Source: Acidimicrobiales bacterium
GTDB lineage: Bacteria > Actinomycetota > Acidimicrobiia > Acidimicrobiales > Iamiaceae
NCBI GenBank assembly: GCA_035630295.1
Contig: DASQKY010000030.1
Location: 1,426-65,425 of the forward strand
Length of the DNA stretch: 64,000 nucleotides
Direction of reading: 5' to 3'
Part shown: positions 1-64,000 of the stretch, piece after piece
Position numbering within the stretch: the first letter of the stretch is position 1
Layout: the number at the start of each line of letters is the position of its first letter
Position numbers and translations under genes: made by a program
The notes under the pieces: model-generated
What the model saw: only the letters and a program-made list of their open reading frames with translations
Database searches by the model: none
Told to the model about the DNA's origin: nothing

Positions 1-2
1 GC

Positions 3-419
3 AAGCGCGAGCTGGCCGAGGTCACCGCCTTCGAGCTGGTCATCCTCGTGATCCTCGGCGACATCGTCCAGCAGGGCGTCACCCAGGAGGACATGTCGGT
101 CACCGGAGCCGCCCTGGCCGTGTCCACCATGGGCCTGCTGGCAGTGGGCACGTCCGTGGTCGGCCGGCGCTACCGGGCCGTCCGGCCGCTGCTGGAGGGC
201 CGGCCCTCGATCGTGGTGCACGACGGCCGGATCCTCGACGACGTCCTGCGCCGCCAGCGCATCCCCCGGGCCGAGCTCGACGAGGCCGCCCGCAAGCGGG
301 GCCTCCCCGACCTGGCCGACGTGGCCTGGGGCATCGTCGAGACCGACGGCACCTTCTCCTTCGTCGAGCGCAGCGCCGACACCGCCGACCAGCTCGACCC
401 GCAGGAGGGCCAGCACTGA
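3..419 (+). CDS. DUF421/YetF-family membrane protein, 5' end outside window
   Basis: Frame is open from base 3 (KRELAEVTAFELVILVILGDIVQQG). C-terminal part has the YetF-type signature (IVVHDGRIL...LRRQRI...AARKRG...IVETDGTFS). Confidence 0.8.
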   Translation, partial: KRELAEVTAFELVILVILGDIVQQGVTQEDMSVTGAALAVSTMGLLAVGTSVVGRRYRAVRPLLEGRPSIVVHDGRILDDVLRRQRIPRAELDEAARKRGLPDLADVAWGIVETDGTFSFVERSADTADQLDPQEGQH

Positions 420-514
420 CCGGGTCAGGGGCTCTGGCGAGCGATGCGATGCCCCGCCCGGAGGTCGAACACCGGCCCGGCTCGGGCGCGGCGCGGCCCG
501 GGACGGGGGCGGCA

Positions 515-1537
515 TCACGACCGGGGCCGGTCGCCGCGGCGAAGGGAGCGGGGGGAGCTGGCGGCGGTGCGGAGGCGGCCGTCGCGGTAGCGGACGCCGC
601 CCCGGGCCAGGCGGCACCCGACGGCCAGCCACGAGGTCACGGCCCGCTCCCCCACCCACAGCGGGGCCCACAGGGCGCTGGTGGCCGGGTACCAGCCCCG
701 CCCCCCGCCCCGGCGCCGCCCGGCCTCGGCCAGCGCCACCGCCCCGACGGCCAGGGCCAGCACGGCCCGGCGACCCCCAAGCACGGCGACGGGTAGGACG
801 GCCAGCTCGGCGGCCAGGTGGGCCGGCCGGGCCAGCTCGTCGTAGGCCTGCCGCACCCGCTGCTCGGCGAAGCGGCGGGGCTGGGGCGGGTCCCGCGGCA
901 CGACCAGGGCCAGGTCGACGGCGGTGCGGCCGCCCCGGGCCGCCAGGGTGCGCTCCAGCTCGAGGTTCTCGAACAGCACGTCGCCCCGGTAGCCGCCATC
1001 GAGCAGGGCGGCCCGCCGCACGACCAGCGTGCCGGGCCAGTCCCCGCCCACCGCCCGCTGGACCAGGCTCCGGGCCGTGTCCCACCGGGCCACCGGCGTC
1101 AGCGGGCGGTAGCAGTTCTGCGGCCGGAGGGCGGCCAGGCCCTCGGCCTCCATGCGGGCCAGGGCCCGCTCCAGGGTCGGCCGGTCCCAGTGCACGTCGT
1201 CGTCGGCCAGCACCACGACCTCCTGGCCGGCGGCCCGGGCCCCGGCCAGGACGCCACCAACCTTGCCGTTCGGCGTCCGGTCGGCCTCGGCCAGCTGCAC
1301 CCGGCGGACGGTCGGGGGCCACGCCCGGGCGTGGGCCTCCTGCACCTCGGGGGGCGAGCCGTCGGCCACGATCACCTCGGCCACCTCGCCGGCCAGGCGC
1401 CCCAGCCGGTGGCCCAGCTCCGGGACGGGGTGCTCGGTCCGCAGCGGGACGACCACGCTCAGGGCCAGCGGCGCCGCGGCCTCGACGGGCGGGGTGGCGG
1501 GCAGAGCGGCCGGGTCCAGCGGGAGCACCAGGGTCAC
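515..1537 (-). CDS. Glycosyltransferase family 2 protein, probably leaderless
   Basis: SVVVP N-terminal strand, VIVADGS, NGKVGG, LADDDV (DxD motif), hydrophobic C-terminus. GTG start lies about 8 nt below a GGGCAG -10-like box. Confidence 0.8.
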   Translation of the reverse strand: MTLVLPLDPAALPATPPVEAAAPLALSVVVPLRTEHPVPELGHRLGRLAGEVAEVIVADGSPPEVQEAHARAWPPTVRRVQLAEADRTPNGKVGGVLAGARAAGQEVVVLADDDVHWDRPTLERALARMEAEGLAALRPQNCYRPLTPVARWDTARSLVQRAVGGDWPGTLVVRRAALLDGGYRGDVLFENLELERTLAARGGRTAVDLALVVPRDPPQPRRFAEQRVRQAYDELARPAHLAAELAVLPVAVLGGRRAVLALAVGAVALAEAGRRRGGGRGWYPATSALWAPLWVGERAVTSWLAVGCRLARGGVRYRDGRLRTAASSPRSLRRGDRPRS

Positions 1538-1545
1538 CCCCGTCG

Positions 1546-1571
1546 CTGCCCCGGCCGGCGGTCGCTCACAC
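1546..1571 (-). promoter_or_regulatory. Putative SigB/SigF-type promoter of GT2 gene (GTGTG-N15-GGGCAG)
   Basis: -10 box identical to the other island promoters; -35 is degenerate. Confidence 0.45.
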
Positions 1572-1585
1572 AGGCGCGGATCTTC

Positions 1586-1610
1586 GGTTCACCGCCGCCG
1601 GCCCGGGCAG
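1586..1610 (+). promoter_or_regulatory. Putative SigB/SigF-type promoter of ferritin-like pair (GGTTC-N14-GGGCAG)
   Basis: Motif about 35 nt upstream of ATG 1645; AGGAGG RBS lies between them. Confidence 0.55.
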
Positions 1611-1644
1611 CAGGGCGCCCACCCACCGGCGCGCAGGAGGATCC

Positions 1645-2868
1645 ATGGGCTTCAACCCGCTCGAGCACGAGGGCATCCCGGTCGACCAGCAGTTCCGCAG
1701 CTGGAAGGAGCTGAACGTCGACCCGCTCCCGGCTCGGCCCGACGACCCCTACACGATGACCCGGGTCATCCTCATGAACGGGATCGAGGTCGAGGCGGCG
1801 ATGTTCTCCCACCAGTTCGCCCGCCACACCGACAACCCCGAGATCAAGCGGTCCCTGGCCGTGAGTCGGCGGATCGAGCAGCAACAGCAGAAGGCGGTGA
1901 ACTGGCTGCTGCCGGGCGAGAACTCGGTCCTGGAGACCACCATCGGCTACGAGCAGGTGGCCGTGGACCTGACCGCCTGGCTGGCCCGCAACGAGCCCGA
2001 CCCCCACCTCAAGCAGGCCCTCGACTTCGCCCTGCTGGAGGACTTCGACCACCTGTACCGCTACAGCAACCTCTACGAGATGATCCAGAGCGGGCGGGCC
2101 GCCGAGCTGACCAAGGGCCTGACCGAGATCACCCCGGGCCGCCCCACCTTCGCCCACCACCGCCATCCCGTGGACGAGCTGCGCCGCCACTACGCCACCC
2201 AGACGGTGAACCCGCTCTCCCGCCTCCACGTCATGACCATCGTCGCCGCCGAGCAGCAGACGATGAACTACTACATGAACACCGGGCCCGACTTCATCGA
2301 GCCCATCGCCCGCAGCCTCTACCTGGAGATCGCCCAGGTCGAGGAGCAGCACGTCTCGCACTACGAGTCGCTGCTCGACCCGCTGGACTCGTGGCTGGCC
2401 AACCTCCTCTACCACGAGGCCACCGAGGTCTACCTGTACTGGTCCATGTTCCAGCAGGAGTCCGATCCGCGGGTGAAGCAGCTGTGGGAGCTGCACCTGA
2501 ACTTCGAGATCGGCCACCTCCAGGAGGCGGCCCGGATGCTGCGGCGCTTCGAGGGCCGGGAGCCCGAGGAGTTGCTGCCGCCCGAGCTGCCCGGCATCCC
2601 GCTCACGTTCGAGACCAACAAGGACTACGTCCGCTCGGTGCTGGCCGCCCAGCTCGACCTGCGGACCGACGAGGAGGACTACGTCCCGGTCGACGACCTC
2701 CCCGCCGACCACCGCTTCTTCGCCTTCCAGGACAAGGCCAACGGCGACGGCGTGCCCAGCGAGGACGTCATCACCCAGAACGTGGAGGCCAACGGCCGCG
2801 ACTACCGGGACGAGACCGAGGGACCGAACCCCATCGTCGACCTGCGCCAGCCCGCCGGCCAGGCCTGA
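1645..2868 (+). CDS. Tandem two-domain ferritin-like (di-metal carboxylate) protein
   Basis: AGGAGG RBS and strong GC3 bias. Two sets of helix-bundle ligand motifs: GIEVEA/EQQQ/YEQV/EDFDH and AEQQ/EEQH/HEATE/EIGH. Confidence 0.7.
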   Translation: MGFNPLEHEGIPVDQQFRSWKELNVDPLPARPDDPYTMTRVILMNGIEVEAAMFSHQFARHTDNPEIKRSLAVSRRIEQQQQKAVNWLLPGENSVLETTIGYEQVAVDLTAWLARNEPDPHLKQALDFALLEDFDHLYRYSNLYEMIQSGRAAELTKGLTEITPGRPTFAHHRHPVDELRRHYATQTVNPLSRLHVMTIVAAEQQTMNYYMNTGPDFIEPIARSLYLEIAQVEEQHVSHYESLLDPLDSWLANLLYHEATEVYLYWSMFQQESDPRVKQLWELHLNFEIGHLQEAARMLRRFEGREPEELLPPELPGIPLTFETNKDYVRSVLAAQLDLRTDEEDYVPVDDLPADHRFFAFQDKANGDGVPSEDVITQNVEANGRDYRDETEGPNPIVDLRQPAGQA

Positions 2869-2882
2869 GAGGAGCACACGAC

Positions 2883-3593
2883 ATGCCGACCAACGCCGCC
2901 TACCACCTCGGGGCCACGTCGAAGCCCATGCCCATGGTGTATGTCGACCCCGAGCGGGCTGTCACCGACGAGCAGCTGGCCGCCGTGGCCGAGGGCACCG
3001 GCCTCAACGGGGCCTTCATCGCCGACGTGCTCTCCGACGCCCTCATGCACGAGCGCTGCGGGTTCCACCTGTACCGCTCGGTGGCGGGGCGCACCAACAA
3101 CCCGATCCTGAAGCGCCGCTACCAGGAGCTCGGCGACGAGACCCTCACCCACGTCACCGTCCTGGAGGAGCTCATCGCCGCCGTGGGCGGCGACCCCGGC
3201 TACGTGAGCCCCGCGGCCCGGGGCACCGAGAAGCTGGACATGGGCGCCCTGGAGGGCTCGTTCATGCTGTCCGGCTCGGTGGACCTGATGACCCAGGAGC
3301 TGATGATGCTCAACGCCGTGGTGCTGGCCGAGGCCATCGACCACGCCAACTGGGAGACCATGGCCGCCCTGGGCGCGGCCTGCCCGGACGGACCGGTGAA
3401 GGACGCCATGGTCCGGGCCGTGGAGCAGGTCCTGCCCCAGGAGGAGGAGCACGTCACCTGGGCCCGCGACATGCGCCAGCGGATGATCCTGCTCCAGGCC
3501 CAGAGCAAGGCCATGACCCGGGTGGGGGCCACCATGGAGACGATGGTGGCCAGGATCAGTTCCATGTTCGACGACGCGCCGGTACCCGGCTGA
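2883..3593 (+). CDS. Ferritin-like domain protein (YciF/rubrerythrin-like)
   Basis: GAGGAG RBS then ATG 2883, inside ORF 1152..3593. Motifs HERCG, DETLTH, LAEAIDH, QEEEH. Confidence 0.75.
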   Translation: MPTNAAYHLGATSKPMPMVYVDPERAVTDEQLAAVAEGTGLNGAFIADVLSDALMHERCGFHLYRSVAGRTNNPILKRRYQELGDETLTHVTVLEELIAAVGGDPGYVSPAARGTEKLDMGALEGSFMLSGSVDLMTQELMMLNAVVLAEAIDHANWETMAALGAACPDGPVKDAMVRAVEQVLPQEEEHVTWARDMRQRMILLQAQSKAMTRVGATMETMVARISSMFDDAPVPG

Positions 3594-3622
3594 CAGCCCC
3601 GATCGGCCGCAGCGCCGCCCGG

Positions 3623-5248
3623 CTACAGGTCGGGCAGGCGCTGCGGCAGGCCGACCAGGGGCCGGAGCGGGTCCCCGGTGGTGGCCAGGCGATCGAGCAC
3701 GGTGCGCACCGTCCACCGGTCGGGGGCGAGGTCGGGGTCGTCCAGCTCCTCCCAGGCGATGGGCACCGAGACCGGCGCGCCCGGGGCGGGGCGGGTGGTG
3801 AACGGCGCCACCAGCGTCTTGTTGATGGCGTTCTGGGTGTAGTCGAGGCGGGCCAGCCCGCCCCGGTCGCGCTTGGTCCAGGCCCAGCTCACCATCTCGG
3901 GCACCACCTTCCCCACCGCCCGCGAGATGGTCTCCACCCACCCCCGGGTGTCGTCGAAGGACGGCCCGGGCGCCACCGGGATCCAGATCTGGATGCCCCG
4001 CTTGCCGGTGACCTTGGCCCCGGCCTGCACGCCGACGCGGTCGAGGGCCACCTTGTGCAGGCGGGCCAGGACGATCACGTCGTCGAAGGTGCTCTTGGGC
4101 CCGGGGTCGAGGTCGATCAGCGCCCAGGTGGGCTGGCGCCAGGCCGAGGCCGGCGACGTCCAGGGGCTGAGCTCGAGGGCCGCGTAGTTGGCCAGCCAGG
4201 CCAGGGCGGGCGGGCTGTCGGCCACGATGTAGGTCTGGGTATCGCCCGGATCCGCGTCCGGGTAGGTCCACCGGGTGATCCACGACGGCGCGTGCGACGG
4301 GGCTTCCTTGTGCCAGAAGCCCGGGCGTTCGACCCCGTCGGGGAAGCGGAGGGTGTTCACGGGCCGGTCGTAGAGGTACGGCAGCAGGGCCGGGGCCACG
4401 CGGGCGTGGTAGCGGATCACGTCGCGCTTGGTCACCGCCTCGCCGCCCTCCCGCCCCGGGAACAGCACCTTGTCCAGGTTGGTGAGCTTGAGGGTCCGGC
4501 CCTGCAGCTCCCACTCGCCCTTGGCCCCCAGCGCGTCGAGGGCGGCCAGCTCGTCGGGGGTGGGCGGGTCCCACGTGGGGATCTCGGGCCGGGCCCCGTC
4601 CGCCATCGCCTCGTCGCCGGGCCCGGCCCCCCCGGTGACCAGGCCCTCGGTCGAGGACCAGGTGGCGTCGCCGGCGGCCCGCACCTCGTCGTTGGTGCGG
4701 CCGGTCTTGACCGAGGTGGGGTGGTCCTCGGCGTCCCAGCCGGCCACGGCGTGGTCGTCGTGCTTGTGGAGGAGCAGCCAGTCGTCGCCCCCGCCCTTGC
4801 GCACGAAGACGAAGCGCCCGGCCAACCGCTCCCCGGCCAGGTCGACGTGCAGGTCGCCACCCTCGACCGCGGCCAGCGGGTCGTCACCCTTCGCCAGCGA
4901 CCACGTGCCCCAGTCCCAGACGATGACGTCGCCCCCGCCGTACTCGCCGCGGGGGATGGTGCCCTCGAAGTCGAAGTAGTCGAGTGGGTGGTCCTCGACG
5001 TGCACGGCCAACCGGCGGGCGTCGGGGTCCAGGGTGGGACCCTTGGGGACGGCCCAGCTGACCAGGACCCCGCCCATCTCCAGCCGGACGTCGTAGTGCA
5101 GGCGCCGGGCTCGGTGGCGCTGGACGACGAAGCGGTGGCCGTCCCCGGCCGGCGGCGGGCCGGCGCCCGCCGGCTCCGCCGTGACCGAGAAGTCCCGCTT
5201 GTCCCGGTAGCGCCGGAGCCGGTCCTCGTCCGGGGGGGTCATGCCCAC
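3623..5248 (-). CDS. LigD-type 3'-phosphoesterase + primase/polymerase fusion, no ligase domain
   Basis: N-terminal YRDKRDF..TAEP, FVVQRH.ARRLHYD.RLE, SWAVPKGP, VEDHP (PE domain). C-terminal LTNLDKVLFP, DLDP, TGKRGIQ, DYTQN, APFTTR (POL domain). Start is 5248 or 5242. Confidence 0.85.
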   Translation of the reverse strand: MGMTPPDEDRLRRYRDKRDFSVTAEPAGAGPPPAGDGHRFVVQRHRARRLHYDVRLEMGGVLVSWAVPKGPTLDPDARRLAVHVEDHPLDYFDFEGTIPRGEYGGGDVIVWDWGTWSLAKGDDPLAAVEGGDLHVDLAGERLAGRFVFVRKGGGDDWLLLHKHDDHAVAGWDAEDHPTSVKTGRTNDEVRAAGDATWSSTEGLVTGGAGPGDEAMADGARPEIPTWDPPTPDELAALDALGAKGEWELQGRTLKLTNLDKVLFPGREGGEAVTKRDVIRYHARVAPALLPYLYDRPVNTLRFPDGVERPGFWHKEAPSHAPSWITRWTYPDADPGDTQTYIVADSPPALAWLANYAALELSPWTSPASAWRQPTWALIDLDPGPKSTFDDVIVLARLHKVALDRVGVQAGAKVTGKRGIQIWIPVAPGPSFDDTRGWVETISRAVGKVVPEMVSWAWTKRDRGGLARLDYTQNAINKTLVAPFTTRPAPGAPVSVPIAWEELDDPDLAPDRWTVRTVLDRLATTGDPLRPLVGLPQRLPDL

Positions 5249-5280
5249 AGGTTGCCCGGCGGGCCGCCCCCCCGGGGTGA

Positions 5281-5901
5281 TCAGGAGCCGGTGACCTGGT
5301 CCTTGGCCCCCTGGGCCCGCTCGGTGACCTGCTGCTGGGCCTCCTGGGCCCGCTCGGTGACCTGCTGCTGGGCCTCCTGGGCCTGGTCGCGCACCTCGGA
5401 CATGGCCTCGGTGGCGGCCTCGCGCGCCGCGCCGGCCACCTCCTGCCCCATGGCGGTGGCCTGTTCCTGGAGGGGATCCAGGACCTTGCCGGCCACCTCG
5501 ACCTCCTCCCGAGTGGGCGGGGCCATCGACCCGACCAGGACGCCGAGGCCGAAGGCCACGGCTCCCGCGGCCAGGGGGTTGCCCTCGGTGCCCTGCCGGA
5601 TGCGGTCGGGCGCCTGGGCGACCTGGTCGCCGAGCGACGAGGCCGCCTCGGACACCGCCGAAGCCGCGCCGGACACCGTGGAGGTGGCACCCGAGACGCC
5701 CGAGCTGGCGGCGCCCACCGCCTGGCGTGGGGGCCCCATGACCTGGTGGCGGACACGGGTGGAGACTCGACGCACCTTGTCCATGCGGCGACCCACCACC
5801 CGCCCGGGACTGACCCGGTCGCCGATGGCGTCGACCGTGCCCGTCATGCGGGCCCGGGTCTGCTCGATGTCGTGCCTCAACTCCGTCGTTCGCTCAGCCA
5901 C
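5281..5901 (-). CDS. DUF3618 domain protein with ElaB/YqjD-like membrane segment and 11-mer repeats
   Basis: GTG 5901. LRHDIEQTRARMTGTVDAIGDRVSP (DUF3618) and NPLAAGAVAFGLGVLVG. Start overlaps the upstream gene's end. Confidence 0.8.
   Translation of the reverse strand: MAERTTELRHDIEQTRARMTGTVDAIGDRVSPGRVVGRRMDKVRRVSTRVRHQVMGPPRQAVGAASSGVSGATSTVSGAASAVSEAASSLGDQVAQAPDRIRQGTEGNPLAAGAVAFGLGVLVGSMAPPTREEVEVAGKVLDPLQEQATAMGQEVAGAAREAATEAMSEVRDQAQEAQQQVTERAQEAQQQVTERAQGAKDQVTGS
5311..5383. repeat. Perfect 33-bp tandem repeat (about 2.2 copies) encoding QEAQQQVTERA
   Basis: ctgggcccgctcggtgacctgctgctgggcctc at 5311-5343 and 5344-5376, plus a partial copy to 5383. Confidence 0.95.
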
Positions 5902-6275
5902 TGCGCGTCCTCCTTGAGGGTCTGGATGGTCTGCTCCGGCGCCGGGTCCAGCGCCTTCGCCTCGGCCCGTCCCCGCTGGGCGAGGACGGCGGCCGCCGCG
6001 CCGAGCACGGCCGTGACGATCAGGAAGGCCAGCCACGTGGGCATGACCTCGTCCAGGGCGAAGCCCAGGGTCAGCACCAGGCCGATGCCGGCCAGCAGGG
6101 CGACGACGGCCGCGGCCCCGAAGGCCGCTCCCGCCCGCCCGGCCTTGCGGCCCTCGATCTTGAGCTCCTCCTTGGCCAGGTCGACCTCCTGGCGGAAGAG
6201 CGTGGACAGCTCCTGGCTCAGCTCGCCGAGCAGCTCGGGGAGCGAGCGTTCGGGGCGCAGCGGCTCGTCGCTCAT
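5877..6275 (-). CDS. Actinobacterial phage-holin-like (Phage_holin_3_6/YqjE-like) membrane protein
   Basis: SLPELLGELSQELSTLFRQEVDLAKEELK, two TM helices, PEQTIQTLKEDAQWL tail. ATG overlaps the upstream TGA. Confidence 0.8.
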   Translation of the reverse strand: MSDEPLRPERSLPELLGELSQELSTLFRQEVDLAKEELKIEGRKAGRAGAAFGAAAVVALLAGIGLVLTLGFALDEVMPTWLAFLIVTAVLGAAAAVLAQRGRAEAKALDPAPEQTIQTLKEDAQWLSERRS

Positions 6276-6919
6276 GCGCCACCCACCCATCCGGCGGTGG
6301 AGCCGCCGGGATCGGTGCCGGGCATGGCCGGGGGCGGCGGCGGCGACGGGACCGGCGGAGGCAGCGGCGCGGCGGGCGCCGGCATGCCGGCCGCCGGGGT
6401 GGGGGTGACAGCACCGTTGCCGTTGCCGTCGCCCTCGTCGGATCGGGCCTCTCGGCCGGCCCGGGCTAGCCGGCCCACCAGCACGCCGGCGGCGGCGGCC
6501 CCGGCCAGGAAGACCACCGGCCGGCGGCGGGCCATGTCACCGACCTCCTGCACGACGCCCTGGACGCCCATCTCCTCGGCCCGGTCGGCCATCCGGCCCA
6601 GGTGCTCGCTGGCCTGCCGGGCCAGGTCTCGGGTCCGGCCGGCATCGTCGGGCCGGCCGTCGCACAGGGCCTCCAGCTCGTTGGCCGTGCCCCGGGCCGC
6701 ACCGGCCAGGTCGCGCAGGCGCTGCTCGAGCTGGTCGCGCACCTCGCCGGTGGCGGAGTCGAGGACGCCGCGGGCCTGCTCCACGGCTTGGCCGCCCACG
6801 GAGGCGGCCTGCTCGGCGGCGGTGCCCATCACCTCCCGGGCCTGCTCGGCGGCGGTGGAGGCCACCTGCCGGCCCTCGTCGGCGGCGGTGCGCATCGTGT
6901 CGGTCGTCGTGTCGGTCAT
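6272..6919 (-). CDS. ElaB/DUF883-like stress protein with 11-mer repeats
   Basis: GAGGAG RBS, ATG 6919. C-terminal ARRRPVVFLAGAAAAGVLVGRL anchor. Confidence 0.7.
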   Translation of the reverse strand: MTDTTTDTMRTAADEGRQVASTAAEQAREVMGTAAEQAASVGGQAVEQARGVLDSATGEVRDQLEQRLRDLAGAARGTANELEALCDGRPDDAGRTRDLARQASEHLGRMADRAEEMGVQGVVQEVGDMARRRPVVFLAGAAAAGVLVGRLARAGREARSDEGDGNGNGAVTPTPAAGMPAPAAPLPPPVPSPPPPPAMPGTDPGGSTAGWVGGA

Positions 6920-6970
6920 CGGGGCTCCTCGTCGGATGGCTGACGTGGTCGCTGCGGTCGTGGGGCCCGA

Positions 6971-6997
6971 CTGCCCGCGGCCCCAGGCGGTGAAACG
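6971..6997 (-). promoter_or_regulatory. Putative SigB/SigF-type promoter (CGTTT-N16-GGGCAG)
   Basis: About 50 nt upstream of ATG 6919; heads the 6919-3623 minus-strand unit. Confidence 0.6.
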
Positions 6998-7390
6998 TGC
7001 GCCGCCGAGCACGATGCGACGTCAGCGGAGCGGTTGGACCCGCCGATCGCGCTGCTTCAGCAACAAGTGGACCGATCACTAACCGCAAACATCCTTACGC
7101 CTCTTGACCAACCACGAGCCGTGGGACTTGACGCACTAGATGTTGCCGTCTTCACCACATCTCAACATTTTCCCCCTTCGCGCACGGGTCGCAAGGGCGG
7201 TTGTGGTTGCTTCGCCCCCAACGACTTCTCGCCGGACGCCCCACATCCGTTGCGGCCAGAACCTGCGAGCACCGACGAGATCTTTGGCGGCGACACCGAG
7301 ACACTTGCGTATCGAGTCACCACTCAAACGTCGGAGAAACGACAACACAACAACGTCATCTGCAACATCATCGAAGTGGAGGGACCAAAG

Positions 7391-8209
7391 GTGATCGAGA
7401 CGTCACGCTACTCATGGGAGGGCGCTGAGGAGGTCGAGGGTCTCCGCGAGCTCAAACGATCAGTGGACGAGAACCGCAAGAGGATCCTCGCTCACCCCAT
7501 CTACAACGAGCTGGACACCGTTGCGGATCTTCGCATCTTCATGAGCTACCACGTCTTCGCGGTGTGGGACTTCATGTCTCTGCTGACCGCCCTCCAACGG
7601 CGGTTCACGTGCGTCGACATCCCCTGGCGACCACGAGGTGCGCACCTGGCCCGCCGCCTGGTCAACGAGATCAAGCTGGTCGAGGAGAGCGACGGCATCG
7701 ACGGTGAGTACGTCAGCCACTTCGAGCTCTACCTCGATGCCATGGACGACATCGGGGCCGACACCACCACCATCCGGACCTTCCTGGACCGCATCGAAGC
7801 CGGTGTCGACGTGCCCGAAGCCCTGCGCCAGGCGGAAGTCCCCGAGGCCGTGGCCAGCTTCGTGGGCACGACGTGGGACGTGGTGCAGACGGCACCGGAT
7901 CACGTGATCTCGGCCATGTTCGCCCTCACCCGGGAGGACCTCATCCCCGACATGTTCGAGCGGGTGGTGGCCGGTGCCGCGCACGAGGACAGCCTGGCCA
8001 AGTTCCTCACCTACCTGCACCGGCACATCACCGTGGACGCCGAGGAGCACACCCCCATGGCCATGGCCCTGCTCCAGAGCCTGTGCACCGACGACGAGCA
8101 CTGGAACGAGTGCGAGAAGGCCAGCGGCCGCTGCCTGGACGAGCGGCTGAACCTCTGGACCGCCGTCCACGACGCCATCGTCACGGAACGAGAGCTGGTG
8201 GCCCCATGA
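7391..8209 (+). CDS. DUF3050 heme-oxygenase-like diiron oxidase (HDO)
   Basis: HPIY..L....DL.IFM.YHVFAVWDFMSLL.ALQ...TCV..PW.P, NEI.L.EESD, SHFELYLDAM, REDLIP.MF, YL.RHI.VDAEEH.PMA. GTG 7391 follows GGAGGGA; the ORF caller extends the frame to TTG 7034. Confidence 0.85.
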   Translation: MIETSRYSWEGAEEVEGLRELKRSVDENRKRILAHPIYNELDTVADLRIFMSYHVFAVWDFMSLLTALQRRFTCVDIPWRPRGAHLARRLVNEIKLVEESDGIDGEYVSHFELYLDAMDDIGADTTTIRTFLDRIEAGVDVPEALRQAEVPEAVASFVGTTWDVVQTAPDHVISAMFALTREDLIPDMFERVVAGAAHEDSLAKFLTYLHRHITVDAEEHTPMAMALLQSLCTDDEHWNECEKASGRCLDERLNLWTAVHDAIVTERELVAP

Positions 8210-9348
8210 CCATGACGCAGAAGCTCATCATCGACGGCCTGCTGGTCGTCGGGTTCGGGGTCCAGCACTCCATCCTCGCCTCCCTACGGGTGAAGCGGGT
8301 GGTGAAGGCCAAGACCCGCATGGAGGCCCTGGCCTGGCGGTCGGTCGAGTCCCTCACCAACGCCGTGTACATCCTGGCCGCCGCCGCCCTGTGGCAGCGG
8401 ACCGGCGACGTAGTCTGGGCCTTCTCGGGCACCGCCATGGTGGCCGTGGGCGCCGTGGCCGTCGTGTCCTGGCTCTGGTACTGGCAGCTCCACCTGTTCG
8501 AGGCCGACTGCGGCCTCGCCTTCGGAGCCACCACCCTGGTGGCCCACATCGCCCGGACGGAGCAACCCAAGTCGGTGCCGTGGGCGGTGGGGAGCCGGCG
8601 GTGGATCCGGTTCCCGGTCCACACCGCCTTCTTCGGGATGTTCTTCTTCCTGCCCACGATGACGGCGGACCTGCTGGTCCTGGCCATCATGGCCAACCTC
8701 TACAACATCATCGGCAGCATCCTGTACGACAACCGGCTCAAGACCCTGGCCGGCGAGAGCTACATGCGCTACGTGAACGTCACGGGGCTCATGTTCCCGC
8801 CCGTCTACCGGGCCCCGCGGGGGGCCAAGGGCATGGACATGCCCGGCCCCCACCACTGGCGCCGGCCGCTGGTGCACACGTCCGGCGTCGTCGCCGGGTT
8901 GGGCATCGGCCTGCTGTACCTGGCCATCATCGGCCCCCGGGCCACCTCCGGCCGGGACATGCTCGTGGCCGGCCTCACCGCCGTGCTGGCTGCGGTCCTG
9001 GTCGGGGTCGTCCTGGGCAACCTCCGGAAGCCCGACCGCACCGTGGACTGGCACCAGCAGCAGACCGACCTGGCCACCACCATCTCGCTGGCCTCGGCCC
9101 TCGGCGTCGTCAGCTGGGCCGGGTTCGGCTGGATCAGCTCCGGGCAGGCCCCGTACTTCGCCGCCTTCCTCCCGCTGTGGTTCATGGTCCAGTACCTCGG
9201 GCACGTGATCGCCTTCCTGGCCGCCCGCCAGAAGTGGTCGGCGGACGTGGTGCCCCTCGAGGTCCCGGCGGATGCGCCTGCGCGGGAACCCGCCCTGGTC
9301 GGCCTGGCCGAGCCGGCCGCGGCCCGGGGCAGCCTCTCCGCCTCCTGA
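8206..9348 (+). CDS. MddA/NURIM/ICMT-like membrane methyltransferase homolog with extra C-terminal TM domain
   Basis: ATGA overlap with the DUF3050 gene. FGVQHSILA, W.....VW, IRFP (RHP-like), PTMTAD.L, G..Y..Y...T.LMFP; about 4 further TM helices. Confidence 0.55.
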   Translation: MTMTQKLIIDGLLVVGFGVQHSILASLRVKRVVKAKTRMEALAWRSVESLTNAVYILAAAALWQRTGDVVWAFSGTAMVAVGAVAVVSWLWYWQLHLFEADCGLAFGATTLVAHIARTEQPKSVPWAVGSRRWIRFPVHTAFFGMFFFLPTMTADLLVLAIMANLYNIIGSILYDNRLKTLAGESYMRYVNVTGLMFPPVYRAPRGAKGMDMPGPHHWRRPLVHTSGVVAGLGIGLLYLAIIGPRATSGRDMLVAGLTAVLAAVLVGVVLGNLRKPDRTVDWHQQQTDLATTISLASALGVVSWAGFGWISSGQAPYFAAFLPLWFMVQYLGHVIAFLAARQKWSADVVPLEVPADAPAREPALVGLAEPAAARGSLSAS

Positions 9349-9355
9349 GCGCCAC

Positions 9356-9382
9356 GCCCGTCGTCGGGGGGCGACGACGGGC
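9356..9382 (+). terminator. GC-rich hairpin after the methyltransferase-like gene
   Basis: gcccgtcgtcg-ggggg-cgacgacgggc, an 11-bp perfect stem 8 nt after the stop; no U-tract. Confidence 0.6.
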
Positions 9383-9409
9383 ACCGGCCGCCGCCCGGGG
9401 CGTCACCTC

Positions 9410-9435
9410 CGTTTCCCCTGCCCCCTTGGGGGCGA
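9410..9435 (+). promoter_or_regulatory. Putative SigB/SigF-type promoter of DUF72 gene (CGTTT-N15-GGGCGA)
   Basis: Matches the island motif with a variant -10. Confidence 0.4.
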
Positions 9436-9489
9436 GTGGGCGAAGGTGACGCCTCAGGACGGCCGCCGCGACGCCACCCGGCCCGGCCC

Positions 9490-10254
9490 GTGAGAACGGG
9501 ACCGGGCCGGGCCCGCGTCGGCTGCTCGGGCTGGGTGTACCGCGACTGGCGGGGCCCGGTGTACCCGGCCGACCTGCCCCAGCGGGCGTGGTTCGCCTGG
9601 TACGCCGAGGCCTTCGACACCGTCGAGCTCAACAGCACCCACTACCGGCTGCCGGCGCTGTCGACCGTGCAGGGGTGGGCCGCCCAGGCCCCACCCGGCT
9701 TCTGCTACGCGGTGAAGGTCGGGCGCTACGGCACCCACCGCAAGAAGCTCCGCGACGCAGCCGTGTGGCTGCCCAACCACCTCGACCGGGTGGCTGCCCT
9801 CGGCCCCCACCTGGGGCCCCAGCTGGTCCAGCTGCCACCGCGGTGGCGCCGGGACGTGGGCCGCCTCGACGAGCTGCTGGCGGAGGCGCCTGGCGACCTG
9901 CGGTGGGCCGTCGAGGTGCGGGACCCGTCGTGGTTCCACGACGACGTCCTCACCTGCCTGCAGCGCCACGGCGCCGCCCTCTGCCTGCACGACCTCCTGG
10001 CCGGCCACCCGTGGGAGCTGACCACCGACTGGACCTACGTACGCTTCCACGGGCCCCGAGCCGTCGACGAGCCCTACCGGGGCCGGTACGGCGGGCGCCG
10101 GTTGTGGCGGGCCGCTGACCGGTTGGGCGCCTGGCAGGCCTCCGGCACCGACGTGTTCGCCTACTTCAACAACGACTACGAGGGCCACGCCGTGACCGAT
10201 GCCCGCTGGCTGCGGGAGCGCCTGGCCGGGTCCCGGGCCGGAACCGCGTCCTGA
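9490..10254 (+). CDS. DUF72 family protein
   Basis: VGCSGW.Y..W.G..YP, FDTVELNST.Y.LP, FCYAVK, LGPQLVQLPP, AVEVR..SW, YVRFHG, YFNND..GHA..DA. Start 9490 preferred over 9436. Confidence 0.9.
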   Translation: MRTGPGRARVGCSGWVYRDWRGPVYPADLPQRAWFAWYAEAFDTVELNSTHYRLPALSTVQGWAAQAPPGFCYAVKVGRYGTHRKKLRDAAVWLPNHLDRVAALGPHLGPQLVQLPPRWRRDVGRLDELLAEAPGDLRWAVEVRDPSWFHDDVLTCLQRHGAALCLHDLLAGHPWELTTDWTYVRFHGPRAVDEPYRGRYGGRRLWRAADRLGAWQASGTDVFAYFNNDYEGHAVTDARWLRERLAGSRAGTAS

Positions 10255-10276
10255 GCGCCCGGTCGGCGGACAGGGG

Positions 10277-10507
10277 TCAGGCGCCGTCCCGGCGGGTCGG
10301 GCCGACCGGGTCCTCGGCGTCGGGTCCCGCCGGGCGGTCCGTGGTGGCGTAGAAGCGCTCCGAGGCGGTGTCGCGGCCGGAGGCGTCGGCCGGATCGTCG
10401 TGCCCGGCGGTCTGCTCCGGATGGTTGACGTGGCGCGCCAGCCAGACCGACGCCGCCACCACCAGCATCACCACCAGGGCCACGAGGAGGCCCTCGGCCC
10501 CGCCCAT
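10277..10507 (-). CDS. Small single-TM protein with acidic tail
   Basis: TGATG overlap with the upstream STAS-like gene. MGGAEGLLVALVVMLVVAASVWLARH followed by a D/E/P-rich tail. Confidence 0.55.
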   Translation of the reverse strand: MGGAEGLLVALVVMLVVAASVWLARHVNHPEQTAGHDDPADASGRDTASERFYATTDRPAGPDAEDPVGPTRRDGA

Positions 10508-10887
10508 CAGGCCGGAGCCGTCGGGGAGAGGGCGGCGGCCGGCACCGGGGCCGGAGCAGGGGCGGCCGGACGGGGGGCCCGGGCCGCCCAGGGCAGCACC
10601 ACCGCCACCTCGGGCGGGAGGAACCGGCGTAGGAGCTGGCGCCCGCTGAGCCGGGAGCAGGCCACCTCCACCTCGGCCCCGGCCGCCGAGGCCACAGCCA
10701 CCAGGCGGGCCACCCGGACCATCTCGGCCGGTACCATGGTGAGGCCGCTCACATCCAGCGTGACCACGGCGTGGCCCACCACCACGGACGACAGCTCCAC
10801 GCCTCGTCGGGCCCACTCGGCCTCGTCGGCGGCGCCGTCGATGGCCACGTGCAAAGCGGCGCCCCGCGAGATGAGCTGGTCGACCAC
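10507..10887 (-). CDS. Divergent STAS (anti-anti-sigma-like) protein
   Basis: AGGAGG RBS. VVTLDVSGLTMV (cf. V.lDls.v.f.DS), AAGAEVEVAC, RQLLR; the phosphoacceptor DS is absent. Confidence 0.5.
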   Translation of the reverse strand: MVDQLISRGAALHVAIDGAADEAEWARRGVELSSVVVGHAVVTLDVSGLTMVPAEMVRVARLVAVASAAGAEVEVACSRLSGRQLLRRFLPPEVAVVLPWAARAPRPAAPAPAPVPAAALSPTAPA

Positions 10888-10915
10888 GGGCCCTCCTGGT
10901 GTCGTGCGGGCCTCC

Positions 10916-10942
10916 CTGCCCGCCCGGCGCAGGAGTGAAACC
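10916..10942 (-). promoter_or_regulatory. Putative SigB/SigF-type promoter (GGTTT-N16-GGGCAG)
   Basis: About 30 nt upstream of GTG 10887. Confidence 0.65.
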
Positions 10943-10956
10943 TCGGCGACCGGCGA

Positions 10957-11502
10957 TCAGGAGGCGCGGCGGACCGCGGCCCGCAGCTCCCGGGCAAAGG
11001 CCTCGGGGTCCTCGACCGTCACCGTCACCGCCGGGTGGCGCAGGAGGTTGGACGGCAGCAGGACGGGGACCCGGCGCCGGAAGCGGACGCAGGCCCCGGC
11101 CCGGGTGGAGGTGGCGAAGGTGAGGCCCCCGTCGGACAGGGACAGGTGGGGCGGGCCGGCCACCTTGAGCCAGCTGTAGGGCCCGGTGACGGTCACCTCG
11201 TCCACGTTGGCCAGGGGCGTGCGCAGCGACCAGGGCCCGAAGCGGACACGGAGGTCCTCCTCCCCCACCACCACCTCGGCGGTTCGGGGCATCACCCCCA
11301 CCGCCAGGGCCGGCACCACCATGGAGCGCTCGAAGTGGAACGGGAACCGGGTGGTCCGGGGGATCGAGGCCGCCGGCCGGGGCGGGGGCCCGCTCGGCTT
11401 GTCCTGTTCGACCTCGGGGTGGTGGCCGGGCCGGTTGGCCTCCGGCACCGGGCCCGCGGACTCGTCCGCACCGCTGCGGGTGCTCGGGGAGCGGGGGGGC
11501 AT
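10957..11502 (-). CDS. Conserved actinobacterial hypothetical protein (beta-rich)
   Basis: GGAGGA RBS before ATG 11502. RFPFHF...VRFGPW...TPLANV...GPY.W...GP.LS..D.GLTF.T....G.CV.F, with good GC3 bias. Confidence 0.6.
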   Translation of the reverse strand: MPPRSPSTRSGADESAGPVPEANRPGHHPEVEQDKPSGPPPRPAASIPRTTRFPFHFERSMVVPALAVGVMPRTAEVVVGEEDLRVRFGPWSLRTPLANVDEVTVTGPYSWLKVAGPPHLSLSDGGLTFATSTRAGACVRFRRRVPVLLPSNLLRHPAVTVTVEDPEAFARELRAAVRRAS

Positions 11503-11537
11503 GCGTGTCCTCCGTTGGGTGGGGGTGGTCGGGGTGG

Positions 11538-12722
11538 TCAGGGCTGGAAGACGACCTTCACGACCCCGTCCTCCTTGGCCTGGAACCGGGCGTAGGCGTC
11601 CGGCGCCTCGTCCAGGCCCAGGTGGTGGGTGGCGAAGCCGTCGACCCCGAGCGGGTCGTCGTCGCCTTCCAGGAGCGGCAGGATGTCGTCGACCCAGCGG
11701 CGGACGTTGGCCTGGCCCATCCGCAGCTGCACCTGCTTGTCGAACATGGTCAGCATGGGCAGCGGGTCGGCCATGCCGCCGTACACCCCGGTCAGGGAGA
11801 TGGTGCCGCCCCGCCGCACCGCGTCGATGGCGGTGTGGAGGGCGGCCAGCCGATCCACCCCGGCCGTGGTCATGAGCCGCTCGGCCAGGGCGTCGGGCAG
11901 GAGGGACGTGAGCTTGTGGGCCGCGTGAGCGCCCGGGGAGCCGTGCGCCTCCATCCCCACCGCGTCGATGACGGCGTCGGCACCCCGGCCCCCGGTCAGC
12001 TCTCGGATGGCCTCGCCGATGTCGTCGTGGTCCTCGAGGCGCAGGGCGGTGACGCCCCGATCCGCCGCCCGGGCCACCCGGTCCCCCTCGACGTCGACGC
12101 CGATGACCTGCTCGATGCCGAGGTGGCGGGCCACCCGCGCCGCCATGTCGCCGATGGGGCCCAGGCCCAGCACGACCAGGCTGTCACCCGGGGCCACCCC
12201 GGCGTAGGCCACGGCCTGCCAGGCCGTGGGCAGCACGTCCGAGAGGTACAGGTAGCGGTCGTCCGGGGGCCCGTGAGGCACCTTGACCGGGCCGTACTGG
12301 GCCTGCGGCACCCGGAGGTACTCGGCCTGGGCTCCGGGGACCTGGCCGTAGAGCTTGGTGTAGCCGAACAGGGCGGCGCCCATCCCGTGCTCGCGGACCT
12401 GGGTGGTCTCGCACTGGGTCTGGAGGTCCTGGGTGCACATGGCGCAGGTGCCGCAGGCGATCTGGAAGGGGATCACCACCCGGTCGCCGGGGGCCAGGTG
12501 GGTCACCTCCGGCCCCACCGCCTCCACGATGCCCATGGGCTCGTGGCCCAGCACGTCGCCCTCGGTCATGAAGGGGGCCATGACCTCGTAGAGGTGCAGG
12601 TCCGACCCGCACAGCCCGCTCGAGGTGATGCGCACGACGGCGTCGGTGGGCTCCTCGATGGTCGGGTCGGGCACCTCCTCGACCCGTACGTCCTTCGGGC
12701 CCTGCCAGGTCACTGCTCTCAT
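11538..12722 (-). CDS. Zinc-dependent alcohol dehydrogenase (glutathione-independent formaldehyde dehydrogenase-like)
   Basis: MRAVTWQG, CGSDLH, GHEPMG, CGTC.MC...C, GQAEYLRVP, LSDVLPT, GLGPIG, DAVIDAVG. GGAGGAG RBS. Confidence 0.92.
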   Translation of the reverse strand: MRAVTWQGPKDVRVEEVPDPTIEEPTDAVVRITSSGLCGSDLHLYEVMAPFMTEGDVLGHEPMGIVEAVGPEVTHLAPGDRVVIPFQIACGTCAMCTQDLQTQCETTQVREHGMGAALFGYTKLYGQVPGAQAEYLRVPQAQYGPVKVPHGPPDDRYLYLSDVLPTAWQAVAYAGVAPGDSLVVLGLGPIGDMAARVARHLGIEQVIGVDVEGDRVARAADRGVTALRLEDHDDIGEAIRELTGGRGADAVIDAVGMEAHGSPGAHAAHKLTSLLPDALAERLMTTAGVDRLAALHTAIDAVRRGGTISLTGVYGGMADPLPMLTMFDKQVQLRMGQANVRRWVDDILPLLEGDDDPLGVDGFATHHLGLDEAPDAYARFQAKEDGVVKVVFQP

Positions 12723-12778
12723 GGCGCTCCTCCGATCGGTCGAGGCCCGACCGCGACGGCGCGCCCGGGTCCCGCGGG

Positions 12779-12804
12779 CTGCCCGCGCTCCCCGGCGGCG
12801 AAAC
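12779..12804 (-). promoter_or_regulatory. Putative SigB/SigF-type promoter (GGTTT-N15-GGGCAG)
   Basis: About 55 nt upstream of the ADH start. Confidence 0.65.
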
Positions 12805-12838
12805 CGGCCGGCCGCGGGCTGCTCGGCCGGCGGGCCGC

Positions 12839-13033
12839 TCACCCGCTGGGGGCCGCCCCCTCCATGGGGTCGTCGCCCGCCGGCGGGAGGCCCGGCTCGT
12901 CGCCGTCGCCGTCGGTGTCGCCGGACTCCGGCTCGGTCTCGGCGTCGGCCCCGTCGGCCAGGAGCCCATCGCCCTCGGCCGGACCCTGGTCGCGGGTGTC
13001 GTCGCCGCGGGACGGCTGGCCGTGGGGATCCAT
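12839..13033 (-). CDS. Small acidic, probably disordered protein (64 aa)
   Basis: GGAG RBS, 10 nt after the upstream stop. D/E/G/P-rich with no hydrophobic core. Confidence 0.5.
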   Translation of the reverse strand: MDPHGQPSRGDDTRDQGPAEGDGLLADGADAETEPESGDTDGDGDEPGLPPAGDDPMEGAAPSG

Positions 13034-13042
13034 GGGCTGCTC

Positions 13043-13690
13043 CTATCGGGACCGACGCCGGGGCTCGACGTCGCGTTCGCGGGCGAAGTTGCGGCCCAGC
13101 TCCTCGGCGATGCCGCCCTCGGAGCTGGCCTCCTCGGTGATCACCGGCCCGATGGGCTCGCCGTCGGCGCCCAGGCGATCGAGCCGGAGCGGTTCGGCCT
13201 CGACCATGACCGCCTCCACCTCCGGCGCCCACCGAGACACCCGCACGACCTGGCCCCGCTGGGCGGCCGAGGGCACGTCCTGGTTCTTCACGGCCATGGC
13301 CGGCAGCACGATGACGGCGATGGTGCCGCCCACCGCGCCCCCGCACAGGGCGCAGATGAGCAGCCGGAGCCAGAGGGGGATGTCGTCGGGCAACAGGACA
13401 GCCACGGGCAGGGCCACGACCACGCCGATGGCGGTCAGGATCGGGCCGAGCAGGCTGGTGGCCTTGGTGGCCTCCTTCGAGTACAGGATGCCGGCCTGCG
13501 GCATCACCATGCTCTCGGTGGCCTCCTCCCGCATCTCGGCCCGCAGCGAGGTGCGCTCGTCCTGCCCGGCGTCGGTGCGGATCTCCTGGTCGCGCACCCC
13601 GACGTGGGCCAGCCGGCGGCGGAGGTCCGGCACCCGGTCGGGGGCGTACACACCGAGCAGGGCGTGGGCCGGCGTCTGCTGATCACTCAT
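13043..13690 (-). CDS. Two-TM stress membrane protein (YflT-like N-terminus)
   Basis: ATG 13690. LLGVYA...LRRRLAHVGV...I, two TM helices with a GGAVGG glycine zipper. Confidence 0.55.
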   Translation of the reverse strand: MSDQQTPAHALLGVYAPDRVPDLRRRLAHVGVRDQEIRTDAGQDERTSLRAEMREEATESMVMPQAGILYSKEATKATSLLGPILTAIGVVVALPVAVLLPDDIPLWLRLLICALCGGAVGGTIAVIVLPAMAVKNQDVPSAAQRGQVVRVSRWAPEVEAVMVEAEPLRLDRLGADGEPIGPVITEEASSEGGIAEELGRNFARERDVEPRRRSR

Positions 13691-13699
13691 GGCCGCCCC

Positions 13700-13724
13700 C
13701 TCCCCCGGCCCCCGGGGGGCAACC
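13700..13724 (-). promoter_or_regulatory. Putative SigB/SigF-type promoter (GGTTG-N14-GGGGAG)
   Basis: Ends 10 nt above ATG 13690, implying a near-leaderless mRNA. Confidence 0.45.
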
Positions 13725-13763
13725 ACATCCCGTCCGGCGCCCGGCGCCCCGGCCGCCTACCGT

Positions 13764-13790
13764 GGTTTCACCCGCTCGCCCGCCGGGCAG
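13764..13790 (+). promoter_or_regulatory. Putative SigB/SigF-type promoter (GGTTT-N16-GGGCAG)
   Basis: About 30 nt upstream of ATG 13820. Confidence 0.65.
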
Positions 13791-13819
13791 CGGTCCCGCC
13801 GGTCCCAGAGGAGGCACGG

Positions 13820-14074
13820 ATGCCGGTCAGCTCGTTCACGTGCGCCGCCGAGGCGTGGACGCCCGTGGGCCACAAGGTGCCGTGGGACCAGAGCCGGCTC
13901 CTCCCGGTGGGCCCCATCCACGCCGCCGAGCCCCAGGACGCCACGGCGGTGTGCTCCGGCGACCCGCTGGTGCCGGACAGCTCCGGGCGCAGCTTCGTGC
14001 CCTGGGCCCCGGGGACCTGTGAGGGGTGCAGCGCAGCGCTGGCCCCCCGGGCCCAGGAGGCCCCCAGCCCCTGA
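13820..14074 (+). CDS. Small Cys/His-containing protein (84 aa), possible metal-binding module
   Basis: GAGGAGG RBS and its own promoter motif. Contains IHAA...AVC...W..GTCEGC. Confidence 0.6.
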   Translation: MPVSSFTCAAEAWTPVGHKVPWDQSRLLPVGPIHAAEPQDATAVCSGDPLVPDSSGRSFVPWAPGTCEGCSAALAPRAQEAPSP

Positions 14075-14098
14075 GCCGGTGCCGGCCCGGCCCGGCCC

Positions 14099-14124
14099 GG
14101 TTTGGCATCGGCGGTCGGGGGGAG
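14099..14124 (+). promoter_or_regulatory. Putative SigB/SigF-type promoter (GGTTT-N15-GGGGAG)
   Basis: About 35 nt upstream of GTG 14159. Confidence 0.6.
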
Positions 14125-14158
14125 CCGCACCCCACCCCCGCCGCCCCCAGGAGGCACC

Positions 14159-15682
14159 GTGCAGGAGACCGTGCCAGGCCCCCCCGGCGGCCCGTGGACC
14201 CAGCCGGCGGCCCGCTACCCGGCCCTGTCGGGCCCGGCCCGCGCCGACGTCGTGGTGGTCGGGGGTGGCATCGCCGGCCTGACCACCGCCGTGCTGCTGG
14301 CCCGGGCCGGGGCCCGTGTGCGGGTCCTGGAAGCCGGCGCCGTCGGGCAGGGGACCACCGGGGGCAGCACGGCCAAGGTGACGGCCCTGCAGGCCCGCCG
14401 CCTGTCCCATCTGCGCGAGGTGCACGGCGACGCCGTGCTGGCCCCCTACGTGGAGGCCCAGCTGGCCGGCCAGCGCTGGATCGAGGCCCGGGCCGGGGAA
14501 CGGGACGTGGCCTGCGGCCTGGAGCGCCTGCCGGCCTCCACCTACGTCACCGACCCCGAGCGGGTGGGCTCCATCGACGACGAGGCCGAGGCGGCCCGTC
14601 TGGCCGGCCTGCCCGTCGAGGTGGTCGACGACGACCCCGACCTGCCCTTCGCCACCGCCCGGGCCGTGCGCCTGGCCGACCAGCTCCAGGTCGACCCCCG
14701 GGCCTGGGTCGCCGACCTGGCCGCCGAGGTGGCGGCCCAGCCCGGGTGCGCCGTGCACGAGGGCAGCCGCGTGGTCGACGTGGCCGCCGGCCACCGCTCG
14801 GTGGCCACCGAGGACGGGCGGGTCGAGGCCGGCCACGTGGTCCTGGCCACGCTCCTGCCCATCAGCGACCGGGGGCTGCTCTTCGCCCGCACCGAGCCGA
14901 CCATGTCCTACGGCCTGGCCCTGGAGGTGGCCGGCTCACGGCCGCCGGTCATGGCCTACGGGGCCGACCGCTCCACCCGCTCGCTGCGCCCGGCCCGGAT
15001 CGGCGAGGGCCCGGTGCTGCTGGTCGGGGGTGAGGGCCATCCGGTGGGCCGGGGCCGGGGGACCGAGCAGCAGAGCCGGCTGCTGGAGTGGGCCCGGTCC
15101 CACTTCGAGGTCACCGCCGTGCGCCACCGGTGGGCCGCCCACGACCTGCAGAGCACCGACCTGCTCCCCTTCGCAGGCCGGGCCGACCGGCTGCCCGGGA
15201 GCCCCTGGGTGGCCTCCGGCTTCGGCAAGTGGGGCCTCACCAACGGCACGGCGGCGGCCATGACCATCGCCGGCCGCATCACCGAGCCCTCCGGCGACGG
15301 GCGGGCCTGGGACGCGCTCTTCGACCCCCGGCGCTCCCACCCCCTGGCCGGCTACCGCTCGGCCGCCCGGCACAACGCCGGGGTCGCCGCGCAGATGGCC
15401 CGGGGGTGGGCCTCGGCCGGCTCGGCCACCACCGCCCGGGGGCCGGAGGTCACCCGCCAGGGCCTGGTCCCGACGGCCGCCGGACCGGGGGGCTGCCGCC
15501 TGTCGCTGGCCTGCACCCACCAGCGGGGCATCGTCCGCTGGAACGAGGCCGAGCGCACCTGGGACTGCCCGCTTCACGGCTCGCGCTTCGCCGAGGACGG
15601 CTCGGTGGTGGCCGCCCCCGCCCGCCGCCCCCTCCGCCGCGTCGAAGGTCCCTCCGACGGGGACGACGACGGAGCTGGTTGA
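14159..15682 (+). CDS. FAD-dependent oxidoreductase with C-terminal Rieske domain (YhfW/PuuB-like)
   Basis: AGGAGG RBS. VVVVGGGIAGLTTA, GTTGGSTAK, SGFGKWGLTNGT, CTH...WDCPLHGSRF. Confidence 0.9.
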   Translation: MQETVPGPPGGPWTQPAARYPALSGPARADVVVVGGGIAGLTTAVLLARAGARVRVLEAGAVGQGTTGGSTAKVTALQARRLSHLREVHGDAVLAPYVEAQLAGQRWIEARAGERDVACGLERLPASTYVTDPERVGSIDDEAEAARLAGLPVEVVDDDPDLPFATARAVRLADQLQVDPRAWVADLAAEVAAQPGCAVHEGSRVVDVAAGHRSVATEDGRVEAGHVVLATLLPISDRGLLFARTEPTMSYGLALEVAGSRPPVMAYGADRSTRSLRPARIGEGPVLLVGGEGHPVGRGRGTEQQSRLLEWARSHFEVTAVRHRWAAHDLQSTDLLPFAGRADRLPGSPWVASGFGKWGLTNGTAAAMTIAGRITEPSGDGRAWDALFDPRRSHPLAGYRSAARHNAGVAAQMARGWASAGSATTARGPEVTRQGLVPTAAGPGGCRLSLACTHQRGIVRWNEAERTWDCPLHGSRFAEDGSVVAAPARRPLRRVEGPSDGDDDGAG

Positions 15683-15702
15683 GGGTCGGCGCGCCGGGGG
15701 AG
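15677..15702 (+). promoter_or_regulatory. Putative SigB/SigF-type promoter (GGTTG-N15-GGGGAG)
   Basis: Overlaps the upstream stop; about 30 nt above ATG 15734. Confidence 0.5.
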
Positions 15703-15733
15703 GTGCCCGGTCCCGACCACGAGAGGAGCCCCC

Positions 15734-15964
15734 ATGGACGGCGGCGAGGACAGCGGAGAGATCAAGGAGCCCGACAACAGCACCGTCGACGACTGGCTGG
15801 GCCAGGACGTGGCCCGCGACACGGAGGTGGCCGAGCGGGTCGCCCGCGAGAGCGACACCGAGGAGGAGGCCGAGGAGCGCTTCGAACGGGAGGCCTCGGG
15901 CGAGGAGCACCACCGCGCCGCCTACCCCCGGCCCGACGACGCCCCCGACGGCGGCCCGGCCTGA
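15734..15964 (+). CDS. Small highly acidic protein (76 aa)
   Basis: GAGAGGAG RBS and GC3 bias. NSTVDDWLGQDVARD...EEEAEERFERE. Confidence 0.65.
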   Translation: MDGGEDSGEIKEPDNSTVDDWLGQDVARDTEVAERVARESDTEEEAEERFEREASGEEHHRAAYPRPDDAPDGGPA

Positions 15965-16123
15965 CCACGCCGCCAGCTCCCCGGCCGCGAGGGCACGAAC
16001 GGGGGTCATGCGGGCTCAGCCCTTTGCACGGGACCGGCGGTGTGCTTGTGTGGGAGACGGCGTTCAGCACCGAGGGCCTTCCCATCGATCCGGCCATCCC
16101 CGAGGCCGGTGGAAGCAGGAAGC

Positions 16124-17065
16124 ATGTCCACGCTGGCCCCCTCGACGTCAGGGACCCCTGACGCCCCTTCGCCCCCCCCTCCCGCGGACGAGGCGGACCT
16201 CCGCGCCCTCTGCGCCCGCCGCCGAGACGAGCTTCGCCGCCGCCTCGACACCCTGGCCGATCGCCTCGACGTCGGCCGGGCCTGGCGGACGGTCCCCCTC
16301 GGGGACTCGGCCCGCGACCCGCGCCGCACGCCGGGGGTCGACATCGGCACCTGGATCCTCCACGTTCGCTACCAGCGCACGCGCGACGAGGCCGTGCTGG
16401 CCGCCCTGGTGGAGGAGTACACGCCCTACGCCACCGCCATCGCCCGCCGCCTGCACCGCGGCGGGGAGCCGAACGAGGACATCCACCAGGTGGCCATGGA
16501 GGCTCTGGTGACGTCGCTTTCGCGCTTCGACGTGGCCCGCCGGCGGCCTTTCCCGGCCTACGCCACCCCGACCATCACCGGGGCGGTCAAGCGCCACTAC
16601 CGGGACCGGGGCTGGAGCATCCGCACCTCTCGGGTGGTGCACGACACCGCCGGCCCCCTCCGGGAGGCCGAGGACCGCCTGGGCCGCACCCTGGGCCGAC
16701 CCCCCACGCCGTCCGAGCTGGCCGCCGAGATGGGCATCGACGAGGCCACGGTGACCGAGACCCAGCTCGCCACCCGGGCCCGGGCCGTCACCTCGCTCGA
16801 CCGCCCGGCCGTGGAGGGGGGCCAGCCGCTGGCCGAGTCCATCGGGGCCGCCGACGACGACCTCCTGCGGGCCGAGAACCGGGTGGCGCTGGTCGACGCC
16901 CTCTCCGACCTGGACGAACGGGACCGGACCGTGCTCACCCTGTACTACTTCGAGGAGATGTCGCAGCGGCAGATCGCCGAGCGCTACGGCGTCAGCCAGA
17001 TGCAGGTGTCACGCTGGCTGTCGAGCATCCTCGCCCGGCTGCGACAGCGCCTGGTGGCGGCGTGA
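16124..17065 (+). CDS. SigB/SigF-family RNA polymerase sigma factor (copy 1)
   Basis: EDIHQVAMEALV..L.RFD, FPAYATPTITGAVKRHYRD.GWSIR, PTPSELAAEMG, SLD, LSDLDERDR..L.LYYFEEMSQRQIA...GVSQMQVSR. Confidence 0.92.
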   Translation: MSTLAPSTSGTPDAPSPPPPADEADLRALCARRRDELRRRLDTLADRLDVGRAWRTVPLGDSARDPRRTPGVDIGTWILHVRYQRTRDEAVLAALVEEYTPYATAIARRLHRGGEPNEDIHQVAMEALVTSLSRFDVARRRPFPAYATPTITGAVKRHYRDRGWSIRTSRVVHDTAGPLREAEDRLGRTLGRPPTPSELAAEMGIDEATVTETQLATRARAVTSLDRPAVEGGQPLAESIGAADDDLLRAENRVALVDALSDLDERDRTVLTLYYFEEMSQRQIAERYGVSQMQVSRWLSSILARLRQRLVAA

Positions 17066-17593
17066 GCGAGCGGGGGGCCGCCGGCCGGCCGAGCGGACCA
17101 GGACCACGGCGTCGACCCGCTCCGAGCGGGCGCCCCGGGCGGGGTGGGCGGTGAAGTCCTCGGCGCCCTCCACCTCCACCGGCGGGGGGGCCCCGGTGAG
17201 GTCGACCTCGTCGCCGGCCAGGAGCCGACGGGCGGCGGCGGCCAGAGCGGCGGCGGGCAGGTCCCGACCCCGGAGGGACGAGAGCGAGCGCCCCACGGCC
17301 TGGGCCGCCGGGGTGCCGTAGGCCTCCTCGGCCCCGTGGCTCCAAGCCTGGACCCGCAGGTCGGGGCCGACCACCAGGAGGACGGTGTCGCACCAGCCCA
17401 GCACCTGGTCGAGGAGGTCGTGCAGGGCGTCGACCTGGGCCACGCGCTGGCGGACCTCGTCGTTGAGCCGAGCCGCCTCCGCCGCGGCCTCGTCCAGCAC
17501 CCGCTCGGCCCGCTGCATCTCCTCGACGAGGGCCTGCAGTTCGGCGGCGGCGGGGTCGAGCTCGTCGGCCCCTTCGGTGGCATCCGGTCCCAT
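17009..17593 (-). CDS. Coiled-coil + PAS domain protein with no output domain
   Basis: ELQALVEEMQRAE...LNDEVRQR coil, then VLLVVGPDLRVQAWSHGAEEAYG..AAQAVGRSL (PAS; resembles the CheR-associated PAS region). Overlaps the sigma 3' end by 57 bp. Confidence 0.65.
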   Translation of the reverse strand: MGPDATEGADELDPAAAELQALVEEMQRAERVLDEAAAEAARLNDEVRQRVAQVDALHDLLDQVLGWCDTVLLVVGPDLRVQAWSHGAEEAYGTPAAQAVGRSLSSLRGRDLPAAALAAAARRLLAGDEVDLTGAPPPVEVEGAEDFTAHPARGARSERVDAVVLVRSAGRRPPARSRRHQALSQPGEDARQPA

Positions 17594-17603
17594 GGGCCGG
17601 CCC

Positions 17604-17628
17604 TCGCCCGGCGGGGCGCGCCGAAACC
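17604..17628 (-). promoter_or_regulatory. Putative SigB/SigF-type promoter (GGTTT-N14-GGGCGA)
   Basis: Ends 11 nt above ATG 17593. Confidence 0.5.
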
Positions 17629-17747
17629 GCGACCACCCGGCGGAGGGCTGCGGGGCGTGGGTCCTTGACCCGCCGACCCATCGTCCGTACCGTCCGCGGG
17701 GCGAGTTCAACCGGCAGCTCCCGCCCCCCGCCTCCCCCCCGAGCGCC

Positions 17748-18122
17748 ATGAGCCCCCCACCGCCCCGCCTCGTCGTGTCCGTCGACCGGGCCGTCGTGCC
17801 CGTGCTGCACCTCGACGGCATCCTCGACCAGCGCACCACCCCCCTCCTCCGGGCCGAGGCCGCCCGGGTCCTGGTCGACCAGCCCCAGGACGTCGTGCTG
17901 GAGTGCCGCGGCCTCCTCGACGTGGACGCGGCCGGGCTCCGGACCCTCCTCGACATCCGTCGCCACCTCCCCCACCCCGGGGAGCTGCTGGTGGTCGGGG
18001 CGTCGGACACGCTGCGCGAGCTGCTCCGGGTCACCGCCCTGGACCAGAGCGTCCACGTCATCGCCCCCGGCCACGCCGAGGCCGCTGGCGACACCGCGGG
18101 CGCCGATCCCACTCGGGTCTGA
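17748..18122 (+). CDS. STAS anti-sigma-factor antagonist
   Basis: VLHLDGILD..T.P.LR, VVLEC.GL..VDAAGL..L, LRELLRVTALD. Asp is present but Ala replaces the usual phosphoacceptor Ser (DAAG). Confidence 0.8.
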   Translation: MSPPPPRLVVSVDRAVVPVLHLDGILDQRTTPLLRAEAARVLVDQPQDVVLECRGLLDVDAAGLRTLLDIRRHLPHPGELLVVGASDTLRELLRVTALDQSVHVIAPGHAEAAGDTAGADPTRV

Positions 18123-18390
18123 CCCACCTCCGAGCGCGGTGCGTGGCTGTCGGGGGCCGTGGTAAGCGAACCTCGGGGAGGCGTCCGGTTCAAACCGAGA
18201 GCCGGGCGCCTCCCTCGGGGTGGCCCGGGGCAGGTCGCAGTGGTCCGGGTGTGACGTCTCCCGGAACTCGGGTGTGAGTCGCGACCGGACGGGGAACGGT
18301 TGGGGCCGCTGATGCCCTTCAAACCGCGAGCGGGCCAGCAGAGCGCGTCACCCCACGTCGACCCTGCCCTGTGCTTGCGAAGGAGTGCCC

Positions 18391-19257
18391 ATGACTCCCA
18401 CGTCCCACCTCGACCTCACCTCCGCCGCCGAGGACGCCGTCGTCGAGCGCACCATCCCCCGGGCTCTGTCCACCGAGTCCGCCAGTCCCCCTCCGGCGTG
18501 CGACGCCGACACGTGGCTGCTCCACGTCCGCTTCCAGCGCACCGGCTCCCCCGAGGCCCTGGAGGCGCTGGTGGAGGAGTACCGGGCCATGGCCCTCTCC
18601 CTGGCCCGCCGCATGCACCGCGGCGCCGAGCCCCTCGACGACCTCCAGCAGGTGGCGCTGGAGGCGCTGGTGCGCTGCCTGCGGGGCTTCGACTGCAACC
18701 AGAGCACCCCCTTCGTCGGCTACGCCACCCCCGCCATCCTGGGCGCCCTCAAGCGCCACTACCGCGACCACGGGTGGAGCCTGCGGGTCCCCCGCCGAGC
18801 CCACGAGCTGGCCGCCCCGGCCCGGGACGCCGACGAGCGCCTGACCGCCCAGCTGGGCCGGCGCCCGACCACGGCCGAGACGGCCGCCGCCCTGGGCGTG
18901 GACGCCCGGGAGCTGGAGGCGGCCGAGGCCGCTCGCCGAGCCCGGGGCCTGGTGCGCCTGGACGCCCCGGTCCACGTCGAGGACGGTGAGGGCCCCGGCC
19001 GGGACGTCCCGGTGCTGGAGGCCGGCTTCGACGAGGCCGAGAGCCACCTGGCCCTGTCCCGGGCGCTGCAGCACCTCGACGAGCGCGAGCGGACGGTGCT
19101 GGGCCTCTACTTCTTCGAGGACCTCACGCAGTCCGAGATCGCCCAGCGCTTCGGGGTCAGCCAGATGCAGGTGTCGCGCTGGATCCGGTCGTCCCTGGCC
19201 CGGCTGCGCAGCCGGATGGAGGCCGAGGACGGGACCCCCCTGGCCTGCGCCAGCTGA
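18391..19257 (+). CDS. SigB/SigF-family RNA polymerase sigma factor (copy 2)
   Basis: AAGGAG RBS. DDLQQVALEALV...RGFD, FVGYATPAILGALKRHYRD.GWSLR, YFFEDLTQSEIA..FGVSQMQVSR. Confidence 0.92.
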   Translation: MTPTSHLDLTSAAEDAVVERTIPRALSTESASPPPACDADTWLLHVRFQRTGSPEALEALVEEYRAMALSLARRMHRGAEPLDDLQQVALEALVRCLRGFDCNQSTPFVGYATPAILGALKRHYRDHGWSLRVPRRAHELAAPARDADERLTAQLGRRPTTAETAAALGVDARELEAAEAARRARGLVRLDAPVHVEDGEGPGRDVPVLEAGFDEAESHLALSRALQHLDERERTVLGLYFFEDLTQSEIAQRFGVSQMQVSRWIRSSLARLRSRMEAEDGTPLACAS

Positions 19258-19485
19258 GGCCCGCTCCGGTCGCCCCTCGCCGGCGACGTCGGCGGTGCGG
19301 ACGCCCTCCCCCGAGCACCCTCACCGCCGACGCCCGCCCGGGAGCACCGGGGTGCGTCCCGACCCGTCGAGCGGGTCGGCGACACCATGCAAGCAGGACG
19401 ACATTGCCAGGCGTGCGCGACGGGGCCCCGGCCGCACGCGGCCGGGGCCCTCGACTGGTCGGTTCCCGCCCCGGGGCGGGCCGCG

Positions 19486-21300
19486 TCAGCCGCCGACGGC
19501 CTCGGCGGTGGTGTTCACCGAGGTGCGGATCCGGGTCGCTTCCTTCTCGGTCCTGGCCACCAGGATCTTCTCGTCGGTGGTGGCCGCCCGGCCCAGCACG
19601 TCCAGGTAGGCCGCACCGGCCTGGTACCGCCCGGCCTCGGACGACCCCATCAACGAGCGGACCATGGTGTAGCGGGAGTACCCGCCGGCCAGCTGCGCGA
19701 CCCAGTAGCTGGAGGACGGCCCGTCGACGGGCCGGTTGAGGGTGACCTGGTAGGCCTTGGCCACGAAGGCCGTGTCGGTGTAGGCGTCGAAGGTGGAGGC
19801 GCTCATCATCTTGGCCACCAGGACGGTGTAGTCCCAGCCCGGCTTGGTCAGCTCCCCGGCCCAGAAGGCCAGGGCGCCGGCGTCCGGTGACCAGCCGAAG
19901 ACGGCCTGGTAGGCCCGGCGCACGGTCTGCTTCCGGCCGTCCAGGGAGGCCGTCAGGGAGGCCGAGAACGACCGGGTGCTGACCGTCCGGCCCTGCAACT
20001 TGGGCCGCCAGTGGTCCTTGGCTGCGGCGTCGGCCGAGAAGCCGAGCAGGGCGTCGTAGCTCCGGTCGATGTAGTTGTTGAGGTGGGTCGAGGCGTAGGT
20101 GCGCAGGTCGACGGCCAGCAGCCGGATCTCACCGGTGAAGATCACACCCAGGCGGTGGAAGTAGCTGACCATCAGGACCCCGTCCGAGGACAGCTCGGGG
20201 TGCTGGGTCCACGCGTAGTCGCCGAAGGAGCCGTCGTCGTAGTACGGCAGGCCGGTCACGAACTGCTGCGGCGCCGACCACGGTCCCCAGGGGTTGTCGG
20301 CGGTCCGGAAGCGGGACGTGTGGCCGATGCCGTCCAGGGCCAGGTACTTGCCCAGGGTGGCGTTCCACGCCACGTCGGCGCCCCCCAGGATCCCGGGGAA
20401 CACGGTGACGGTCTGGTTGGGGTCCGAGCTCCACCCCGAGCCGTCCCAGTACCGGTAGGCGCCCCGGGTGCCGGCGTCGCTCAGGAGCACCCGGGCCACG
20501 CCCACCGGGCTGCCCTGGGCCGGGTCGGGGAGCGAAGGCCGCCGGGGGCAGTAGTCCTTCTCGGCCTCGGGGGAGGTGAGGTCGGCGTAGGTGTAGAGGT
20601 AGCCGTCCTGGGCCGCGAACTGCGCCGACCACTGGCAGTCCTCCCCGCCGAAGAGCAGGGTGGCGCGCCGGTCGGCCCGCAGGTCGTTGTTGTCGAGGTC
20701 GGCGGCGCTGATGTCGGCGATGCCCACCCCCCGTGAGCCGCTCTCGAAGACGCCGTTCACCGTCTTGCCCCGCAGGAAGAAGATCATGGCGTCCTGGGTC
20801 CCGCCCGGGATCACGGCCGAGGGCCAGGTGATGTAGCGGGTCCCGGCCTGCCCGGCGTGCTGGGCGTTGAAGCTCTCCTCGGCCGCCGTGTACGGGACGA
20901 GCAGGTCGGCGGGCCCCCCGGTCGAGTCCAGCGGCTCGGTCAGCGGGTAGTAGCCGGGGCCGTTGACGGCCCCGGTGTTCGAGAGGCCGGACTTCCCGTC
21001 GGCGTTGGCGGGGTTCATGATCGTGTCGCCGAAGGTCCACAGGGATCGGCCGTCGACCAGGCCCGACTCCAGGCCGTCCCGGCTCAGCACGTTGCCGGGC
21101 TGGCCCAGCACGCCGAGGTCGTAGGCCGGGTAGGCGTCGTTGGCGGGGTTGCCCGACACCGTCGGGGGCAGCAGGCGGAGGCCGCCCGACACCGGCCCCC
21201 CCAGTGGCCCGGCGGGCACCGGCCCGCTGCCGGACGCCACCAGCACGAGGGTGACGATGAGGGTGATGGCCGATCCGCCGGCACGTCTGTGAACGCGCAC
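19486..21300 (-). CDS. Secreted DUF4185 (beta-propeller glycoside hydrolase-like) protein with C-terminal DUF4214 surface-anchor repeats
   Basis: GGAGGA RBS, GTG 21300, signal peptide. RDG.....DG..LWTFGDT, DGYLY.Y, YRYWDG.GWS, VAWN..LGKY, A..PWGPWS, HPEL; repeats of Y..(L/F)G..pD.....W. Confidence 0.7.
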   Translation of the reverse strand: MRVHRRAGGSAITLIVTLVLVASGSGPVPAGPLGGPVSGGLRLLPPTVSGNPANDAYPAYDLGVLGQPGNVLSRDGLESGLVDGRSLWTFGDTIMNPANADGKSGLSNTGAVNGPGYYPLTEPLDSTGGPADLLVPYTAAEESFNAQHAGQAGTRYITWPSAVIPGGTQDAMIFFLRGKTVNGVFESGSRGVGIADISAADLDNNDLRADRRATLLFGGEDCQWSAQFAAQDGYLYTYADLTSPEAEKDYCPRRPSLPDPAQGSPVGVARVLLSDAGTRGAYRYWDGSGWSSDPNQTVTVFPGILGGADVAWNATLGKYLALDGIGHTSRFRTADNPWGPWSAPQQFVTGLPYYDDGSFGDYAWTQHPELSSDGVLMVSYFHRLGVIFTGEIRLLAVDLRTYASTHLNNYIDRSYDALLGFSADAAAKDHWRPKLQGRTVSTRSFSASLTASLDGRKQTVRRAYQAVFGWSPDAGALAFWAGELTKPGWDYTVLVAKMMSASTFDAYTDTAFVAKAYQVTLNRPVDGPSSSYWVAQLAGGYSRYTMVRSLMGSSEAGRYQAGAAYLDVLGRAATTDEKILVARTEKEATRIRTSVNTTAEAVGG

Positions 21301-21415
21301 AGTTTCCTCCCTGAGGTCCCGCCACGAGCAGGGCACCCGCCGCGGGGCGGGGTCTACGTCAGCGAACATTGCTGAACTTGCGCGACGGCAAGGACCGAGG
21401 CCCGAGCGGCCGCCG

Positions 21416-21895
21416 TCAGGGCCGGAGCTCAGCGGCGGCCAAGGGCCCGGGGCGCACCAGGTCGAGGAACAGCAGCACGCCCAGGGCGGCCAGCGCCCCC
21501 TCCAGAGCCCGGCGGAAGTAGTGGGCCATCGACGCCGCCACGTCGTCCGGCAACGGCACCCCCAACACCGACCGCAGCGGCCCCTCGGCGCTGCACACCA
21601 GGGCCAGGGCCAACAGGCCGGCGTAGACGGCGGCCCGGGCCGCGGCCCCCCGGGGTGCCACCGCCCACCGGCCGTCGTCGCCCCGGTGGAGCCCGTGCAC
21701 CTGGTCGAGGACCAGCACCACCAGCAGCACGTTGACGAACGACTCCACCTGGAGGTCCCAGAACACCGCCAGGGACGAGCCCACGTCGTCACCGAGGACG
21801 GCCCGCCAGGCATCGTGGGTGCCGGCCCACCCCGAGAGCGGCATGCAGGCCAGGAGCACGGCCACGAACAGGCCCCGGCGGGCCCGAACGCTCAC
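21416..21895 (-). CDS. Hypothetical four-TM protein made of two copies of a roughly 75-aa module
   Basis: GTGA overlap with the upstream gene; two DD-x13-E-x11-LDxV modules. Confidence 0.65.
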   Translation of the reverse strand: MSVRARRGLFVAVLLACMPLSGWAGTHDAWRAVLGDDVGSSLAVFWDLQVESFVNVLLVVLVLDQVHGLHRGDDGRWAVAPRGAAARAAVYAGLLALALVCSAEGPLRSVLGVPLPDDVAASMAHYFRRALEGALAALGVLLFLDLVRPGPLAAAELRP

Positions 21896-22137
21896 CCTCG
21901 GGCCGCGGGGGCGTCGTCGGGGCGGGAGCGGTGCCGCAGCACGACGTCCAGGTAGAGGGCGATGGCGATGACGGAGATGGGCGCCTCGACGTTGGTGCGG
22001 ACGAAGGAGTAGAGGTCGGCCCCGGTGTCGTCGCCCAGCAGCGAGGTGAGGGCGTCCTCGAACCAGCTCTGGCACATGACCACCACGGCCAGGAGGGTGC
22101 CGCCGTAGAACAGCGTGCGGGCCAGCACGGGCCGCAT
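21892..22137 (-). CDS. Hypothetical two-TM protein (81 aa), single copy of the same module
   Basis: GAGGAGGAG RBS, ATG 22137; contains DD-x13-E-x11-LDVV. Confidence 0.7.
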   Translation of the reverse strand: MRPVLARTLFYGGTLLAVVVMCQSWFEDALTSLLGDDTGADLYSFVRTNVEAPISVIAIALYLDVVLRHRSRPDDAPAARG

Positions 22138-22189
22138 GGGCACTCCTCCTCGTCCGGTGGCGGACCGGTTCCGCACCCGGCCCGGGAGC

Positions 22190-23086
22190 CTAGGTGGCGG
22201 TGTGCCGACCGCCCGTCGCCGGCGGGGCACCCAGGTCGGCGTTGAGGTTCCCGGTCCGGAACCCCTCCAGGTCCAGCGTGACCCGGCGGTAGCCGGCGGC
22301 CCGCACCGCGTCGACCACCGGGCCCCGGGCCCCGACGACGGCCCCCAGGCGGTCGAGGGGCACCTCGACCCGGGCGGTGGCCCCGTGGTGGCGCACCCGC
22401 ACCTCGGCGAAGCCCAGAGCGCGGAGGGCGGCCTCGGCCCGCCCCACGCGATCCAGGGCCCCCACCGTGACCGGCGTGCCGTAGGGCAGGCGCGACGAGA
22501 GGCACGGCGCCGCCGGCCGGTCCCAGGTGCGCAGGCCCAGGGCCCGGGACGCGGCCCGGACCATGGCCTTGGTGAAGCCGGCCTCGACCAGGGGGAAGGC
22601 AGCCCCGGCCTCGGCCGCGGCCTGCTGGCCCGGGCGGTGGTCGGCCAGGTCGTCGACGTTGACCCCCAGCACCACCGTGGCCCGCCGCGCCACGGCCAGG
22701 GGGGCCAGTTCGTCCATCAGCGCCGTCTTGCACCACCGGCACCGGTCGCCGTCGTTGGCGACGTAGCGGGGGTCCTCCATCTCCGCGGTGGGCCGGGCCT
22801 CCCAGGCCAGACCCCACTCGGCGGCCAGCTCCCGGCAGTGGGCCAGCTCGTCGGGGGCCAGCGACGGCGACACCGCGGTGGCGGCCAGGGCCCGGGTCCC
22901 GAGGGTGGCGTGGGCCACCCAGGCCAGCAGGGCCGAGTCCACGCCCCCGCTGAAGGCCACGACCACCGCGCCCAGATCGCCCAGGCCCGACCGGAGGGCG
23001 GCCAACGGCACCCCCAGGTCGGCCGGGAGGGCGGCGCCGGCCGGATCGAGGGGGGCGTCCGTCGGGGGCACGGCGCCGGGAGGCAT
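22190..23086 (-). CDS. larE: LarE ATP-dependent sulfur transferase (NPN cofactor biosynthesis)
   Basis: PP-loop AFSGGVDS, NDGDRCRWCK, G.N.DDL.D.RPG, TWDRPAAPCLSSRLPYG, VRVRHHG..ARVE. Start is uncertain (23086 chosen). Confidence 0.9.
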   Translation of the reverse strand: MPPGAVPPTDAPLDPAGAALPADLGVPLAALRSGLGDLGAVVVAFSGGVDSALLAWVAHATLGTRALAATAVSPSLAPDELAHCRELAAEWGLAWEARPTAEMEDPRYVANDGDRCRWCKTALMDELAPLAVARRATVVLGVNVDDLADHRPGQQAAAEAGAAFPLVEAGFTKAMVRAASRALGLRTWDRPAAPCLSSRLPYGTPVTVGALDRVGRAEAALRALGFAEVRVRHHGATARVEVPLDRLGAVVGARGPVVDAVRAAGYRRVTLDLEGFRTGNLNADLGAPPATGGRHTAT

Positions 23087-23204
23087 GGGGCCAGTGTGGC
23101 CCAGACGGGGGGCGGGCGACCCCACGAAACGGTCCCCGGCCGCCCGCCCCGGCGCCGGTGGTGGCCGAGATCGTGGGACATCTGTCATTGCCGCCACGGC
23201 GGGG

Positions 23205-24176
23205 ATGGGTCACCATCACCCCGTGCCCGCTCCCCGCCCGGTGGTCGTCGTGGCCTACGACGCTCTCAACTCCCTGGACCTGTCGGGCCCCGTCGAGGTG
23301 TTCCACACCGCCGGCGGCTACGACCTCACCATCGCCGCCCCCCACCCCGGGCCGGTCACCTCCACCAGCGGGCTCCGGGTGGCGGTGGACACCACCCTGG
23401 CCGAGGTCTGCGGGCCCATCGACACCCTGCTGGTGGTGGGGGGCGAGGGCGCCCGGGCCGCGGTGGCCGACCCCGACGTGGTGGCCGCCGTCCGGCGCCT
23501 CTCGGGCCGGGCCCGGCGCACCGCCTCGGTGTGCTCGGGCGCCTTCGTCCTGGCCGCCGCCGGCCTCCTGGACGGGCGGCGGGCCACCACCCACTGGTCG
23601 GTGTGCGACCTGCTGGCCGCCACCTTCCCCGCCGTGGACGTGGCCGCCGACCCCATCTACGTCCGGGACGGCGACATCTGGACCTCGGCCGGCGTCACCG
23701 CCGGGATGGACCTGGCCCTGGCCCTGGTGGAGGACGACCGGGGCCGTGACGTGGCCCTGGCCGTGGCCCGCCAGCTCGTCCTGTTCCTGCACCGGCCCGG
23801 GAACCAGCGCCAGTTCTCGGCCCAGCTCGACGCGCAGCTGGCCGACCGCGACGCGCTCCGCGACCTGCAGGCCCACATCGTCGACCACCCCGAGGACGAC
23901 CTCACGGTGGCCGCCCTGGCCCGCCGGGCCGGCCTGAGCGAGCGCCACCTGGCCCGCTGCTTCACCGACGAGGTGGGGGTCACCCCGGCGCGCTACGTGG
24001 AGCGGGCCCGGGTCGAGGCCGCCCGCCGGCGGCTGGAGGACACCGACGACGCGGTCGCGGTGGTCGCCGCCACCTGCGGCTTCGGCACCGCCGAGACCCT
24101 GCGCCGCACCTTCCTCCGCGCCGTCCGCACCACCCCCACCGAGTACCGGCGGCGGTTCCGCACCGCCTCGGCCTGA
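23205..24176 (+). CDS. GlxA-family (DJ-1/PfpI + AraC HTH) transcriptional regulator
   Basis: LDLSGPVEVF, SVCSGAF.LA..GLLDGRRATTHW, TSAGVTAGMDLAL, RPGNQRQFS, LSERHL.R.F, CGFGTAETLRR.F. Confidence 0.92.
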   Translation: MGHHHPVPAPRPVVVVAYDALNSLDLSGPVEVFHTAGGYDLTIAAPHPGPVTSTSGLRVAVDTTLAEVCGPIDTLLVVGGEGARAAVADPDVVAAVRRLSGRARRTASVCSGAFVLAAAGLLDGRRATTHWSVCDLLAATFPAVDVAADPIYVRDGDIWTSAGVTAGMDLALALVEDDRGRDVALAVARQLVLFLHRPGNQRQFSAQLDAQLADRDALRDLQAHIVDHPEDDLTVAALARRAGLSERHLARCFTDEVGVTPARYVERARVEAARRRLEDTDDAVAVVAATCGFGTAETLRRTFLRAVRTTPTEYRRRFRTASA

Positions 24177-24191
24177 CCCAGGAGACATCCC

Positions 24192-24833
24192 ATGGACATC
24201 GCCATCCTGCTCTACGACGGCTTCACCGCCCTCGACGCCGTCGGCCCCTACGAGGTGCTGGTCCGGGTGCCCGGGGCCACCGTCACCTTCGTGGCCACCG
24301 AGGCCGGGCCGATCCGCACCGACACCCGCCGCCTGGAGGTCACCGCCGACGCCGCCCTGGCCGACCTGGCCTCCCCCGACATCGTGGTCGTGCCCGGTGG
24401 GCCCGGCCAGGAGGACCACATGGGCGACGAGGCCGTCCTGGGCTGGCTGCGGGCCGCGGATGCCACCGCCCGGTGGACCACGTCGGTGTGCACCGGCTCG
24501 CTCCTCCTGGCTGCCGCCGGCCTCCTGGAGGGCAAGCGGGCCACCTCCCACTGGTTGGCCGTGGACCGCCTGGCCGACTTCGGGGCCGTCCCCACCGCCG
24601 AGCGGGTGGTAGTCGAGGGCCGCACCATCACCGCGGCCGGGGTCAGCGCCGGCATCGACATGGCCCTCCACCTGGTGGCGGCCGAGGCCGGTGACGTGGT
24701 GGCGCAGGCCATCCAGCTCGGCATCGAGTACGACCCCCAGCCCCCCTTCGCAGCCGGCTCCCCCACCACCGCCCCGGCCGAGATCACCGACTTCCTCCGG
24801 GCCAACAGCCGCCACGTGCTGGAACGGAGCTGA
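24192..24833 (+). CDS. DJ-1/PfpI family protein (isonitrile hydratase InhA-like)
   Basis: AGGAGA RBS. LDAVGPYE, VPGG, TSVCTGS, TAAGVSAGID, QLGIEYDPQPPF.AGSP. Confidence 0.9.
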   Translation: MDIAILLYDGFTALDAVGPYEVLVRVPGATVTFVATEAGPIRTDTRRLEVTADAALADLASPDIVVVPGGPGQEDHMGDEAVLGWLRAADATARWTTSVCTGSLLLAAAGLLEGKRATSHWLAVDRLADFGAVPTAERVVVEGRTITAAGVSAGIDMALHLVAAEAGDVVAQAIQLGIEYDPQPPFAAGSPTTAPAEITDFLRANSRHVLERS

Positions 24834-24868
24834 CCGCCGCTGGGCCGCCGGGGGCCCCGGCGGCCAGG

Positions 24869-25639
24869 ATGGGCGCCGTGGACGAGGGTGCCCTCCGGGA
24901 CCTCCTGGTCGCGGTGCGTGACGGCGAGGTCACGGCCGACGACGCCGTGGCCCGGCTCCGCCGGCTCCCGTTCGCCGACCTGGGCTTCGCCCGGGTCGAC
25001 CACCACCGCACCCTGCGCACCGGGCTGCCCGAGGCGGTGTACGGCCCGGGCAAGACCCCCGAGCAGTGCGCCGCCCTGGTGGGCGAGCTGCTGGCCGGCG
25101 GCGACGGGCCGGTGCTGCTGACCCGGGCCGACGGCGCCCAGGCCGACGCGGCCCTGACCGCCCACCCCGGTGGGGTGGTGACCGGCGACCGGCACCGCCT
25201 GGTGGCCTGGCGCCCGGTCCCGCCCCGGGCCGCCCACGTGGTGGTGGTGGCGGCCGGCACCGCCGACCTGCCGGTGGCCGACGAGTGCGCGGCCACGCTC
25301 ACCGCCCTGGGCCTCCCCCCCGACCGCCTCACCGACGTGGGCGTGGCCGGGGTGCACCGCCTGCTGGCCGACGCCGACCGGCTGGCCGTGGCCGACGCCG
25401 TGGTGGTGGTGGCCGGCATGGAGGGGGCGCTGGCCAGCGTGGTCGGCGGCCTGGCCCCGGCCCCGGTGGTGGCCGTGCCCACCAGCGTGGGCTACGGCGC
25501 CGCCCTGGAGGGGGTGACCGCCCTGCTGGCCATGCTGTCGTCGTGCGCGGCGGGCGTCACCGTGGTGGGCATCGACAACGGGTACGGGGCGGCGTGCGCC
25601 GTGCGCCGCCTCCTGGGCCCGGTGTTGGCCCGTGGCTGA
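24869..25639 (+). CDS. larB: LarB (PurE/AIR-carboxylase-like; NPN cofactor biosynthesis)
   Basis: DLGFARVDHHR..R.G.PE.VYG.GKT, AAGTADLPVA.E, DVGVAGVHRL, AGMEGAL.SVVGGL, VPTSVGYG, VVGIDNGYGAA. Confidence 0.93.
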   Translation: MGAVDEGALRDLLVAVRDGEVTADDAVARLRRLPFADLGFARVDHHRTLRTGLPEAVYGPGKTPEQCAALVGELLAGGDGPVLLTRADGAQADAALTAHPGGVVTGDRHRLVAWRPVPPRAAHVVVVAAGTADLPVADECAATLTALGLPPDRLTDVGVAGVHRLLADADRLAVADAVVVVAGMEGALASVVGGLAPAPVVAVPTSVGYGAALEGVTALLAMLSSCAAGVTVVGIDNGYGAACAVRRLLGPVLARG

Positions 25640-26861
25640 GGACCGCCCCGGCGCCGACGGCCTGGACGGCTCGGGCGGGGAGCGCACCGTGGCCTGGTTC
25701 CACTGCTTCGCCGGGGTGGCCGGCGACATGGCCCTGGGGGCCCTGGTCGACGCCGGGGCCGACCTGGCCGAGGTCGAGGCCCTCGTCCGCCGCCTGCCCG
25801 TCGAGGGCTGGACCCTGGAGGCCGAGCCCGTCCTGCGGGGTGGGGTGGCCGCCACCCAGGTCCACGTCCGGCTCCCGGCCGCCGAGCACCACCACCGCAC
25901 CTGGGGCACCGTTCGGGCCCTGCTGGAGGGGGCCGGCCTGCCGGAGCGGGTCCGCACCCGGGCCACCGCCACCTTCGCCGTCCTGGCCCGGGCCGAGGGG
26001 GCGCTCCACCGGATGCCCCCCGAGGACGTCCACTTCCACGAGGTGGGCGCGGTCGACGCCCTGGTCGACGTGGTGGGCACCTGCGCGGCCCTGGAGGTGC
26101 TGGGCGTGGACGACGTGGCCTGCTCGCCGGTGGCCGTGGGCCGGGGCACCGTCCGGGCCGCCCACGGCACCCTGCCCAACCCGGCCCCGGCCGTGGTGCG
26201 GATCCTGGCCGAGGCGGGGGCGCCGGTCCACGGCGTGGACTCCCCGGTCGAGCTGACCACCCCCACCGGGGCGGCCCTCATGGCCGCCCTGGCCTCGACC
26301 TTCGGGCCCGTCCCCGCCCTGGCCCTGCGGGCCACCGGCTTCGGGGCCGGCACCGCGGACCCCGACGGCACGGTCAACGCCACCCAGGTGGTGATCGGCC
26401 GGGCCGCCCCCACCGGCCCGGCCACCGGGGCCGGCCAGCCCGTGGTGGTGGTGGAGGCCACCCTGGACGACGCCACCGGCGAGGTGCTGGGAGCGGCGGT
26501 GCCCGCCCTGCTGGCCGCCGGGGCCCATGACGCCTGGATCACCCCGGTGGTCATGAAGAAGGGCCGGCCCGGCCACGTCGTCTCCGCCCTGGCCGACGAG
26601 GGCCGGGCCGCGGCGGTGGCCGAGGCTCTGCGGTCCGCCACCGGCAGCCTCGGGGTCCGGGCCGCCACCCACCGGCGCTGGCCGGCCCAGCGGGCCACCG
26701 CCGAGGTCGAGGTGGACGGCCACCGGGTGCGGGTCAAGGTCTCCCCGGTGCGGGCCAAGGCCGAGCACGACGACGTGGTGGCCGCGGCCGCGGCGCTCGG
26801 GCTCTCACCGGTCGAGGTGGCGGCCCGGGCCGAAGCCGCCTGGTGGTCCTCCCACCCCTGA
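25632..26861 (+). CDS. larC: LarC nickel-insertion protein
   Basis: HCFAGVAGDMALGAL.D, HHH, VHFHEVGAVDA.VD, P.PAPA, ELTTPTGAAL, E.TLDD.TGE, MKKGRPG, AEHDD. Confidence 0.93.
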   Translation: MAEDRPGADGLDGSGGERTVAWFHCFAGVAGDMALGALVDAGADLAEVEALVRRLPVEGWTLEAEPVLRGGVAATQVHVRLPAAEHHHRTWGTVRALLEGAGLPERVRTRATATFAVLARAEGALHRMPPEDVHFHEVGAVDALVDVVGTCAALEVLGVDDVACSPVAVGRGTVRAAHGTLPNPAPAVVRILAEAGAPVHGVDSPVELTTPTGAALMAALASTFGPVPALALRATGFGAGTADPDGTVNATQVVIGRAAPTGPATGAGQPVVVVEATLDDATGEVLGAAVPALLAAGAHDAWITPVVMKKGRPGHVVSALADEGRAAAVAEALRSATGSLGVRAATHRRWPAQRATAEVEVDGHRVRVKVSPVRAKAEHDDVVAAAAALGLSPVEVAARAEAAWWSSHP

Positions 26862-26930
26862 CCCCACCAACTTCGGACCGGAGTCCGCCCCGGTCGTCTC
26901 TGGTCCGAGGTTCGGGGCGATGGTGGCGGG

Positions 26931-28547
<1,617 letters not shown>

Positions 28548-28624
28548 CGGCGGCCCGAGGATAGGGGTCGGGCGCGGGCGTGGCTGCGTGGGGGGTGCGG
28601 GAGCGGCCGCTAGCCTCCGGCCCC

Positions 28625-29236
28625 ATGGCTCCGCCTCAGATCTCCGTGCCCCCCGTCGCCCAGTCCGGTGGGGGCTTCGACCCGCAGAGCGAGGTCTACA
28701 ACCGCCTCCTGCGCAACCGCATCGTGTTCCTCGGGTCCGAGGTCAACGACACCATCGCCAACCTCATCACCGCCCAGCTCCTGTACCTGGAGAGCGAGGA
28801 CGCCGACAAGGACGTCTGGCTCTACATCAACTCCCCCGGCGGGTCGGTGACGGCCGGCATGGCCATCTACGACACCATGCAGCTCATCGCCCCCGAGGTC
28901 GGCACCATCTGCATGGGCCTGGCCGCCTCCATGGGCCAGTTCCTGCTCTCGGCCGGGGCCAAGGGCAAGCGCTTCGCCCTCCCCCACGCCCGGGTGATGA
29001 TGCACCAGCCCTCCGGCGGCTTCCAGGGCCAGGCCTCCGACATCCAGATCCAGGCCGAGCAGATCCTCTACGTGAAGCGGCTGATGGCCCAGCGCATCGC
29101 CGAGCACACCGGGCAGAGCGTCGAGCAGGTCGAGGCCGACTCCGAGCGCGACCGCTGGTTCACGGCCGAGGAGGCCAAGGCCTACGGCATCGTCGACCAG
29201 GTCGTGAGCCGGCGCCAGGAGATGGCCGACACCTGA
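28625..29236 (+). CDS. clpP: ATP-dependent Clp protease proteolytic subunit
   Basis: [44 protein letters not shown] (Ser), MMHQP (His), ERD (Asp). Confidence 0.95.
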
Positions 29237-29242
29237 CCGGGC

Positions 29243-29761
29243 TCAGCCGCCGTCCCCGGTGCCGGGGGCAGTGGTGGTGTCGTCCCCACCCTCGGTCGTC
29301 GAGCCGCCCGTGTCCGGCTCGGTGGCCGGCCGGGAGTCCTGGCCGAAGCCGGTGAGGTCGCACTCGGCCTCGGCGTCGGCGGCCACCCGGCTGCCGGCCT
29401 GGGCCAGGCCCGACAGCTCGTCGGTCTCGGCCAGGATGTCCTGGCGGGCCCCGGGCAGGTCGCCGGGGTTGTCGCGCACCGCCTCCAACACCAGCTCGAC
29501 GCCCTGGCGCAGCCGGGCCACGTCGGCCTTGATCCGCCCGGGGGCCTCGGCCTCCAGGGCCCGGAACTCGGCCAGGGCCTCCTCGATGCTGCTCTCCAGC
29601 CCGCCCGGGTCGCTGGCGTCGAGGGAGGACAGGATCTGCTGCACGTCGGGCACCGAGGCGATGCGGTCGCAGTAGGCGTCCTGGTCGCCCTCGTCGGTGC
29701 AGGCCGCCGGCCCCAGGGTCAGCGCCCCGGCCACGGCCACCGCCAGCAGACGGGCCCTCAC
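29243..29761 (-). CDS. Hypothetical lipoprotein
   Basis: GTGA overlap with rpe. Lipobox-like GPAAC, YC...C pair, T/G/D-rich tail. Confidence 0.6.
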   Translation of the reverse strand: MRARLLAVAVAGALTLGPAACTDEGDQDAYCDRIASVPDVQQILSSLDASDPGGLESSIEEALAEFRALEAEAPGRIKADVARLRQGVELVLEAVRDNPGDLPGARQDILAETDELSGLAQAGSRVAADAEAECDLTGFGQDSRPATEPDTGGSTTEGGDDTTTAPGTGDGG

Positions 29762-30459
29762 GCCGCCCCCGCCCGGGCCGCCTCGGCCCGGGCCCGCAGG
29801 TCGGCCACGGCGTGGCCCAGGCCCTCGGGATCGCGGTACAGGGCGCTGCCGGCCACCAGGACGTTGGCCCCGGCGGCGGCGGCGCCGGCGATGGTGTCGG
29901 GGCCGATGCCCCCGTCCACCTCGATGTCGACGTCGAGGCCGCCCGCGGTGACCAGGGCCCGGATCTCGGCCACCTTGGGCTCCATGGTGCCGATGTAGGC
30001 CTGGCCCCCGAAGCCCGGGTTCACGGTCATCACCAGCACCATGTCGACCAGGTCGAGCACGTGGACCACCGCCGTGGCCGGGGTGGAGGGGTTGAGGGCC
30101 ACCGCCGGGGACGCCCCCATCTCCCGCACCGCGCCCAGGGTGCGGTGCAGGTGGCGGGTCGCCTCGGCGTGGACGATGAGCACCTCGCACCCGGCGTCCA
30201 CGTAGCGGGAGGCCAGCTCCTCGGGGGCCTCGACCATCAGGTGGGCCTCGAAGGGGATCTCGACGTGCTTCCGGCAGGCGGCGATGACGTCGGGGCCGAA
30301 GGTGAGGTTGGGGACGAAGCGGCCGTCCATCACGTCCCACTGGATGCGGTCGACGCCGGCGTCGGCCAGGGCGACGCACTCCTCCCCGAGCCGGCTGAAG
30401 TCGGCCGGCAGCACCGACGGGACGATCGAGACGGGACGGGGCTCAGCCGGGTCGGTCAC
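29758..30459 (-). CDS. rpe: Ribulose-phosphate 3-epimerase
   Basis: PSVLPADF, DVMDGRFVPNLTFG, EAHLMV, MTVNPGFGGQ, EVDGGI, VAGSA. Confidence 0.95.
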   Translation of the reverse strand: MTDPAEPRPVSIVPSVLPADFSRLGEECVALADAGVDRIQWDVMDGRFVPNLTFGPDVIAACRKHVEIPFEAHLMVEAPEELASRYVDAGCEVLIVHAEATRHLHRTLGAVREMGASPAVALNPSTPATAVVHVLDLVDMVLVMTVNPGFGGQAYIGTMEPKVAEIRALVTAGGLDVDIEVDGGIGPDTIAGAAAAGANVLVAGSALYRDPEGLGHAVADLRARAEAARAGAA

Positions 30460-30513
30460 ACCGGCATGGTAGGCGCCGCCCCCGGGCCCACCGCCCGTCC
30501 CCCGGCCACCCGG

Positions 30514-31431
30514 TCAGGCCGCCCCGGCGGCCAGGGTGGGCCCCAGCCAGCTCGTCCACAGCCAGGCGGCCCCGGCCGCCGACCAGTGCTGGCCGTCCTC
30601 GGGCCGCGGGTCGCCCACGCCGTCCACGGCCCGGGGCCGGTCCCCGGCGCAGACCGCGGCGGCCGGGTCGACGACGAAGGTGCCGGCCGCCGCCGTCTCC
30701 TCGGCCACCGGGGCCACCACCTCGTCGCGGTACCAGGCCTGGGCCCGCCGGTCCTCCTCGTCGGGACCGCAGGGGTCGACCCACAGGCCCACCGGCACCC
30801 CGGTGGCGCCCAGGCGCTGGACCCGGGCCCGGAGGGCGTCGCGCACCACCTGGGTCCAGGCCGGGTCACCGGGGCCCACGGGCCGGCCGTCGCGCACGTG
30901 CTCGGAGCGCTCCCACGCCCCGGTGACCAGCAGGATCACGTCGGGCCCGGCGGCCAGGCCGGCCGCGTCGCCGGCCTCGATGGGCTCCACGCAGCCGTCG
31001 TAGGTGGCCGGCACGCCCAGGGCCACCGCCTCCGGGGGCCGGTCCCCGGTGGTGAGCAGGCCGCAGCCGACCAGAGCCCGGTTGTCGACGGAGCGCACCC
31101 CCGGGAGGGCGGCCGGCAGGTCCTTGCCGATGGTGTAGCCCACGCTGTCGCCCACCAGCATGACCGCCACCGGGGCGGCGCCGGCCGGGACGGTGGCGGT
31201 GGCCGGGGGCGGCGCCTCGGTGGAGGGCGGGGGGCCGGTGGTGGACGGGGTCGTGGGGGCCTCGGTGGAGGGCGGGGCGGTGGTGGTCGAGTCGGCCGTC
31301 GAGACGGCCGTCGAGCCCGTCGAGGGCAAGGGGTCGGCCGACGGGTCGTCCCCGCCGCAGGCGGACACGAGCACCGCGGCGCCGACGAGGACGGCCACCA
31401 GGCGGGCACGGGCGGGGATCGAACGGGTCAC
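30514..31431 (-). CDS. SGNH-hydrolase-type lipoprotein with Thr/Pro-rich linker
   Basis: GGAGG RBS. LVSAC lipobox, VGDSVG, GCG, DGQHW..AGA. Confidence 0.75.
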   Translation of the reverse strand: MTRSIPARARLVAVLVGAAVLVSACGGDDPSADPLPSTGSTAVSTADSTTTAPPSTEAPTTPSTTGPPPSTEAPPPATATVPAGAAPVAVMLVGDSVGYTIGKDLPAALPGVRSVDNRALVGCGLLTTGDRPPEAVALGVPATYDGCVEPIEAGDAAGLAAGPDVILLVTGAWERSEHVRDGRPVGPGDPAWTQVVRDALRARVQRLGATGVPVGLWVDPCGPDEEDRRAQAWYRDEVVAPVAEETAAAGTFVVDPAAAVCAGDRPRAVDGVGDPRPEDGQHWSAAGAAWLWTSWLGPTLAAGAA

Positions 31432-31501
31432 GGCACCTCCAGCGCGGCCCCGGCCGGTGCCGAGGCGCCCCCAGGCAAGCACACCGGGCGAGACTGGCCC
31501 G

Positions 31502-32524
31502 GTGCGCGCCACCGACCTGCCCACGCCCTGCCTCGTCGTGGACGGCGCCGCCCTGGCCGCCAACGTGGCCACCATGGCCGCGGCCCGGCCCGGGCGGGCG
31601 CTGCGCCCCCACGTGAAGGCGTTCAAGTCCACCGGCCTGGCCCGGGAGCTGGCCGCCGCCGGCCACGACGTCTTCTGCTGCGCCACCCCGGCCGAGGTGG
31701 TGGGCATGGCCTCGGTGGGCCTGGGGGCCGACCTGCTGCTGGCCAACGAGGTGGTCGACCGGCGCCGCCTGGCCCGCATGGTGGGGGCGACCGTCGGCTC
31801 CCGGGTGACCGTGGCCGTCGACTCCGAGGAGACGATCGCGGCCGCCGCGGCCGCCGGGGTGCGCGAAGTGCTGGTCGACGTGGAGGTGGGCCTGCCCCGC
31901 TGCGGCTGCCCGGCCGCCGAAGCCGGGGGCCTGGCCGGGACGGCCCGGGCCGCGGGGCTCGCGGTGCGGGGGGTGATGGGCTACGAGGGCCACCTGATGA
32001 TGGAGACCGAGGCCAAGGCGGCCAAGGTCGAGGCGGCCATGGCCATGCTGCTGGCCGCCCACGCCGAGGTGGGGGGCGACGTGGTCTCCGGCGGCGGCAC
32101 CGGGACCTGGGACCTCAACCGGTGGGTCACCGAGCTCCAGGCCGGCTCGTACACCCTCATGGACGGCGACTACGCAAGGCTGGGCACGCCGTTCCGGCCT
32201 GCCCTGTCGGTGCTGGCCACCGTGGTGTCGGTCAACCGGGCCAGGGGGTGGGCCGTGGCCGACGCCGGGCTCAAGGCCCTGGCCACCGACCACGGCCCGC
32301 CCACCGTCGAGGGGGCCACGGTGTGGTTCTGCTCCGACGAGCACACCACCTTCGCCCCGGCCGACGGGGCTCCCCTGCCCGCGGTGGGTGACCGGGTGGC
32401 CCTGCGCCCGGGCCACGTGGACCCCACCGTGGCCCTCCACGACCGCCTCCACGTCCTGGACGGCGACGAGGTGGCCGACGTCTGGCCCGTGGACCTCCGG
32501 GGCTGGGACCCCGTCGTGCCCTGA
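31502..32524 (+). CDS. PLP fold-type III enzyme (D-threonine aldolase/DSD1 D-serine dehydratase-like)
   Basis: LPTPCLVVD, RPHVKAFKS, R.GC, MGYEGH, SGGGTGT, ELQAGSY..MD..Y, DAG.KA...D.G, SDEH, PGHVDPT..LHD. Confidence 0.85.
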   Translation: MRATDLPTPCLVVDGAALAANVATMAAARPGRALRPHVKAFKSTGLARELAAAGHDVFCCATPAEVVGMASVGLGADLLLANEVVDRRRLARMVGATVGSRVTVAVDSEETIAAAAAAGVREVLVDVEVGLPRCGCPAAEAGGLAGTARAAGLAVRGVMGYEGHLMMETEAKAAKVEAAMAMLLAAHAEVGGDVVSGGGTGTWDLNRWVTELQAGSYTLMDGDYARLGTPFRPALSVLATVVSVNRARGWAVADAGLKALATDHGPPTVEGATVWFCSDEHTTFAPADGAPLPAVGDRVALRPGHVDPTVALHDRLHVLDGDEVADVWPVDLRGWDPVVP

Positions 32525-32532
32525 GCCCCGGC

Positions 32533-33138
32533 CTAGGGCTCGGCCACCAGCAGGGCGGCCAGGGCCCGCACGGCCCGGCCCCGGTGGCTGATGGCGTCCT
32601 TCTCGGCCGGGGTGAGCTGGGCCATGGTGAGGCCCCGGCCGCCGGCGGGCCGGAAGACGGGGTCGTAGCCGAAGCCGCCGGTGCCCTCGGGGGCCTCGGC
32701 GATGGTGCCCTCCACGGTGCCGGCCGCCACCAGCTCCCGGCCGTCGGGCCAGCGCGCCAGGGCCACGGTGCGGAAGCGGGCGGTGCGGCTGGCCCGCCGC
32801 ACGGCGGCCATCTCGGCCAGCACCTTGGCCACGTTGCGGCCGGCGTCGCCGTCGTCGCCGGCGTAGCGGGCCGAGCGGACGCCGGGCCGGCCGCCCAGGG
32901 CGTCGACCTCCAGGCCGGTGTCGTCGGCCAGGGCGGGCAGGCCGGTGGCCGCGGCCAGGGCCACCGCCTTCAACCGGGCGTTGCCCTCCAAGGTGTCGGC
33001 GTCCTCCACCACCTCCGGCACCTCCGGGGGCCGGGGCCGCAGGTCCACGTCGAGGCCGGCGGCGGCCAGGATCGACCGGATCTCGGTGGCCTTGTGGGGG
33101 TTGGCGGTGGCCAGGACCAGGCGCAGGGGGCCGCTCAC
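32533..33138 (-). CDS. rdgB: Non-canonical purine NTP pyrophosphatase (RdgB/HAM1)
   Basis: [46 protein letters not shown]. Confidence 0.95.
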
Positions 33139-33863
33139 CGGAGGGCGGGGGCCTCGGCCACGGTGGCGAGCTGGAGCCCGGCCAGGGTGGCGATCCCGCC
33201 CTGGGCCAGGTCGAGCAGGGCATCGAGCTGGGCCCGGTCGAAGGGGGCGCCCTCGGCCGTGCCCTGCACCTCCACCAGCTTGTCGCCGGCCATGACCACG
33301 TTCATGTCCACCCCGGCCCGGACGTCCTCCACGTAGGGCAGGTCGAGCATCGGGGTGCCGTCGATGATCCCCACCGAGATGGCGGTGCACGTGGTGGTCA
33401 GCGGGTGGGCCTTGGCCGCCCCGGCCGCCACCAGGCGGGAGCAGGCGTCGTGGAGGGCGACCCACGCCCCGCAGATCGAGGCCGTGCGGGTGCCGCCGTC
33501 GGCCTGGAGCACGTCGCAGTCGACGGTCACCATGCGCTCGCCCAGCGCCTTCATGTCGCACACGGCCCGCAGCGACCGGCCGATGAGGCGCTGGATCTCC
33601 TGCGTCCGCCCCGACGGCTTTCCGTCCTTCACCTCGCGGCGGATCCGCTCGGCCGACGCCCCGGGGAGCATCGAGTACTCGGCCGTCACCCAGCCGGTGC
33701 CCCGGCCCCGCATCCACCGGGGCACGTCCTCGTCGACCGACGCCGTGCACAGCACGGTGGTGCGGCCGAACCGCACCAGGGCCGAGCCGGCGGCGGCGTC
33801 GGTGTAGTCGCGTTCGAAGGTGACGGGGCGGAGGTCGTCGGGCTGGCGGCCGTCGTGGCGCAT
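33135..33863 (-). CDS. rph: Ribonuclease PH
   Basis: [64 protein letters not shown]. Confidence 0.96.
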
Positions 33864-33927
33864 GAGGTCTCCCGGGAGGCGAGGGGGGCCAGCGTGGGCC
33901 ACCGGGCCGCCGGCGGCAAGCTCGGGC

Positions 33928-34773
33928 TCAGCCCCAGGCCACGTGCTCCACGGTGGCCACCTCGGGGCCGAGGAGCCGGGCTCCCAGCCGCCGGAACCAC
34001 TCGACGTCGCCGGAGGACAGGAAGCGGCGGGTGGGCGGCCCGGCGGCGGGGCTCCGGGGGGCCGGGCCGGCGCCGGACCGGAGCAGGGCCCGCACCTCGA
34101 ACGCCGTCTCGTCGGCCGAGGAGACCAGCACCACGTCCCGCCCGGCCACGTCGCTGATGGTGCGGGCCAGGTACGGGTAGTGGGTGCAGCCCAGCAGCAG
34201 GCTGTCGACCCCGGCCTCGACCACCGGGGCCAGCAACCGCTGGGCCAGCACGTGGACCTGATCGCTGCGGGTCTCGTCCCGCTCCACGAGCTCCACGAAG
34301 CCCGGGCAGGCGGCGCAGGTCAGCTCGACCGGGGCCCCGGCCGAGGCGGCGGCCACGGCCCGCTGGTAGGCCCCCGAGCCGATGGTCCCCACCGTGCCGA
34401 TCACCCCGACCCGGCCCGAGCGGGTGGCCGCCACCACGGCCCGGGCCCCGGGGTCGATCACCCCGACCACGGGGACGCCGGCGGTGCGCTGCAGCTCGTC
34501 GAGGGCGGCCGCGGCGGCGGTGTTGCAGGCGACGACGACCAGCTTGGCCCGGTGCTCCTCGACCAGGTAGCGGGTGATCTGGTGGGCGAAGCCGGCCACC
34601 TCCCCCTGGGGCCGGGGCCCGTACGGGTAGCGCCCGGTGTCGCCCACGTAGACGACGTGCTCGTCGGGCAGGAGGTCGATGACGGCCCGGGCCACGGTCA
34701 GGCCGCCGAAGCCGCTGTCGAACAGGGCGATCGGCCGGTCGTCGGCGGCCGCCACCGTCAGCTGGGCAGGCAC
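33928..34773 (-). CDS. murI: Glutamate racemase
   Basis: [32 protein letters not shown]. Confidence 0.95.
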
Positions 34774-35402
34774 TCGCGCCGGACCGCCGCCTCCATGGCC
34801 TCGGCCAGGATCCGGCTGCCGGCGTCGGTGGGGTGCACCCGGTCGGTGGAGATCAGGTCGGAGCTGGGGTCCGGCCCCTCCGGGGCGTCGACCACGTCAC
34901 GCCAGGCCGGCGAGAGGTGGATGGTCGACACCGGCCGGGTGAGCTCCTCCAGCCTGGTGTTGTAGGCCTCCATCGAGGCCCGGTCGTAGTCGCCCTTGAC
35001 CGGCACCAGCATCCACACCGCGCAGGGCGCCCGGGTGGCCACCTCGACCATGAGCTGCAGCCCGGCCTCGGGGTCGGCCAGCTGCAGGATGTCGTTGTAG
35101 CCGGTCAGCAGCACCAGGGCGTCGGGCCCGTCGGCCAGCAGGTCCTCGGCCACCGGGACCAGCTGGTCGGTGCGGAAGCCGGGCCGGGCCTGGACGTCGA
35201 AGCGATCGGCCCAGTCGAAGCGCTCCTGGAGCACCCCGGCCGACAGGTAGGTGACCGAGTCCCCCACCGCGGCCACGTGGGTGCCCCCCCGGTCGTCGGT
35301 CACCACCAGGACCGCCACCGCCACCACGATGGCGGCGACGACCACGGCGAGGACCCAGCCGCCCACGCCGCGCCGCGGAGGAGACGAGGACGGCGAGGCC
35401 AC
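34758..35402 (-). CDS. Membrane-anchored SGNH/GDSL hydrolase
   Basis: N-terminal TM helix, VGDSVT, TGYND, DRVHPT..G. Start is estimated. Confidence 0.75.
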   Translation of the reverse strand: MASPSSSPPRRGVGGWVLAVVVAAIVVAVAVLVVTDDRGGTHVAAVGDSVTYLSAGVLQERFDWADRFDVQARPGFRTDQLVPVAEDLLADGPDALVLLTGYNDILQLADPEAGLQLMVEVATRAPCAVWMLVPVKGDYDRASMEAYNTRLEELTRPVSTIHLSPAWRDVVDAPEGPDPSSDLISTDRVHPTDAGSRILAEAMEAAVRRECLPS

Positions 35403-35466
35403 CCCCCGATCTCTAGCAGAGCGGACCCGGCCGGGGCCGGAGGCCGCCGGCCGGTGTCGGCCCGGG

Positions 35467-36417
35467 TCAGAAGTAGATGATCGACTCGGCCTTGGCCTCG
35501 GCGGCGTCCAGGTCGTCGGTGTAGGCCCCGGTGGAGAGGTACTTCCAGCCGCCGTCGCACACGATGAAGACGATGGTCCCCTCGTCGATGCGCTCGGCCA
35601 CCTTGGCCGCGCCGGCCAGCGCCGCCCCCGAGGAGATGCCGGCGAACAGGCCGGCCTCGGCCACCAGCCGGCGGGTCCACTCCAGGGACTCGCGGGGGCG
35701 GACGATGCGCTTGCCGTCGAGCAGCTCGAGCCCGCCCCACTTCTCGAACACGGGCGGGATGTAGCCGTCGTCGAGGTTGCGGAGGCCCTCGACCAGCTCC
35801 CCGGCCGGGGGCTCGACGGCCAGGATCTGTACCTCGGGCTTCTGCTCCCGCAGGTACGTGCCCACGCCCATGAGGGTGCCGCTGGTGCCCAGGCCGGCCA
35901 CGAAGTGGGTGATGTCGGGGACGTCGCGCAGGATCTCGGGACCGGTGGTCTCGTAGTGGGCCCGGGGGTTGGCCTCGTTGCCGTACTGGTACAGGAAGAC
36001 CCACTCGGGGTGCTGCGCGGCCAGGGCCTGGGCCCGCCGCACGGCACCGTTGGAGCCCTCGCCCCCGGGCGACAGGATGATCTCGGCGCCGAACACCTCC
36101 AGGAGCTGGCGGCGCTCGATGGAGACGTTCTCGGGGAGGACGATCTTCAGGGGGTAGCCCCGCAGCCGGCAGATCATGGCCATGGCGATGCCGGTGTTGC
36201 CCGACGACGGCTCGATGACGATGCTGCCCGGCTGCAGGGTGCCGTCGGCCTCGGCCTCGTCGATCATCTGGCGGGCGATGCGGTCCTTGACCGACCCGGC
36301 CGGGTTGCCGCCCTCCAGCTTGGCCAGGATGCGGACCCGGGGGTTCGGGCTCAGCGAGCTGACGTCGAGGATCGGGGTCTCGCCGATGAGCTCGGTGATC
36401 GATGCGTAGACGGCCAC
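35467..36417 (-). CDS. cysM: Cysteine synthase B / CysM-type PLP enzyme
   Basis: IGETP, KLEG.NPAGSVKDR, EPSSGNTG, QYGN.AN...HY.TTG.EI, GLGTSGT, GISSGA, CDGGWKYLSTG. Confidence 0.9.
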   Translation of the reverse strand: MAVYASITELIGETPILDVSSLSPNPRVRILAKLEGGNPAGSVKDRIARQMIDEAEADGTLQPGSIVIEPSSGNTGIAMAMICRLRGYPLKIVLPENVSIERRQLLEVFGAEIILSPGGEGSNGAVRRAQALAAQHPEWVFLYQYGNEANPRAHYETTGPEILRDVPDITHFVAGLGTSGTLMGVGTYLREQKPEVQILAVEPPAGELVEGLRNLDDGYIPPVFEKWGGLELLDGKRIVRPRESLEWTRRLVAEAGLFAGISSGAALAGAAKVAERIDEGTIVFIVCDGGWKYLSTGAYTDDLDAAEAKAESIIYF

Positions 36418-36483
36418 GGGGCGCTCCGGGGTGGATCGCGGACGGCCACCCGGAAACCCGAGTGGTTCGATCGGGAATCCTAC

Positions 36484-36927
36484 TCAGAACGGCCCGAGGA
36501 CCACCCTCTCCTCCCGGATCTGCCGGCCGTCGAGCAGGAACGACCGCAGCACCGGCGCCGCGTCCCGCAGGGACACGATGACGTAGTGCCAGCCCTCCAG
36601 CAGCGGGTTGTCGGCCCGGTCCACGTCGGTGGGCGAGGGCCACGCCTCCGAGTGGGTGTGGGAGTGGGCCACACCGACCACGTCGAGGCCCCGGGGCCCG
36701 AGCTGGCGGTCGGCGGCCAGGAACGCCTCGGGGCCGACGGTGTAGGTGCGGGACGAGGCGTCGTGGTTGCGGGCCGGGACGAAGGCCTCGACCGACGCGC
36801 AGGGCAGGCCGTCGGGGTCGGGCTCGGGCCGGGCCCGGCCCCCCAGCAGGCCGCAGGCCTCGTCGGGGAAGCCGCCGAGGGCGTGGGCCACCAGCAGGTC
36901 GCGGGCCGTCCGGTCGAGCGTCAGCAC
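36484..36927 (-). CDS. JAMM/MPN+ metallopeptidase (Mec/CysO-cysteine peptidase-like)
   Basis: P.EACGLL and an intact HSH-x7-S-x2-D motif (HSHTHSEAWPSPTD); HYVIVSL. Confidence 0.88.
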   Translation of the reverse strand: MLTLDRTARDLLVAHALGGFPDEACGLLGGRARPEPDPDGLPCASVEAFVPARNHDASSRTYTVGPEAFLAADRQLGPRGLDVVGVAHSHTHSEAWPSPTDVDRADNPLLEGWHYVIVSLRDAAPVLRSFLLDGRQIREERVVLGPF

Positions 36928-36985
36928 CCGGCGAGCGTACCGACCGGGACCCGGTCGCCAGCCGAACGGTAGCGTCGACCGTCCC

Positions 36986-37474
36986 ATGGCCCCCCGCCCC
37001 CCGGACGGCACCACCGTCGTCGCCACCAACCGCCAGGCCCGCCGCGACTTCGAGATCCTCGACACGTGGGAGGCCGGCGTGGTGCTGCGCGGCTCGGAGG
37101 TCAAGTCCCTGCGCGAGGCCAAGGTCACCCTGGCCGACAGCTACGCCCGGCTGATCGGCAACGAGGTGTGGGTGCTCGGCCTGCACATCACCCCCTACTC
37201 CCACGCTGCCCCCCACCTGGCCCCGGACCCGCGACGCGACCGCAAGCTCCTCCTCCACCGCCACCAGATCGACGTGATGCGCGACCGCCTGGCCCGCGAG
37301 CAGCTCTCGCTGGTGCCGCTCATGCTGTCCTTCAAGCAGGGGCGGGTGAAGCTGGAGATCGGCCTGGCCCGTGGCCGGCGCAAGGCCGACAAGCGCCAGG
37401 CCATCGCCACCCGCGACGCCGAGATGGAGGCCCGGCGGGCCATGGCCCGGGGCGGGCGGGGGCCACGAGGCTGA
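36986..37474 (+). CDS. smpB: SsrA-binding protein
   Basis: ATNRQAR.DF.I.DT.EAG.VL.GSEVKSLR, I.PY, R.RKLLLHR, LVPL, GLARG, DKR. Confidence 0.97.
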   Translation: MAPRPPDGTTVVATNRQARRDFEILDTWEAGVVLRGSEVKSLREAKVTLADSYARLIGNEVWVLGLHITPYSHAAPHLAPDPRRDRKLLLHRHQIDVMRDRLAREQLSLVPLMLSFKQGRVKLEIGLARGRRKADKRQAIATRDAEMEARRAMARGGRGPRG

Positions 37475-37627
37475 ACGCCGCCCTCACTCCTCGTGGGCGG
37501 AGGCGAAGCCCGCCGGGGGGACCGAGAACACGCAGGTCAGAGACCAACGCAGGCCGTCATCCGGCACGTGGGGACACCAGCGGTGTGGATCCTCCACCAC
37601 GCGCCGCGGCGGTGCCAGGATGCCCCG

Positions 37628-39187
37628 GTGCTCCTCCACGACCTGGCCCTGGGGCCGGGCACCGCCGCCGCAGCCCACCGTGACGCCATCCTGACCAGCG
37701 ACGGGGGCTGGAGCCGTGACGAGCTCCGCGACACCGTGCACTCCATGGTGCCACCGCTCGCCACCCTGGCCCCGCGGGGCGGCCGGATCGCGGTGGCCGC
37801 CGACGGGCGACCCGAGGTGGTGGGCCTGCTCCTGGCCATCCCCGCCGCCGGGCGGGTGGCCGTGCCCCTCAACACCCGTCTCACCCCCGACGACTTGGTG
37901 GCCCAGCTCGACGCGGCCGGCGTCGCCGCCATCATCGGCACCGCCGAGGAGCTCGGACGCCTGGCCCCGGTCCTGGGCCAGGCGGCGACGGTCAAGACCA
38001 GCGTGGGCCTCGACCCCGGGGCCGGCGACATCAGCCTGGCGGCCCTGGTGGCCGCCCCCGCCCCGGCGGCCGCCGTCGCCGAGGACGCCGCCGCCCCGGC
38101 CTGGGTCGTGTTCACCAGCGGGACCACCGGCCGGCCCAAGGGGGTGGTGCTGACGGCCCGCAGCCTGGGCGCGGCGGTGGCCACCACCGCCGCGGCCCGG
38201 CCCTTCGCCGACGACGACGTGTACCTCTACCCGTTCCCGCTCTACCACGTGTCGGCCTACAACGTGGTCCACGCCCTCCACCGGGGCCGACCCGTGGTCC
38301 TCCCCCGCCGCTTCGACCCGGCCGAGATCACCCGGCTGGCGGCCGAGCACGACGTGACCGTCATGTCGCTGGCGCCGACCATGCTGCGGCGGCTCCTCGA
38401 CCACCGGGCCCAGGCCCCCGACCCCACCGCCGCGCTGGCCGGGTTGCGCACAGTGGCCTACGGGGCCGCCCCCATGGCCCCGACCCTGCTGGCCGAGGCC
38501 CACGCCGCCCTGGGGGTCGACTTCGCCCAGGGCTACGGCATGACCGAGCTGTCGGGCAACGCGGTGTTCCTCTCCCCGGAGGACCACCGGCGGGGCCTGG
38601 ACGGCGAGGAGCACCTCCTGGCGGCCGCCGGCCGCCCCGGCCCCGGGGTCGAGCTGCGCCTGGTGGCCGAGGACGGGTCCGAGGTGCCGACCGGCACGCC
38701 GGGCGAGATCACGGTGCGGGGCGAGCAGGTCTGCGCCGGCTACTGGGACGAGCCCCAGGCCACCACCGAGCTCATCCGCGACGGGTGGCTCCACACCGGC
38801 GACGTCGGCGTGCTCGACGGGACCGGCCTGCTCACCGTCGTCGACCGGGCCAAGGACATCATCGTGAGCGGGGGCGAGAACATCTCCTCCCGCGAGGTGG
38901 AGGACCTGGTGGCCCAGCACCCGGCGGTGGACCGGGTGGCCGTGGTGGGCGTGCCCGACGACCGGTGGGGCGAGGCGGTGTGCGCCGCGGTGGTGCTCCG
39001 GCCCGGCACCAGTGACGACCGGACCAACCTCACCGCCGAGATCCTGGCCCTCACCGGAGCCCACCTGGCCGGTTTCAAGCGCCCCAAGCGGCTGGTGTTC
39101 GTCGACTCGCTGCCGGTCAACGCCAGCGGCAAGGTCAACAAGCCCGACCTCCGGCGCCGCCTGGCCGCCGGCCCCCAGCCCTACTGA
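37628..39187 (+). CDS. Acyl-CoA synthetase / AMP-binding (FadD-like)
   Basis: FTSGTTGRPKG, P.YHVS, QGYGMTE, GWLHTGDVG, DR.KD.I.SGGEN, SGKV. Start is estimated. Confidence 0.9.
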   Translation: MLLHDLALGPGTAAAAHRDAILTSDGGWSRDELRDTVHSMVPPLATLAPRGGRIAVAADGRPEVVGLLLAIPAAGRVAVPLNTRLTPDDLVAQLDAAGVAAIIGTAEELGRLAPVLGQAATVKTSVGLDPGAGDISLAALVAAPAPAAAVAEDAAAPAWVVFTSGTTGRPKGVVLTARSLGAAVATTAAARPFADDDVYLYPFPLYHVSAYNVVHALHRGRPVVLPRRFDPAEITRLAAEHDVTVMSLAPTMLRRLLDHRAQAPDPTAALAGLRTVAYGAAPMAPTLLAEAHAALGVDFAQGYGMTELSGNAVFLSPEDHRRGLDGEEHLLAAAGRPGPGVELRLVAEDGSEVPTGTPGEITVRGEQVCAGYWDEPQATTELIRDGWLHTGDVGVLDGTGLLTVVDRAKDIIVSGGENISSREVEDLVAQHPAVDRVAVVGVPDDRWGEAVCAAVVLRPGTSDDRTNLTAEILALTGAHLAGFKRPKRLVFVDSLPVNASGKVNKPDLRRRLAAGPQPY

Positions 39188-39274
39188 CCGGGCCTTGCGC
39201 CGGATGGGCGCCGGGCCCGGTACCCTGGACCGGCCCGCTCCGGCGGGCGCTGGACCTTGACATCACCAGCACTC

Positions 39275-39653
39275 GGGGCTGACCGGTTTCGACGTCGAGT
39301 CCGTGACCCCATCGTGCGACCGGAGTTGCTCAGACTCCTTAAACGGGGCACCCAAGTAAACGCCGATGGCGATTACGCTCTCGCCGCCTGACATCTAGTC
39401 GGGTGAAGAGAGACACAGCGACCAGCAATGGCACGCGGGGCCTGACCACGACAGCCCGGCAACAGAAGTCGTGGTGGACGGCGGGAGAGACCGCTGGCCG
39501 CAGGGAAAGACCGCTGACCGCTCGGAAAGACGAGCCGGTGCCGCAAGGCAGCCCACCCGGGGGCGCACCAGCCGCAGAGGTGCAGTCACGGGGATGGTCG
39601 TAGCGCGATCGGTGATCGCTTGGCGGACGGGGGTTCGATTCCCCCCAGCTCCA
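39275..39653 (+). ncRNA. ssrA: tmRNA; tag ORF 39362-39391 encodes (A)ADGDYALAA
   Basis: 5' GGGGCTG pairs with 3' CAGCTCC including the G3.U70 Ala determinant. GGGGG-TTCGATT-CCCCC T arm. AAGTAAAC-GCC resume context and YALAA* tag end. CCA not encoded (A then CGA). Confidence 0.95.
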
Positions 39654-39723
39654 CGACGGTGTCCTTACTCCAAACCCCGCTCAGAGAACGGGGACGGCAC
39701 TCGGGTGACCGCCCCCGGATGGG

Positions 39724-40071
39724 CTACAAGGCCAGATGCAGCCGGAGGGCGTCATCGAGGTCGGTGAGAAGAGAGGGGGTCAGCCGACCCAGCCGGCGGC
39801 CCACCCGCTCCACGGCGATCGACCGGACCTGCTCCGCCTGAGCTTTCGAGTCGCGCGGGAGACCCGTCCCCGATGCCGACAGGAACACCTGGAACGGATG
39901 GATGCGATCGATGGCCGAGGTCACGGGCACGACGGTCACCACACCCCGCCCGAGGCGGTGCGCCACAGCATTGGCTCCGTCATTGCTCACCACCACCGCT
40001 GGCCGACGCTTGTCGGCTTCCGCCCCGCGGGCTGGATCCAGATCGACGAGGCGAATCTCTCCCCGGTCCAT
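39724..40071 (-). CDS. mazF: MazF/PemK toxin (mycobacterial MazF9-like)
   Basis: RGEI..VDLDPARG.EA.K.RPAVVVSND.AN....RLGRGVVTVVPVTS, PFQV, SKAQAEQVRSI. Confidence 0.92.
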   Translation of the reverse strand: MDRGEIRLVDLDPARGAEADKRRPAVVVSNDGANAVAHRLGRGVVTVVPVTSAIDRIHPFQVFLSASGTGLPRDSKAQAEQVRSIAVERVGRRLGRLTPSLLTDLDDALRLHLAL

Positions 40072-40289
40072 CAGGAGATGCCGTCGGCGGCCGTGGCATC
40101 CCACAGCCCTGCAGCGTCGTCGCCACTCCACTCCTCCCAGGCCTGCTCGTAGGCCCCCTCCAGTTCCGAGAGGCGAAGGAGGTGCACAGCCTGCTGGACC
40201 ACGGCCGAGCGAGACCCCACCTGCCGCTGCTGGGCGAAGGTGTCGAGGAAGTCGACGTCCTCCTCGGACAGACTGATACTCAGCTTCAT
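40071..40289 (-). CDS. mazE: MazE-type ribbon-helix-helix antitoxin (MazE9-like)
   Basis: MKLSISLSEEDV..LD.......SRSA....A..LLR...LE..Y..AW.EW; TGATG coupling to the toxin. Confidence 0.88.
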   Translation of the reverse strand: MKLSISLSEEDVDFLDTFAQQRQVGSRSAVVQQAVHLLRLSELEGAYEQAWEEWSGDDAAGLWDATAADGIS

Positions 40290-40365
40290 ACTTTGAATGC
40301 TACCCAAAGTAGGCCTCGTGGCAGGTGTCGTCATGCTCGGCGTCGGTACCCCCAGTCTGGGCGGC

Positions 40366-41259
40366 TCACACCTGGGCGTTGGGCTCGAGCTCGGGGACGT
40401 GGGCTTCTCGGGGGCCGTCGGGGGTGGCGTAGGCGAGGACCACCGGGGGGACGCGGAGGTCGGGGTCGCTCTGGTAGCGCGACCGGATGGCGGGCAGGTC
40501 ACCGGAGAGGGTGAGGGCGGCCACCTCGTCCACCGCGGTGTCGCCGCCGGCCGGCGGGCCCACGCCGGCCAGGCCCTCGCCCCAACCGTCCCAGGGCAGC
40601 ACCTCCACCTTGTTCAGGGCGGCCAGGTCGCGGGCCACGTTGCCGGGGATGAACCACTGGCCCCACTGGTCCAGGATGCCGAAGGTGTCGCCGTCCTCCC
40701 GGCCGGCCCGACATCGCTGCCACGCCTCCCCGGCCGGCAGGAACCGGCCCGGGGGCAGGTCGGCGGGATCGACCTCCAGGCCGAAGGCCTGGCGTTGGAG
40801 GTCGTCGACCTGCGTGTCGAGAGTGACCCAGCGGTCGCCGTCCCAGCGCTCCACCACCCAGTGGTCGACCCACCTCCCGGCCTGGAAGTAGCCGGCGAAG
40901 CCGCACCGGGCCCGGCTCGGCACCCCGGCCCGCCGGAGGAGGGCGACCGTCAGCACCGAGATGTGCCGGCAGTTGCCCGGGAAGCGATCGATCGGAGCCC
41001 GGGCCTCGACCAGCGGGCGGGGGTCCAGCTCCAGCAGGCGCGCCACCATGCCCGCCGCCGGGCGAATCTGCGTGTCCCAGTGGCGCTCGGGCGGCAGCTC
41101 GACGCCGTACAGCGCCCCCAGGTGCGGGTGCAGCACCAGGCCCTGCACCGCGGCCACGATGCCCGCCGGGTCGGTGGGCATCCCCGACAGCGCCTCGTCC
41201 CACCGGCCGAGGCCCGTCAGCACCCCGGGGGTGGCGTAGAACTCCGGTTCGTCGACCAT
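40366..41259 (-). CDS. Transglutaminase-like domain protein
   Basis: GNCRH (Cys), ARCGFA.YF, DHW (His), LDTQ (Asp), D..TFG, RDLAALNKVE.LPWD.W. Start is estimated. Confidence 0.8.
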   Translation of the reverse strand: MVDEPEFYATPGVLTGLGRWDEALSGMPTDPAGIVAAVQGLVLHPHLGALYGVELPPERHWDTQIRPAAGMVARLLELDPRPLVEARAPIDRFPGNCRHISVLTVALLRRAGVPSRARCGFAGYFQAGRWVDHWVVERWDGDRWVTLDTQVDDLQRQAFGLEVDPADLPPGRFLPAGEAWQRCRAGREDGDTFGILDQWGQWFIPGNVARDLAALNKVEVLPWDGWGEGLAGVGPPAGGDTAVDEVAALTLSGDLPAIRSRYQSDPDLRVPPVVLAYATPDGPREAHVPELEPNAQV

Positions 41260-41352
41260 CAGGGGCACTCCGGGGCCGGAGGCGTCGGTCCGCCGCCGGT
41301 CGATGGTGGTCGATCCCCGCCCCGGCGCCACCACGGGCGGCCGGGGCCGGGC

Positions 41353-41937
41353 TCAGGCCAGCTCGTAGACGGTGGGGGCCCGGCCCCGACCGTGGTGATC
41401 GGGCTTGGGGCCCAGGCTGCGGGCCTTGCCGGCGGCGATCAGCTCGTCGACGGCCTTGCGCACCGTCTGCGGCGAGCCGCCGCCCGCGGCCTCGGCCAGC
41501 TCGGCCAGCGTGAACTGCCGTGGCATGCGGAGGGTGGCCGCCTTCAGCTCCTCGATCGACACCTTGGGCGCCCGCGACCCGGGTCCCCCGGCCGGCCGGG
41601 CGCCGGCCCGGCGACCCCGGCGGCCCCCGACCTCGAAACCGGCCCGGCGCAGCACCTCGTCCTCGACCCCGGCGGCCCGGAAGGCCGAGAGGGGGATGGA
41701 CTGGGCCTCGGCGTAGGCCTGGGCGTGGGCCACGAAGTCGGCGGTGACGGCCTCGGAGTCGGCCTGGCGGGCGTGCTCCAGGTCGGCCAGGGCGTGCAGC
41801 CGGGACAGCGGGTCGGCGGCCTCGGCCACCGCGGCCTCGGCCTTGGCGACCGCCTCCGCGTCAACGAGGGAGGTGGGGTCGTCCAGCCACTCGAGGTAGC
41901 GACGGACGGCAGCTTCGGGGGAGGGGGCACCAGGCAT
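41353..41937 (-). CDS. Hypothetical protein: helical N-terminal domain, basic linker, C-terminal winged HTH
   Basis: ATG 41937 within the long ORF. FTLAELAEAAGGGSPQTVRKAVDELIAAG......GRGRAPTVY. Confidence 0.65.
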   Translation of the reverse strand: MPGAPSPEAAVRRYLEWLDDPTSLVDAEAVAKAEAAVAEAADPLSRLHALADLEHARQADSEAVTADFVAHAQAYAEAQSIPLSAFRAAGVEDEVLRRAGFEVGGRRGRRAGARPAGGPGSRAPKVSIEELKAATLRMPRQFTLAELAEAAGGGSPQTVRKAVDELIAAGKARSLGPKPDHHGRGRAPTVYELA

Positions 41938-42060
41938 GGCCCGCACGTCTAGCAGACCGTGACCGCTCGTCCCAGCGCCCGAGGGCCCGGTCGGGCCGGC
42001 CCGGACGGCCACTAGCATCGGGGAGGTCATGCACCCGGGCCCCGACCAGCCGGCGCTCCG

Positions 42061-44886
42061 GTGACCGCTCTCCTCCTGGTCCACCTGGCCTCCGGCCTGG
42101 CCGCGGTGGCCTGGGGGGCCCGGCTGGGGCGACGGGCCCTGCTGCTCGGCGCACTGGGCCCGCTGGCCACCTCGGCCTGGCTGGCCACCCAGCTCCCCGG
42201 CGTGCTCGACGGCCGCCCGGTGGTCGAGGCCATCAGCTGGGTGCCGGCGCTGGGGATCGACCTCGACCTGCGCCTCGACGGGCTGGCCGCCCTCATGGTC
42301 GTGCTGGTGGCCGGCATCGGCGTGCTGGTCGTGGCCTACGCGGCCCGCTACCTGCCGGCCCAGGGGCCGGGGCTGGGCCGCATGGTCGGCCTGCTGGCCC
42401 TGTTCTCCGGGTCGATGCTGGGCCTGGTGGTGGCCGACAACCTGCTCGTCCTCTACGGGTTCTGGGAGCTGACGTCGGTCACGTCGTTCCTGCTCATCGG
42501 CAACGACCACCGCGACGGCAAGGCCCGGGCCGCCGCCCTCCAGGCCCTGCTGGTCACCGGGGCCGGGGGCCTGGCCATGCTGGCCGGGTTCGTGGCCCTG
42601 GGCCAGGCCGCCGGCACCTACCGGATCAGCGCCCTGCTGGCCGACCCGCCCGAGGTGGGCACCACGGTGGCCGCCGCCCTGGTGCTGATCCTGCTGGGGG
42701 CGTTCACCAAGTCGGCCCAGTACCCGTTCCACGGCTGGCTGCCCGGGGCCATGGTGGCCCCGACCCCGGTGAGCGCCTACCTGCACTCGGCCACCATGGT
42801 GAAGGCCGGCGTCTACCTGGTGGCCCGGCTGGCCCCCGCCTTCGCCGAGGTCGGGCTGTGGCGCCCCCTGGTTGTCACCGTGGGCATCGTCACCATGATC
42901 GGTGGTGGGCTGCGGGCCCTGCGCCAGACCGACCTGAAGCTCCTCCTGGCCCTGGGCACGGTCAGCCAGCTCGGCTTCATGACCGCGGTGTTCGGGTGGG
43001 GCACTCCCGAGGCCATGGCCGCCGGGTGCGTGCTGCTGCTGGGCCACGGGGCGTTCAAGGCCGCGGCCTTCATGGTGGTGGGCATCGTCGACCACCAGCG
43101 GGGCACGCGCGACGTGCGCCTGCTCCCCCGGCCCGGCCCGGGGTGGGGGCTGGTCGTGGCCGCCACCCTGGTGGCCGCCGGGTCCATGGCCGGGCTGCCC
43201 CTGGCCCTGGGCTTCGTGGGCAAGGAGGCCGCCTTCGCCGCCCTCGACCACGCCGGGGGCACCAGCGCCGCCCTGGCCCTGGCCGGCGTGGTGGCCGGCT
43301 CGATCCTGACCGCGGGCTACAGCGCCCGGTTCGCGGCGGGAGTCCTGGGCCGGCTGTCCCCCCCCGGCACCGCGGCCCCGGCCGGCGACCACGGCCCGCC
43401 CCCGTTCTCCTTCGTGGCCCCGGCCCTGGTCCTGAGCGGGGCCACGCTGGCCCTGGGCCTGGCCCCCGGCCTGGCCGACGGGCTGGTGGGCCGGGCCACC
43501 GACTCGCTGGCGCCCGGGGGCGAGGCCGTCCACCTCGCCCTCTGGCACGGCCTCGCCACCCCCCTGCTGCTCTCGGCGGTGGCCGTGGCCGGGGGCGCCG
43601 GCCTCCACCTCCTGCGCCGGGCCGTCGAGCCGGTCCTGGCCGCCGGGCACTTCGCCCTGGCCAGCTCGGCCGGCCTCTACGGCTGGTCCCTGCGGGGCCT
43701 GAACACGCTGGCCGACCGGGTCACCGGGGTGTCCCAACCGGGCTCGCTGCCCATCTACGTCGGGGTCATCGCCCTCACCGCCGCGGTGGTGCCCGGCGCC
43801 CTCCTGGTGTCGGGGCCGTGGTGGGGGGGCTGGCCCGAGCTGGTGGCCACCCCGGCCCACGTGCCGGTGGTGGCCCTGGTGGTGGGGGCCGCCCTGGCCG
43901 CCGCCCTGGTGCGCCGGCGCTTCACCGCCGCCCTGTTCCTGGGGGTGGCCGGCTACGCCATGGCCGGGCTGTTCGTGGTCCAGGGGGCCCCCGACCTGGC
44001 CCTCACCCAGGTGGCCATCGAGACCCTGACCACGGTGCTGTTCGTGCTCGTCCTGCGCCGCCTGCCCGACCGCTTCGAGCAGCGGACCCCGGCCGGGCGC
44101 CGGGCCCTGCGGCTGGCCGTGGCCGGTGGCGTGGGCCTCACCGTGTTCCTGCTGGCCTTGTCCACCGGGGCCGAGGACCCCCCCACCCCGGCCTCGGACA
44201 CCATGGTCGAGCAGGCCCTGCCCGCCGGCCAGGGCCGGAACGTGGTCAACGTGATCCTGGTCGACTTCCGGGGCTTCGACACCCTGGGCGAGATCATCGT
44301 CCTCACCGCGGCGGCCATCGGCACCGTGGCCCTGGCCCGGGCCGGCCGGCGGCCGGTGGGGACGACGGGAGCGCCCGGGGGGGCCGGACGCCGCGCCCGG
44401 GGGCCCGTGCCCCCGCCGGTCCGGCTCAGCCGTTTGGTGACCCTCGAGGTGTCCACCCGGGTGGTGTTCACCGCGGTGATGGTGGGGTCGCTGTACCTCC
44501 TCTTCGCCGGCCACAACCAACCCGGGGGCGGCTTCGCCGGGGGCATCGTGGCCGGGGCGGCCGTCGCCCTGCGCTACGTCAACGGCGGCATCGCCGAGGT
44601 CCGACGCCTGTCCCGATCCCAGCCGTGGACGGTGCTGGGCAGCGGGGTGCTGATCGCCGCCGCGGTGGCCCTGGTGCCCCTCCTCCTGGGCGGGGCGGTG
44701 CTGGAGACCGGCTCGCTCACCCTCACGCCCCCGCTGCTGGGGACGGTCAAGCTCACCTCGGCCCTGGCCTTCGACGTCGGCGTGTACCTGGCCGTGGTGG
44801 GCCTGGCCCTCATGGTCTTCGAGTCCTTCGGCGACGACCCCCGCCCCGGCGACGACGCCCGCCCGAACCACGAGGCCCCGGTGTGA
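42061..44886 (+). CDS. mrpA: Mrp/Mnh Na+(K+)/H+ antiporter fused subunit A+B
   Basis: LDGLA..M, WELTSVTSFLLIG, AFTKSAQ.PFH.WLP.AM.APTPVSAYLHSATMVKAG, APDLALTQ, NVILVDFRGFDTLGE, GHNQPGGGF.GG, FD.GVY. Confidence 0.95.
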   Translation: MTALLLVHLASGLAAVAWGARLGRRALLLGALGPLATSAWLATQLPGVLDGRPVVEAISWVPALGIDLDLRLDGLAALMVVLVAGIGVLVVAYAARYLPAQGPGLGRMVGLLALFSGSMLGLVVADNLLVLYGFWELTSVTSFLLIGNDHRDGKARAAALQALLVTGAGGLAMLAGFVALGQAAGTYRISALLADPPEVGTTVAAALVLILLGAFTKSAQYPFHGWLPGAMVAPTPVSAYLHSATMVKAGVYLVARLAPAFAEVGLWRPLVVTVGIVTMIGGGLRALRQTDLKLLLALGTVSQLGFMTAVFGWGTPEAMAAGCVLLLGHGAFKAAAFMVVGIVDHQRGTRDVRLLPRPGPGWGLVVAATLVAAGSMAGLPLALGFVGKEAAFAALDHAGGTSAALALAGVVAGSILTAGYSARFAAGVLGRLSPPGTAAPAGDHGPPPFSFVAPALVLSGATLALGLAPGLADGLVGRATDSLAPGGEAVHLALWHGLATPLLLSAVAVAGGAGLHLLRRAVEPVLAAGHFALASSAGLYGWSLRGLNTLADRVTGVSQPGSLPIYVGVIALTAAVVPGALLVSGPWWGGWPELVATPAHVPVVALVVGAALAAALVRRRFTAALFLGVAGYAMAGLFVVQGAPDLALTQVAIETLTTVLFVLVLRRLPDRFEQRTPAGRRALRLAVAGGVGLTVFLLALSTGAEDPPTPASDTMVEQALPAGQGRNVVNVILVDFRGFDTLGEIIVLTAAAIGTVALARAGRRPVGTTGAPGGAGRRARGPVPPPVRLSRLVTLEVSTRVVFTAVMVGSLYLLFAGHNQPGGGFAGGIVAGAAVALRYVNGGIAEVRRLSRSQPWTVLGSGVLIAAAVALVPLLLGGAVLETGSLTLTPPLLGTVKLTSALAFDVGVYLAVVGLALMVFESFGDDPRPGDDARPNHEAPV

Positions 44887-45350
44887 GCGTGCTCATGGCC
44901 GCCACCGCGGCGCTGCTGTTCGCGCTGGGCACCTACCTGCTGCTCCAGCGCAAGCTGTCCCGCATCATCATCGGCATCGGGCTCCTGGGCCACGGGGCCA
45001 ACGTGCTGTTCGTCAACGCCGGCCGCCGGGGCCGGGCCCCGCTCATCGGGGGCGAGGTCGAGGACTTCGCCGATCCGCTGCCCCAGGCCCTGGTGCTGAC
45101 GGCCATCGTCATCAGCTTCGGGGTCACCGCCCTGCTGCTGGCCCTGGCCTACCGGAGCTGGGTGCTGACCGACGACGACGAGGTGGCCGACGACGTGGAG
45201 GACCGCTCGGTGGCCCGCCACGGCTACGCCGACCGGGAGCTGGCCGACGACGCCGAGCTGGCCACCGCGGTGGCGGCCACCACCGAGGAGGCCGTCCCGG
45301 CGCCGGCCTCCGGCGCCCGCCCCGAGCCCGAGCCCGAGGGGCCCGCGTGA
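44883..45350 (+). CDS. mrpC: Mrp antiporter subunit C
   Basis: GTGA overlap. G.YLLL.R...RII.G..LL.H..N, DPLPQALVLTAIVISFG.TA. Confidence 0.93.
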   Translation: MSVLMAATAALLFALGTYLLLQRKLSRIIIGIGLLGHGANVLFVNAGRRGRAPLIGGEVEDFADPLPQALVLTAIVISFGVTALLLALAYRSWVLTDDDEVADDVEDRSVARHGYADRELADDAELATAVAATTEEAVPAPASGARPEPEPEGPA

Positions 45351-46906
45351 GGGCGCTGCTGCCCCTCCCGGTGCTGCTGCCCCTGCTGGGCGCGGCCCTG
45401 ACCATCCTGGTGGGCCGGTCCCGGGCCGCCCAGCGAGCGGTGGCCCTGGCCACCCTGACCGCGGTGGCCGGCGTCGCCGTGGCCCTCCTGGTGGTGGTGG
45501 ACCGGGACGGGGTGGTGGCCACCCAGGCCGGCGACTGGGCCGCCCCGGTGGGCATCACCCTGGTGGCCGACCGCTTCTCGGCCATCATGCTGCTCACCGC
45601 CTCGGTGATGCTGCTGGCCGTCCTGGTCTACGCCATCGGCCAGCCCGGGGCCGAGCGCAACCACGTGGGCTTCCAGTCCGTGTACTTGATGCTGGCCGCC
45701 GGGGTCAGCGCCGCCTTCCTGACCGGCGACCTGTTCAACCTGTTCGTGGCCATCGAGATGATGCTGACCGCCAGCTACGTCCTCATCACCCTGGGGGGCC
45801 GGCTGGAGCAGGTCCGCTCGGGCATGACGTACGTGGTCATCAGCCTGGTGGCCTCGGTGCTGTTCCTGGCCGCCCTGGCCTTCACCTACGCCGCCACCGG
45901 GACGGTGAACCTGGCTGACCTGGCCGGCGCGGTGGCCACCCTCCCGGGCGGGCTCCGGGCCGGGTTGGCCGGGCTGTTCCTGGTGGTGTTCGGCATCAAG
46001 GCCGGCCTGTTCCCCCTGTACTTCTGGCTGCCCGACAGCTACCCCACCGCCCCGTCGCCGGTGACGGCCATCTTCGCCGGCCTGCTGACCAAGGTCGGCG
46101 TGTACGCCATCGTCCGGACCCAGACCCTGGTCTTCCCGGGGGCCCTGCCCCGGTGGCTGATCCTCACCGTGGCCGGCGCCACCATGATCGTGGGCGTGCT
46201 GGGCGCCATCGCCCAGGACGACGTGAAGCGCATCCTCTCGTTCCACATCATCAGCCACATCGGCTACATGGTCATGGGCCTGGGGGTGGCCACGGTGGCC
46301 GGGCTGGCCGGCACCGTGCTCTACACCGTGCACCACATCCTGGTGAAGACCACCCTGTTCCTGACCGGCGGGCTGATCGAGCACCGGGGCGGCTCCAGCC
46401 GCCTGTCCAAGCTGGGCGACATGGTGCGGACCGCCCCCGCGCTGGCCGTGCTGTTCCTGATCCCGGCCCTCTCGCTGGCCGGCATCCCCCCGCTGTCGGG
46501 CTTCGTGGCCAAGCTGTCGCTCATCGACGCCGCCGCCGCCGAGCGGCAGTGGCCCATCGTGGGGGTGGCCGTGGGGGTCAGCCTGCTCACCGTGTTCGCG
46601 CTGATGAAGATCTGGACCGGCGCCTTCTGGGCCCCGGTCGAGGACGGCGCCACGGCCGGCACCCCCGGGAAGGCGGACGCCGAGGACCGACCGACGTCAC
46701 GGTGGGGCGGCCCCCCGCTGATGGTCATCCCGACCGTGGTGCTGGCCACCGCCACCGTGGTCCTCGGCCTGTTGTCGGGGCCGGTCTACGACCTCAGCCA
46801 CCGGGCCGCCGAGGACCTGGTCGACACCGGCGCCTACCGGGACGCCGTCCTGGGGCCCGGGTCCGAGGGTCGGGCCGGGGCACCCCCCGAGGGGGGCGGT
46901 CCGTGA
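45347..46906 (+). CDS. mrpD: Mrp antiporter subunit D
   Basis: GDLFNLFV..E.ML.ASY, F..KAGLFPL..WLP.SY, GLLTKVG.Y, KRILSFH, GIPPLSGF..K. Confidence 0.95.
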   Translation: MRALLPLPVLLPLLGAALTILVGRSRAAQRAVALATLTAVAGVAVALLVVVDRDGVVATQAGDWAAPVGITLVADRFSAIMLLTASVMLLAVLVYAIGQPGAERNHVGFQSVYLMLAAGVSAAFLTGDLFNLFVAIEMMLTASYVLITLGGRLEQVRSGMTYVVISLVASVLFLAALAFTYAATGTVNLADLAGAVATLPGGLRAGLAGLFLVVFGIKAGLFPLYFWLPDSYPTAPSPVTAIFAGLLTKVGVYAIVRTQTLVFPGALPRWLILTVAGATMIVGVLGAIAQDDVKRILSFHIISHIGYMVMGLGVATVAGLAGTVLYTVHHILVKTTLFLTGGLIEHRGGSSRLSKLGDMVRTAPALAVLFLIPALSLAGIPPLSGFVAKLSLIDAAAAERQWPIVGVAVGVSLLTVFALMKIWTGAFWAPVEDGATAGTPGKADAEDRPTSRWGGPPLMVIPTVVLATATVVLGLLSGPVYDLSHRAAEDLVDTGAYRDAVLGPGSEGRAGAPPEGGGP

Positions 46907-47436
46907 CCCGCGTCGCCTACGCCGTGGCCCTGGCCACCATCTGGGTCCTGGCCTGGGGATCGCCGTCGCCGGCCAACGTCCTGGGGGGGCTGGTGGTGGC
47001 GTCCGTGCTCATCGCCGTGGCCCCCGACACCTGGCCCGCCAGCCGCCGGCTCCGGCTCCGCCCGGTGGCGGCGGCCCGCTTCGCCGCCTACGTGGTGGCC
47101 AAGGCGGTCGAGTCCAACGTGGTCATCACCCGGGAGATCCTGAGCCGCGGCTCTCGGATCCACACCGGGGTGGTGGCCGTCGAGCTCCCCGACTGCTCCG
47201 ACGGGCTCCTCACCCTGATCGCCAACGTCATGGCCCTGACCCCGGGCACCATGCCCCTGGAGGTGACCCAGGGCCCGACGGTGCTCTACGTGCACGTCCT
47301 CCACCTGCACGACGTGGAGGCCACCCGGGCCGAGATCCGCCACCTGGCTGCCCTGGCCTACCGGGCCTTCGGCTCCGCCGCCGCGGTGGCCGCCCTGGAG
47401 GGCGCCCCCGGCCCCGGCCCCGGAGAGGTCCCGTGA
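46903..47436 (+). CDS. mrpE: Mrp antiporter subunit E
   Basis: GTGA overlap. ESNV.I, ANVMALTPGT, LYVHVL. Confidence 0.9.
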   Translation: MTRVAYAVALATIWVLAWGSPSPANVLGGLVVASVLIAVAPDTWPASRRLRLRPVAAARFAAYVVAKAVESNVVITREILSRGSRIHTGVVAVELPDCSDGLLTLIANVMALTPGTMPLEVTQGPTVLYVHVLHLHDVEATRAEIRHLAALAYRAFGSAAAVAALEGAPGPGPGEVP

Positions 47437-47684
47437 CCCCGCTGACCTACGCCGTCCTGGTGGTGGCCTTCGCCCTGTTCACCGTGCGCCTGGGCCGGGG
47501 GCCGTCGCTGGCCGACCGCGTGCTGGCCGTGGACGGCATGCTGGTGGCCGGGGTGGGCATCCTCCTGGTCAACGCCATGGACACCGGCCGGGGCGCCTTC
47601 CTCCAGGTGGCGGTGCTGCTGACCCTGGTCGGGTTCATCAGCACCGCGGTGATCGCCCGCTTCATCGAGGGGCGGGGCGAGTGA
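47433..47684 (+). CDS. mrpF: Mrp antiporter subunit F
   Basis: RL.RGPSLADRV.A.D, L.L.GFIST...ARFI. Confidence 0.9.
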   Translation: MTPLTYAVLVVAFALFTVRLGRGPSLADRVLAVDGMLVAGVGILLVNAMDTGRGAFLQVAVLLTLVGFISTAVIARFIEGRGE

Positions 47685-48055
47685 GCGCCGCCGGGCAGGT
47701 GCTGGCCCTGGCCGGGGCCCTCCTCACCCTGGTGGCCGCGGTCGGCGTCCTGCGGTTCCCCGACGTGCTGGCCCGCATGCACGCCCTGACCAAGGCGTCC
47801 ACCCTCGGCTTCGTGCTCCTGGCCGTGGGGGCCGCTCTGTCGCTGCGCACCGCCAACGACATCACCTCGGCCCTGCTGGCCGCCGGGCTCCAGCTCCTCA
47901 CCCTGCCGGTGGCGGCCAACCTGATCAGCCGCTCCACCTACCTGGCCGAGGGCATCCCCCAGCGGGTCGACTCCATCGACGAGCTGGACCAGGCCCGGCG
48001 GGCCCGGGCCGCCGAGGCCGCCGACGATCAGCCCCCGCCGGCCGGCGACGGGTAG
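47681..48055 (+). CDS. mrpG: Mrp antiporter subunit G
   Basis: G..RFPD...RMHA.TK..TLG, LT.PV.A..I.R. Confidence 0.92.
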   Translation: MSAAGQVLALAGALLTLVAAVGVLRFPDVLARMHALTKASTLGFVLLAVGAALSLRTANDITSALLAAGLQLLTLPVAANLISRSTYLAEGIPQRVDSIDELDQARRARAAEAADDQPPPAGDG

Positions 48056-49737
48056 TCCGGGAACTGGTCCTGCGGCGGCAGCTCGGTGAACAGGGTGGGC
48101 GAGCCCTCGGGGTCGTGGGGGGCCGGGGGGCCGCTGCCCATGCGGCCGGGCAGCGACCGCAGGCCACCGTTGGCGTAGCGCCACATCCCCGGGGCGTCGG
48201 ACTTGTCCTGCTCGTCGGGCCCGGTGGCCTCGGCGTCCCACCAGATCTCGGCCACGTCGTCGACCCCCAGGTAGTCGGGGTTGGGGAAGAAGCCGTGGTT
48301 GCCGAAGGAGATCTGCGGGGTGGTGGGCCCGCCGCCGCTGGGCGGGTAGCTGAACAGGCCGCCCTCGAAGGTCTGGGGGGAGAGGTTGGGGCCGGCCATG
48401 TGGATGCCCAGCATCAGGAGCTGGACGTAGGGCCAGAGGATCCCGCTGGTCAGGCGGGCCTCGGGCGGCTCGCCGAAGTACCACTCGTGGAGCCGCCACT
48501 GCTCCTGCTGCTCGATGGGCCGCCGGCCGGCCAGGTTGGAGACCCCGAAGGCGTGGGTCCACTGGGCCGGGTCGTACAGGCGGCCCAGCGCGGTGGTGTC
48601 GGTCAGCACCGTGCCGGCGATGACCCACTCGGGGAAGTAGTTCTCCCGGGTGGCGGCCTGGGTCAGGTAGGTGGGCATGATCGGGTCGCCCAGGAAGATC
48701 ACGGTGGTGACCCCGGCCGCCTTCATCTTGGCGATGATGGTGGCGGCCCGCTCCGGCAGGCGGGGCAGGTCCAGCAGGTACGTCTCCCCCACCGCAGCCT
48801 CGTAGCCCCGCAGCCGACCCCTGGCGTTGACCTCCTCGGCCACGTCGCTGAACACCGGGGGGTCCTGCTCGAAGTTGATGGTGCCGAACACCCGCTCGCG
48901 CTCCCGGAGCTCCGGCCCCGCGAACTCGGCGGTGCGGCCCAGGAGGCGCCGGACGATGAAGTCGCCGAAGTTGCGCAGGAACTGCTCGGGGGTCGGGAGC
49001 TGGCCCCACATGTGGGGGGCGCTGTCCTGGTACACCGAGTCCGGCACCGACAGCCCGCAGGCGATGCAGATGACCCCGTTGCGGGCCAGCTCCTCGGCGA
49101 AGGCACTGGTCAGAGCCGGGCCGCCGATGACGGCGAAGGGCCCGATCTCCTCCACCACCCGCACCGCGTCGGCCACCGCGGCGGTGACATCGGCGGCCGG
49201 CCCCGAGCCCACCAGCACCTCCACGTCCAGGGTGCGGCCATAGGTCTCGTAGACGTCGGTCAGCATCTCGATGTAGGCCAGGCGGGTGCGCTGCTGGACG
49301 TCCTCGTCGTCGAGCAGCCCCTGGAGGGCGGCGGTGATGTCGTTGCCCGGCGGGGGCTGGTACACGACGATCTTGATGGCCTCGGCGGTGACACCCAGCG
49401 AGGTGGCGCCGCCGTTGTCGCCGGTGGGGACGGGCACGCACGGCGGGGCGTAGACGCTGGGCAACCTGACCCGGCCGGTGATCAGGTCGCACCCGTCGCC
49501 CCAGTCGTGGTCGCCGGCCTCGTTGCGCTCCTCGGCGTCCCGGAAGTACACGGGCAGGTCGGGGTTGTCGGTGGGGTCGGTGGCCCGGGCCCCGCCCCCG
49601 GGCCCGGCGGCCCGGGCCTCCTCGGGGGGACGGCCCTTCACGGTGGCCACCACGGCCACCAGCAGCAGGGCCACCACCACGGCCAGGGGGCCGAAGCGGC
49701 GCAGGGGGCCGGGGCGGGGCGGGGGGGACGTGGCCAT
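48028..49737 (-). CDS. Large membrane-anchored ABC substrate-binding protein (Liv/type I periplasmic-binding fold)
   Basis: N-terminal TM helix, DNGGATSLGVT...IKI, ETYGR, FAVIG, MKAAGVTTV, P.W, M.G..LS. Last gene of the ABC operon. Start is estimated. Confidence 0.7.
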   Translation of the reverse strand: MATSPPPRPGPLRRFGPLAVVVALLLVAVVATVKGRPPEEARAAGPGGGARATDPTDNPDLPVYFRDAEERNEAGDHDWGDGCDLITGRVRLPSVYAPPCVPVPTGDNGGATSLGVTAEAIKIVVYQPPPGNDITAALQGLLDDEDVQQRTRLAYIEMLTDVYETYGRTLDVEVLVGSGPAADVTAAVADAVRVVEEIGPFAVIGGPALTSAFAEELARNGVICIACGLSVPDSVYQDSAPHMWGQLPTPEQFLRNFGDFIVRRLLGRTAEFAGPELRERERVFGTINFEQDPPVFSDVAEEVNARGRLRGYEAAVGETYLLDLPRLPERAATIIAKMKAAGVTTVIFLGDPIMPTYLTQAATRENYFPEWVIAGTVLTDTTALGRLYDPAQWTHAFGVSNLAGRRPIEQQEQWRLHEWYFGEPPEARLTSGILWPYVQLLMLGIHMAGPNLSPQTFEGGLFSYPPSGGGPTTPQISFGNHGFFPNPDYLGVDDVAEIWWDAEATGPDEQDKSDAPGMWRYANGGLRSLPGRMGSGPPAPHDPEGSPTLFTELPPQDQFPDYPSPAGGG

Positions 49738-49780
49738 CACGGGCCTCCGGGTCGGGGTGGGCGGGGAAGGGACGGCGTGC

Positions 49781-52700
49781 TCACGTCGCCCCCGCGGGGT
49801 CGGGGGCGGCACCGGAGCGGGCCGCCGCGGTGCCGGTGCCGAGGTACGAGGCCACCACCTCGGGGTGGGCCAGCACCTCGGCGGGGGGACCGGAGGTGAC
49901 GACCCGACCCTGGTCGAGGGCCAGGAGCCGGTCCGACACCGAGCGGATGAGACCCATGTCGTGCTCCACCACCACCAGGCTGGCCCCCAGGGTGGAACGG
50001 ATGCGCAGCAGGAGCGGCCCCAGGGCCTCGGCCTCGCGCTGGGCGATGCCGGAGGAGGGCTCGTCCAGCAGCACCACCGAGGGCCGGTGGGCCAGGACGC
50101 AGGCCAGGTCCACGATGCGCCGGGACCCGGTGGACAGCTCGCCCACGAACTTGCTGCGAAAGGCGCCCAGGCCCAGCAGCTCGATCAGCTCGTCCACCTC
50201 GGCGGTGACCCGGGCCTCGCTGGCCACCAGGGCGGGCAGCCGGAGGGCGGCGTTGAGCGGGTCGCGCACCGCCACCCACCGCTCCCGGGCCACGGCCACC
50301 GCCTCCTCCACGGTCAGGGACGGGAACAACCGGGAGTCCTGGAAGCTGCGGCCCAGGCCGGCCCGGGCCCGCGCCGCGGCCGACCGGCCGGAGACGTCGA
50401 CGCCATCGAGGGCCACCCGGCCCTCGGCCGCCGGGGTGATCCCGCTGATCAGGTCGAACAGCGTGGTCTTGCCGGCCCCGTTGGGGCCGATCACCCCCAG
50501 CACCTCGCCGGGGGCCACGGCCAGGGACACGTCGTCGACGGCCACCACCCCCCCGAAGCGCACGCCCAGGCCGTGGGCCTCCAGAGCCGGGGTGGCGGTG
50601 CCCCGGCCGCTCCCCTCGGGCCGGGCGGCCACCACCGGGGCGGTCCCGTCGGGGGCCCGGTCCTCCAGGTCCGGGCCGTCCGGGGCCGGGCCGTCGCCGT
50701 TCGCCCCGCCGTCGGCCGCGGCGAGGCCCCGGGTGGCGCCCTCCAGGAAGACCGAGCGCAGGACGTCGGGCCGGTCCAGCAGCTCGGCGGTGGGGCCCTC
50801 GAAGCGGACCTCGCCCTTCTCCAGGAAGTAGGCGCGATCGGCGATGGCCAGGGCCACGTTCACCGACTGCTCGACCACCAGGATGGTGGTGCCCTCGTCC
50901 CGCAGGGCCCGCACCACCTCCAGGAGCTGGTCGACCACCACCGGGGCCAGGCCCAGCGACAGCTCGTCGATGGCCAGGAGCTGGGGCCGGGTCAGGAAGG
51001 CCATGGACAGGGCCAGCATCTGCTGCTGCCCGCCCGACAGGTCGGCGGCCGGGTCGTCGCGCCGGTCCCGGAGCACCGGGAACATCTCGTGCACCCGGGC
51101 CAGCCGTTCCTGCACCTCGGCCCGCTGGTCGCGGGCCGACCACGCCGCCACCCGCAGGTTCTCGGCCACGGTGAGGCCCGGGAACGTGCCCCTGCCCCCC
51201 GGCACCTGGCCGATGCCCAGCACCGCGATCTCCTCGGGCGGGGCGTGGGTGATGTCCCGCCCGTCGAAGATGACCGCTCCCCGGCTGGCCGGCACCACCC
51301 CGGAGATGGCGTTGAGCAGGGTCGACTTGCCGGCCCCGTTGGTGCCCAGCAGGGCCACCACCTCCCCCTCGGTGACCTCCAGGTCGACGCCGAAGAGGAT
51401 GCGCACGTCGCCGTAGCGGACGTCCAGGTCCCGGACCAGGAGCAGCTTCTGGTGCCCCGCCCGGCGCTCCCGCAGCAGCTCGGCCCGGGCTGCGGCCCCG
51501 GCCCACACCTGGTGGACGTCGCCGTCGATGACCCGGCCCACTCGGGCGATGAGCAGGCCCCCGACCAGGAAGGTGGGGCCCAGCACGGCCATGCCCCAGC
51601 GGAAGCCGTGGACCTCCCCGATCCAGCCGATGACCGGGAGCACCACCAGGCCGGGCAGGACGAACAGGGCCCCGATGGAGAACCCCACCGACCGGGCCCG
51701 GGGCGGGATGGCCAGTGACAGGCTGGACAGCACGCCGGGGCCCACGATGACCAGGCAGGCGGCCAGCAGGGCGTTGGCCACCACCGCCAGGGCCACCGTG
51801 GGCGCCCCGGCGAAGGCCAGGGCCAGGGCGGCGGACAGCCAGGCCGCCATCGAGATGAGGCGGAACACGTGGCGCGGCCCCCGGGCCAGCATCCGCACCC
51901 CGAGGCGGGCCCCGACCAGCAGCCCGGCCAGCTCGGCCCCGTACACCGGCACCGCCACCCAGGACCGCTCGATCTCGTCCAGCCCGAAGACCTGCTCGTA
52001 GTGGATCGACGACACGGCCAGCAGGCCGGCGATGGCCGCGGCCAGGAAGGGCAGGGCCACGAAGATGCGGCGCAGGCTCTCGATGGTCCACACCATGCGG
52101 TAGGCCTCGGCGAACGACGGCGGCGGCTCGTCGGTGCCCACCAGGTCGGCATCGGCCCCCATGGCCGCCCGCTCGAAGTGGCCCCGGCCGGGGTCTCGCA
52201 GGCGGAGCCCGACGACCACCAGGACCACGGTGGGCAGCGCGAACACGAAGAACGGCGTGCGCCACCCACCGACCTGGGCCAGCAGGGCGGCCCCGACGGT
52301 GCCGACGATGGCCCCCACCGCGTTGGCCGAGCGGTGGAGGGAGTAGATGCGGGGCCGGACCGACGGCTCGTAGGTGTCGGCCAGCAGGGAGTTGTGGGTC
52401 GGGAAGATGGCGGCGTTGCCGACGGCCGAGCTGCACCGCACCACGACCAGGAACCACGCCGCGAAGGCCACCCCGGTGCCCACCGAGAACAGGGCCCAGG
52501 CCCCGGCGCCCAGCAGGGCGATGCGGTAGCGGTCGCTGCGGTCGGCCCAGTTGGCGATGGGCACGGTGAGCAGCAGGGCCGCGGCGGTGGCGACCGCCAC
52601 CAGGCCCAGGATGCCGGAGTTGTCCAACCCGAAGTGGTCCCGGATGTCGGGCAGCAGCACCGCGAAGGCGCTGCGGTCCAACTCGTCGGCGACGTTCAAC

Positions 52701-52825
52701 CCGCACAGCACCACCAGGGGCAGCAGCGGCGCCCCGCCGGTGAGGCGGGCCCGCAGCCACCCGGCCGCGCCGGCCTCGGCGTCGGCGTCGGCTTCGTCGA
52801 CCGTCACCACGTCCGCCTCGGTCAC
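49781..52825 (-). CDS. Fusion protein: MFS transporter + LivF-like ATPase + LivG-like ATPase
   Basis: MFS motifs (DELDRSAF, LAD..., SLLAD.Y....R), then GTNGAGKST/LSGGQQQMLA/IDELSLGLAP/VEQ, then GPNGAGKTT/LSTGSRRIV/LLDEPSSG/VEH. One 1014-aa frame; GTGA overlap with the permease. Confidence 0.88.
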   Translation of the reverse strand: MTEADVVTVDEADADAEAGAAGWLRARLTGGAPLLPLVVLCGLNVADELDRSAFAVLLPDIRDHFGLDNSGILGLVAVATAAALLLTVPIANWADRSDRYRIALLGAGAWALFSVGTGVAFAAWFLVVVRCSSAVGNAAIFPTHNSLLADTYEPSVRPRIYSLHRSANAVGAIVGTVGAALLAQVGGWRTPFFVFALPTVVLVVVGLRLRDPGRGHFERAAMGADADLVGTDEPPPSFAEAYRMVWTIESLRRIFVALPFLAAAIAGLLAVSSIHYEQVFGLDEIERSWVAVPVYGAELAGLLVGARLGVRMLARGPRHVFRLISMAAWLSAALALAFAGAPTVALAVVANALLAACLVIVGPGVLSSLSLAIPPRARSVGFSIGALFVLPGLVVLPVIGWIGEVHGFRWGMAVLGPTFLVGGLLIARVGRVIDGDVHQVWAGAAARAELLRERRAGHQKLLLVRDLDVRYGDVRILFGVDLEVTEGEVVALLGTNGAGKSTLLNAISGVVPASRGAVIFDGRDITHAPPEEIAVLGIGQVPGGRGTFPGLTVAENLRVAAWSARDQRAEVQERLARVHEMFPVLRDRRDDPAADLSGGQQQMLALSMAFLTRPQLLAIDELSLGLAPVVVDQLLEVVRALRDEGTTILVVEQSVNVALAIADRAYFLEKGEVRFEGPTAELLDRPDVLRSVFLEGATRGLAAADGGANGDGPAPDGPDLEDRAPDGTAPVVAARPEGSGRGTATPALEAHGLGVRFGGVVAVDDVSLAVAPGEVLGVIGPNGAGKTTLFDLISGITPAAEGRVALDGVDVSGRSAAARARAGLGRSFQDSRLFPSLTVEEAVAVARERWVAVRDPLNAALRLPALVASEARVTAEVDELIELLGLGAFRSKFVGELSTGSRRIVDLACVLAHRPSVVLLDEPSSGIAQREAEALGPLLLRIRSTLGASLVVVEHDMGLIRSVSDRLLALDQGRVVTSGPPAEVLAHPEVVASYLGTGTAAARSGAAPDPAGAT

Positions 52826-55029
52826 GGGGTCGACGCCTCCTCGGCCACCGGGGCCGGGACGTGCTCGGCCGCGGCCACCAGCGGGCCCACGTCGTCGGTG
52901 TCGGTGCGCACGTCGGCCACCAGGCTGGGCACCACCAACCCCCGCCGATCGGCCAGGCGGCGCAGCAGGGCGTCCCGGGCCCGGTACACCAGCTCTCCCA
53001 GGCCGCCGGGCAGCACCAGCAGCACCAGCAGCACGCCCAGGGCCGAGGGCAGCAGCTCCCAGTCACCGGAGAGCACCCAGCGCCCGCCGTTGAGGAACAG
53101 GGCGCCGATGACGGCCCCGGTCAACGAGCCCAGGCCCCCCACCACCGCGGCGGTGAAGACGTTGAAGCTGACGGCCGGGCCGAAGGGCTGCTCGGTGTAG
53201 CCCAGGGTGACCTGGGCCAGGAGGCACCCGGCCACCGCGGCCAGGAAGCCGGAGAGGGCGAAGGCCGAGAGCTTGGCCCGGACCACGTCGATGCCGTAGG
53301 AGCGGGCCGCGGCCTCGTTGTCCCGGAGGGCCAGCAGCACCCGGCCGGTGCGGCTGGCCCGCACCCCCCGCACCGCCACCAGGCCCAGCACGGCCACCGT
53401 GGCGCAGGTCCAGAACATGGCCCGCTGGCTGGACAGGTCGATCACCGCGAACAGGCGGGGCCGCACCAGCCTCTCCCGGGGCAGCCACGACACCTGGGAC
53501 CGGTTCAGGAGGTACTGGCTGGAGGCCACCGCGAAGGCCAGGGTGGTGACGGCCAGGAACGGGCCCCGGAGGCGCAGGGCGGGCAGGCCGACCACCACCG
53601 CCACCACCGCACCGGCCGCACCGGCCAGGAGCAGGGCCAGCGACAGGTCGAGCCGCCACGGCCCGGTGGCCTGCACCCCGACCAGGGCCCCCACCGCGGC
53701 GAAGGACATCTGGCCCAACGACACCTGGCCCGCCCAGCCGGTGAGCACCACCACCGAGGCCGCCACCAGCACGAAGCAGGCCACGGTGGCCGCCTCCAAC
53801 TGCTGGCTGGGCCGCAGGGCCAGGGGCAGGGCCACCACGGCGGCGCCCAGCAGGGTCAGGGCCCCGGCTCGGGCCCACCGCACCTCGGGCCGGCGCCGGA
53901 GCTCGGCCGGGATGGGCCGCACCTCCTCGGAGGCCTGCCACGACGTGGTCGTGTCGGTGGCCAGCCGGCTGGTGCCCAGCCGCCGCACCAGCATCACCAC
54001 CACGATGACCCCGCCCAGCACCGGGGCCACCAGCTGGTCGGGGTGGCTGTGCAGCACGCCCTGCTCCAGGATGCCCACGGCCACCGCGGCGGCCCCCACC
54101 GCCACCATGTCGGTGAGGTTGCCCAGCACCAGGGCGGCCAGGGCGGCCAGCAGGGCCCCGAAGCTGAGGGTGGCGGCCACCGGCAGGCCCACCACCCCGG
54201 CCCGCAGCAGCACGCCCAGGAAGCTCAGGCCGGTGGCCAGGCACCAGACCACGGTCTGCAGGCGACGGACCGGGATGCCCAGCAGGGCGGCCCGGTCGCT
54301 GCGCTCCGAGGCGGCCCGGATGGCCACCCCCACGTCGGTGAAGCGCAGGAAGGCGGCCAGGGCCCCGACCACCAGCGGCACCAGGACCAGGGCCAGCAGG
54401 TGGTCGCCCTCCAGGCGGGGCGGGCCCTCGGAGAGCACCACGCGCCAGGGGACGTCGATGTCCTGCTGGACCAGGTCGCGGCCCCACAGGCGGGGCAGGA
54501 CCAGGGAGACGAACGAGAGGAGCTGGGACAGGCCGATGGTGGCCACGGTCAGCACCAGGCGGGGGGCCCGCTGGAAGCGGCGGATGACGGCCATCTCCAC
54601 CACCACCCCCAGGGCCAGGGCCACGGCCAGGCCGATGGGCACCGACACCAGCCAGGGCAGGGCGCTGAAGTTGACCAGGCCCACCACCAGCACGGTGGGA
54701 GCGGTCCCCAGCTCAGCCTGGGCGAAGTTGAGGACCCGGTTGGCCCGGTACACCAGGGCCATGCCCAGGGCCACCAGGGCCGACATCAGCCCCAGGACCA
54801 GCCCGAAGGCCCAGGCCGAGGCGGGCAGCGGGAAGAGCACCACCTGGAGCCACAGGACCCCGGCCACCGGGGCCGCGACGCGGGTCACGGCCGGGCGGCG
54901 GGCCGTCTCGCCGGCCACGGCCACGGCCAGCACCAGCAGCCAGGCCCCGCCGGAGAGCGGCTGGTCCAGGGCTCGGGGCAGGGTCAGGAGGGCGGCGGCC
55001 GCGACGGCCGTGAAGATCGTTGCATGCAT
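52822..55029 (-). CDS. Fused LivH+LivM branched-chain-amino-acid-type ABC permease
   Basis: LVYRANRV.NFAQ, T.VG..IRA.....D.A.LLGI, LTGWAGQVSLGQ, PALRLRG..LAV.TLAF, R.GR.L.A.RDNE..A...G, GGLGS..GA. Confidence 0.9.
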   Translation of the reverse strand: MHATIFTAVAAAALLTLPRALDQPLSGGAWLLVLAVAVAGETARRPAVTRVAAPVAGVLWLQVVLFPLPASAWAFGLVLGLMSALVALGMALVYRANRVLNFAQAELGTAPTVLVVGLVNFSALPWLVSVPIGLAVALALGVVVEMAVIRRFQRAPRLVLTVATIGLSQLLSFVSLVLPRLWGRDLVQQDIDVPWRVVLSEGPPRLEGDHLLALVLVPLVVGALAAFLRFTDVGVAIRAASERSDRAALLGIPVRRLQTVVWCLATGLSFLGVLLRAGVVGLPVAATLSFGALLAALAALVLGNLTDMVAVGAAAVAVGILEQGVLHSHPDQLVAPVLGGVIVVVMLVRRLGTSRLATDTTTSWQASEEVRPIPAELRRRPEVRWARAGALTLLGAAVVALPLALRPSQQLEAATVACFVLVAASVVVLTGWAGQVSLGQMSFAAVGALVGVQATGPWRLDLSLALLLAGAAGAVVAVVVGLPALRLRGPFLAVTTLAFAVASSQYLLNRSQVSWLPRERLVRPRLFAVIDLSSQRAMFWTCATVAVLGLVAVRGVRASRTGRVLLALRDNEAAARSYGIDVVRAKLSAFALSGFLAAVAGCLLAQVTLGYTEQPFGPAVSFNVFTAAVVGGLGSLTGAVIGALFLNGGRWVLSGDWELLPSALGVLLVLLVLPGGLGELVYRARDALLRRLADRRGLVVPSLVADVRTDTDDVGPLVAAAEHVPAPVAEEASTP

Positions 55030-55186
55030 ACTGCAAGGTGTTGGCCGGGCACTGTAGGACATCACCGCCGGCTGTGCCGGACGGCACGCCGAGGGGGCCT
55101 GGACCGTCTACCTACCGGTCGGTAGGCTGGGCGCCGGTCCTCCGCGACCGGCCTCCCCCACCCCCCGACGGCGCCCCCCGGGCGCG

Positions 55187-56365
55187 ATGGAGAGACCGCA
55201 GGTGAGCAGCGCACACGCCCTCGAGCGCGAGCCCGACGAACGGGTCAACTGGGTCGCCTCGATCCCCATGTTCGCCGTCCACGGGCTGTGCCTCCTGGCC
55301 CTCGTCACCGGGATCACCTGGCAGTCGCTCGTCCTGTGCGCCGTCCTCTACGCCGGGCGCATGTGGTTCATCACCGCCGGCTTCCACCGCTACTTCTCGC
55401 ACCGCAGCTACAAGACCAGCCGGGCCTTCCAGTTCGTCCTGGCCTTCGGCGGTGGCAGCGCGGCCCAGAAGGGCGCCCTGTGGTGGGCCAGCCACCACCG
55501 CGACCACCACCGCTTCAGCGACACCGAGCGTGACGTGCACTCGCCCCTCAAGGGCTTCTGGTGGAGCCACATGGGGTGGATCCTGTGCGACCGCTACAAG
55601 GGCTGGGACCCGGACTCCATCAAGGACTTCGCCAAGTTCCCGGAGCTGCGCTTCCTCACCAAGCACGACTGGATCCCGCCTTGGACCGTGGCCGTGGCCT
55701 GCTACTTCATCGCCGGCTGGTCGGGCGTGGTGGTGGGGTTCGTGTGGTCCACGGTGCTGTTGTGGCACGGCACCTTCACCGTCAACTCCCTGGCCCACGT
55801 GATGGGCCGCCGCCGCTACGCCACCACCGACACCAGCCGCAACTCGGCCCTCATCGCCCTGTGGACCGGTGGCGAGGGCTGGCACAACAACCACCACCAC
55901 CACCAGGCCGCGGCCCGCAACGGCTTCTTCTGGTGGGAGTACGACCCCACGTACTACGGCCTGAAGGCGCTGTCCTGGCTCCGCGTCGTGCGCGGCCTGC
56001 GGACCCCGCCGGCCCGGGCCCTCCAGAGCTCCCGGGTGCGCGACGGCTCGTTCGACATGGGCATGTTCAAGGCCCACTGGGGCAAGGCCACCGCCGCCCT
56101 GACCGCCCACGTGCGCCGGTCCGGGGCCGCCGCCCCCGAGGTCGAGGCCGAGCTGGCCCGGGCTCGCGAGCTGGCCACCGCGGCCACCGCCCCCGACCCG
56201 GTCGAGGAGGAGCTGGGGGCCGCGGCCACCCGGCGGGAGTCGATCGAGGAGAAGATGCACGCCAGCCGGGACGCCCTGGAGGACAGCGTGCGCTCGGCCC
56301 TGCGGTCGGCCGAGGAGCTGGCCCAGCTCTCCCGCCGCCAGCGGGCCGTCGCCCCGTCCGACTGA
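55187..56365 (+). CDS. Delta-9-type membrane fatty-acid desaturase with C-terminal coiled-coil extension
   Basis: His boxes HRYFSH, HHRDHH, HNNHH; TVNSLAH..G; GEGWH. Confidence 0.92.
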   Translation: MERPQVSSAHALEREPDERVNWVASIPMFAVHGLCLLALVTGITWQSLVLCAVLYAGRMWFITAGFHRYFSHRSYKTSRAFQFVLAFGGGSAAQKGALWWASHHRDHHRFSDTERDVHSPLKGFWWSHMGWILCDRYKGWDPDSIKDFAKFPELRFLTKHDWIPPWTVAVACYFIAGWSGVVVGFVWSTVLLWHGTFTVNSLAHVMGRRRYATTDTSRNSALIALWTGGEGWHNNHHHHQAAARNGFFWWEYDPTYYGLKALSWLRVVRGLRTPPARALQSSRVRDGSFDMGMFKAHWGKATAALTAHVRRSGAAAPEVEAELARARELATAATAPDPVEEELGAAATRRESIEEKMHASRDALEDSVRSALRSAEELAQLSRRQRAVAPSD

Positions 56366-56381
56366 GGAGGCGCTGGCGCGC

Positions 56382-56861
56382 CTACTTCAGGCCGTCGTTC
56401 AACTTGTCGAGGGCTTCGTCCTCGGTGACGTCGAGGGCGAAGCTGAGCTCGGAGACGAGGATGCCCCGGGCCCGCTCCAGCATCGACTTCTCGGCCGTGG
56501 AGAGGCCCTTGCCCGCCTCCCGCAGGGCCAGGTTCCGGACCACCTCGGCCACCTGGTAGACGTCACCGGACTTCATCTTCTCCTGGTGGTTCTTGAACCG
56601 CCGGCTCCAGTTGGCCGGCTCCCGCACGTCGCGCTTGCCGATGAGGCGGAACAGGTCCTCCACGTCGGAGCGGCTGATGGGCGGGCGCATGCCCACCTCC
56701 TCGGCCTTGTCGACCGGGACCCGGAGGGTGAGCTCCCCGTGCACCATCTGGAGGACGAGGTACTCCTTCTTCTCGCCGAAGGCCTCGATCTTCTCCTTCT
56801 TCTTGACCACCGCGGCACCGTGGTGCGGGTAGACGACGCGGTCACCGACCTTGAAGGTCAC
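56382..56861 (-). CDS. carD: CarD/CdnL family RNA-polymerase-binding regulator
   Basis: FKVGDRVVYPHHGAA, L.VP......G.R, NWSRRFK, SGD....AEVVRNL, LS.AEK.ML..AR..L.SE. Confidence 0.92.
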   Translation of the reverse strand: MTFKVGDRVVYPHHGAAVVKKKEKIEAFGEKKEYLVLQMVHGELTLRVPVDKAEEVGMRPPISRSDVEDLFRLIGKRDVREPANWSRRFKNHQEKMKSGDVYQVAEVVRNLALREAGKGLSTAEKSMLERARGILVSELSFALDVTEDEALDKLNDGLK

Positions 56862-57028
56862 GCTGGGGGGCTCCTGGGGATGGAGGGGCGAGAGCGGACG
56901 CCGACCGGGCCGGCATGCAGTCGACCATTGTGCCACCCCAGCGGCCCCGGACCTCACCCGACCCGGACCGGCCGGGGGGCGGTGGCGCCGGTTCGGGCCC
57001 CGACCGGTGCCCCGGTAGCGTGCCATCG

Positions 57029-58216
57029 ATGACCGACGCCGCCCTCCTCCGGGCCGACAGTCTGCTCCGGGCCGGCGACGCGGCCGGCGCCCGGGCCGCC
57101 GTCGAAGCCCTGCTCGCCAGCGACCGGGCCCCCGCCGCGGCCCGGGCCCGGGCGCTGCTGCTGCGAGCCCGGGCCCAGCACCACCTGGGCGACATGGCCG
57201 CCACCCGGGCCGACGTCGACGCCGCGGTGGCCGCCGCCGAGGAGGCCGGCGACCCGGCGGCGCAGGCCTCGGCCCTGGCCTCGCGGGCCGAGCTCCACCT
57301 CCACGCCGACGACCCGGCCGCCGCGGTGGCCGACCTCGACCGGGCCGTGGCCCTCCTGCCCGAGCCGGGCTCGACCGGCGCCGCCCTGCTGCACGTCCGG
57401 GCCACGGCCCGGGCCCGGCTCGACGACCGGGCCGGGGCCCTGGCCGACCTCGACGCCGTGCTCACCCTCCTCGACCCGGCCGAGGGCACCGAACGGGCCC
57501 ACGCCCACCAGAGCCGGGCCGGGCTGCGCCTCGTGTGCGGCGACCTGGCCGGGGCGGGCCGCGACCTCGACGCCGCCCAGGACCTCCACACGCTCCCCCA
57601 CCCGGGGTGCGAGGGGGCCCGGTACCACCTCGGCGGCCGGCTGCGCCTGCTGCTGGGCGACCTCGACGGGGCGGCGGCCGACCTCGTCCACGCCCACCGT
57701 CGAGCCCAGGAGGCCGGCGACCGGGCCGGGCAGGCGGCCGTGGCCCGCACCACGGCCGAGGTCGGCCTGGCCCGCAACGACATGGTGACGGCCCGGCGCC
57801 AGGTCGACGCGGCGGTGGCCCTCCTCGACCACCTGGGTGACGGCGACGGGGCCGCCGACGCCCGCCGGACCCGAGCCCAGGTCCGCCTGCGCACCGGCGA
57901 CCTGGCCGGCGCGGCCGCCGACCTGGACGCCGTGCTGGGCCGGGTGGCGGGCCGGGACGGCGCGCGCCGGGCTGCGGCCCTGCAGACCCGGGCCGAGGTG
58001 CACGTGCGGGGCGGCCACCTGCTGGAGGCGGCGGCCGACGTCGAGGCCGCGCTGGCCCACCACCGGGCCGCCGGCGACCGGGTCGAGGAGGTCCGGGACC
58101 TCCGCATCCGGGCCTCGCTGCGCGCCATCCGGGGCGACGAGGCCGGCGCGGCCGAGGATCGCCGCCGGGCCGACACCGCCGAGGCCGAGCTGCGGGCCCC
58201 CTTCGCCCCGGGCTAG
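57029..58216 (+). CDS. Tetratricopeptide-like repeat protein (about 9 repeats, no other domain seen)
   Basis: Recurring RA.....GD..(G/A)A.AD(L/V)D.A(V/L) units at roughly 38-40 aa spacing. Confidence 0.75.
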   Translation: MTDAALLRADSLLRAGDAAGARAAVEALLASDRAPAAARARALLLRARAQHHLGDMAATRADVDAAVAAAEEAGDPAAQASALASRAELHLHADDPAAAVADLDRAVALLPEPGSTGAALLHVRATARARLDDRAGALADLDAVLTLLDPAEGTERAHAHQSRAGLRLVCGDLAGAGRDLDAAQDLHTLPHPGCEGARYHLGGRLRLLLGDLDGAAADLVHAHRRAQEAGDRAGQAAVARTTAEVGLARNDMVTARRQVDAAVALLDHLGDGDGAADARRTRAQVRLRTGDLAGAAADLDAVLGRVAGRDGARRAAALQTRAEVHVRGGHLLEAAADVEAALAHHRAAGDRVEEVRDLRIRASLRAIRGDEAGAAEDRRRADTAEAELRAPFAPG

Positions 58217-58222
58217 GTCCAG

Positions 58223-58645
58223 CTAAGCCGCGGGCTCGGCGGTGGGCAGGTGGCGCCCGTCGGGCAGGGGTTCCCACCCCACCACCACCCGATCGCCCAC
58301 GGCCACGGCCCACGGGTCCGTGGGCCCGTGGACCTGGAGCAGCATGCGCACCCCCTCGTCCAGGGCCACCAGGGCCACGGCGTAGGGGGCCCGGCCGGCC
58401 AGGCCCGGGTGGGCGGCCTGGGGCTGCACCGACACGGCGTGGACCTCGCCGGCGCCCGGCGAGGGACGCCACTCCAGATCCTCGCCCAGGCAACGGGGGC
58501 AGAAGCCCCGCGGGTACCAGTGGGGGGCCTCGCAGGCTCGGCACCAGGGCAGGACCAGGCGCCGGTCGCGGCTGGCGGCCCAGAACGGGGCGCCGGCCGG
58601 CGACTCGGGAGGCAGCGGCCGCTCCGGGCCCGGTTCGGCGCTCAC
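58223..58645 (-). CDS. DUF35 Zn-ribbon/OB-fold protein
   Basis: GTGA overlap with the thiolase. PFW.A.....L....C..C....WYPR..CP.C, G.G.V, PY.VALV.L.EG.RM. Confidence 0.9.
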   Translation of the reverse strand: MSAEPGPERPLPPESPAGAPFWAASRDRRLVLPWCRACEAPHWYPRGFCPRCLGEDLEWRPSPGAGEVHAVSVQPQAAHPGLAGRAPYAVALVALDEGVRMLLQVHGPTDPWAVAVGDRVVVGWEPLPDGRHLPTAEPAA

Positions 58646-59829
58646 AGGGTGGCCTCCGTGCCCAGCACCACGGTCGAGAGGGCCGACAGCACGCCCCCGC
58701 TGCCGTGGGCCAGGGCCACCTCGGCCCCGGGCACCTGGCGGTCGCCGGCCTCGCCCCGGAGCTGCCGCACCGCCTCGACCAACAGGAAGATGCCGTACTG
58801 GCCGGGGTGGGTGTAGGCCAGGCCGCCGCCGTTGGTGTTGGCCGGCAGGGCGCCGCCGGGCCGCAGCGGGCCGTCGGCCACGAACGGCCCGCCCTCGCCC
58901 TTGGGGCAGAAGCCCAGGTCCTCCAGGGCCAGGAGCACGGTGATGGTGAAGCTGTCGTACAGCTCGACCACGTCCACGTCCTCGGGCCCCAGGCCGGCCA
59001 CCGCGAAGGCGTCCCGGCCCGAGGTCACGCCGCCGGTCTCGGTCAGGTCCGGCATCTGGCTGATCAGGGCGTGGGTGTGGCAGGTGCCGGCCCCCAGCAC
59101 CGCCACCGGCGGGCGGCGCAGGTGGCGGGCCCGGGCCGTGCTGGTGAGGACCACGGCCCCGGCCCCGTCGGTGACCAGGCAGCAGTCCAGGGTGTGCAGG
59201 GGCGAGGCGGCCACCGGCGAGGCCAGCACGTCGTCCATGGTGACGGGCTGCTGCAGCCGGGCCCGGGGGTTGCCGGTGGCCCACTCCCGGGTCTGCACCG
59301 CGATCTGGGCCAGCTGCTCGGAGCTGGTGCCGTAGAGGTGCATGTGGCGGCTGGCGGCCAGGGCGTAGGCCCCCATGGGCATGCGCAGGCCGTGGGGCAC
59401 CTCCCACTCGCCGCTGGGGGTGGCGCCTCCGGCCGCGGCCCGGCTGCGCCAGCCGCCCCGGCCCGCCTTGTGGTCGGAGCGGGGCGTGGCCGCGTAGGCC
59501 ACCACCACCACCTCGCACAGGCCGAGGGCGATGGCCGCCGCCGCGTGCTGCACGTGGATCTCGAAGCTGGACCCCCCGGCCTGGGTGGAGTCGGTCCAGC
59601 GGGGGCTGATGCCCAGCCGCTCGGCCAGCTCCAGGCTGGCCGCCCACCCCACCGCGTTGTTGGTGCAGATGCCGTCCACGTCGGCCACGGCGAGGCCGGC
59701 GTCGTCCAGGGCCTCCCGGATCATCCGGGCCTCCAGCTGGGCCACGGTGCCGGGGAGCATGCCGGTCGGGTCGGCGGCGTCGGCCACCCCCACCACGGCG
59801 GCGGCGCCCCGAAGCGGGTGGGCGGGCAC
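58642..59829 (-). CDS. Thiolase-like protein (SCP-x/Ltp2-type; N-terminal catalytic Cys replaced by GGSS)
   Basis: AAVVGV, GGSSF, CCLVTDGAGAVV, ELYDSFT, GFC.KGEG, NTNGGGL.YTHPG, HG.GG. Confidence 0.88.
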   Translation of the reverse strand: MPAHPLRGAAAVVGVADAADPTGMLPGTVAQLEARMIREALDDAGLAVADVDGICTNNAVGWAASLELAERLGISPRWTDSTQAGGSSFEIHVQHAAAAIALGLCEVVVVAYAATPRSDHKAGRGGWRSRAAAGGATPSGEWEVPHGLRMPMGAYALAASRHMHLYGTSSEQLAQIAVQTREWATGNPRARLQQPVTMDDVLASPVAASPLHTLDCCLVTDGAGAVVLTSTARARHLRRPPVAVLGAGTCHTHALISQMPDLTETGGVTSGRDAFAVAGLGPEDVDVVELYDSFTITVLLALEDLGFCPKGEGGPFVADGPLRPGGALPANTNGGGLAYTHPGQYGIFLLVEAVRQLRGEAGDRQVPGAEVALAHGSGGVLSALSTVVLGTEATL

Positions 59830-59901
59830 GCCCCGATCCTGCCACGGATGTCACTTGCAGGACGCGTGCAAGTTTCTCGGGGCGGGCGTACGCTCCGGCC
59901 C

Positions 59902-61194
59902 ATGGTCGATGCCCAGGCCCCCACCACCCTGCCCCCGTTGGGGCCGGCCGACGTCGCCACCCCGGGAGGGGACGGCCCGCTGGAGTCGGGGCTGAACCCC
60001 TTCGCCCCCGGGTTCTACGCCGACCCCTACGTCCAGTACCGGCACCTGCGGGAGACCGACCCGGTGCACCACTCCGCCCTGGGCCTGTGGTTCCTGTCCC
60101 GGTGGGAGGACTGCCACCACATCCTGCGCCTGCCCGGCACCAGCGTGGACGAGTCCAACGCCACCCTCCAGCAGCGGGCCGTGGCGCTGGAGGCGGCCAA
60201 CGTCGACATCGGGGCCCGCCGCAGCCGCTCCATCCTGGGCACCGACCCGCCCGACCACACCCGGATCCGGCGCCTGGTGTCCAAGGCCTTCACCCCCCGC
60301 ACCGTGGCCCGGCGCGAGGCCCGCATCACCGACCAGGTCGATGCCCTGCTCGACGCGGCCGTGGCCCACGGCGGCCCGGTCGACCTCATCGCCGAGCTGG
60401 CCTTCCCCCTCCCCTTCCAGGTGATCCACGAGATGCTGGGCATGCCCGACAGCATCGAGACGAGCCGGTTGCGCACCCTGTCCCAGACCGTGACCCAGGT
60501 GCTGGACCCGGTGCTGGCCATGGCCCACACCGCCGAGATCGTGGCCGCCGCCGACGAGCTGGGGCGCGTGGTGGCCGACGCCGTGGCCTGGAAGCGCGAC
60601 CATCGGGGCGACGACCTGCTCACCGCCCTCATCGAGGCCGAGGACGAGGGTCACCACCTGAGCGACGAGGAGCTGCAGGACAACGTCACCCTCCTGTACC
60701 TGGCCGGCCACGAGACCACCGTCAACCTGATCGGCAACGGCACCCTGGCCCTGCTCCGGCACCCCGACCAGGCCGCCCGCCTCCGGGCCGACCCGGCCCT
60801 GGACACCGGGGCCGTCGAGGAGCTGCTCCGCTACGACAGCCCGGTGCAGTTCTCCCGGCGCATCGCCCTGGAGCCGATCACCCTGGGGGACCACACCGTC
60901 GAGCCCGGCGAGATCGTGCTGACCGGCCTGGGGGCGGCCAACCGCGACCCGGCCAAGTTCGGGCCCACCGCCGAGGAGCTCGACCTGGCCCGGCCCGACG
61001 CCAGCCACCACATCTCCTTCGGCAGCGGCGTCCACCACTGCCTGGGGGCGGCGTTGGCCCGCCTGGAGGGCCGCCTGGCCATCCCCCGGCTGCTGCGCCG
61101 CTTCCCCGACCTGGCCCTGGCCACCGACGAGGTGGAGTGGAACGGCCGGATGGTCCTGCGGGGCCTGGCCGCCCTGCCCGTCACCCTGGGCTGA
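59902..61194 (+). CDS. Cytochrome P450
   Basis: DPPDHTRIRRLV...FTPR, AGHETT, EELLR (ExxR), AANRDP, FGSGVHHCLG heme motif. Confidence 0.96.
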   Translation: MVDAQAPTTLPPLGPADVATPGGDGPLESGLNPFAPGFYADPYVQYRHLRETDPVHHSALGLWFLSRWEDCHHILRLPGTSVDESNATLQQRAVALEAANVDIGARRSRSILGTDPPDHTRIRRLVSKAFTPRTVARREARITDQVDALLDAAVAHGGPVDLIAELAFPLPFQVIHEMLGMPDSIETSRLRTLSQTVTQVLDPVLAMAHTAEIVAAADELGRVVADAVAWKRDHRGDDLLTALIEAEDEGHHLSDEELQDNVTLLYLAGHETTVNLIGNGTLALLRHPDQAARLRADPALDTGAVEELLRYDSPVQFSRRIALEPITLGDHTVEPGEIVLTGLGAANRDPAKFGPTAEELDLARPDASHHISFGSGVHHCLGAALARLEGRLAIPRLLRRFPDLALATDEVEWNGRMVLRGLAALPVTLG

Positions 61195-61195
61195 G

Positions 61196-61218
61196 GCGGG
61201 CCGGCGGGCCCGGCCCGC
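61196..61218. terminator. GC-rich hairpin between convergent P450 and ftsX
   Basis: gcgggccgg-cgggc-ccggcccgc, a 9-bp perfect stem; no U-tract. Confidence 0.5.
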
Positions 61219-61235
61219 GGCCCGGGCCCCGCCGC

Positions 61236-62132
61236 TCAGACGTCGAGGAAGCGGCCCACGGCCAGGCCGGCCCCGAGGGCACCGATGATCACGCCGGCCA
61301 CGCCGACCTTGACCGATGCCCACAGCACGGTGGCCATGGTGAAGTCGAAGGCGGTGAAGATCTGGAAGTAGTCGCCGTCGGACAGGGCGCCGAAGAGCAC
61401 GGTGTTGGCCGCCATCATGAACAGCAGGGCCAGGAGGCCGCCGAGCACGGCCTGGACCAGCCCCTCCAGGATGAACGGCACCCGGATGAACCAGTTGGTG
61501 GCCCCCACCAGCTTCATCACCTCGATCTCCCGCCGGCGGGCGAACATGGCCGTGCGGAGGGTATTGTAGATCAGCAGGATGGCGATGAGGCCCAGCACCA
61601 GCGACGAGGCGAAGACGCCCCGGATGAGCTTCTCGCTCAGGTCCTGGATGGCCTTGATGGCCTCGGTGGCGCTCTCCACCTCCCGCACCCCGGGCTCGCC
61701 CTCGTAGACGTCCCGCAGCGAGTTCACCGACTGGACGTCCGGGTTGGTGGGCGTGATCCGGAACGAGGGGGGGACGTCCGCCTCCCGCAGGAGCTGCTGG
61801 GTGGTGGGCTGGTCCTCGAACAGCTCGCGGGCCTCCTCGAAGGCCTGCTGCTGGTTCACGTAGTGGAAGTCCTGGACCTCGGGGTTGTCGTCCAGGGAGG
61901 CGGCCAGCGCCTCGCGCTGGGCGGTGGAGATGTCCGGGTCGAGGAAGACGATGAGCTCGATGTCGCCCCGGAAGTTGCCGGCCAGCTTGTCGACCCCCTC
62001 CTGGACCAGGAGGAACACCCCGGCCAGGGTGAGCGACACGGCGACCGTGATGACGGAGGCCACCGTGAGCGTGGGGTTGCGCCCCAGGTTCTTCGTGGTC
62101 TCGCGGGTGACGTAGCTGACGTTGAGGGCCAT
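61236..62132 (-). CDS. ftsX: Cell-division permease FtsX
   Basis: RN..LT.AS, .VFLD, SF.I, I.NT.R.A.FARR.EI..MKLVGAT.WFIR.PF.LEG. Confidence 0.93.
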   Translation of the reverse strand: MALNVSYVTRETTKNLGRNPTLTVASVITVAVSLTLAGVFLLVQEGVDKLAGNFRGDIELIVFLDPDISTAQREALAASLDDNPEVQDFHYVNQQQAFEEARELFEDQPTTQQLLREADVPPSFRITPTNPDVQSVNSLRDVYEGEPGVREVESATEAIKAIQDLSEKLIRGVFASSLVLGLIAILLIYNTLRTAMFARRREIEVMKLVGATNWFIRVPFILEGLVQAVLGGLLALLFMMAANTVLFGALSDGDYFQIFTAFDFTMATVLWASVKVGVAGVIIGALGAGLAVGRFLDV

Positions 62133-62144
62133 GGGTGCCGGGTC

Positions 62145-62822
<678 letters not shown>

Positions 62823-62970
62823 GCGGTGGAGGCAACCTCGAGGAGGGGGTGGCGGGCGGGAGGGCCCCCGCAGCGGCGGGAGCTCGCCCCTCGACCGACG
62901 GGAAACGTTACCAACGCGTCACGAGCCCGGACGCGCATGGTCGCGTGACCCTTGCCCCACCGCGCCCGGT

Positions 62971-64000
62971 TCAGGCCAGCTCCTCGGCCCGGCGCCAGCG
63001 CAGGTAGGCCTCCATGAACGGCTCCACGTCGCCGTCCAGCACGGCGTCGACCTGGCCGGTCTCGTGCTCGGTGCGGAGGTCCTTGACCATCTGGTACGGC
63101 TGCAGCACGTAGGAGCGGATCTGGCTCCCGAAGCCCACGGAGCGCTGCTCTCCCCGGATGGCGGAGAGCTCCTCCTCCCGCTCCTGGCGGGCCACCTCGG
63201 CCAGCTTGGCCCGCAGCACCTGCATGGCCCGGTCCTTGTTCTGGTGCTGGCTGCGCTCGTTCTGGCAGCTGACCACGATGCCGGTGGACAGGTGGGTGAT
63301 GCGGACCGCCGAGTCGGTGACGTTGACGTGCTGGCCCCCGGCCCCCGACGAGCGGTACACGTCGATGCGGAGGTCCTTGTCGTCGATCTCCACGTCGGGC
63401 ACGTCGTCCAGGAAGGGCGTGACCTTCAGGGCCGCGAAGGCGGTCTGGCGCTTGCCCTGGGCGTTGAACGGGCTCATGCGGACCAGCCGGTGCACGCCGT
63501 GCTCGGCCTTTAGCAGGCCGTAGGCGTGGCGCCCCTTGACCAGGAACAGGGCCGAGGAGATGCCCGCCTCGGAGCCCTCGGACACGTCGTCCAGCTCGGT
63601 GTCGAGGCCCCGCCGCTCGGCCCACCGCAGGTACATGCGCAGCAGCATGTTGGCCCAGTCCTGGGCATCGGCGCCGCCCTCGCCGGACTGGAGCTCGCAG
63701 ATGGCGTCGGCCTCGTCGTGCTCGCCGGTGAACAGGCTGCGCAGCTCCAGGGCGGCCACGTCCGAGCGCACCGCCTCGACGGCCTCGGCGATCTCCGGCT
63801 CCAGCGACTCGTCGCCCTCCTCCCGGGCCATCTCGGCCAGGGTCTCGGCGTCGGAGATGCGGCCCTCCAGGCCCTCGTAGAGCTCGATGTCCTCGATGGC
63901 CGAGGACAGCTCGCCGGTGACGGCCCGGGCCCGGTCCGGCTCGTCCCACAGGTCGGGCCGGCTGGCCTCGGTCTCCAGCTGGGGCCGGCGGTCGCGGAGG
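62971..64000 (-). CDS. prfB: Peptide chain release factor 2, 5' end outside window
   Basis: GGQ motif (GAGGQHVN), SPF tripeptide (RMSPFN), GVHRLVR, FGSQIRSYVL.PY.MVKD. The frame stays open to the window edge (..PDLWDEPDRA..). Confidence 0.96.
   Translation of the reverse strand, partial: LRDRRPQLETEASRPDLWDEPDRARAVTGELSSAIEDIELYEGLEGRISDAETLAEMAREEGDESLEPEIAEAVEAVRSDVAALELRSLFTGEHDEADAICELQSGEGGADAQDWANMLLRMYLRWAERRGLDTELDDVSEGSEAGISSALFLVKGRHAYGLLKAEHGVHRLVRMSPFNAQGKRQTAFAALKVTPFLDDVPDVEIDDKDLRIDVYRSSGAGGQHVNVTDSAVRITHLSTGIVVSCQNERSQHQNKDRAMQVLRAKLAEVARQEREEELSAIRGEQRSVGFGSQIRSYVLQPYQMVKDLRTEHETGQVDAVLDGDVEPFMEAYLRWRRAEELA

Follow-up and report, generated by a model that had tools for sequence, protein, structure and literature searches.

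In Bacillus subtilis, SigB reads promoters of the form GTTTaa-N12-14-GGGwAw, and its autoregulated operon encodes RsbV, RsbW, SigB, and RsbX. Mycobacterial SigF promoters follow the pattern GTTT-N14-19-GGGTA, with many functional GGGCA variants, including those of the sigF operon and dps (PMC4694148). In Mycobacterium smegmatis, many SigF sites are found 8-11 nt ahead of the start codon, and next to sigF there is a dense run of SigF-dependent genes, MSMEG_1766-1804 (PMC4694148). Streptomyces coelicolor has nine SigB homologues (SigB, F, G, H, I, K, L, M, and N), which act in osmotic and general stress and in differentiation and read promoters such as GTTTCG-N14-GGGCAT and GTTTGC-N14-GGGCAA (PMC8346170). 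A literature search found no published sigma-promoter study for Acidimicrobiia. In contrast to S. coelicolor, we know of no sporulation or differentiation context in the family Iamiaceae.

The DNA analyzed here (the window) is a stretch of 64,000 nt of Acidimicrobiales bacterium (GCA_035630295.1 DASQKY010000030.1:1426-65425), an uncultured soil actinobacterium of the family Iamiaceae, class Acidimicrobiia. In its first 19 kb (the cluster), about a dozen stress-protection genes adjoin two SigB/SigF-type sigma factor genes, and the majority have a common alternative-promoter motif. These 19 kb are probably a chromosomal general-stress cluster with SigB/SigF-class promoters, read by a group-3 SigB/SigF/SigG sigma factor. 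The arrangement is already known from mycobacteria, and the locus is a clean new example rather than a new kind of system. Like the SigF regulon of M. smegmatis and M. tuberculosis, it combines a GTTT -35 box, the same spacing, a GGGNA -10 box, predicted leaderless mRNAs from near-start promoters, and a dense run of genes beside the sigma gene. Targets common to both include Zn-dependent dehydrogenases, FAD oxidoreductases, a family-2 glycosyltransferase, small conserved hypothetical proteins, and a STAS antagonist (PMC4694148; PMC6448022). Unlike mycobacterial SigF, the locus has a GGG(C/G)AG rather than GGGTAT -10 consensus, two tandem paralogous sigma genes, no adjoining RsbW/UsfX kinase gene, and sigma genes that are preceded by a different conserved leader block in place of a canonical GTTT…GGG site. 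Several group-3 paralogues are also found in S. coelicolor, there with overlapping GTTT/GNNT-N-GGG(T/C)A promoters. The sigma family, the type of promoter, the STAS antagonist, and the general-stress gene content recall the SigB regulon of B. subtilis, from which the cluster differs in having only the STAS and sigma genes and in lacking the canonical motif ahead of either sigma gene.

Sites and genes of the cluster

The first-pass annotation had proposed eleven promoter sites, each 8-55 nt above a start codon. All eleven sequences were found where and in the orientation described, and seven of them are solid or probable, the last two, at 14099 and 17604, being backed by orthologues; the other four (1546, 9410, 13700, and 15677) are weak and individually indistinguishable from chance. 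The spacing holds for 10 of the 11, the exception being 9410. The sites, the genes behind them, and the regulatory genes are as follows.

1546 to 1571, minus strand: candidate site GTGTGAG-N13-GGGCAG, weak, 9 nt before GTG 1537 of a family-2 glycosyltransferase gene (515-1537)
1586 to 1610, plus strand: promoter-like site GGTTCAC-N-GGGCAG, strong, 35 nt before ATG 1645, with an AGGAGG ribosome-binding site
1645 to 3593, plus strand: two-gene operon for a 407-aa protein (1645-2868) and a DUF892-like protein (2883-3593)
6971 to 6997, minus strand: promoter-like site CGTTTCAC-N-GGGCAG, strong, 52 nt before ATG 6919
3623 to 6919, minus strand: probable operon of the next four genes, with gaps of -4, -4, and 32 nt
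6272 to 6919, minus strand: amphipathic-helix protein (LEA or apolipoprotein-like)
5877 to 6275, minus strand: actinobacterial Holin-X
5281 to 5880, minus strand: DUF3618 protein
3623 to 5248, minus strand: LigD phosphoesterase and polymerase, without a ligase domain
9410 to 9435, plus strand: candidate site GTTT-N15-GGGCGA, weak, ahead of a DUF72 gene (9535-10254)
10916 to 10942, minus strand: promoter-like site GGTTTCAC-N-GGGCAG, strong, 29 nt before GTG 10887
10507 to 10887 and 10277 to 10507, minus strand: genes behind site 10916, for proteins of 126 and 76 aa, both of unknown kind
12779 to 12804, minus strand: promoter-like site GGTTTCGC-N-GGGCAG, strong, 56-57 nt before ATG 12722 of a Zn alcohol dehydrogenase gene (11538-12722)
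13700 to 13724, minus strand: candidate site GGTTG-N-GGGGAG, weak, 10 nt before ATG 13690 of a 215-aa membrane protein gene (13043-13690)
12839 to 13033, minus strand: 64-aa acidic protein, after the membrane protein gene
13764 to 13790, plus strand: promoter-like site GGTTTCAC-N-GGGCAG, strong, 30 nt before ATG 13820 (84-aa protein)
14099 to 14124, plus strand: promoter-like site GGTTTGGC-N-GGGGGAG, probable, 35 nt before GTG 14159
14159 to 15682, plus strand: FAD oxidoreductase with a Rieske domain, behind site 14099
15677 to 15702, plus strand: candidate site GGTTGAGG-N-GGGGAG, weak, 32 nt before ATG 15734 and overlapping the stop codon of the preceding gene
15734 to 15964, plus strand: 76-aa very hydrophilic acidic protein, behind site 15677
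16124 to 17065, plus strand: sigma factor 1, group 3, SigB/F/G-like, 313 aa, without a GTTT…GGGCA site upstream
17604 to 17628, minus strand: promoter-like site GGTTTCGG-N-GGGCGA, probable, 11 nt before ATG 17593, a leaderless spacing
17009 to 17593, minus strand: coiled-coil and PAS protein, behind site 17604, its 3' end overlapping sigma factor 1 by 57 nt
17748 to 18122, plus strand: STAS-domain anti-sigma-factor antagonist, RsbV-like, between both sigma genes
18272 to 18296, plus strand: possible extra site GTGTGAG-N-GGGGAA, speculative, missed in the first pass, about 90 nt before the sigma factor 2 start
18391 to 19257, plus strand: sigma factor 2, group 3, SigB/F/G-like, 50% identical to sigma factor 1

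Gene calls made independently on a Logan contig give the same starts at 13690, 18391, and other positions. At 9410, a GTG (9436) directly abuts the -10 box, which makes it unusable as the start codon of a transcript begun at this site; the DUF72 gene likely starts at 9535, some 100 nt downstream. The 407-aa protein is all-helical and highly conserved and is possibly a di-metal carboxylate (ferritin-like) protein.

Both sigma genes had been called SigB/F paralogs in the first pass, and TIGR02980 (SigB/SigF/SigG) is indeed the best family for each (E about 1e-59 to 6e-59 and 1e-56 to 4e-56), outscoring the FliA/WhiG and ECF models; their 199 and 190 bits lie below the curated NCBIfam cut-off of 234. 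The Pfam domains Sigma70_r2, r3, and r4 in both match the group-3 make-up of regions 2, 3, and 4 without region 1. In the PDB, their top sequence matches are to 8x6g_H, a sigma factor of 256 aa, and to 1l0o_C, the sigma-factor chain of 1l0o; the SigF region-4 fragment 8jzt_A matches too, and FliA and SigA are far lower. As judged by sequence matching, the nearest solved structures of both are SigB/SigF-type sigmas. Neither an RsbW-type anti-sigma kinase (HATPase_c_2) nor a PP2C phosphatase was found among the Pfam-scanned proteins of the 64-kb window, which covered the called genes except for about eight, and the earlier description of a "self-contained" module does not hold, the STAS gene notwithstanding.

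The cluster had also been called an island. GC ranges from 70 to 79% in 2-kb windows, every gene in 1-19 kb has a GC3 of at least 0.89, equal to that of the rest of the window, and the cluster contains no integrase, transposase, or tRNA gene. A synteny comparison, as the first pass had advised, finds the cluster partly syntenic across Iamiaceae (L001, L019, and L086). Ordinary composition, uniform GC3, and this partial synteny rule out a horizontally acquired island, and the term does not hold in the sense of acquired DNA.

A conserved, gene-oriented promoter motif

The motif is genuine. When two-box patterns were enumerated without bias in 44 upstream regions, GTTTC/GGGC ranked at the top (p ~9e-9). 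In the 64-kb window, both the strict and the GTTT-anchored forms are far above the shuffled background against which the first-pass annotation had proposed to measure them: the strict GTTTC-N13-17-GGGCAG has four matches, with 0.05 expected from shuffles. The published M. smegmatis SigF pattern, GTTT-N15-16-GGG[TC]A, also has four, all within the first 19 kb, correctly oriented, and 29-57 nt before a start codon; 4/4 thus fall in the non-coding space 5-120 nt upstream of start codons, which is 3.15% of position-by-strand space (P ~1e-6). With the looser GTTT-N14-17-GGGN[AG], 7/7 matches fall in the same space (P ~3e-11). This form occurs in 7 of the 17 upstream regions of the cluster and in none of the 29 outside it (Fisher 3.6e-4; shuffle mean 0.39), a comparison confined to the 64-kb window of a contig of about 446 kb.

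Other genomes of Iamiaceae and Acidimicrobiia also have the motif before orthologues (loci L001, L004, L019, L035, L086, L087, L092, and L095), and it is retained despite differing spacer sequences before the FAD-Rieske, PAS, LEA/Holin-X/DUF3618, alcohol dehydrogenase, and 407-aa protein orthologues. Across five independently annotated Iamiaceae loci, 13/13 matches are non-coding, and nine are located 5-120 nt away from a called start (P ~8e-11). L001 has the motif before the orthologous operon of 3623-6919 (at 1771; also L087, at 5574), before the orthologue of the 76-aa gene at 10277-10507 (at 2214), and, as GTTTCG-N-GGGCAG, before the alcohol dehydrogenase gene. The FAD-Rieske gene has it in L001, L035 (GTTT-N15-GGGTAT), and L004 (GTTTCAC…GGGGTA); as a negative control, it was not found in about 40 other homologues checked, some 30 of them from other phyla. 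At the PAS gene, L019 and L086 show identical motif, spacing, and convergent overlap. The layout GGTT-N15-GG(G/A)NAG seen at 1586 also precedes the 407-aa protein orthologue in L019, L086, and L092, with GTTT-N16-GGGTAG in L095. The pairing of this gene with the DUF892-like gene is kept in L086 and L092-L095, and in L095 an HTH-HATPase_c_2 gene and a STAS gene lie near the operon.

The consensus, (G)GTTT(C/G), 14-16 variable bases, and GGG(C/G)AG, matches the experimentally defined promoter class of actinobacterial SigF/SigB homologues (PMC4694148, PMC8346170), as had been claimed. The class rule is a GTTT (or GNNT) -35 box, 14-17 nt from GTTT to GGG, and a -10 box starting with GGG and having A at position 5. 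Sites 6971, 10916, 12779, 13764, and 14099 follow it without mismatch, and 1586, 15677, and 13700 with one deviation, the -35 of the latter two being GTTG. Position 5 is G at 9410 and 17604 (GGGCGA), whereas A is near-invariant there in Streptomyces. The Iamiaceae sites do not conform to the canonical GGGTAT or GGGWAW -10 (T/A at position 4, T/W at position 6): among 29 of them, position 4 is C (16), A (11), G (1), or T (1), most of the A counts lying in G-runs where a one-base realignment gives G, and position 6 is mostly G. Orthologue promoters in lower-GC Acidimicrobiia retain GGGTAT or GGGTAG. These are promoters with a GC-shifted -10 box, and GGGCAG, previously put forward as a variant, is the family-wide form in Iamiaceae. 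We rejected GGGCA as a new specificity, such variants having been documented before (PMC4694148, PMC8346170).

The distance from -10 box to start codon is bimodal, at 9-13 nt for 12 sites and 29-100 nt for 17, with nothing between, as would be expected if a real class of promoters served both leaderless and leadered targets. The shorter spacing is consistent, though indirectly, with the transcription start some 6-9 nt past the -10 box that is expected of this class; a search for RNA runs containing the sequence found none. Leaders of the second group are at least 29 nt long and mostly contain a ribosome-binding site.

Reading of the promoters

At least seven and up to 11 transcription units would start from these promoters, to which a group-3 SigB/SigF/SigG-family sigma is expected to guide RNA polymerase. 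One or both paralogues at 16124 and 18391 are the likeliest candidates; adjacency is the one link between the promoters and either gene. Stress or stationary phase would then switch on the ferritin-like proteins, the LigD repair module, the oxidoreductases, the small hydrophilic proteins, and the membrane and amphipathic-helix triad, a gene content that suggests a role in desiccation or dormancy. About 40% of sites lie 9-13 nt before a start codon, and leaderless mRNAs, several of which the first pass had implied, are therefore to be expected there. Control of the sigmas presumably acts after translation: the STAS protein and an anti-sigma factor whose gene lies elsewhere would gate their activity by partner switching. 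The canonical motif was not found ahead of either sigma gene, the speculative site at 18272 being the sole exception; the two genes have in common a different conserved upstream block and are apparently transcribed from that promoter and leader.

Alternatively, the motif could be a genuine SigB/F-class promoter recognized by another sigma paralogue, whose gene lies elsewhere in the genome, the neighboring two being otherwise specific or redundant. In favor of this reading are more than 100 close sigma homologues, several paralogues per Iamia genome, the motif occurring around different paralogues in L087-L090, extensive promoter cross-recognition among the S. coelicolor homologues (PMC8346170), and the lack of the motif at the sigma genes here. 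We think it unlikely: the linkage of the sigma, STAS, and PAS genes to genes with the motif is preserved in the window and in L001, L019, and L086, and the equivalent M. smegmatis cluster adjoins sigF itself (PMC4694148). That the two boxes are a transcription-factor binding site or another non-promoter element is very improbable. At five sites, the -35 box exceeds the usual core and reads GGTTTCAC, but the orientation toward the gene is strict, the spacer is fixed in length and not conserved, the 9-13 nt spacing is sharp, and the boxes match an established sigma-factor consensus. Weakest is a compositional artefact of G-rich ribosome-binding regions and occasional GTT in a 75% GC genome: the loosest first-pass pattern is not enriched in raw count (11 matches vs 9.1 expected), only its placement being non-random, a relaxed pattern matches 5/29 non-cluster upstream regions, equal to shuffle level, and the -10 at 13700 overlaps GGAGG, alternatively a ribosome-binding site, but the stricter forms lie solely upstream of genes and are conserved before orthologues, which refutes the artefact for the core sites and leaves it possible individually for the four weak ones.

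Among these four, site 1546 has a spacing compatible with a leaderless mRNA and a -35 box (GTGTGA) that is not GTT-like. In M. smegmatis, GTGT-N15-GGGTT is listed 11 nt before a family-2 glycosyltransferase gene (PMC4694148). Two other GTGTGAG sites in the window are likewise intergenic and gene-oriented, and L019 has GTGTGA-N13-GGGTA at the place equivalent to site 15677, after the FAD-Rieske gene.

Gene content of the cluster

Since ORF lists are useless at the ~75% GC found all along the window, a codon log-odds model, with the window itself as training set, was used to call genes. An exact look-up of sigma 1 led to a Logan contig of 6.5 kb that covers the same sequence; its independent gene calls agree with ours and fix three starts, at ATG 13690, 17748 (STAS) and ATG 18391 (sigma 2). 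The cluster may extend to the left of window position 1.

Genes of the cluster (window 1-19.3 kb)
YetF/DUF421 protein, truncated
Family-2 glycosyltransferase
1645-2868 (+), 407-aa helical protein, followed by a DUF892-like protein
Four-gene string: amphipathic-helix ("apolipoprotein/LEA-like") protein, actinobacterial Holin-X, DUF3618, and LigD phosphoesterase + polymerase, without ligase domain
DUF3050 protein and methyltransferase-like membrane protein
DUF72 protein
Several small proteins of unassigned function, two very acidic and hydrophilic (GRAVY −1.3, −1.5)
Zn alcohol dehydrogenase (ADH)
FAD oxidoreductase with Rieske domain
16124-17065 (+), sigma 1, then a convergent coiled-coil/PAS protein
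17748-18122 (+), STAS protein
18391-19257 (+), sigma 2

The other 45 kb of the window holds mostly housekeeping genes, among them LarB/LarC-like genes, clpP, rpe, RNase PH, murI, cysK, smpB, tmRNA, carD, ftsEX and prfB. The smpB gene (36986-37474, +) is separated from the tmRNA gene (39275-39656, +), ~1.8 kb downstream, by an acyl-CoA synthetase-like gene, and one tRNA lies at 28474-28547 (−). Within the cluster, the 471-nt intergenic gap upstream of the DUF3050 gene (6920-7390) has a GC content of 50-65% against 75% for the genome. It holds no stress motif ahead of that gene and no Rfam match, as is true of Rfam for all of 1-20 kb at E up to 0.1, and its AT-richer 363-nt stretch gives a fold no better than those of shuffles (z = 0.05). 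For the 126-aa protein at 10507-10887, a test for a hidden STAS domain gave no evidence of one.

The window sequence was found in one soil-metagenome DNA run only, and a search of RNA-seq runs found none containing it. The closest genomes are Iamia and Iamiaceae MAGs, at ~60% protein identity, so the first-pass annotation was right to place the host in the Acidimicrobiia. It had also called the cluster an island; as acquired DNA this does not hold, GC3 being uniform and mobility genes absent.

A SigB/SigF-class promoter motif

Eleven sites with a GTT-like −35 and a GGG(C/G)(A/G)(G/A) −10 had been proposed to wire the cluster. All eleven sequences are present at the positions listed here by first coordinate, and the observation is confirmed for the core sites.

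Motif sites by strength
Strong: 1586, 6971, 10916, 12779, 13764
Probable: 14099, 17604
Weak: 15677, 13700, 1546, 9410

In an unbiased two-box enumeration over 44 oriented upstream regions, GTTT(C)…GGGC ranked first (7 regions, p ~9e-9). So as to avoid circularity, we also used the published M. smegmatis SigF pattern, GTTT-N15-16-GGG[TC]A, whose 4 matches all fall in non-coding sequence 5-120 nt before a start codon on the same strand (P ~1e-6), a space that makes up 3.15% of position-by-strand space. The broader GTTT-N14-17-GGGN[AG] places 7/7 matches in that same space (P ~3e-11), and these occupy 7/17 cluster upstream regions against 0/29 elsewhere in the window (Fisher 3.6e-4). Compared with chance, both the strict form GTTTC-N13-17-GGGCAG (4 matches vs 0.05 expected) and this GTTT-anchored form (7 vs a mean of 0.39 in dinucleotide shuffles of the same upstream regions) exceed expectation. 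The loosest pattern of the first-pass annotation is not enriched in raw count (11 vs 9.1 expected), and the relaxed pattern is as frequent upstream of non-cluster genes as in shuffles, which leaves no means of judging the weakest sites singly.

Two of the weak sites gain some support from their spacing to the start codon, which is 9 nt at 1546 and 10 nt at 13700. At 9410, the GTG originally taken as the start abuts the −10 box and cannot start a transcript from that promoter; the DUF72 Pfam match begins just past a start codon at 9535. Inside the methyltransferase-like gene (8206-9348), 330-390 nt ahead of the DUF72 gene, are two GGTTC-N-GGGCA(G) matches, at 9122-9147 and 9179-9203 (+), which may be internal promoters or may have arisen by chance. 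Resembling site 1546 is a GTGTGAG-N13-GGGGAA sequence ~90 nt upstream of sigma 2, and GTGTGAG-N13-GGGGTA lies at 40347-40371 (−), upstream of a 72-aa gene (40071-40289) and a MazF/PemK toxin gene (39724-39996). All three are intergenic and gene-oriented, in a count that is not significant. GC3 in the 72-aa and MazF/PemK pair, at 0.82-0.85, is lower than anywhere else in the window. The sole GTTT-type match outside the cluster, GTTTCC-N-GGGGCG at 62885-62906 (−), with a short N13 spacer and 62 nt upstream of ftsE, is probably chance.

The same motif recurs in relatives. In an Iamia MAG, locus L001 is partly syntenic with the cluster (DUF3618, Holin-X, LEA-like, a 76-aa gene, FAD-Rieske, sigma and ADH) and has seven motif matches in 13.8 kb; after each comes either a ribosome-binding site with a start codon or, at 10-11 nt, a start codon. 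Five further Iamiaceae loci were fetched via sigma homologues, and their statistics were redone on tool-supplied gene calls because the codon-based caller performed poorly on some relatives; 13/13 motif matches are non-coding and 9/13 are placed 5-120 nt before a called start (P ~8e-11). The motif is kept before orthologues while the spacer sequences differ.

Motif before orthologous genes (L numbers are loci from relatives' genomes)
FAD-Rieske: window 14099; L001; L035 (lower-GC Acidimicrobiia, canonical GTTT-N15-GGGTAT); L004 (Thermoleophilaceae, GTTTCAC…GGGGTA)
PAS gene: window 17604, L019, L086, with the start codon 10-11 nt away in all
LEA/Holin-X/DUF3618 operon: window 6971, L001, L087
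ADH: window 12779, L001
407-aa gene: GGTT-N15-GG(G/A)NAG in window, L019, L086, L092; GTTT-N16-GGGTAG in L095

As a negative control, 45 FAD-Rieske homologues were scanned; GTTT…GGGNA occurs in L004 and L035 only, L001 carrying a GGGCG variant, and in none of the ~30 homologues from Paenibacillus and other phyla.

Across 29 aligned Iamiaceae sites the consensus is (G)GTTT(C/G), a 14-16-nt spacer without sequence conservation, and GGG(C/G)A(G). Between −10 pentamer and start codon the spacing is sharply bimodal, 9-13 nt at 12 sites and 29-100 nt at 17, with none between, as would be expected of a genuine promoter class whose mRNAs are in part leaderless and in part leadered. In mycobacteria about a quarter of transcripts are leaderless (PMC6448022), and the close spacing is a habit shared with M. 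smegmatis SigF promoters, many of which are listed 8-11 nt from the start codon (PMC4694148).

Sigma factors and their possible control

Both sigma factors contain regions 2, 3 and 4 and are 50% identical to each other. The best family for each is TIGR02980 SigB/F/G (E 6e-59 and 4e-56, below the curated cut-off), their nearest solved structures are SigB/SigF-type, and the region 2.4 and 4.2 recognition segments are well conserved, which bears out their earlier placement in the SigB/F family. A metagenome-contig search with sigma 1 returned distant sigmas only (25-29% identity). The original interpretation was right in kind, as to promoter class, sigma family and host, and its assignment of the promoters to these two sigmas overreaches.

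The module had further been described as self-contained. A STAS antagonist gene lies between the two sigma genes, and a Pfam scan of the window proteins, all but ~8 called genes, found no RsbW-type kinase or PP2C phosphatase domain, so that description fails.

No GTTT…GGGCA site precedes either sigma gene. In 7/8 fetched relatives, L087 being the exception, another conserved block, …GTGTGGTT-N15-GACGTTCAAACCACGAGGGTCAC…, is found 40-70 nt before the sigma start. The version at window sigma 1 is more divergent, and two partial copies precede sigma 2.

Leader block before sigma genes
Window, sigma 1: 16063-16076
Window, sigma 2: 18188-18201 and 18317-18330
Relatives: L001 5631-5644, L019 2547-2560, L086 9942-9955, L088 9943-9955, L089 9933-9946, L090 9957-9970

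The block can be folded into a 5-6 bp hairpin (ACGUUC, loop AAACCAC, GAGGGU) with one or two covarying pairs, in 7/7 relatives showing the block and, in divergent form, upstream of both window sigmas. The block may combine a promoter with a 5' leader element that controls sigma expression, and the hairpin could be a post-transcriptional switch, possibly tied to GAF-ANTAR RNA-binding proteins. An E. coli-rule scan of 15900-18450 for sigma-70 promoters and terminators returned nothing, so a housekeeping-type promoter before the sigma genes is unsupported by that tool.

Relatives repeatedly carry GAF-ANTAR genes, of RNA-binding antiterminator type, next to their sigma and 407-aa loci; the window has none. 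One of these genes, in L086, has the stress motif (13774), 11 nt before its start.

GAF-ANTAR genes in relatives
L086 12308-13762
L089 8013-8771
L090 15639-16340
L092 6348-7073 and 8958-9665
L094 8095-8799

In three genomes, the sigma 1 gene or its counterpart shares 48-57 nt of convergent overlap with the motif-driven coiled-coil/PAS gene, whose spacing is leaderless (window 17009-17065, sigma 1 + and PAS gene −; L086 10856-10912; L019 3481-3528). The stress promoter of the PAS gene would send antisense transcription into the sigma gene, and the PAS protein could be a new anti-sigma or feedback regulator, acting as a protein or via antisense transcription. That Iamiaceae run a SigB/F-type stress regulon with no RsbW beside the sigma, the PAS protein or leader hairpin exerting control in its place, strikes us as a long shot.

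Known SigB/F systems and the 407-aa protein

The mycobacterial SigF promoter is GTTT-N14-19-GGGTA, with GGGCA as a frequent functional variant, including at the sigF operon and dps, and MSMEG_1766-1804 forms a dense run of SigF-dependent genes adjoining sigF (PMC4694148). SigF motifs are also found at transcription starts induced by hypoxia (PMC6448022). In S. coelicolor the nine SigB homologues recognise promoters such as GTTTCG-N14-GGGCAT and GTTTGC-N14-GGGCAA, and cross-recognition among them is extensive (PMC8346170). Like these systems, the cluster sets stress-type genes with a SigB/F-class promoter beside a sigma gene. The differences are modest: two tandem sigma paralogues, no kinase gene nearby, a separate conserved leader before the sigma genes, and a −10 shifted to GGG(C/G)AG in 73-76% GC genomes, whereas lower-GC Acidimicrobiia keep GGGTA(T/G). 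Reading GGGCAG as a novel specificity went too far. A specific desiccation or dormancy role, drawn from gene content alone (hydrophilic small proteins, ferritin-like proteins, the LigD module), is likewise unsupported.

A literature search found no published sigma-promoter work on Acidimicrobiia, which are abundant in soil and sea water and have few cultured members, and no such assignment appears to be in print for the class. The cluster provides a usable promoter model, GTTT(C/G)-N14-16-GGG(C/G)AG, for Iamiaceae a candidate general-stress regulon with which MAGs can be scanned, and an example of conserved sigma specificity drifting with genome GC (GGGTAT to GGGCAG). In concept it adds to what is known from mycobacteria and streptomycetes and leaves that picture intact.

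It also flags conserved proteins of unassigned function as stress-regulon members, above all the very widespread 407-aa protein, which has >8000 database homologues (the top 120 at 65-85% identity) and is always followed by a DUF892-like gene of ~235 aa. The earlier "ferritin-like" label is only suggestive here: the DUF892 match of the downstream gene is just under threshold, the 407-aa protein matches no Pfam family and no PDB sequence, and Foldseek with its all-helical model (pLDDT 71) ranked NrdF/R2 structures on top, none significantly (E at least 0.07, TM below 0.2). The idea rests on the pattern of invariant residues, its only support; two (D/E)xxH pairs, D133-x-x-H136 and E233-x-x-H236, fit a di-metal site and suggest a di-metal carboxylate protein.

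Follow-up and report, generated by a model that had tools for sequence, protein, structure and literature searches.

The closest described relatives of this locus are the yqjD-yqjE-yqjK genes of Escherichia coli and the PA3040-3042 genes of Pseudomonas aeruginosa. Modules of the YqjD/YqjE type are widespread and stress-induced. Published work places YqjD under RpoS control and PA3040-42 under the control of envelope stress. An activity, ribosome inactivation, has been proposed for YqjD and ElaB only, and none has been proposed for YqjE. Residue P80 and the transmembrane glycines of YqjD, which are equivalent to the conserved Pro and Gly positions described below, are reported to matter for its function and dimerisation. 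Throughout the DUF883 family, the genes keep synteny with yqjE and yqjK, and a published survey did not report DUF883 proteins in Actinobacteria (bioRxiv 10.1101/2024.08.16.608256). A second point of reference is Actinoplanes sp. SE50/110, in which ACSP50_4921-4923 and ACSP50_3381-3382 are strongly and permanently upregulated on expression of sigma-H(As); the Actinoplanes sigma-H motif is (G/C)GTTT(A/C) ... GGGTA (PMC11205660).

The locus analysed here lies in a 64,000-nucleotide stretch of DNA from an Acidimicrobiales bacterium (the window). It consists of three overlapping, translationally coupled genes with Shine-Dalgarno sites, A, B and C, that follow a SigB/F/H-type promoter-like site (Table 1). 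We read it, with a probability of about 60%, as a general-stress operon that would encode a small membrane complex and is the actinobacterial version of the yqjD-yqjE-yqjK/PA3040-3042 module. The product of gene A begins with hendecad helices, which are followed by a membrane segment with a proline and a glycine zipper and then by a Pro-rich tail. The sequence GTTT-N14-17-GGGCA occurs at four sites in the window against 0.42 expected, a count that none of 100 shuffles reached. Of 75 related loci, 17 have this motif class ahead of gene A (about 0.45 expected), and the motif in the window fits the published sigma-H motif (PMC11205660). The sequencing runs that contain the stretch are two soil DNA metagenomes, with no RNA runs among them.

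Table 1. Features of the A-B-C locus, in coordinates of the window.
Feature	Positions	Strand	Description
SigB/SigF/SigH-type promoter-like site	6971-6996	minus	GTTTCA-N16-GGGCAG; upstream of gene A
Gene A	6272-6919	minus	215 aa; without Pfam or NCBIfam model; GAGGAG 5 nt before ATG
A residues 11-76	6692-6889	minus	six 11-residue repeats, TAADEGRQVAS ... QRLRDLAGAAR
A residues 134-152	6464-6520	minus	membrane segment PVVFLAGAAAAGVLVGRLA; 19-residue Kyte-Doolittle mean 1.82
A residues 157-215	6275-6451	minus	variable-length tail rich in Pro, Gly and Ala; non-helical by prediction, confidence mostly low
Gene B	5877-6275	minus	132 aa; PF07332; start in an ATGA that overlaps the stop of A, at 6275
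Gene C	5281-5901	minus	206 aa; DUF3618; GTG start at 5901 behind AAGGAGG; 25-nt overlap with B
C residues 1-55	5737-5901	minus	DUF3618 head, two helices; PF12277 match
C residues 62-90	5632-5718	minus	Ser/Ala/Gly-rich linker; 7-residue periodicity
C residues 109-127	5521-5577	minus	membrane segment PLAAGAVAFGLGVLVGSMA; 19-residue Kyte-Doolittle mean 1.77
C residues 130-206	5284-5514	minus	seven 11-residue units
Perfect 33-bp tandem duplication	5317-5382	minus	AQEAQQQVTER encoded twice

Of 83 loci, 78 have the three genes in the same order and on the same strand. These counts apply to Actinomycetota, the phylum to which the narrow alignment pattern that supplied 80 loci was confined. The loci represent Acidimicrobiia, Nitriliruptorales, Euzebyales and many genera of Actinomycetes. 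Among the other five, four end too near B on its upstream side, and one (L051) has room for a gene yet no match to A. The actinobacterial module is conserved phylum-wide, and Streptomyces and Corynebacterium, two genera with model species, are among those that have it. A gene for LigD is nearby in only 2 of the 83 loci, on the opposite strand, and is not a conserved partner. An apparent B-C fusion (P0142) reads as a frameshifted C-terminus of B and was left out of the evidence. The PADLOC matches, to the ZorA tail and to LeoBC, are weak and look compositional.

The middle gene encodes a YqjE-family protein with two membrane helices. Its product matches PF07332 (Phage_holin_3_6, 'Holin-X') over profile positions 2-115 of 116 with 118.9 bits (E = 1.5e-34; gathering score 28.4 bits), and E. 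coli YqjE matches the same model with 75.8 bits (E = 3.5e-21). BLASTP gives no pairwise match between B and E. coli YqjE, so the link between them is through the common Pfam model. The two hydrophobic windows of B, at about residues 46-78 and 72-102, are joined by a short loop, DEVMPT. The preliminary description had called this gene holin-like, and if that were correct, then the locus could be a phage-derived holin/lysis cassette or a holin-type export device. The one feature of the locus that speaks for such a role is the name of PF07332. Holin-like export roles have been discussed for the Actinoplanes homologues (PMC11205660). None of A, B and C matches a PHROG family, and tblastn of B against 50,697 phage records found nothing. 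A and C are the fixed neighbours of B across the 83 loci; the flanking genes beyond them vary in the annotated examples, none of which has a lysin annotated near B. E. coli YqjE is itself a chromosomal member of PF07332. A holin function is consequently very improbable, and the holin-like label is withdrawn here. This correction matters, for the misleading annotation has already influenced the reading of transcriptome data.

The products of genes A and C each carry one membrane segment of the YqjD type, with a proline and a glycine zipper. In the A family, P134, L138, G145 and R150 are invariant and R131-R133 and G140 are nearly so, and the hydrophobic core of A spans only 15 residues. In the C family, G113, A116 and G120 are invariant and P109 is nearly invariant. 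[quoted passage not shown] A circularly permuted YqjD aligns to A and C as well as the native order does, or better, so much of this signal comes from a generic helix plus a transmembrane block. Neither protein matches the DUF883 models (PF05957 and PF19029, DUF883_C) at E values up to 10, and PF05957 matches 7 of 114 C-family and 1 of 113 A-family members at E < 0.01. These profile comparisons do not establish that A and C are homologous to DUF883. The analogy with YqjD and ElaB is well founded because the middle gene belongs to the Pfam family of YqjE and the anchors resemble those of YqjD and ElaB.

The same two features, the YqjE-family partner and the anchors with their proline and glycine zipper, would also be expected of a membrane-tethered ribosome hibernation system like that of YqjD and ElaB. 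In stationary phase, ribosomes would then be bound close to the tunnel exit by the head of C (DUF3618), by the N-terminal region of A, or by both. The head matches PF12277 (DUF3618) over residues 4-44 with 50.6 bits (E = 2.2e-13; gathering score 24.9 bits), as do all 114 aligned C homologues. In the window it is basic, with a net charge of about +6 by residue count over residues 1-55, but the family median is only +2. Many C homologues are labelled 'ElaB/YqjD/DUF883 family membrane-anchored ribosome-binding protein' by JGI, and the seven C-family members mentioned above match the N-terminal domain of DUF883. However, A and C themselves lack any such match, and C probably has its 11-mer tail on the extracytoplasmic side. 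Overexpression of P. aeruginosa PA3040 and PA3041 is reported not to inhibit growth, which indicates that function is not uniform even in closer relatives. Ribosome hibernation is accordingly a doubtful function for the present locus.

The eleven-residue periodicity of both flanking proteins is strong. The identity autocorrelation is maximal at lag 11 for residues 1-100 of A (z = 6.0) and residues 121-206 of C (z = 7.7), and none of 2000 shuffles attained the maximum z. Tandem Repeats Finder reports period-33 arrays in both genes, at 6806-6896 in A (2.8 copies, 75% matches) and at 5289-5383 in C (2.9 copies, 93% matches). A further periodicity occurs in the linker of C, where the period is 21 at 5638-5678 and the autocorrelation at lag 7 has z = 5.3; AF2 confidence is below 50 for residues 68-87. 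The hydrophobic moment of A and C peaks at 97-98 degrees, close to the 98.2 degrees of an 11/3 helix and not at 100 degrees (p(max) ≤ 0.007 against shuffles). Among homologues, 94% of 120 in the A family and 99% of 116 in the C family have their peak at 95-100 degrees, and none peaks at 100-105 degrees; the 11/3 periodicity is family-wide for both proteins. The cytoplasmic domains of E. coli YqjD and ElaB likewise peak at 97-98 degrees. On a helical wheel, the apolar face is narrow and Ala-rich with one Val/Leu position, Lys and Arg lie along one edge, and Asp and Glu occupy the polar face. Moments over whole segments are modest (0.17-0.28). In A, the amphipathic 11/3 phase extends past the repeats to about residue 130. 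AF2 models A as helices at residues 5-86 and 95-132 separated by a turn and followed by the membrane helix, with pLDDT of 88-92 across residues 61-140. It models residues 131-205 of C as a single continuous helix (pLDDT 76-96 as means of 10-residue blocks). Each protein bears, in short, a long amphipathic helix of the hendecad type. Foldseek searches of the PDB with both models returned nothing usable, as one would expect of extended helices.

The helix array changes length through duplication of its 33-bp unit. In gene C, codons 174-184 and 185-195 are identical at 33 of 33 DNA positions, and the following unit agrees at 24 of 33. The tails of close relatives of C stop 5, 16, 27 and 38 residues beyond a common alignment column. 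Tail length modulo 11 also departs from uniformity over 114 C homologues (chi-square p = 0.004); with other moduli, however, p is about 0.03-0.1. This signal is not clean, and variation in 11-residue steps is therefore claimed for the close relatives only. The preliminary description fares well in all of these respects: the 11-mers that it quoted from A and C are where it placed them, the periodicity that it saw in both proteins is kept across homologues and has the amphipathic 11/3 form that it anticipated, and the DNA duplication that it called perfect is perfect, in an array that changes by units of 11 codons.

Its comparison of these repeats with LEA proteins needs to be divided. The tandem 11-mers in an 11/3 amphipathic helix bear it out, but membership of LEA_4 does not follow, since neither A nor C matches LEA_4 (PF02987) at E values up to 10. 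Only 3 of 114 C-family members match it at E < 0.01 (best E = 0.0021), all of them below threshold. Group 3 LEA proteins, apolipoprotein A-I, apolipophorin III and SHERP share with A and C the tandem 11-mers, the 11/3 helix, an apolar face of small residues and striped charges. Dure is said to have described such striped charges for the group 3 LEA 11-mers in 1993. The differences are that A and C are membrane-anchored and net acidic and that their matches lie far under the family thresholds. For the Apolipoprotein family (PF01442), A scores 23.6 bits and C 32.3 bits against a gathering score of 90, and 28 of 113 members of the A family and 109 of 114 members of the C family give sub-threshold matches. 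Because A and C miss the thresholds of both LEA_4 and Apolipoprotein, the resemblance is one of helix class and not of ancestry.

It is also unlikely that A and C are true LEA-type anhydrobiosis protectants, with 11-mers that lack order in the hydrated state, become folded as they dry and thereby shield membranes or proteins from desiccation. Besides the 11/3 periodicity, this possibility would account for a composition that is rich in Ala, Gln, Glu and Thr with very scarce aromatics, for sub-threshold matches to LEA_4, HSP12 and CsbD in some family members, for the stress-type promoter-like site and for the soil metagenome source. Yet A and C each have a membrane segment, unlike classical LEA proteins, and no LEA_4 match, and AF2 predicts the tail of C as a confident helix. 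Hydrophilins have a hydrophilicity index above 1 and a Gly content above 6%. The repeat regions of A and C are less hydrophilic than this criterion demands (GRAVY -0.67 and -0.83; Gly 9.2% and 5.8%, respectively). For the anhydrobiosis complex suggested in the preliminary description, the functional context consists only of the stress-type promoter-like site and the published induction of the Actinoplanes homologues by sigma-H.

A different use for the hendecads is as right-handed coiled-coil stalks, comparable to the dimer of ATP synthase subunit b, through which A and C would form homo- or hetero-oligomers and keep something at a set distance from the membrane. Rotary ATPase stalks are described as hendecad right-handed coiled coils (PMC3293630, PMC6131620). 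An apolar face that is narrow, rich in Ala and limited to one large residue in every 11 is compatible with such packing, as are the two long helices and turn in the AF2 model of A and the net acidic charge of the helices. The A-family profile matches ATP synthase subunit b weakly in the PDB (E = 8e-4 to 7e-3) and designed antiparallel coiled coils at E = 5e-7, and gene A has weak NCBIfam matches to F0F1 subunit B and V-type subunit E. Like A, subunit b of the F-type ATP synthase combines a single membrane anchor with a long Ala-rich helix of 11-residue periodicity, but its anchor precedes the helix, whereas that of A follows it, and the gene context differs. These weak matches may be compositional, and the C-family profile instead matches apolipoprotein A-I and SHERP in the PDB, also weakly, as well as apolipophorin III (ApoLp-III). 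If both proteins are oriented N-in/C-out, then the membrane separates the array of A from that of C, and the two cannot pair. Stalks that exclude a lipid-surface or LEA-like role are a tentative alternative, although the most probable of those considered.

Under the preferred interpretation as a stress-induced YqjD/YqjE-type operon, the four membrane helices could pack through their glycine zippers to form an A-B-C complex. We infer this complex from the synteny and gene overlap. C may be oriented N-in/C-out, which would leave the DUF3618 head in the cytoplasm and the acidic hendecad helix at the outer face of the membrane; net-charge bias favours N-in for C in 71-73% of family members and the opposite in 9-11%. 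The topology of A is ambiguous, with N-in indicated by Lys plus Arg counts and not by net charge. By analogy with tail-anchored YqjD, its hendecad region is probably cytoplasmic. The long helices might run along the surface of the membrane or associate as right-handed coiled coils, and in either arrangement they could keep the membrane stable or organised when cells are in stationary phase or face osmotic or drying stress. The net acidic charge of the hendecad regions (median -7 on the C side) argues against spontaneous binding to anionic membranes.

These elements could also be combined in a more speculative two-sided scaffold, which we think improbable in its full form. The YqjE-type hairpin would nucleate the complex, with the LEA-like hendecad helix of A on the cytoplasmic leaflet and that of C on the outer leaflet. 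Repeat slippage would tune the length of the helices in steps of 11 codons, and stress sigma factors would switch on the system so that soil actinobacteria keep their membrane intact in drying or osmotic shock. If such a scaffold exists, it would be a bacterial counterpart, anchored in the membrane, of the LEA proteins of plants and animals and would provide a physical mechanism for the YqjD/YqjE module.

The comparison with yqjD-yqjE-yqjK and PA3040-3042 extends to several levels of organisation. All of these loci have three closely packed genes with a PF07332 protein in the middle. The flanking proteins are single-pass and helical, with a conserved proline that adjoins a glycine-zipper membrane helix. 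The known loci are under stationary-phase or stress control, and a SigB/F/H-type promoter-like site is found here. However, A and C are double the length of YqjD, and they differ from this tail-anchored protein in what follows the membrane segment, which is a Pro-rich tail of about 60 residues in A and a helix of about 80 residues in C. YqjK shows no similarity to A or C. In Actinoplanes sp. SE50/110, ACSP50_4921-4923 similarly combine DUF3618, Holin-X and a 'protein of unknown function' in one operon (PMC11205660). The Actinoplanes loci are known from transcripts alone and are likened to the present one by description, and their authors take the middle gene as a holin (PMC11205660). A hendecad amphipathic helix is common to A, C, E. 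coli YqjD and E. coli ElaB. Together with the unit duplication, this common element leads to a testable structural hypothesis, in which the helix is either a membrane-surface helix or a right-handed coiled coil.

The three minus-strand genes A, B and C form an operon behind a stress-type promoter, in a region of 75-77% G+C (coordinates in the table). B encodes a YqjE-family hairpin, and A and C encode its partners, which combine YqjD-type membrane anchors with amphipathic helices built on an 11-residue (hendecad) repeat. The gene-caller version of C is seven codons too short. Its GTG start is supported by the family alignment, which conserves residues ahead of the called start (E3, R4 and L8 are invariant). 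The third trio gene of Iamia majanohamensis (locus L001) is likewise deposited as a short protein lacking a Pfam match; a C-family profile match begins approximately 160 nt upstream of that start, which is therefore probably wrong. An apparent Holin-X and DUF3618 fusion protein from an ENA metagenome contig (P0142, 349 aa) probably arose through a sequencing or assembly error and is not a natural fusion, because its junction reads as a frameshifted C-terminus of B.

Features of the trio region and of the loci compared with it
Feature	Position	Strand	Remarks
LigD-like gene	3623-5248	-	starts 32 nt past the C stop; phosphoesterase and primase-polymerase domains, no ligase domain
Gene C	5281-5901	-	206 aa; GTG start behind AAGGAGG; 25-nt overlap with B
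C linker, residues 62-90	5632-5718	-	Ser/Ala/Gly-rich; 7-residue periodicity (lag 7, z = 5.3)
Tandem repeat in C linker	5638-5678		21-bp unit
Gene B	5877-6275	-	132 aa; start in ATGA overlap with the A stop
Gene A	6272-6919	-	215 aa; GAGGAG five bases 5' of ATG
Promoter-like GTTTCA-N16-GGGCAG	6971-6996	-	upstream of the A Shine-Dalgarno site
GTTTC(A/G)C-N-GGGCA, site 1	6972-6996	-
GTTTC(A/G)C-N-GGGCA, site 2	10917-10941	-
GTTTC(A/G)C-N-GGGCA, site 3	12780-12804	-
GTTTC(A/G)C-N-GGGCA, site 4	13765-13789	+
Third trio gene, I. majanohamensis (L001, CP116942.1)	5112-5699		147 aa as deposited
E. coli YqjD (L004)	3376-3681
E. coli ElaB (L005)	1723-2028

The trio is found in Iamia, Streptomyces and Pseudonocardia, and its flanking genes differ between three annotated examples. 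A pattern scan of Actinomycetota with one genome per species added 80 loci. The loci represent Acidimicrobiia, Nitriliruptorales, Euzebyales, Isoptericola, Kribbella, Rothia, Nocardioides, Knoellia, Ornithinimicrobium and Corynebacterium. Local profile searches then recovered A-B-C in the same order and on the same strand in 78 of 83 loci. Four of the remaining five are too short upstream of B to show A; the fifth (L051) has room there, yet no A match. In most of the loci L007-L086, across several actinobacterial classes, C begins 19-22 nt before B ends, as judged by the profile matches, and this unusually well conserved overlap suggests coupled translation at a fixed stoichiometry. Some Acidimicrobiia genomes carry two complete A-B-C copies at distant sites (L024 and L025, on the same contig CAVRCY010000014.1; L034 and L038; L052 and L055). 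In the window, the LigD-like gene may be cotranscribed with the trio, since no terminator-like site was found between it and C. LigD-like genes lie near the trio in only 2/83 other loci, where they are on the opposite strand.

The window contains four GTTT-N14-17-GGGCA sites versus 0.42 expected, and these fit a shared SigB/F/H-type regulon in its first 19 kb. The same motif class occurs upstream of A in 17/75 related loci, mostly with GGGTA, where approximately 0.45 would be expected from the remainder of those loci. This motif agrees with those published for sigma-H in Actinoplanes and Streptomyces. In Actinoplanes, sigma-H expression strongly and permanently induces ACSP50_3381-3382 and ACSP50_4921-4923, and the latter form one operon encoding DUF3618, Holin-X and an unknown protein. 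The window organism comes from a soil metagenome.

B is a clear member of PF07332 (E = 1.5e-34), as is E. coli YqjE (E = 3.5e-21), and it consists of two hydrophobic helices joined by a short loop. PF07332 bears the name 'Putative Actinobacterial Holin-X', and the preliminary description had called B holin-like. A holin role for the trio is very unlikely, with A, B and C all lacking a PHROG match and B finding no match among 50,697 phage genomes. The head of C is a DUF3618 domain (E = 2.2e-13). A belongs to no Pfam or NCBIfam family, and its homologues are mostly labelled 'hypothetical protein'.

That description had also reported 11-mers in A and C and a perfect 33-bp duplication in C. The quoted 11-mers lie where they were claimed, and two AQEAQQQVTER units of C match at 33/33 bases. 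Identity at lag 11 is high in residues 1-100 of A (z = 6.0) and 121-206 of C (z = 7.7), the maximum z was reached by 0/2000 shuffles, and Tandem Repeats Finder detects period-33 arrays in both genes. The 11/3 amphipathicity that had been set as a check is present as well: the hydrophobic-moment spectra peak at 97-98 degrees per residue (p of 0.007 or lower versus shuffles), near the 98.2 degrees of an 11/3 helix and not at 100. When 120 homologues were taken for each protein, 94% of the A family and 99% of the C family had their peak at 95-100 degrees, and none at 100-105 degrees. The strongest repeat lag is 11 or 22 in most homologues, and 11/3 periodicity is thus a family trait of A and C. 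The C tails of close relatives end 5, 16, 27 and 38 residues past a common alignment column, which together with the perfect duplicate shows that the array changes in 11-codon units; across the whole family, tail lengths follow no clean modulo-11 pattern. The length of the C linker also differs between homologues.

In AlphaFold2 models built with family alignments, the head of C has two helices (2-55) and is followed by a Ser/Ala/Gly linker of low confidence (pLDDT < 50 over 68-87), the membrane helix (109-126) and a single continuous helix over 131-205 (10-residue pLDDT block means of 76 to 96). A is modelled as a long helix (5-86) that a turn (87-94) joins to a second helix (95-132); beyond a kink at P134 come the membrane helix and a nonhelical Pro-rich tail of mostly low confidence. 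Foldseek found no match for either model. Charge bias favors an N-in/C-out orientation in 71-73% of C-family members versus 9-11%, and it leaves the topology of A ambiguous. The four membrane helices of A, B and C probably assemble into one complex, with the head of C toward the cytoplasm, its acidic hendecad helix at the outer face of the membrane and, by analogy with YqjD, the hendecad region of A in the cytoplasm.

These hendecad helices might lie on the membrane surface, like apolipoprotein and LEA helices, or form right-handed coiled coils. Helical wheels pooled over each family in 11/3 geometry have a narrow, mainly Ala apolar face with Val or Leu dominating one position per turn-set, Lys and Arg gathered at one edge, and Asp and Glu at the center of the polar face. 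Ala, Gln, Glu, Val and Thr are abundant in the repeat regions, which have very few aromatics and are net acidic (median charge of -7 on the C side). PDB sequence profiles weakly match the C family to apolipoprotein A-I, apolipophorin III and SHERP, and the A family to designed antiparallel coiled coils and ATP synthase subunit b. The net negative charge and the modest size of the hydrophobic moments make strong binding to the membrane less likely when hydrated, and we therefore retain, as a tentative alternative, right-handed coiled-coil pairing of the helices like that of the ATP synthase b stalk. Both families have subthreshold matches to other 11-mer helix families (Apolipoprotein, ApoLp-III and YtxH), and a few members to DUF883, LEA_4, CsbD and HSP12. 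With E allowed up to 10, A and C of the window still match neither LEA_4 nor DUF883. Desiccation protection of the true LEA type, as in the anhydrobiosis complex originally proposed, is quite improbable.

The module is a known unknown whose proteobacterial relatives have been partly studied. Actinobacterial trio genes appear in a single transcriptome paper, where they are labelled as holin genes. A published survey found proteobacterial DUF883 genes in synteny with yqjE- and yqjK-like genes and reported no DUF883 in Actinobacteria. Like YqjD, A and C have a conserved proline immediately N-terminal to a glycine-rich hydrophobic helix. P134 and G145 are invariant in A and G140 nearly so; G113 and G120 are invariant in C and P109 nearly so. 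The corresponding Pro80 and the transmembrane glycines of YqjD matter for its activity and dimerization. In profile-profile comparisons with a YqjD/ElaB/YgaM alignment, residues 5-128 of C are colinear with YqjD 7-99 (E = 0.0014) and residues 124-152 of A align with YqjD 70-98 (E = 0.0013), with scores of 26-28 that lie 6-8 standard deviations over column-shuffled controls. Circularly permuted YqjD scores as well as or better than the native order, so the specific signal is mainly the anchor and the remainder generic helix. Homology of A and C to these proteins is unproven, and functional analogy to YqjD and ElaB is well supported; that the trio acts in ribosome hibernation is unlikely. A hydrophobic-moment peak at 97-98 degrees (p = 0.01-0.03) is likewise seen in the cytoplasmic domains of E. 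coli YqjD and ElaB, and YgaM peaks at 100 degrees. What is new is the unit-wise expansion of the 11-mer array, the enrichment of a stress promoter across related loci of the phylum, the likelihood that the membrane separates the A array from the C array, and a quantitative, family-wide 11/3 amphipathicity in A and C that extends to YqjD and ElaB and may be a general property shared by this class of proteins.

Follow-up and report, generated by a model that had tools for sequence, protein, structure and literature searches.

A two-gene operon on the forward (+) strand of the window (the whole 64-kb stretch of DNA that was analysed), read from its sequence and open reading frames at positions 7391-9348, couples a DUF3050/HamA-type oxygenase (ORF1) translationally to a transmembrane protein of the AzpL diazotase family (ORF2), and the pair, which is met again in unrelated bacteria, is probably a module for N-N bond formation on a small amine by way of nitrous acid or nitrite. 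Natural diazo and diazeniumdiolate compounds such as DON (6-diazo-5-oxo-L-norleucine), azaserine, kinamycin, fragin and valdiazen are potent as drugs, toxins or signals, and to our knowledge only a small number of enzymes, themselves little understood, build the N-N bonds in them. AzpL, which uses nitrite to install the diazo group in DON, an antitumour amino acid, is the only ATP-independent diazotase of which we are aware. A first-pass annotation of the same DNA had described an inserted cassette in which a DUF3050 diiron oxidase was joined to a membrane methyltransferase; the cassette and the oxygenase family are confirmed below, and it is the identity of the membrane partner that changes.

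Organization of the Locus

The start of ORF1 (272 amino acids, 7391-8209, +; assigned by Pfam and by alignment to HamA) is most likely the GTG at 7391, which follows by 7 nt a GGAGG Shine-Dalgarno sequence (7379-7383, +) that is kept in L031/L032, the close relative used for comparison. A longer form beginning at TTG 7034 would add 119 N-terminal residues that have no Pfam match, and it was rejected because homology to HamA begins at residue 18 of the 272-residue form and because the gene called in the relative likewise encodes 272 residues. ORF2 (380 amino acids, ATG start, 8206-9348, +; assigned by identity to AzpL) shares with the end of ORF1 an ATGA stop/start overlap at 8206-8209 (+), which is also present in L031 and which bears out the translational coupling claimed earlier. 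Eight nucleotides past the ORF2 stop lies the 11-bp GC-rich hairpin of the first-pass annotation (9356-9382, +), whose arms (9356-9366 and 9372-9382) are 100% complementary around a 5-nt loop. Base for base it is the same in L031, which is otherwise 84% identical and has differing flanks; it lacks a T-run, a consensus terminator scan gave nothing, and it is likely to be either a terminator or an mRNA-stabilising stem. A second inverted repeat (9394-9458, +), with both of its cores, GGCGTCACC ... GGTGACGCC, kept in L031, lies where the conserved block ends on the right.

Upstream of ORF1 is a leader or intergenic region of 378 nt (7013-7390, +), the long leader that had been attributed to the cassette. 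Its homology to L031 begins at 7167 and is confined to this close relative; the region upstream of the L038 locus is unrelated to it. Neither a consensus sigma-70 promoter nor a terminator was found when the leader was scanned, and a riboswitch or other structured RNA was considered and discarded, there being no Rfam match at E up to 1 and an MFE z-score of 0.16. As had been noticed, the DNA is AT-richer than its surroundings: leader, ORF1 and ORF2 have 58.5%, 65.4% and 70.8% GC, respectively, all below the 75.1% of the window, and the 11 segments of 300 nt with the lowest GC in the 64 kb all fall at 7001-7800. An accompanying claim of more A/T-ending codons holds for ORF1, whose GC3 of 0.893 compares with 0.965 +/- 0.020 in 38 host genes, none of which falls below 0.906 (z = -3.6), and climbs from 0.82 to 0.96 in the 5′ to 3′ direction, but not for ORF2, whose GC3 of 0.979 is host-like. 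The reduced total GC of ORF2 arises at the first and second codon positions, which is what a membrane protein would be expected to show.

The operon behaves as a discrete unit. A block of 2289 nt (7167-9455, +), carrying the same DUF3050 and AzpL-like pair, is common to the window and to L031/L032 at 84.4% nucleotide identity; the left neighbour in L031 is a different one (YcaQ-like, as judged by eye), and the right neighbour there aligns to positions 13047-13420 of the window, which carries an extra 3.6 kb at that place. A mobile element was also considered and rejected, as 7167-9455 is not flanked by terminal repeats, either direct or inverted. Purifying selection acts on both genes, dN/dS against L031 being 0.14 for ORF1 and 0.33 for ORF2 at a dS of about 0.4, and to judge from these ratios together with the kept overlap and hairpin, both are functional. 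In the window the operon has DUF3618, Holin-X and apolipoprotein-like genes plus LigD on its left and DUF72 on its right, and no biosynthetic genes were found among its annotated neighbours. The sequence itself was found in one run, of soil-metagenome DNA.

A HamA-Type Oxygenase

ORF1 matches Pfam PF11251 over profile positions 2-233 of 233 with an E-value of 9.4e-88 (294 bits against a cut-off of 22.2 bits), which agrees with the family named in the first-pass annotation and marks it as a haem-oxygenase-like iron oxygenase. By phmmer it is 38% identical to HamA (PDB 9VWB; E 2.3e-51), and in that alignment H40, E84, H96, R167, E168, H199, D203, E206, H207 and R240 of HamA are all identical in ORF1, the roles of these residues as iron ligands or proposed 2OG contacts being those given for HamA in PMC12522199. 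The motifs EESD, SHFE, REDL and RHITVDAEEH, read at first sight as an intact ligand set, are all present, as are six candidate His/carboxylate iron ligands, and the full HamA ligand set is kept; Glu184 of PMC12522199 has no corresponding Glu when positions are counted along the ORF1-9VWB alignment. The only solved DUF3050 structure, HamA 9VWB, contains one iron, with 1.5 Fe per protein by ICP-MS (PMC12522199), and HamA has been linked to the making of diazeniumdiolates (PMC12522199, PMC11705231). Relatives of ORF1 at 50-55% identity, its nearest large group, are found within hydrazino cassettes of the kinamycin type.

A Homologue of the AzpL Diazotase

Over 84-98% coverage, ORF2 is 61-65% identical to the AzpL proteins P0038 (WP_157538045.1) and P0010 (BCN13448.1), which come from Kitasatospora azatica and Streptacidiphilus/Peterkaempfera griseoplana, respectively (PMC11705231, PMC11973848). 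AzpL is an experimentally studied, nitrous-acid-dependent transmembrane diazotase (PMC11705231, PMC12207350) and is said to resemble no known enzyme (PMC12207350). In S. griseoplanus, an AzpL Y93A substitution abolishes N-acetyl-DON production (PMC11705231, citing Kawai 2021), and the equivalent of this essential residue in ORF2 is Tyr92 (codon at 8479-8481, +), in a column that is invariant in 95/95 AzpL-family members. Of the 104 columns with conservation of 90% or more in the family, ORF2 retains 99, the exceptions being Y100A, S108A, K127A, I196M and A294S. The first three put alanine, in the ORF2 lineage, at polar positions that are otherwise near-invariant, which might point to a new substrate or to altered activity. 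The host looks Iamia-like, and in a neighbour-joining tree ORF2 adjoins the Streptomyces/Kitasatospora AzpL clade, with the window/L031 pair on a long branch. On this sequence evidence ORF2 is a member of the AzpL (type II, ATP-independent) diazotase family. It is built in two parts, a remote NnrU/MddA-like domain at residues 1-198 and four helices at residues 221-339; the latter are long helices in the AlphaFold (AF2) model (pLDDT 84.6) and match the roughly four additional transmembrane helices of the earlier description.

Gene Partners of AzpL and Recurrence of the Pairing

AzpK (or AzpK2), a lysine 5-hydroxylase, and the AzpJ-like SDR, a dehydrogenase, are the makers of 5-oxolysine, the known substrate of AzpL. 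Among 30 genome AzpL loci, 27 have a match to AzpJ and 25 to AzpK or AzpK2; in the 64-kb window AzpK, AzpK2 and AzpJ gave no tblastn match at E 1e-3, nor was an HDO-cupin (HDO, haem-oxygenase-like diiron oxidase) found elsewhere in it. With AzpK and AzpJ missing from the window, the substrate of ORF2 is perhaps made elsewhere in the genome.

A DUF3050 gene was present within 8 kb in 0/30 species-representative genome AzpL loci, and a pairing limited to the lineage of the window was entertained until metagenome loci and contigs of a deep-branching AzpL clade overturned it. In this separate clade, DUF3050 lies directly upstream of AzpL in L053 and L057 and 2.2 kb upstream in L058, and the two proteins co-diverge (56-70% and 54-63% identity). 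Against this clade the pair in the window is 41-44% identical in both proteins, and the pairing therefore looks to be of independent origin. The combination that the first-pass annotation had picked out is thus found in other genomes, at L031/L032, L053, L057 and L058. L057, like the window, has neither AzpK nor AzpJ within 7 kb; L053 combines DUF3050 with an AzpK-like gene, and L058 combines it with an AzpJ-like SDR and has no AzpK within 7 kb, so the role of the oxygenase does not seem uniform.

Other iron enzymes also accompany AzpL. HDO plus cupin genes occur at least at L019, L025, L028, L029, L042, L043, L059/L060 and L061, and AurF at L062. The eight HDO plus cupin loci also have an AzpJ-like SDR, and most have an AzpK or AzpK2 match. 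Most actinobacterial azp loci lack any HDO, which indicates that diazotisation does not in general require one. Members of the AzpL family in all other lineages lie in biosynthetic clusters whose further genes are of the GNAT, ATP-grasp, AMP-binding, carrier-protein or YcaO kind.

A Proposed N-N Bond-Forming Module

Here we infer chemistry, substrate and the part played by the oxygenase. In the mechanism that we favour, ORF2 would N-nitrosate or diazotise an amine at a site built around Tyr92, and the ORF1 oxygenase would supply an oxidised partner. Our first preference for ORF1 is N-oxygenation, which would yield nitrogen at the level of nitrite or NO, or else an N-hydroxylated amine, and the latter would give a diazeniumdiolate on nitrosation. 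Our second preference is C-oxidation to an alpha-amino-ketone substrate, in place of AzpK plus AzpJ, and our third is tailoring of the diazo product.

A bolder version may be put forward only tentatively, and we think it less likely than the general proposal: DUF3050 and an AzpL-type protein could form a self-sufficient two-enzyme N-N bond module that has arisen at least twice, with the oxygenase making the oxidised nitrogen (either an N-hydroxylamine or nitrogen at the level of nitrite/NO). This nitrogen would then be joined by the membrane enzyme to an amine of primary metabolism, e.g., the alpha-amino ketones 5-aminolevulinate or aminoacetone, to give a new diazo or diazeniumdiolate metabolite from two genes alone. 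Were this true, DUF3050 would for the first time have a general function, valid in ham/pvf/mgo and kinamycin-type clusters alike, and the scheme would explain the source of nitrogen oxide for DON-type diazotisation in the absence of CreD/CreE. Apart from that version, the locus physically links the DUF3050 and AzpL families, with two apparently independent origins and with two-gene forms that lack AzpK/AzpJ, and it brings out the partner of the iron N-oxygenase type (DUF3050, HDO plus cupin, or AurF) that is usual in AzpL clusters other than those of the Streptomyces type. It further anchors the N-terminal half of AzpL in the NnrU/MddA/ICMT superfamily, offers a small and easily cloned system for the study of DUF3050 function and of the type II diazotase mechanism, and suggests that Acidimicrobiia probably make a new metabolite containing an N-N bond.

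Competing Explanations

The earlier model, in which a diiron oxidase acts with a SAM-dependent MddA/ICMT-like methyltransferase to give a small molecule or lipid that is both oxidised and methylated, had a genuine starting point, since residues 2-198 of ORF2 are remotely homologous to MddA (NF045656), the nearest relatives outside the AzpL family belong to Pfam NnrU and have weak ICMT, PEMT and DUF1295 matches, and the motifs GVQHS, IRFPVH, YDNRL and GESYMRY are all present as noted. It is the function that does not follow: the MddA match reaches 45.5 bits against an equivalog cut-off of 270 bits, and NF045656 weakly matches 20/20 AzpL-family members tested (best E 2e-20). Pfam ICMT (PF04140) and PEMT (PF04191) gave no match at E up to 1 to ORF2 or to 20/20 relatives, and a sequence-profile search of the PDB with ORF2 gave none. 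An ICMT-like fold was not recovered either, in that Foldseek searches of the PDB with the full ORF2 model and with its N-terminal 205 residues (pLDDT 79.2) returned nothing at E <0.4 and no ICMT entry for either model, although remote homology could hide a core shared by ORF2 and ICMT. The RHPxY and EE motifs of ICMT bind SAM, and their replacement in ORF2 (RHP by RFP, EE by YD) is common to the whole AzpL family, whose characterised members are diazotases (PMC11705231, PMC12207350). With methyltransferase function unsupported, the methylated product is unsupported as well, and this model, now largely refuted, is barely credible.

Among the explanations that accept ORF2 as an AzpL, a minimal DON pathway, in which the HDO would take L-lysine at C5 to 5-oxolysine and ORF2 would diazotise this to 6-diazo-5-oxo-L-norleucine so that two genes suffice, is unlikely, though less so than the others. 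Lysine derivatives are substrates of HDOs such as BesC, L058 offers a DUF3050 gene beside an AzpJ-like SDR with no AzpK nearby, the tree places the origin of ORF2 inside the true AzpL clade, and the lysine hydroxylase has already been swapped once, AzpK by AzpK2 (PMC11973848). Against it, L053 holds DUF3050 alongside its AzpK-like gene, the HDO plus cupin loci retain the AzpJ-like SDR and mostly AzpK/AzpK2 too, and Y100A, S108A and K127A, which lie close to the catalytic Tyr, hint at another substrate. We also know of no DUF3050 member that carries out carbon hydroxylation or a four-electron oxidation to a ketone. We would give still less weight to nitrosative-stress or nitrite detoxification, by which nitrous acid or NO would be consumed in nitrosating an abundant cellular amine with no dedicated product. 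The stress-type genes on the left (together with LigD), the lack of biosynthetic neighbours and the position of NnrU, a family that in denitrifiers is connected with the metabolism of nitrite and NO, as the Pfam family nearest to the ORF2 domain would all suit such a role; yet the AzpL family elsewhere is always in biosynthetic clusters, diazo products are reactive toxins and thus an odd end-point, and the left neighbour is not kept in L031. Equally improbable is an evolutionary remnant, a transferred AzpL gene that has lost AzpK/AzpJ and come to lie beside an unrelated DUF3050 gene with no joint function. The absence of AzpK/AzpJ from the window, the long branch to the window/L031 pair and the loss of three near-invariant residues are what a remnant might show, but purifying selection on both genes at the observed dS, conservation of overlap, Shine-Dalgarno sequence, leader and hairpin, and an equal adjacency that arose independently in another clade argue for a working pair. 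An N-N bond-forming module, its product a diazo or diazeniumdiolate compound, remains our preferred reading of the operon.

Comparison with Known Systems

Members of the MddA/NnrU/ICMT/PEMT clan have remote homology to the N-terminal ~200 residues of ORF2 and have QHS and G..Y..Y in common with it, whereas ORF2 differs from MddA/ICMT in having RFP for RHP, YD for EE and four added helices, and its characterised relatives carry out diazotisation rather than methyl transfer. Type I diazotases (CreM, CmaA6, AvaA6) convert an amine and nitrous acid to a diazo or diazonium group, the same reaction class as AzpL (PMC12207350), but they are ATP-dependent soluble enzymes of the ANL superfamily, unrelated to ORF2, and usually come with the nitrite-forming pair CreD/CreE, of which there was no hint among the annotated genes of the window.

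Several systems offer counterparts to ORF1. Like it, the SznF-type HDO-cupin N-oxygenases and N-nitrosating enzymes are HDO-fold iron oxygenases, in their case used for N-N bond chemistry; ORF1, in contrast, is of the DUF3050 subtype and has neither a cupin domain nor a cupin neighbour. The hydrazino cassettes of kinamycin and lomaiviticin include a DUF3050 member akin to ORF1 in the context of nitrite-dependent N-N bond formation (bioRxiv 10.1101/2025.05.27.656397), while the other cassette genes (an amidase, the glutamine-synthetase-like KinL, the ferredoxin KinI and the haem enzyme KinJ) were not found in the window. HamA (with its homologues PvfA and MgoB), an enzyme of the biosynthesis of the diazeniumdiolates fragin and valdiazen, belongs to the same Pfam family as ORF1, with ligands and 2OG contacts conserved, and its substrate is carrier-protein-bound (PMC12522199); no carrier protein was found among the annotated neighbours of the operon. 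The partners of HamA, namely an NRPS/carrier protein, a HamC-type N-oxygenase, the cupin HamB and the SnoaL-like HamE, are absent near ORF1, which, unlike HamA, is paired with a membrane diazotase homologue. For that homologue the comparison is with AzpL, which has the same length (~380 amino acids) and the same two-part architecture; AzpL has azpK/azpK2 and azpJ as partners and Streptomycetaceae as hosts, whereas ORF2 is coupled to a DUF3050 oxygenase in a host that looks Acidimicrobiia-like.

Architecture and Conservation of the Two-Gene Cassette

The gene for a HamA-type (DUF3050) oxygenase, ORF1, and that for an AzpL-family transmembrane protein, ORF2, form a compact unit that can be read from the sequence on the plus strand at 7013-9382. 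A leader of 378 nt (7013-7390), with the Shine-Dalgarno motif GGAGG at 7379-7383, precedes ORF1 (7391-8209; 272 aa from GTG 7391), which is joined through an ATGA overlap at 8206-8209 to ORF2 (8206-9348; 380 aa from ATG 8206), and a hairpin with a perfect 11-bp stem and a loop of 5 nt follows at 9356-9382. Mechanical calling had begun ORF1 at TTG 7034 to give 391 aa, a start that was rejected: the extra 119 residues match no family, similarity to HamA sets in at residue 18 of the shorter, 272-aa protein, and the orthologue in a metagenomic relative (L031/L032) is called at 272 aa.

This relative has the same gene pair, with 84.4% DNA identity across window positions 7167-9455 and protein identities of 89% for ORF1 and 82% for ORF2; the ATGA overlap, the Shine-Dalgarno motif and about 225 nt of the leader are kept, and every base of the hairpin is the same in L031. 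Measured against L031, dN/dS comes to 0.14 in ORF1 and 0.33 in ORF2 (dS ~0.4), so selection is maintaining the two genes. The flanks are another matter. On the left, L031 has a gene that was judged YcaQ-like by eye, from its translation, and the three minus-strand genes lying upstream of the cassette in the window (5281-7012; for a DUF3618 protein, for Holin-X (PF07332) and for an apolipoprotein-like repeat protein), presumably one of the “stress units” of the first-pass annotation, are not kept beside it. To the right, L031 continues directly into the counterpart of window gene 13043-13726, so the window carries an extra 3.6 kb (9456-13046; DUF72, two small ORFs without a family match and a Zn-dependent alcohol dehydrogenase) that is missing from L031, an indel immediately adjoining the cassette. 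A search for terminal repeats around the cassette found none. “Discrete cassette” is a fair label. The earlier observation of a two-gene cassette is confirmed, and its interpretation is supported in part: the DUF3050 assignment (Pfam E 9.4e-88), the coupling by the ATGA overlap and the cassette nature of the block all stand.

ORF2 as an AzpL Homologue

A database search with ORF2 returned about 100 clusters of full-length homologues. Two of these anchor the family: WP_157538045.1 (P0038), listed as Kitasatospora azatica AzpL in the review PMC11705231, and BCN13448.1 (P0010) of Peterkaempfera (formerly Streptacidiphilus) griseoplana, whose entry adjoins the AzpK BCN13447.1 named in PMC11973848. 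ORF2 is 61-65% identical to both and is, as judged from sequence, a member of the AzpL family. According to PMC11705231, AzpL is the transmembrane enzyme indicated for the conversion of 5-oxolysine and nitrous acid to DON (6-diazo-5-oxo-L-norleucine); the Y93A substitution abolished product formation. The essential tyrosine corresponds to Tyr92 of ORF2 and is invariant in an alignment of 95 sequences, in which ORF2 retains 99 of the 104 columns conserved at ≥90%. Near this residue the window and L031 share three polar-to-alanine changes, Y100A (99% of the remaining sequences have tyrosine here), S108A (96%) and K127A (90%), a hint that the substrate may not be 5-oxolysine.

The first-pass annotation had taken ORF2 for a membrane methyltransferase, and the remote homology to MddA on which that reading drew is real: the NCBIfam MddA model is matched weakly by ORF2 (residues 2-198) and by 20/20 AzpL-family members tested (best E 2e-20). 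Each specific test of methyltransferase membership fails. ORF2 scores 45.5 bits against the curated MddA cut-off of 270 bits and has no match in Pfam; none of the 20 family members matches Pfam ICMT or PEMT; a sequence-profile search finds no relatives in the PDB; Foldseek gave no ICMT-like match for the predicted model of full-length ORF2 (pLDDT 84.6) or of its N-terminal 205 residues (pLDDT 79.2); and the replacements of RHP by RFP and of EE by YD run throughout the AzpL family. The proposed methyltransferase function is not supported, and the proposed oxidised and methylated product falls with it; the extra transmembrane helices do appear in the model, as four long helices in C-terminal residues 221-339.

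When 1.8 billion representatives were searched by profile, only about 14 AzpL-like ones were recovered at E ≤1e-30 and, beyond those, about 1000 proteins of ~250 aa aligned to profile positions 5-200, a sample of which matches Pfam NnrU and, weakly, ICMT, PEMT and DUF1295. The closest non-AzpL relatives of ORF2 residues 1-198 (window 8206-8799) are such NnrU-matching proteins. In denitrifiers NnrU is associated with the metabolism of nitrite and NO; it is also linked to the haem-dependent isomerase Z-ISO. Since AzpL has been described as without similarity to known enzymes (PMC12207350), its link to NnrU may be unreported.

ORF1 as a HamA-Type Oxygenase

The family matched by ORF1, DUF3050, is renamed HamA_HO-like in newer Pfam releases, and ORF1 aligns to the crystal structure of HamA (9VWB) with E 2.3e-51 and 38% identity. 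Residues H40, E84, H96, R167, H199 and R240 of HamA, reported as iron ligands or 2-oxoglutarate contacts (PMC12522199), are all identical in ORF1, as are E168, D203, E206 and H207, so that the metal-ligand list drawn up on first reading is correct. The accompanying label “diiron” is unsettled, because HamA is reported to bind a single iron and 2-oxoglutarate (PMC12522199).

A DUF3050 homologue 65% identical to ORF1 (P0106) is encoded on a very short contig, about 520 nt downstream of a tRNA-Thr gene (L038:237-310). Four bases before the contig end it terminates with a GTGA stop/start overlap (GTG ACG CC..., L038:1640-1649), an arrangement that would fit a coupled downstream gene starting M-T like ORF2.

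Gene Neighbourhoods of AzpL Homologues

In a first set of 30 species-representative genome loci, an AzpJ-like SDR lies 3′ of the AzpL homologue in 27, and AzpK (~450 aa, no Pfam family) or the HalD-like AzpK2 is present in 25, a pattern that agrees with published DON gene sets (PMC11973848); DUF3050 occurs within 8 kb of the AzpL homologue in none of the 30. Neither AzpK, AzpK2 nor AzpJ is found anywhere in the 64-kb window, where the neighbours of the cassette are non-biosynthetic.

The gene pairing does recur, in L031/L032 and in three loci (L053, L057 and L058) from a deep-branching part of the AzpL family. L053 has DUF3050 (E 4.6e-80), AzpL 18 nt on and then an AzpK-like gene. In L057 (L057:4024-10300), DUF3050 is followed by AzpL with a ribosome-binding site, GAGGAGG, that overlies the upstream stop codon; AzpK and AzpJ are absent within 7 kb, and the flanks encode YcaO, a pair of alpha/beta hydrolases and a class-I aminoacyl-tRNA-synthetase-like protein of 717 aa. 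This locus may belong to a different small-molecule or peptide pathway. In L058, DUF3050 lies 2.2 kb 5′ of AzpL, which is followed by AzpJ-like SDR, GNAT-like, ThiF and MMPL genes, and AzpK was not found. The two proteins have diverged together across these loci (56-70% identity for DUF3050, 54-63% for AzpL). The counterparts of ORF1 and ORF2 there are only 41-44% identical to them, whereas ORF2 is nearer the Streptomyces AzpLs (64%) and ORF1 nearer cassette-type DUF3050 proteins (50-55%), so that the window pair looks like a second, independent union of the two families.

Elsewhere in the window, 14102-15682 encodes a 526-aa FAD-dependent oxidoreductase (DAO family) with a Rieske [2Fe-2S] domain at its C-terminus. 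A single 1014-aa ORF at 49781-52825, adjoining a 747-aa BPD_transp_2 permease ORF, combines an MFS_1 transporter domain with a pair of ABC_tran ATPase domains and, in addition, a branched-chain ABC C-terminal motif; this may be an unusual fusion or may have arisen artefactually from longest-ORF reading.

Base Composition and Origin

The claim of AT-richer DNA is borne out by a real dip in GC, from 75.1% in the window to 58.5% in the leader, 65.4% in ORF1 and 70.8% in ORF2, and the 11 lowest-GC 300-nt windows in the whole 64 kb all fall within 7001-7800. The related claim of more A/T-ending codons applies to ORF1 (GC3 0.893 versus 0.965 ± 0.020 in 38 host genes; z = -3.6) but not to ORF2, whose GC3 of 0.979 is host-like; codon positions 1 and 2 account for its lower total GC, as would be anticipated of a hydrophobic protein. 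Within ORF1, GC3 shows a steady rise, from 0.82 over the opening quarter to 0.96 over the closing one, and the low-GC leader extends the same gradient upstream; incomplete amelioration after transfer and selection for weak 5′ mRNA structure are both possibilities.

The window LigD (3623-5248; 3′-phosphoesterase and primase-polymerase domains) has its closest match in the LigD of Iamia sp. SCSIO 61187 (78% identity), with Acidimicrobiales and Aquihabitans as the next named matches, and from this one gene the source of the contig is probably an Iamiaceae-like acidimicrobial soil bacterium. In a neighbour-joining tree without bootstrap, the ORF2 pair of window and L031 forms a long branch beside the Streptomyces/Kitasatospora AzpL clade and apart from the AzpLs of Acidimicrobiales MAGs. 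Taken together, this placement and the affinity of LigD suggest transfer of the cassette into an Iamia-like host.

A Putative N-N Bond-Forming Module

In both families, the only members that have been studied act in nitrite-linked N-N bond formation. On this family chemistry, together with the translational coupling, the conservation and the repeated joining of the genes, we read the cassette as a putative N-N bond-forming module: by sequence, an AzpL-type diazotase homologue without AzpK or AzpJ, joined to a HamA-type oxygenase. The AzpL-like protein would nitrosate or diazotise an amine with nitrous acid, and ORF1 would furnish the oxidised partner, most plausibly by N-oxygenation, the chemistry known for HamA, for HDOs of the SznF type and for AurF. 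Nitrosation of an N-hydroxylamine would moreover give a diazeniumdiolate directly. N-oxygenation is also favoured since most HDO-partnered loci have AzpK or AzpK2 and an AzpJ-like gene as well, so that 5-oxolysine can apparently be made there without the HDO. That the HDO instead makes the keto-amine substrate is an alternative still alive, given that L058 has AzpJ without AzpK and that two-gene forms exist. Candidate substrates, by pure inference, would be alpha-amino ketones that occur ubiquitously, for example 5-aminolevulinate or aminoacetone. The two-gene system bears on DUF3050 function, on how type II diazotases work and on where their nitrogen comes from, and should be of interest to research on N-N bond biosynthesis.

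Comparison with Known Systems

DUF3050 appears repeatedly at likely sites of N-N bond making. Clusters that make diazeniumdiolates include HamA and PvfA/MgoB homologues, whose precise role is debated (PMC11705231, PMC11659414). Further AzpL loci have a Haem_oxygenas_2 protein (weak DUF3050 similarity) and a cupin, fused or as separate genes (L019:11982-13160, L025:13330-14637, L028:11746-12967, L029:12741-14006, L042, L043:2568-3742, L059:9824-11014 (L059/L060) and L061:1522-2775), and one (L062:9857-10699) has an AurF-type diiron N-oxygenase instead; Streptomyces-type azp loci are without DUF3050, HDO plus cupin or AurF. These HDO and cupin genes of AzpL/DON-type clusters of the non-Streptomyces type resemble SznF or HamA plus HamB, and they or AurF may supply the nitrogen oxide for diazotisation.

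Among homologues of ORF1, the closest large group (50-55% identity) has the order amidase, glutamine-synthetase-like, DUF3050, ferredoxin and 628-aa protein, as in Streptomyces sp. NBC_01551 (L039:4949-11053; also L036 and L037), where the genes adjoin aromatic-polyketide genes and run amidase, 62-aa ORF, glutamine-synthetase-like, DUF3050, 4Fe-4S ferredoxin and a 628-aa protein without a Pfam family. By gene order and Pfam families alone, this arrangement, whose DUF3050 member is given no role in the literature consulted, resembles the kinamycin-type hydrazino cassette (KinK, KinL, KinI, KinJ), in which the KinI/KinJ pair converts nitrite and aspartate to hydrazinosuccinate (bioRxiv 10.1101/2025.05.27.656397; PMC6133997).
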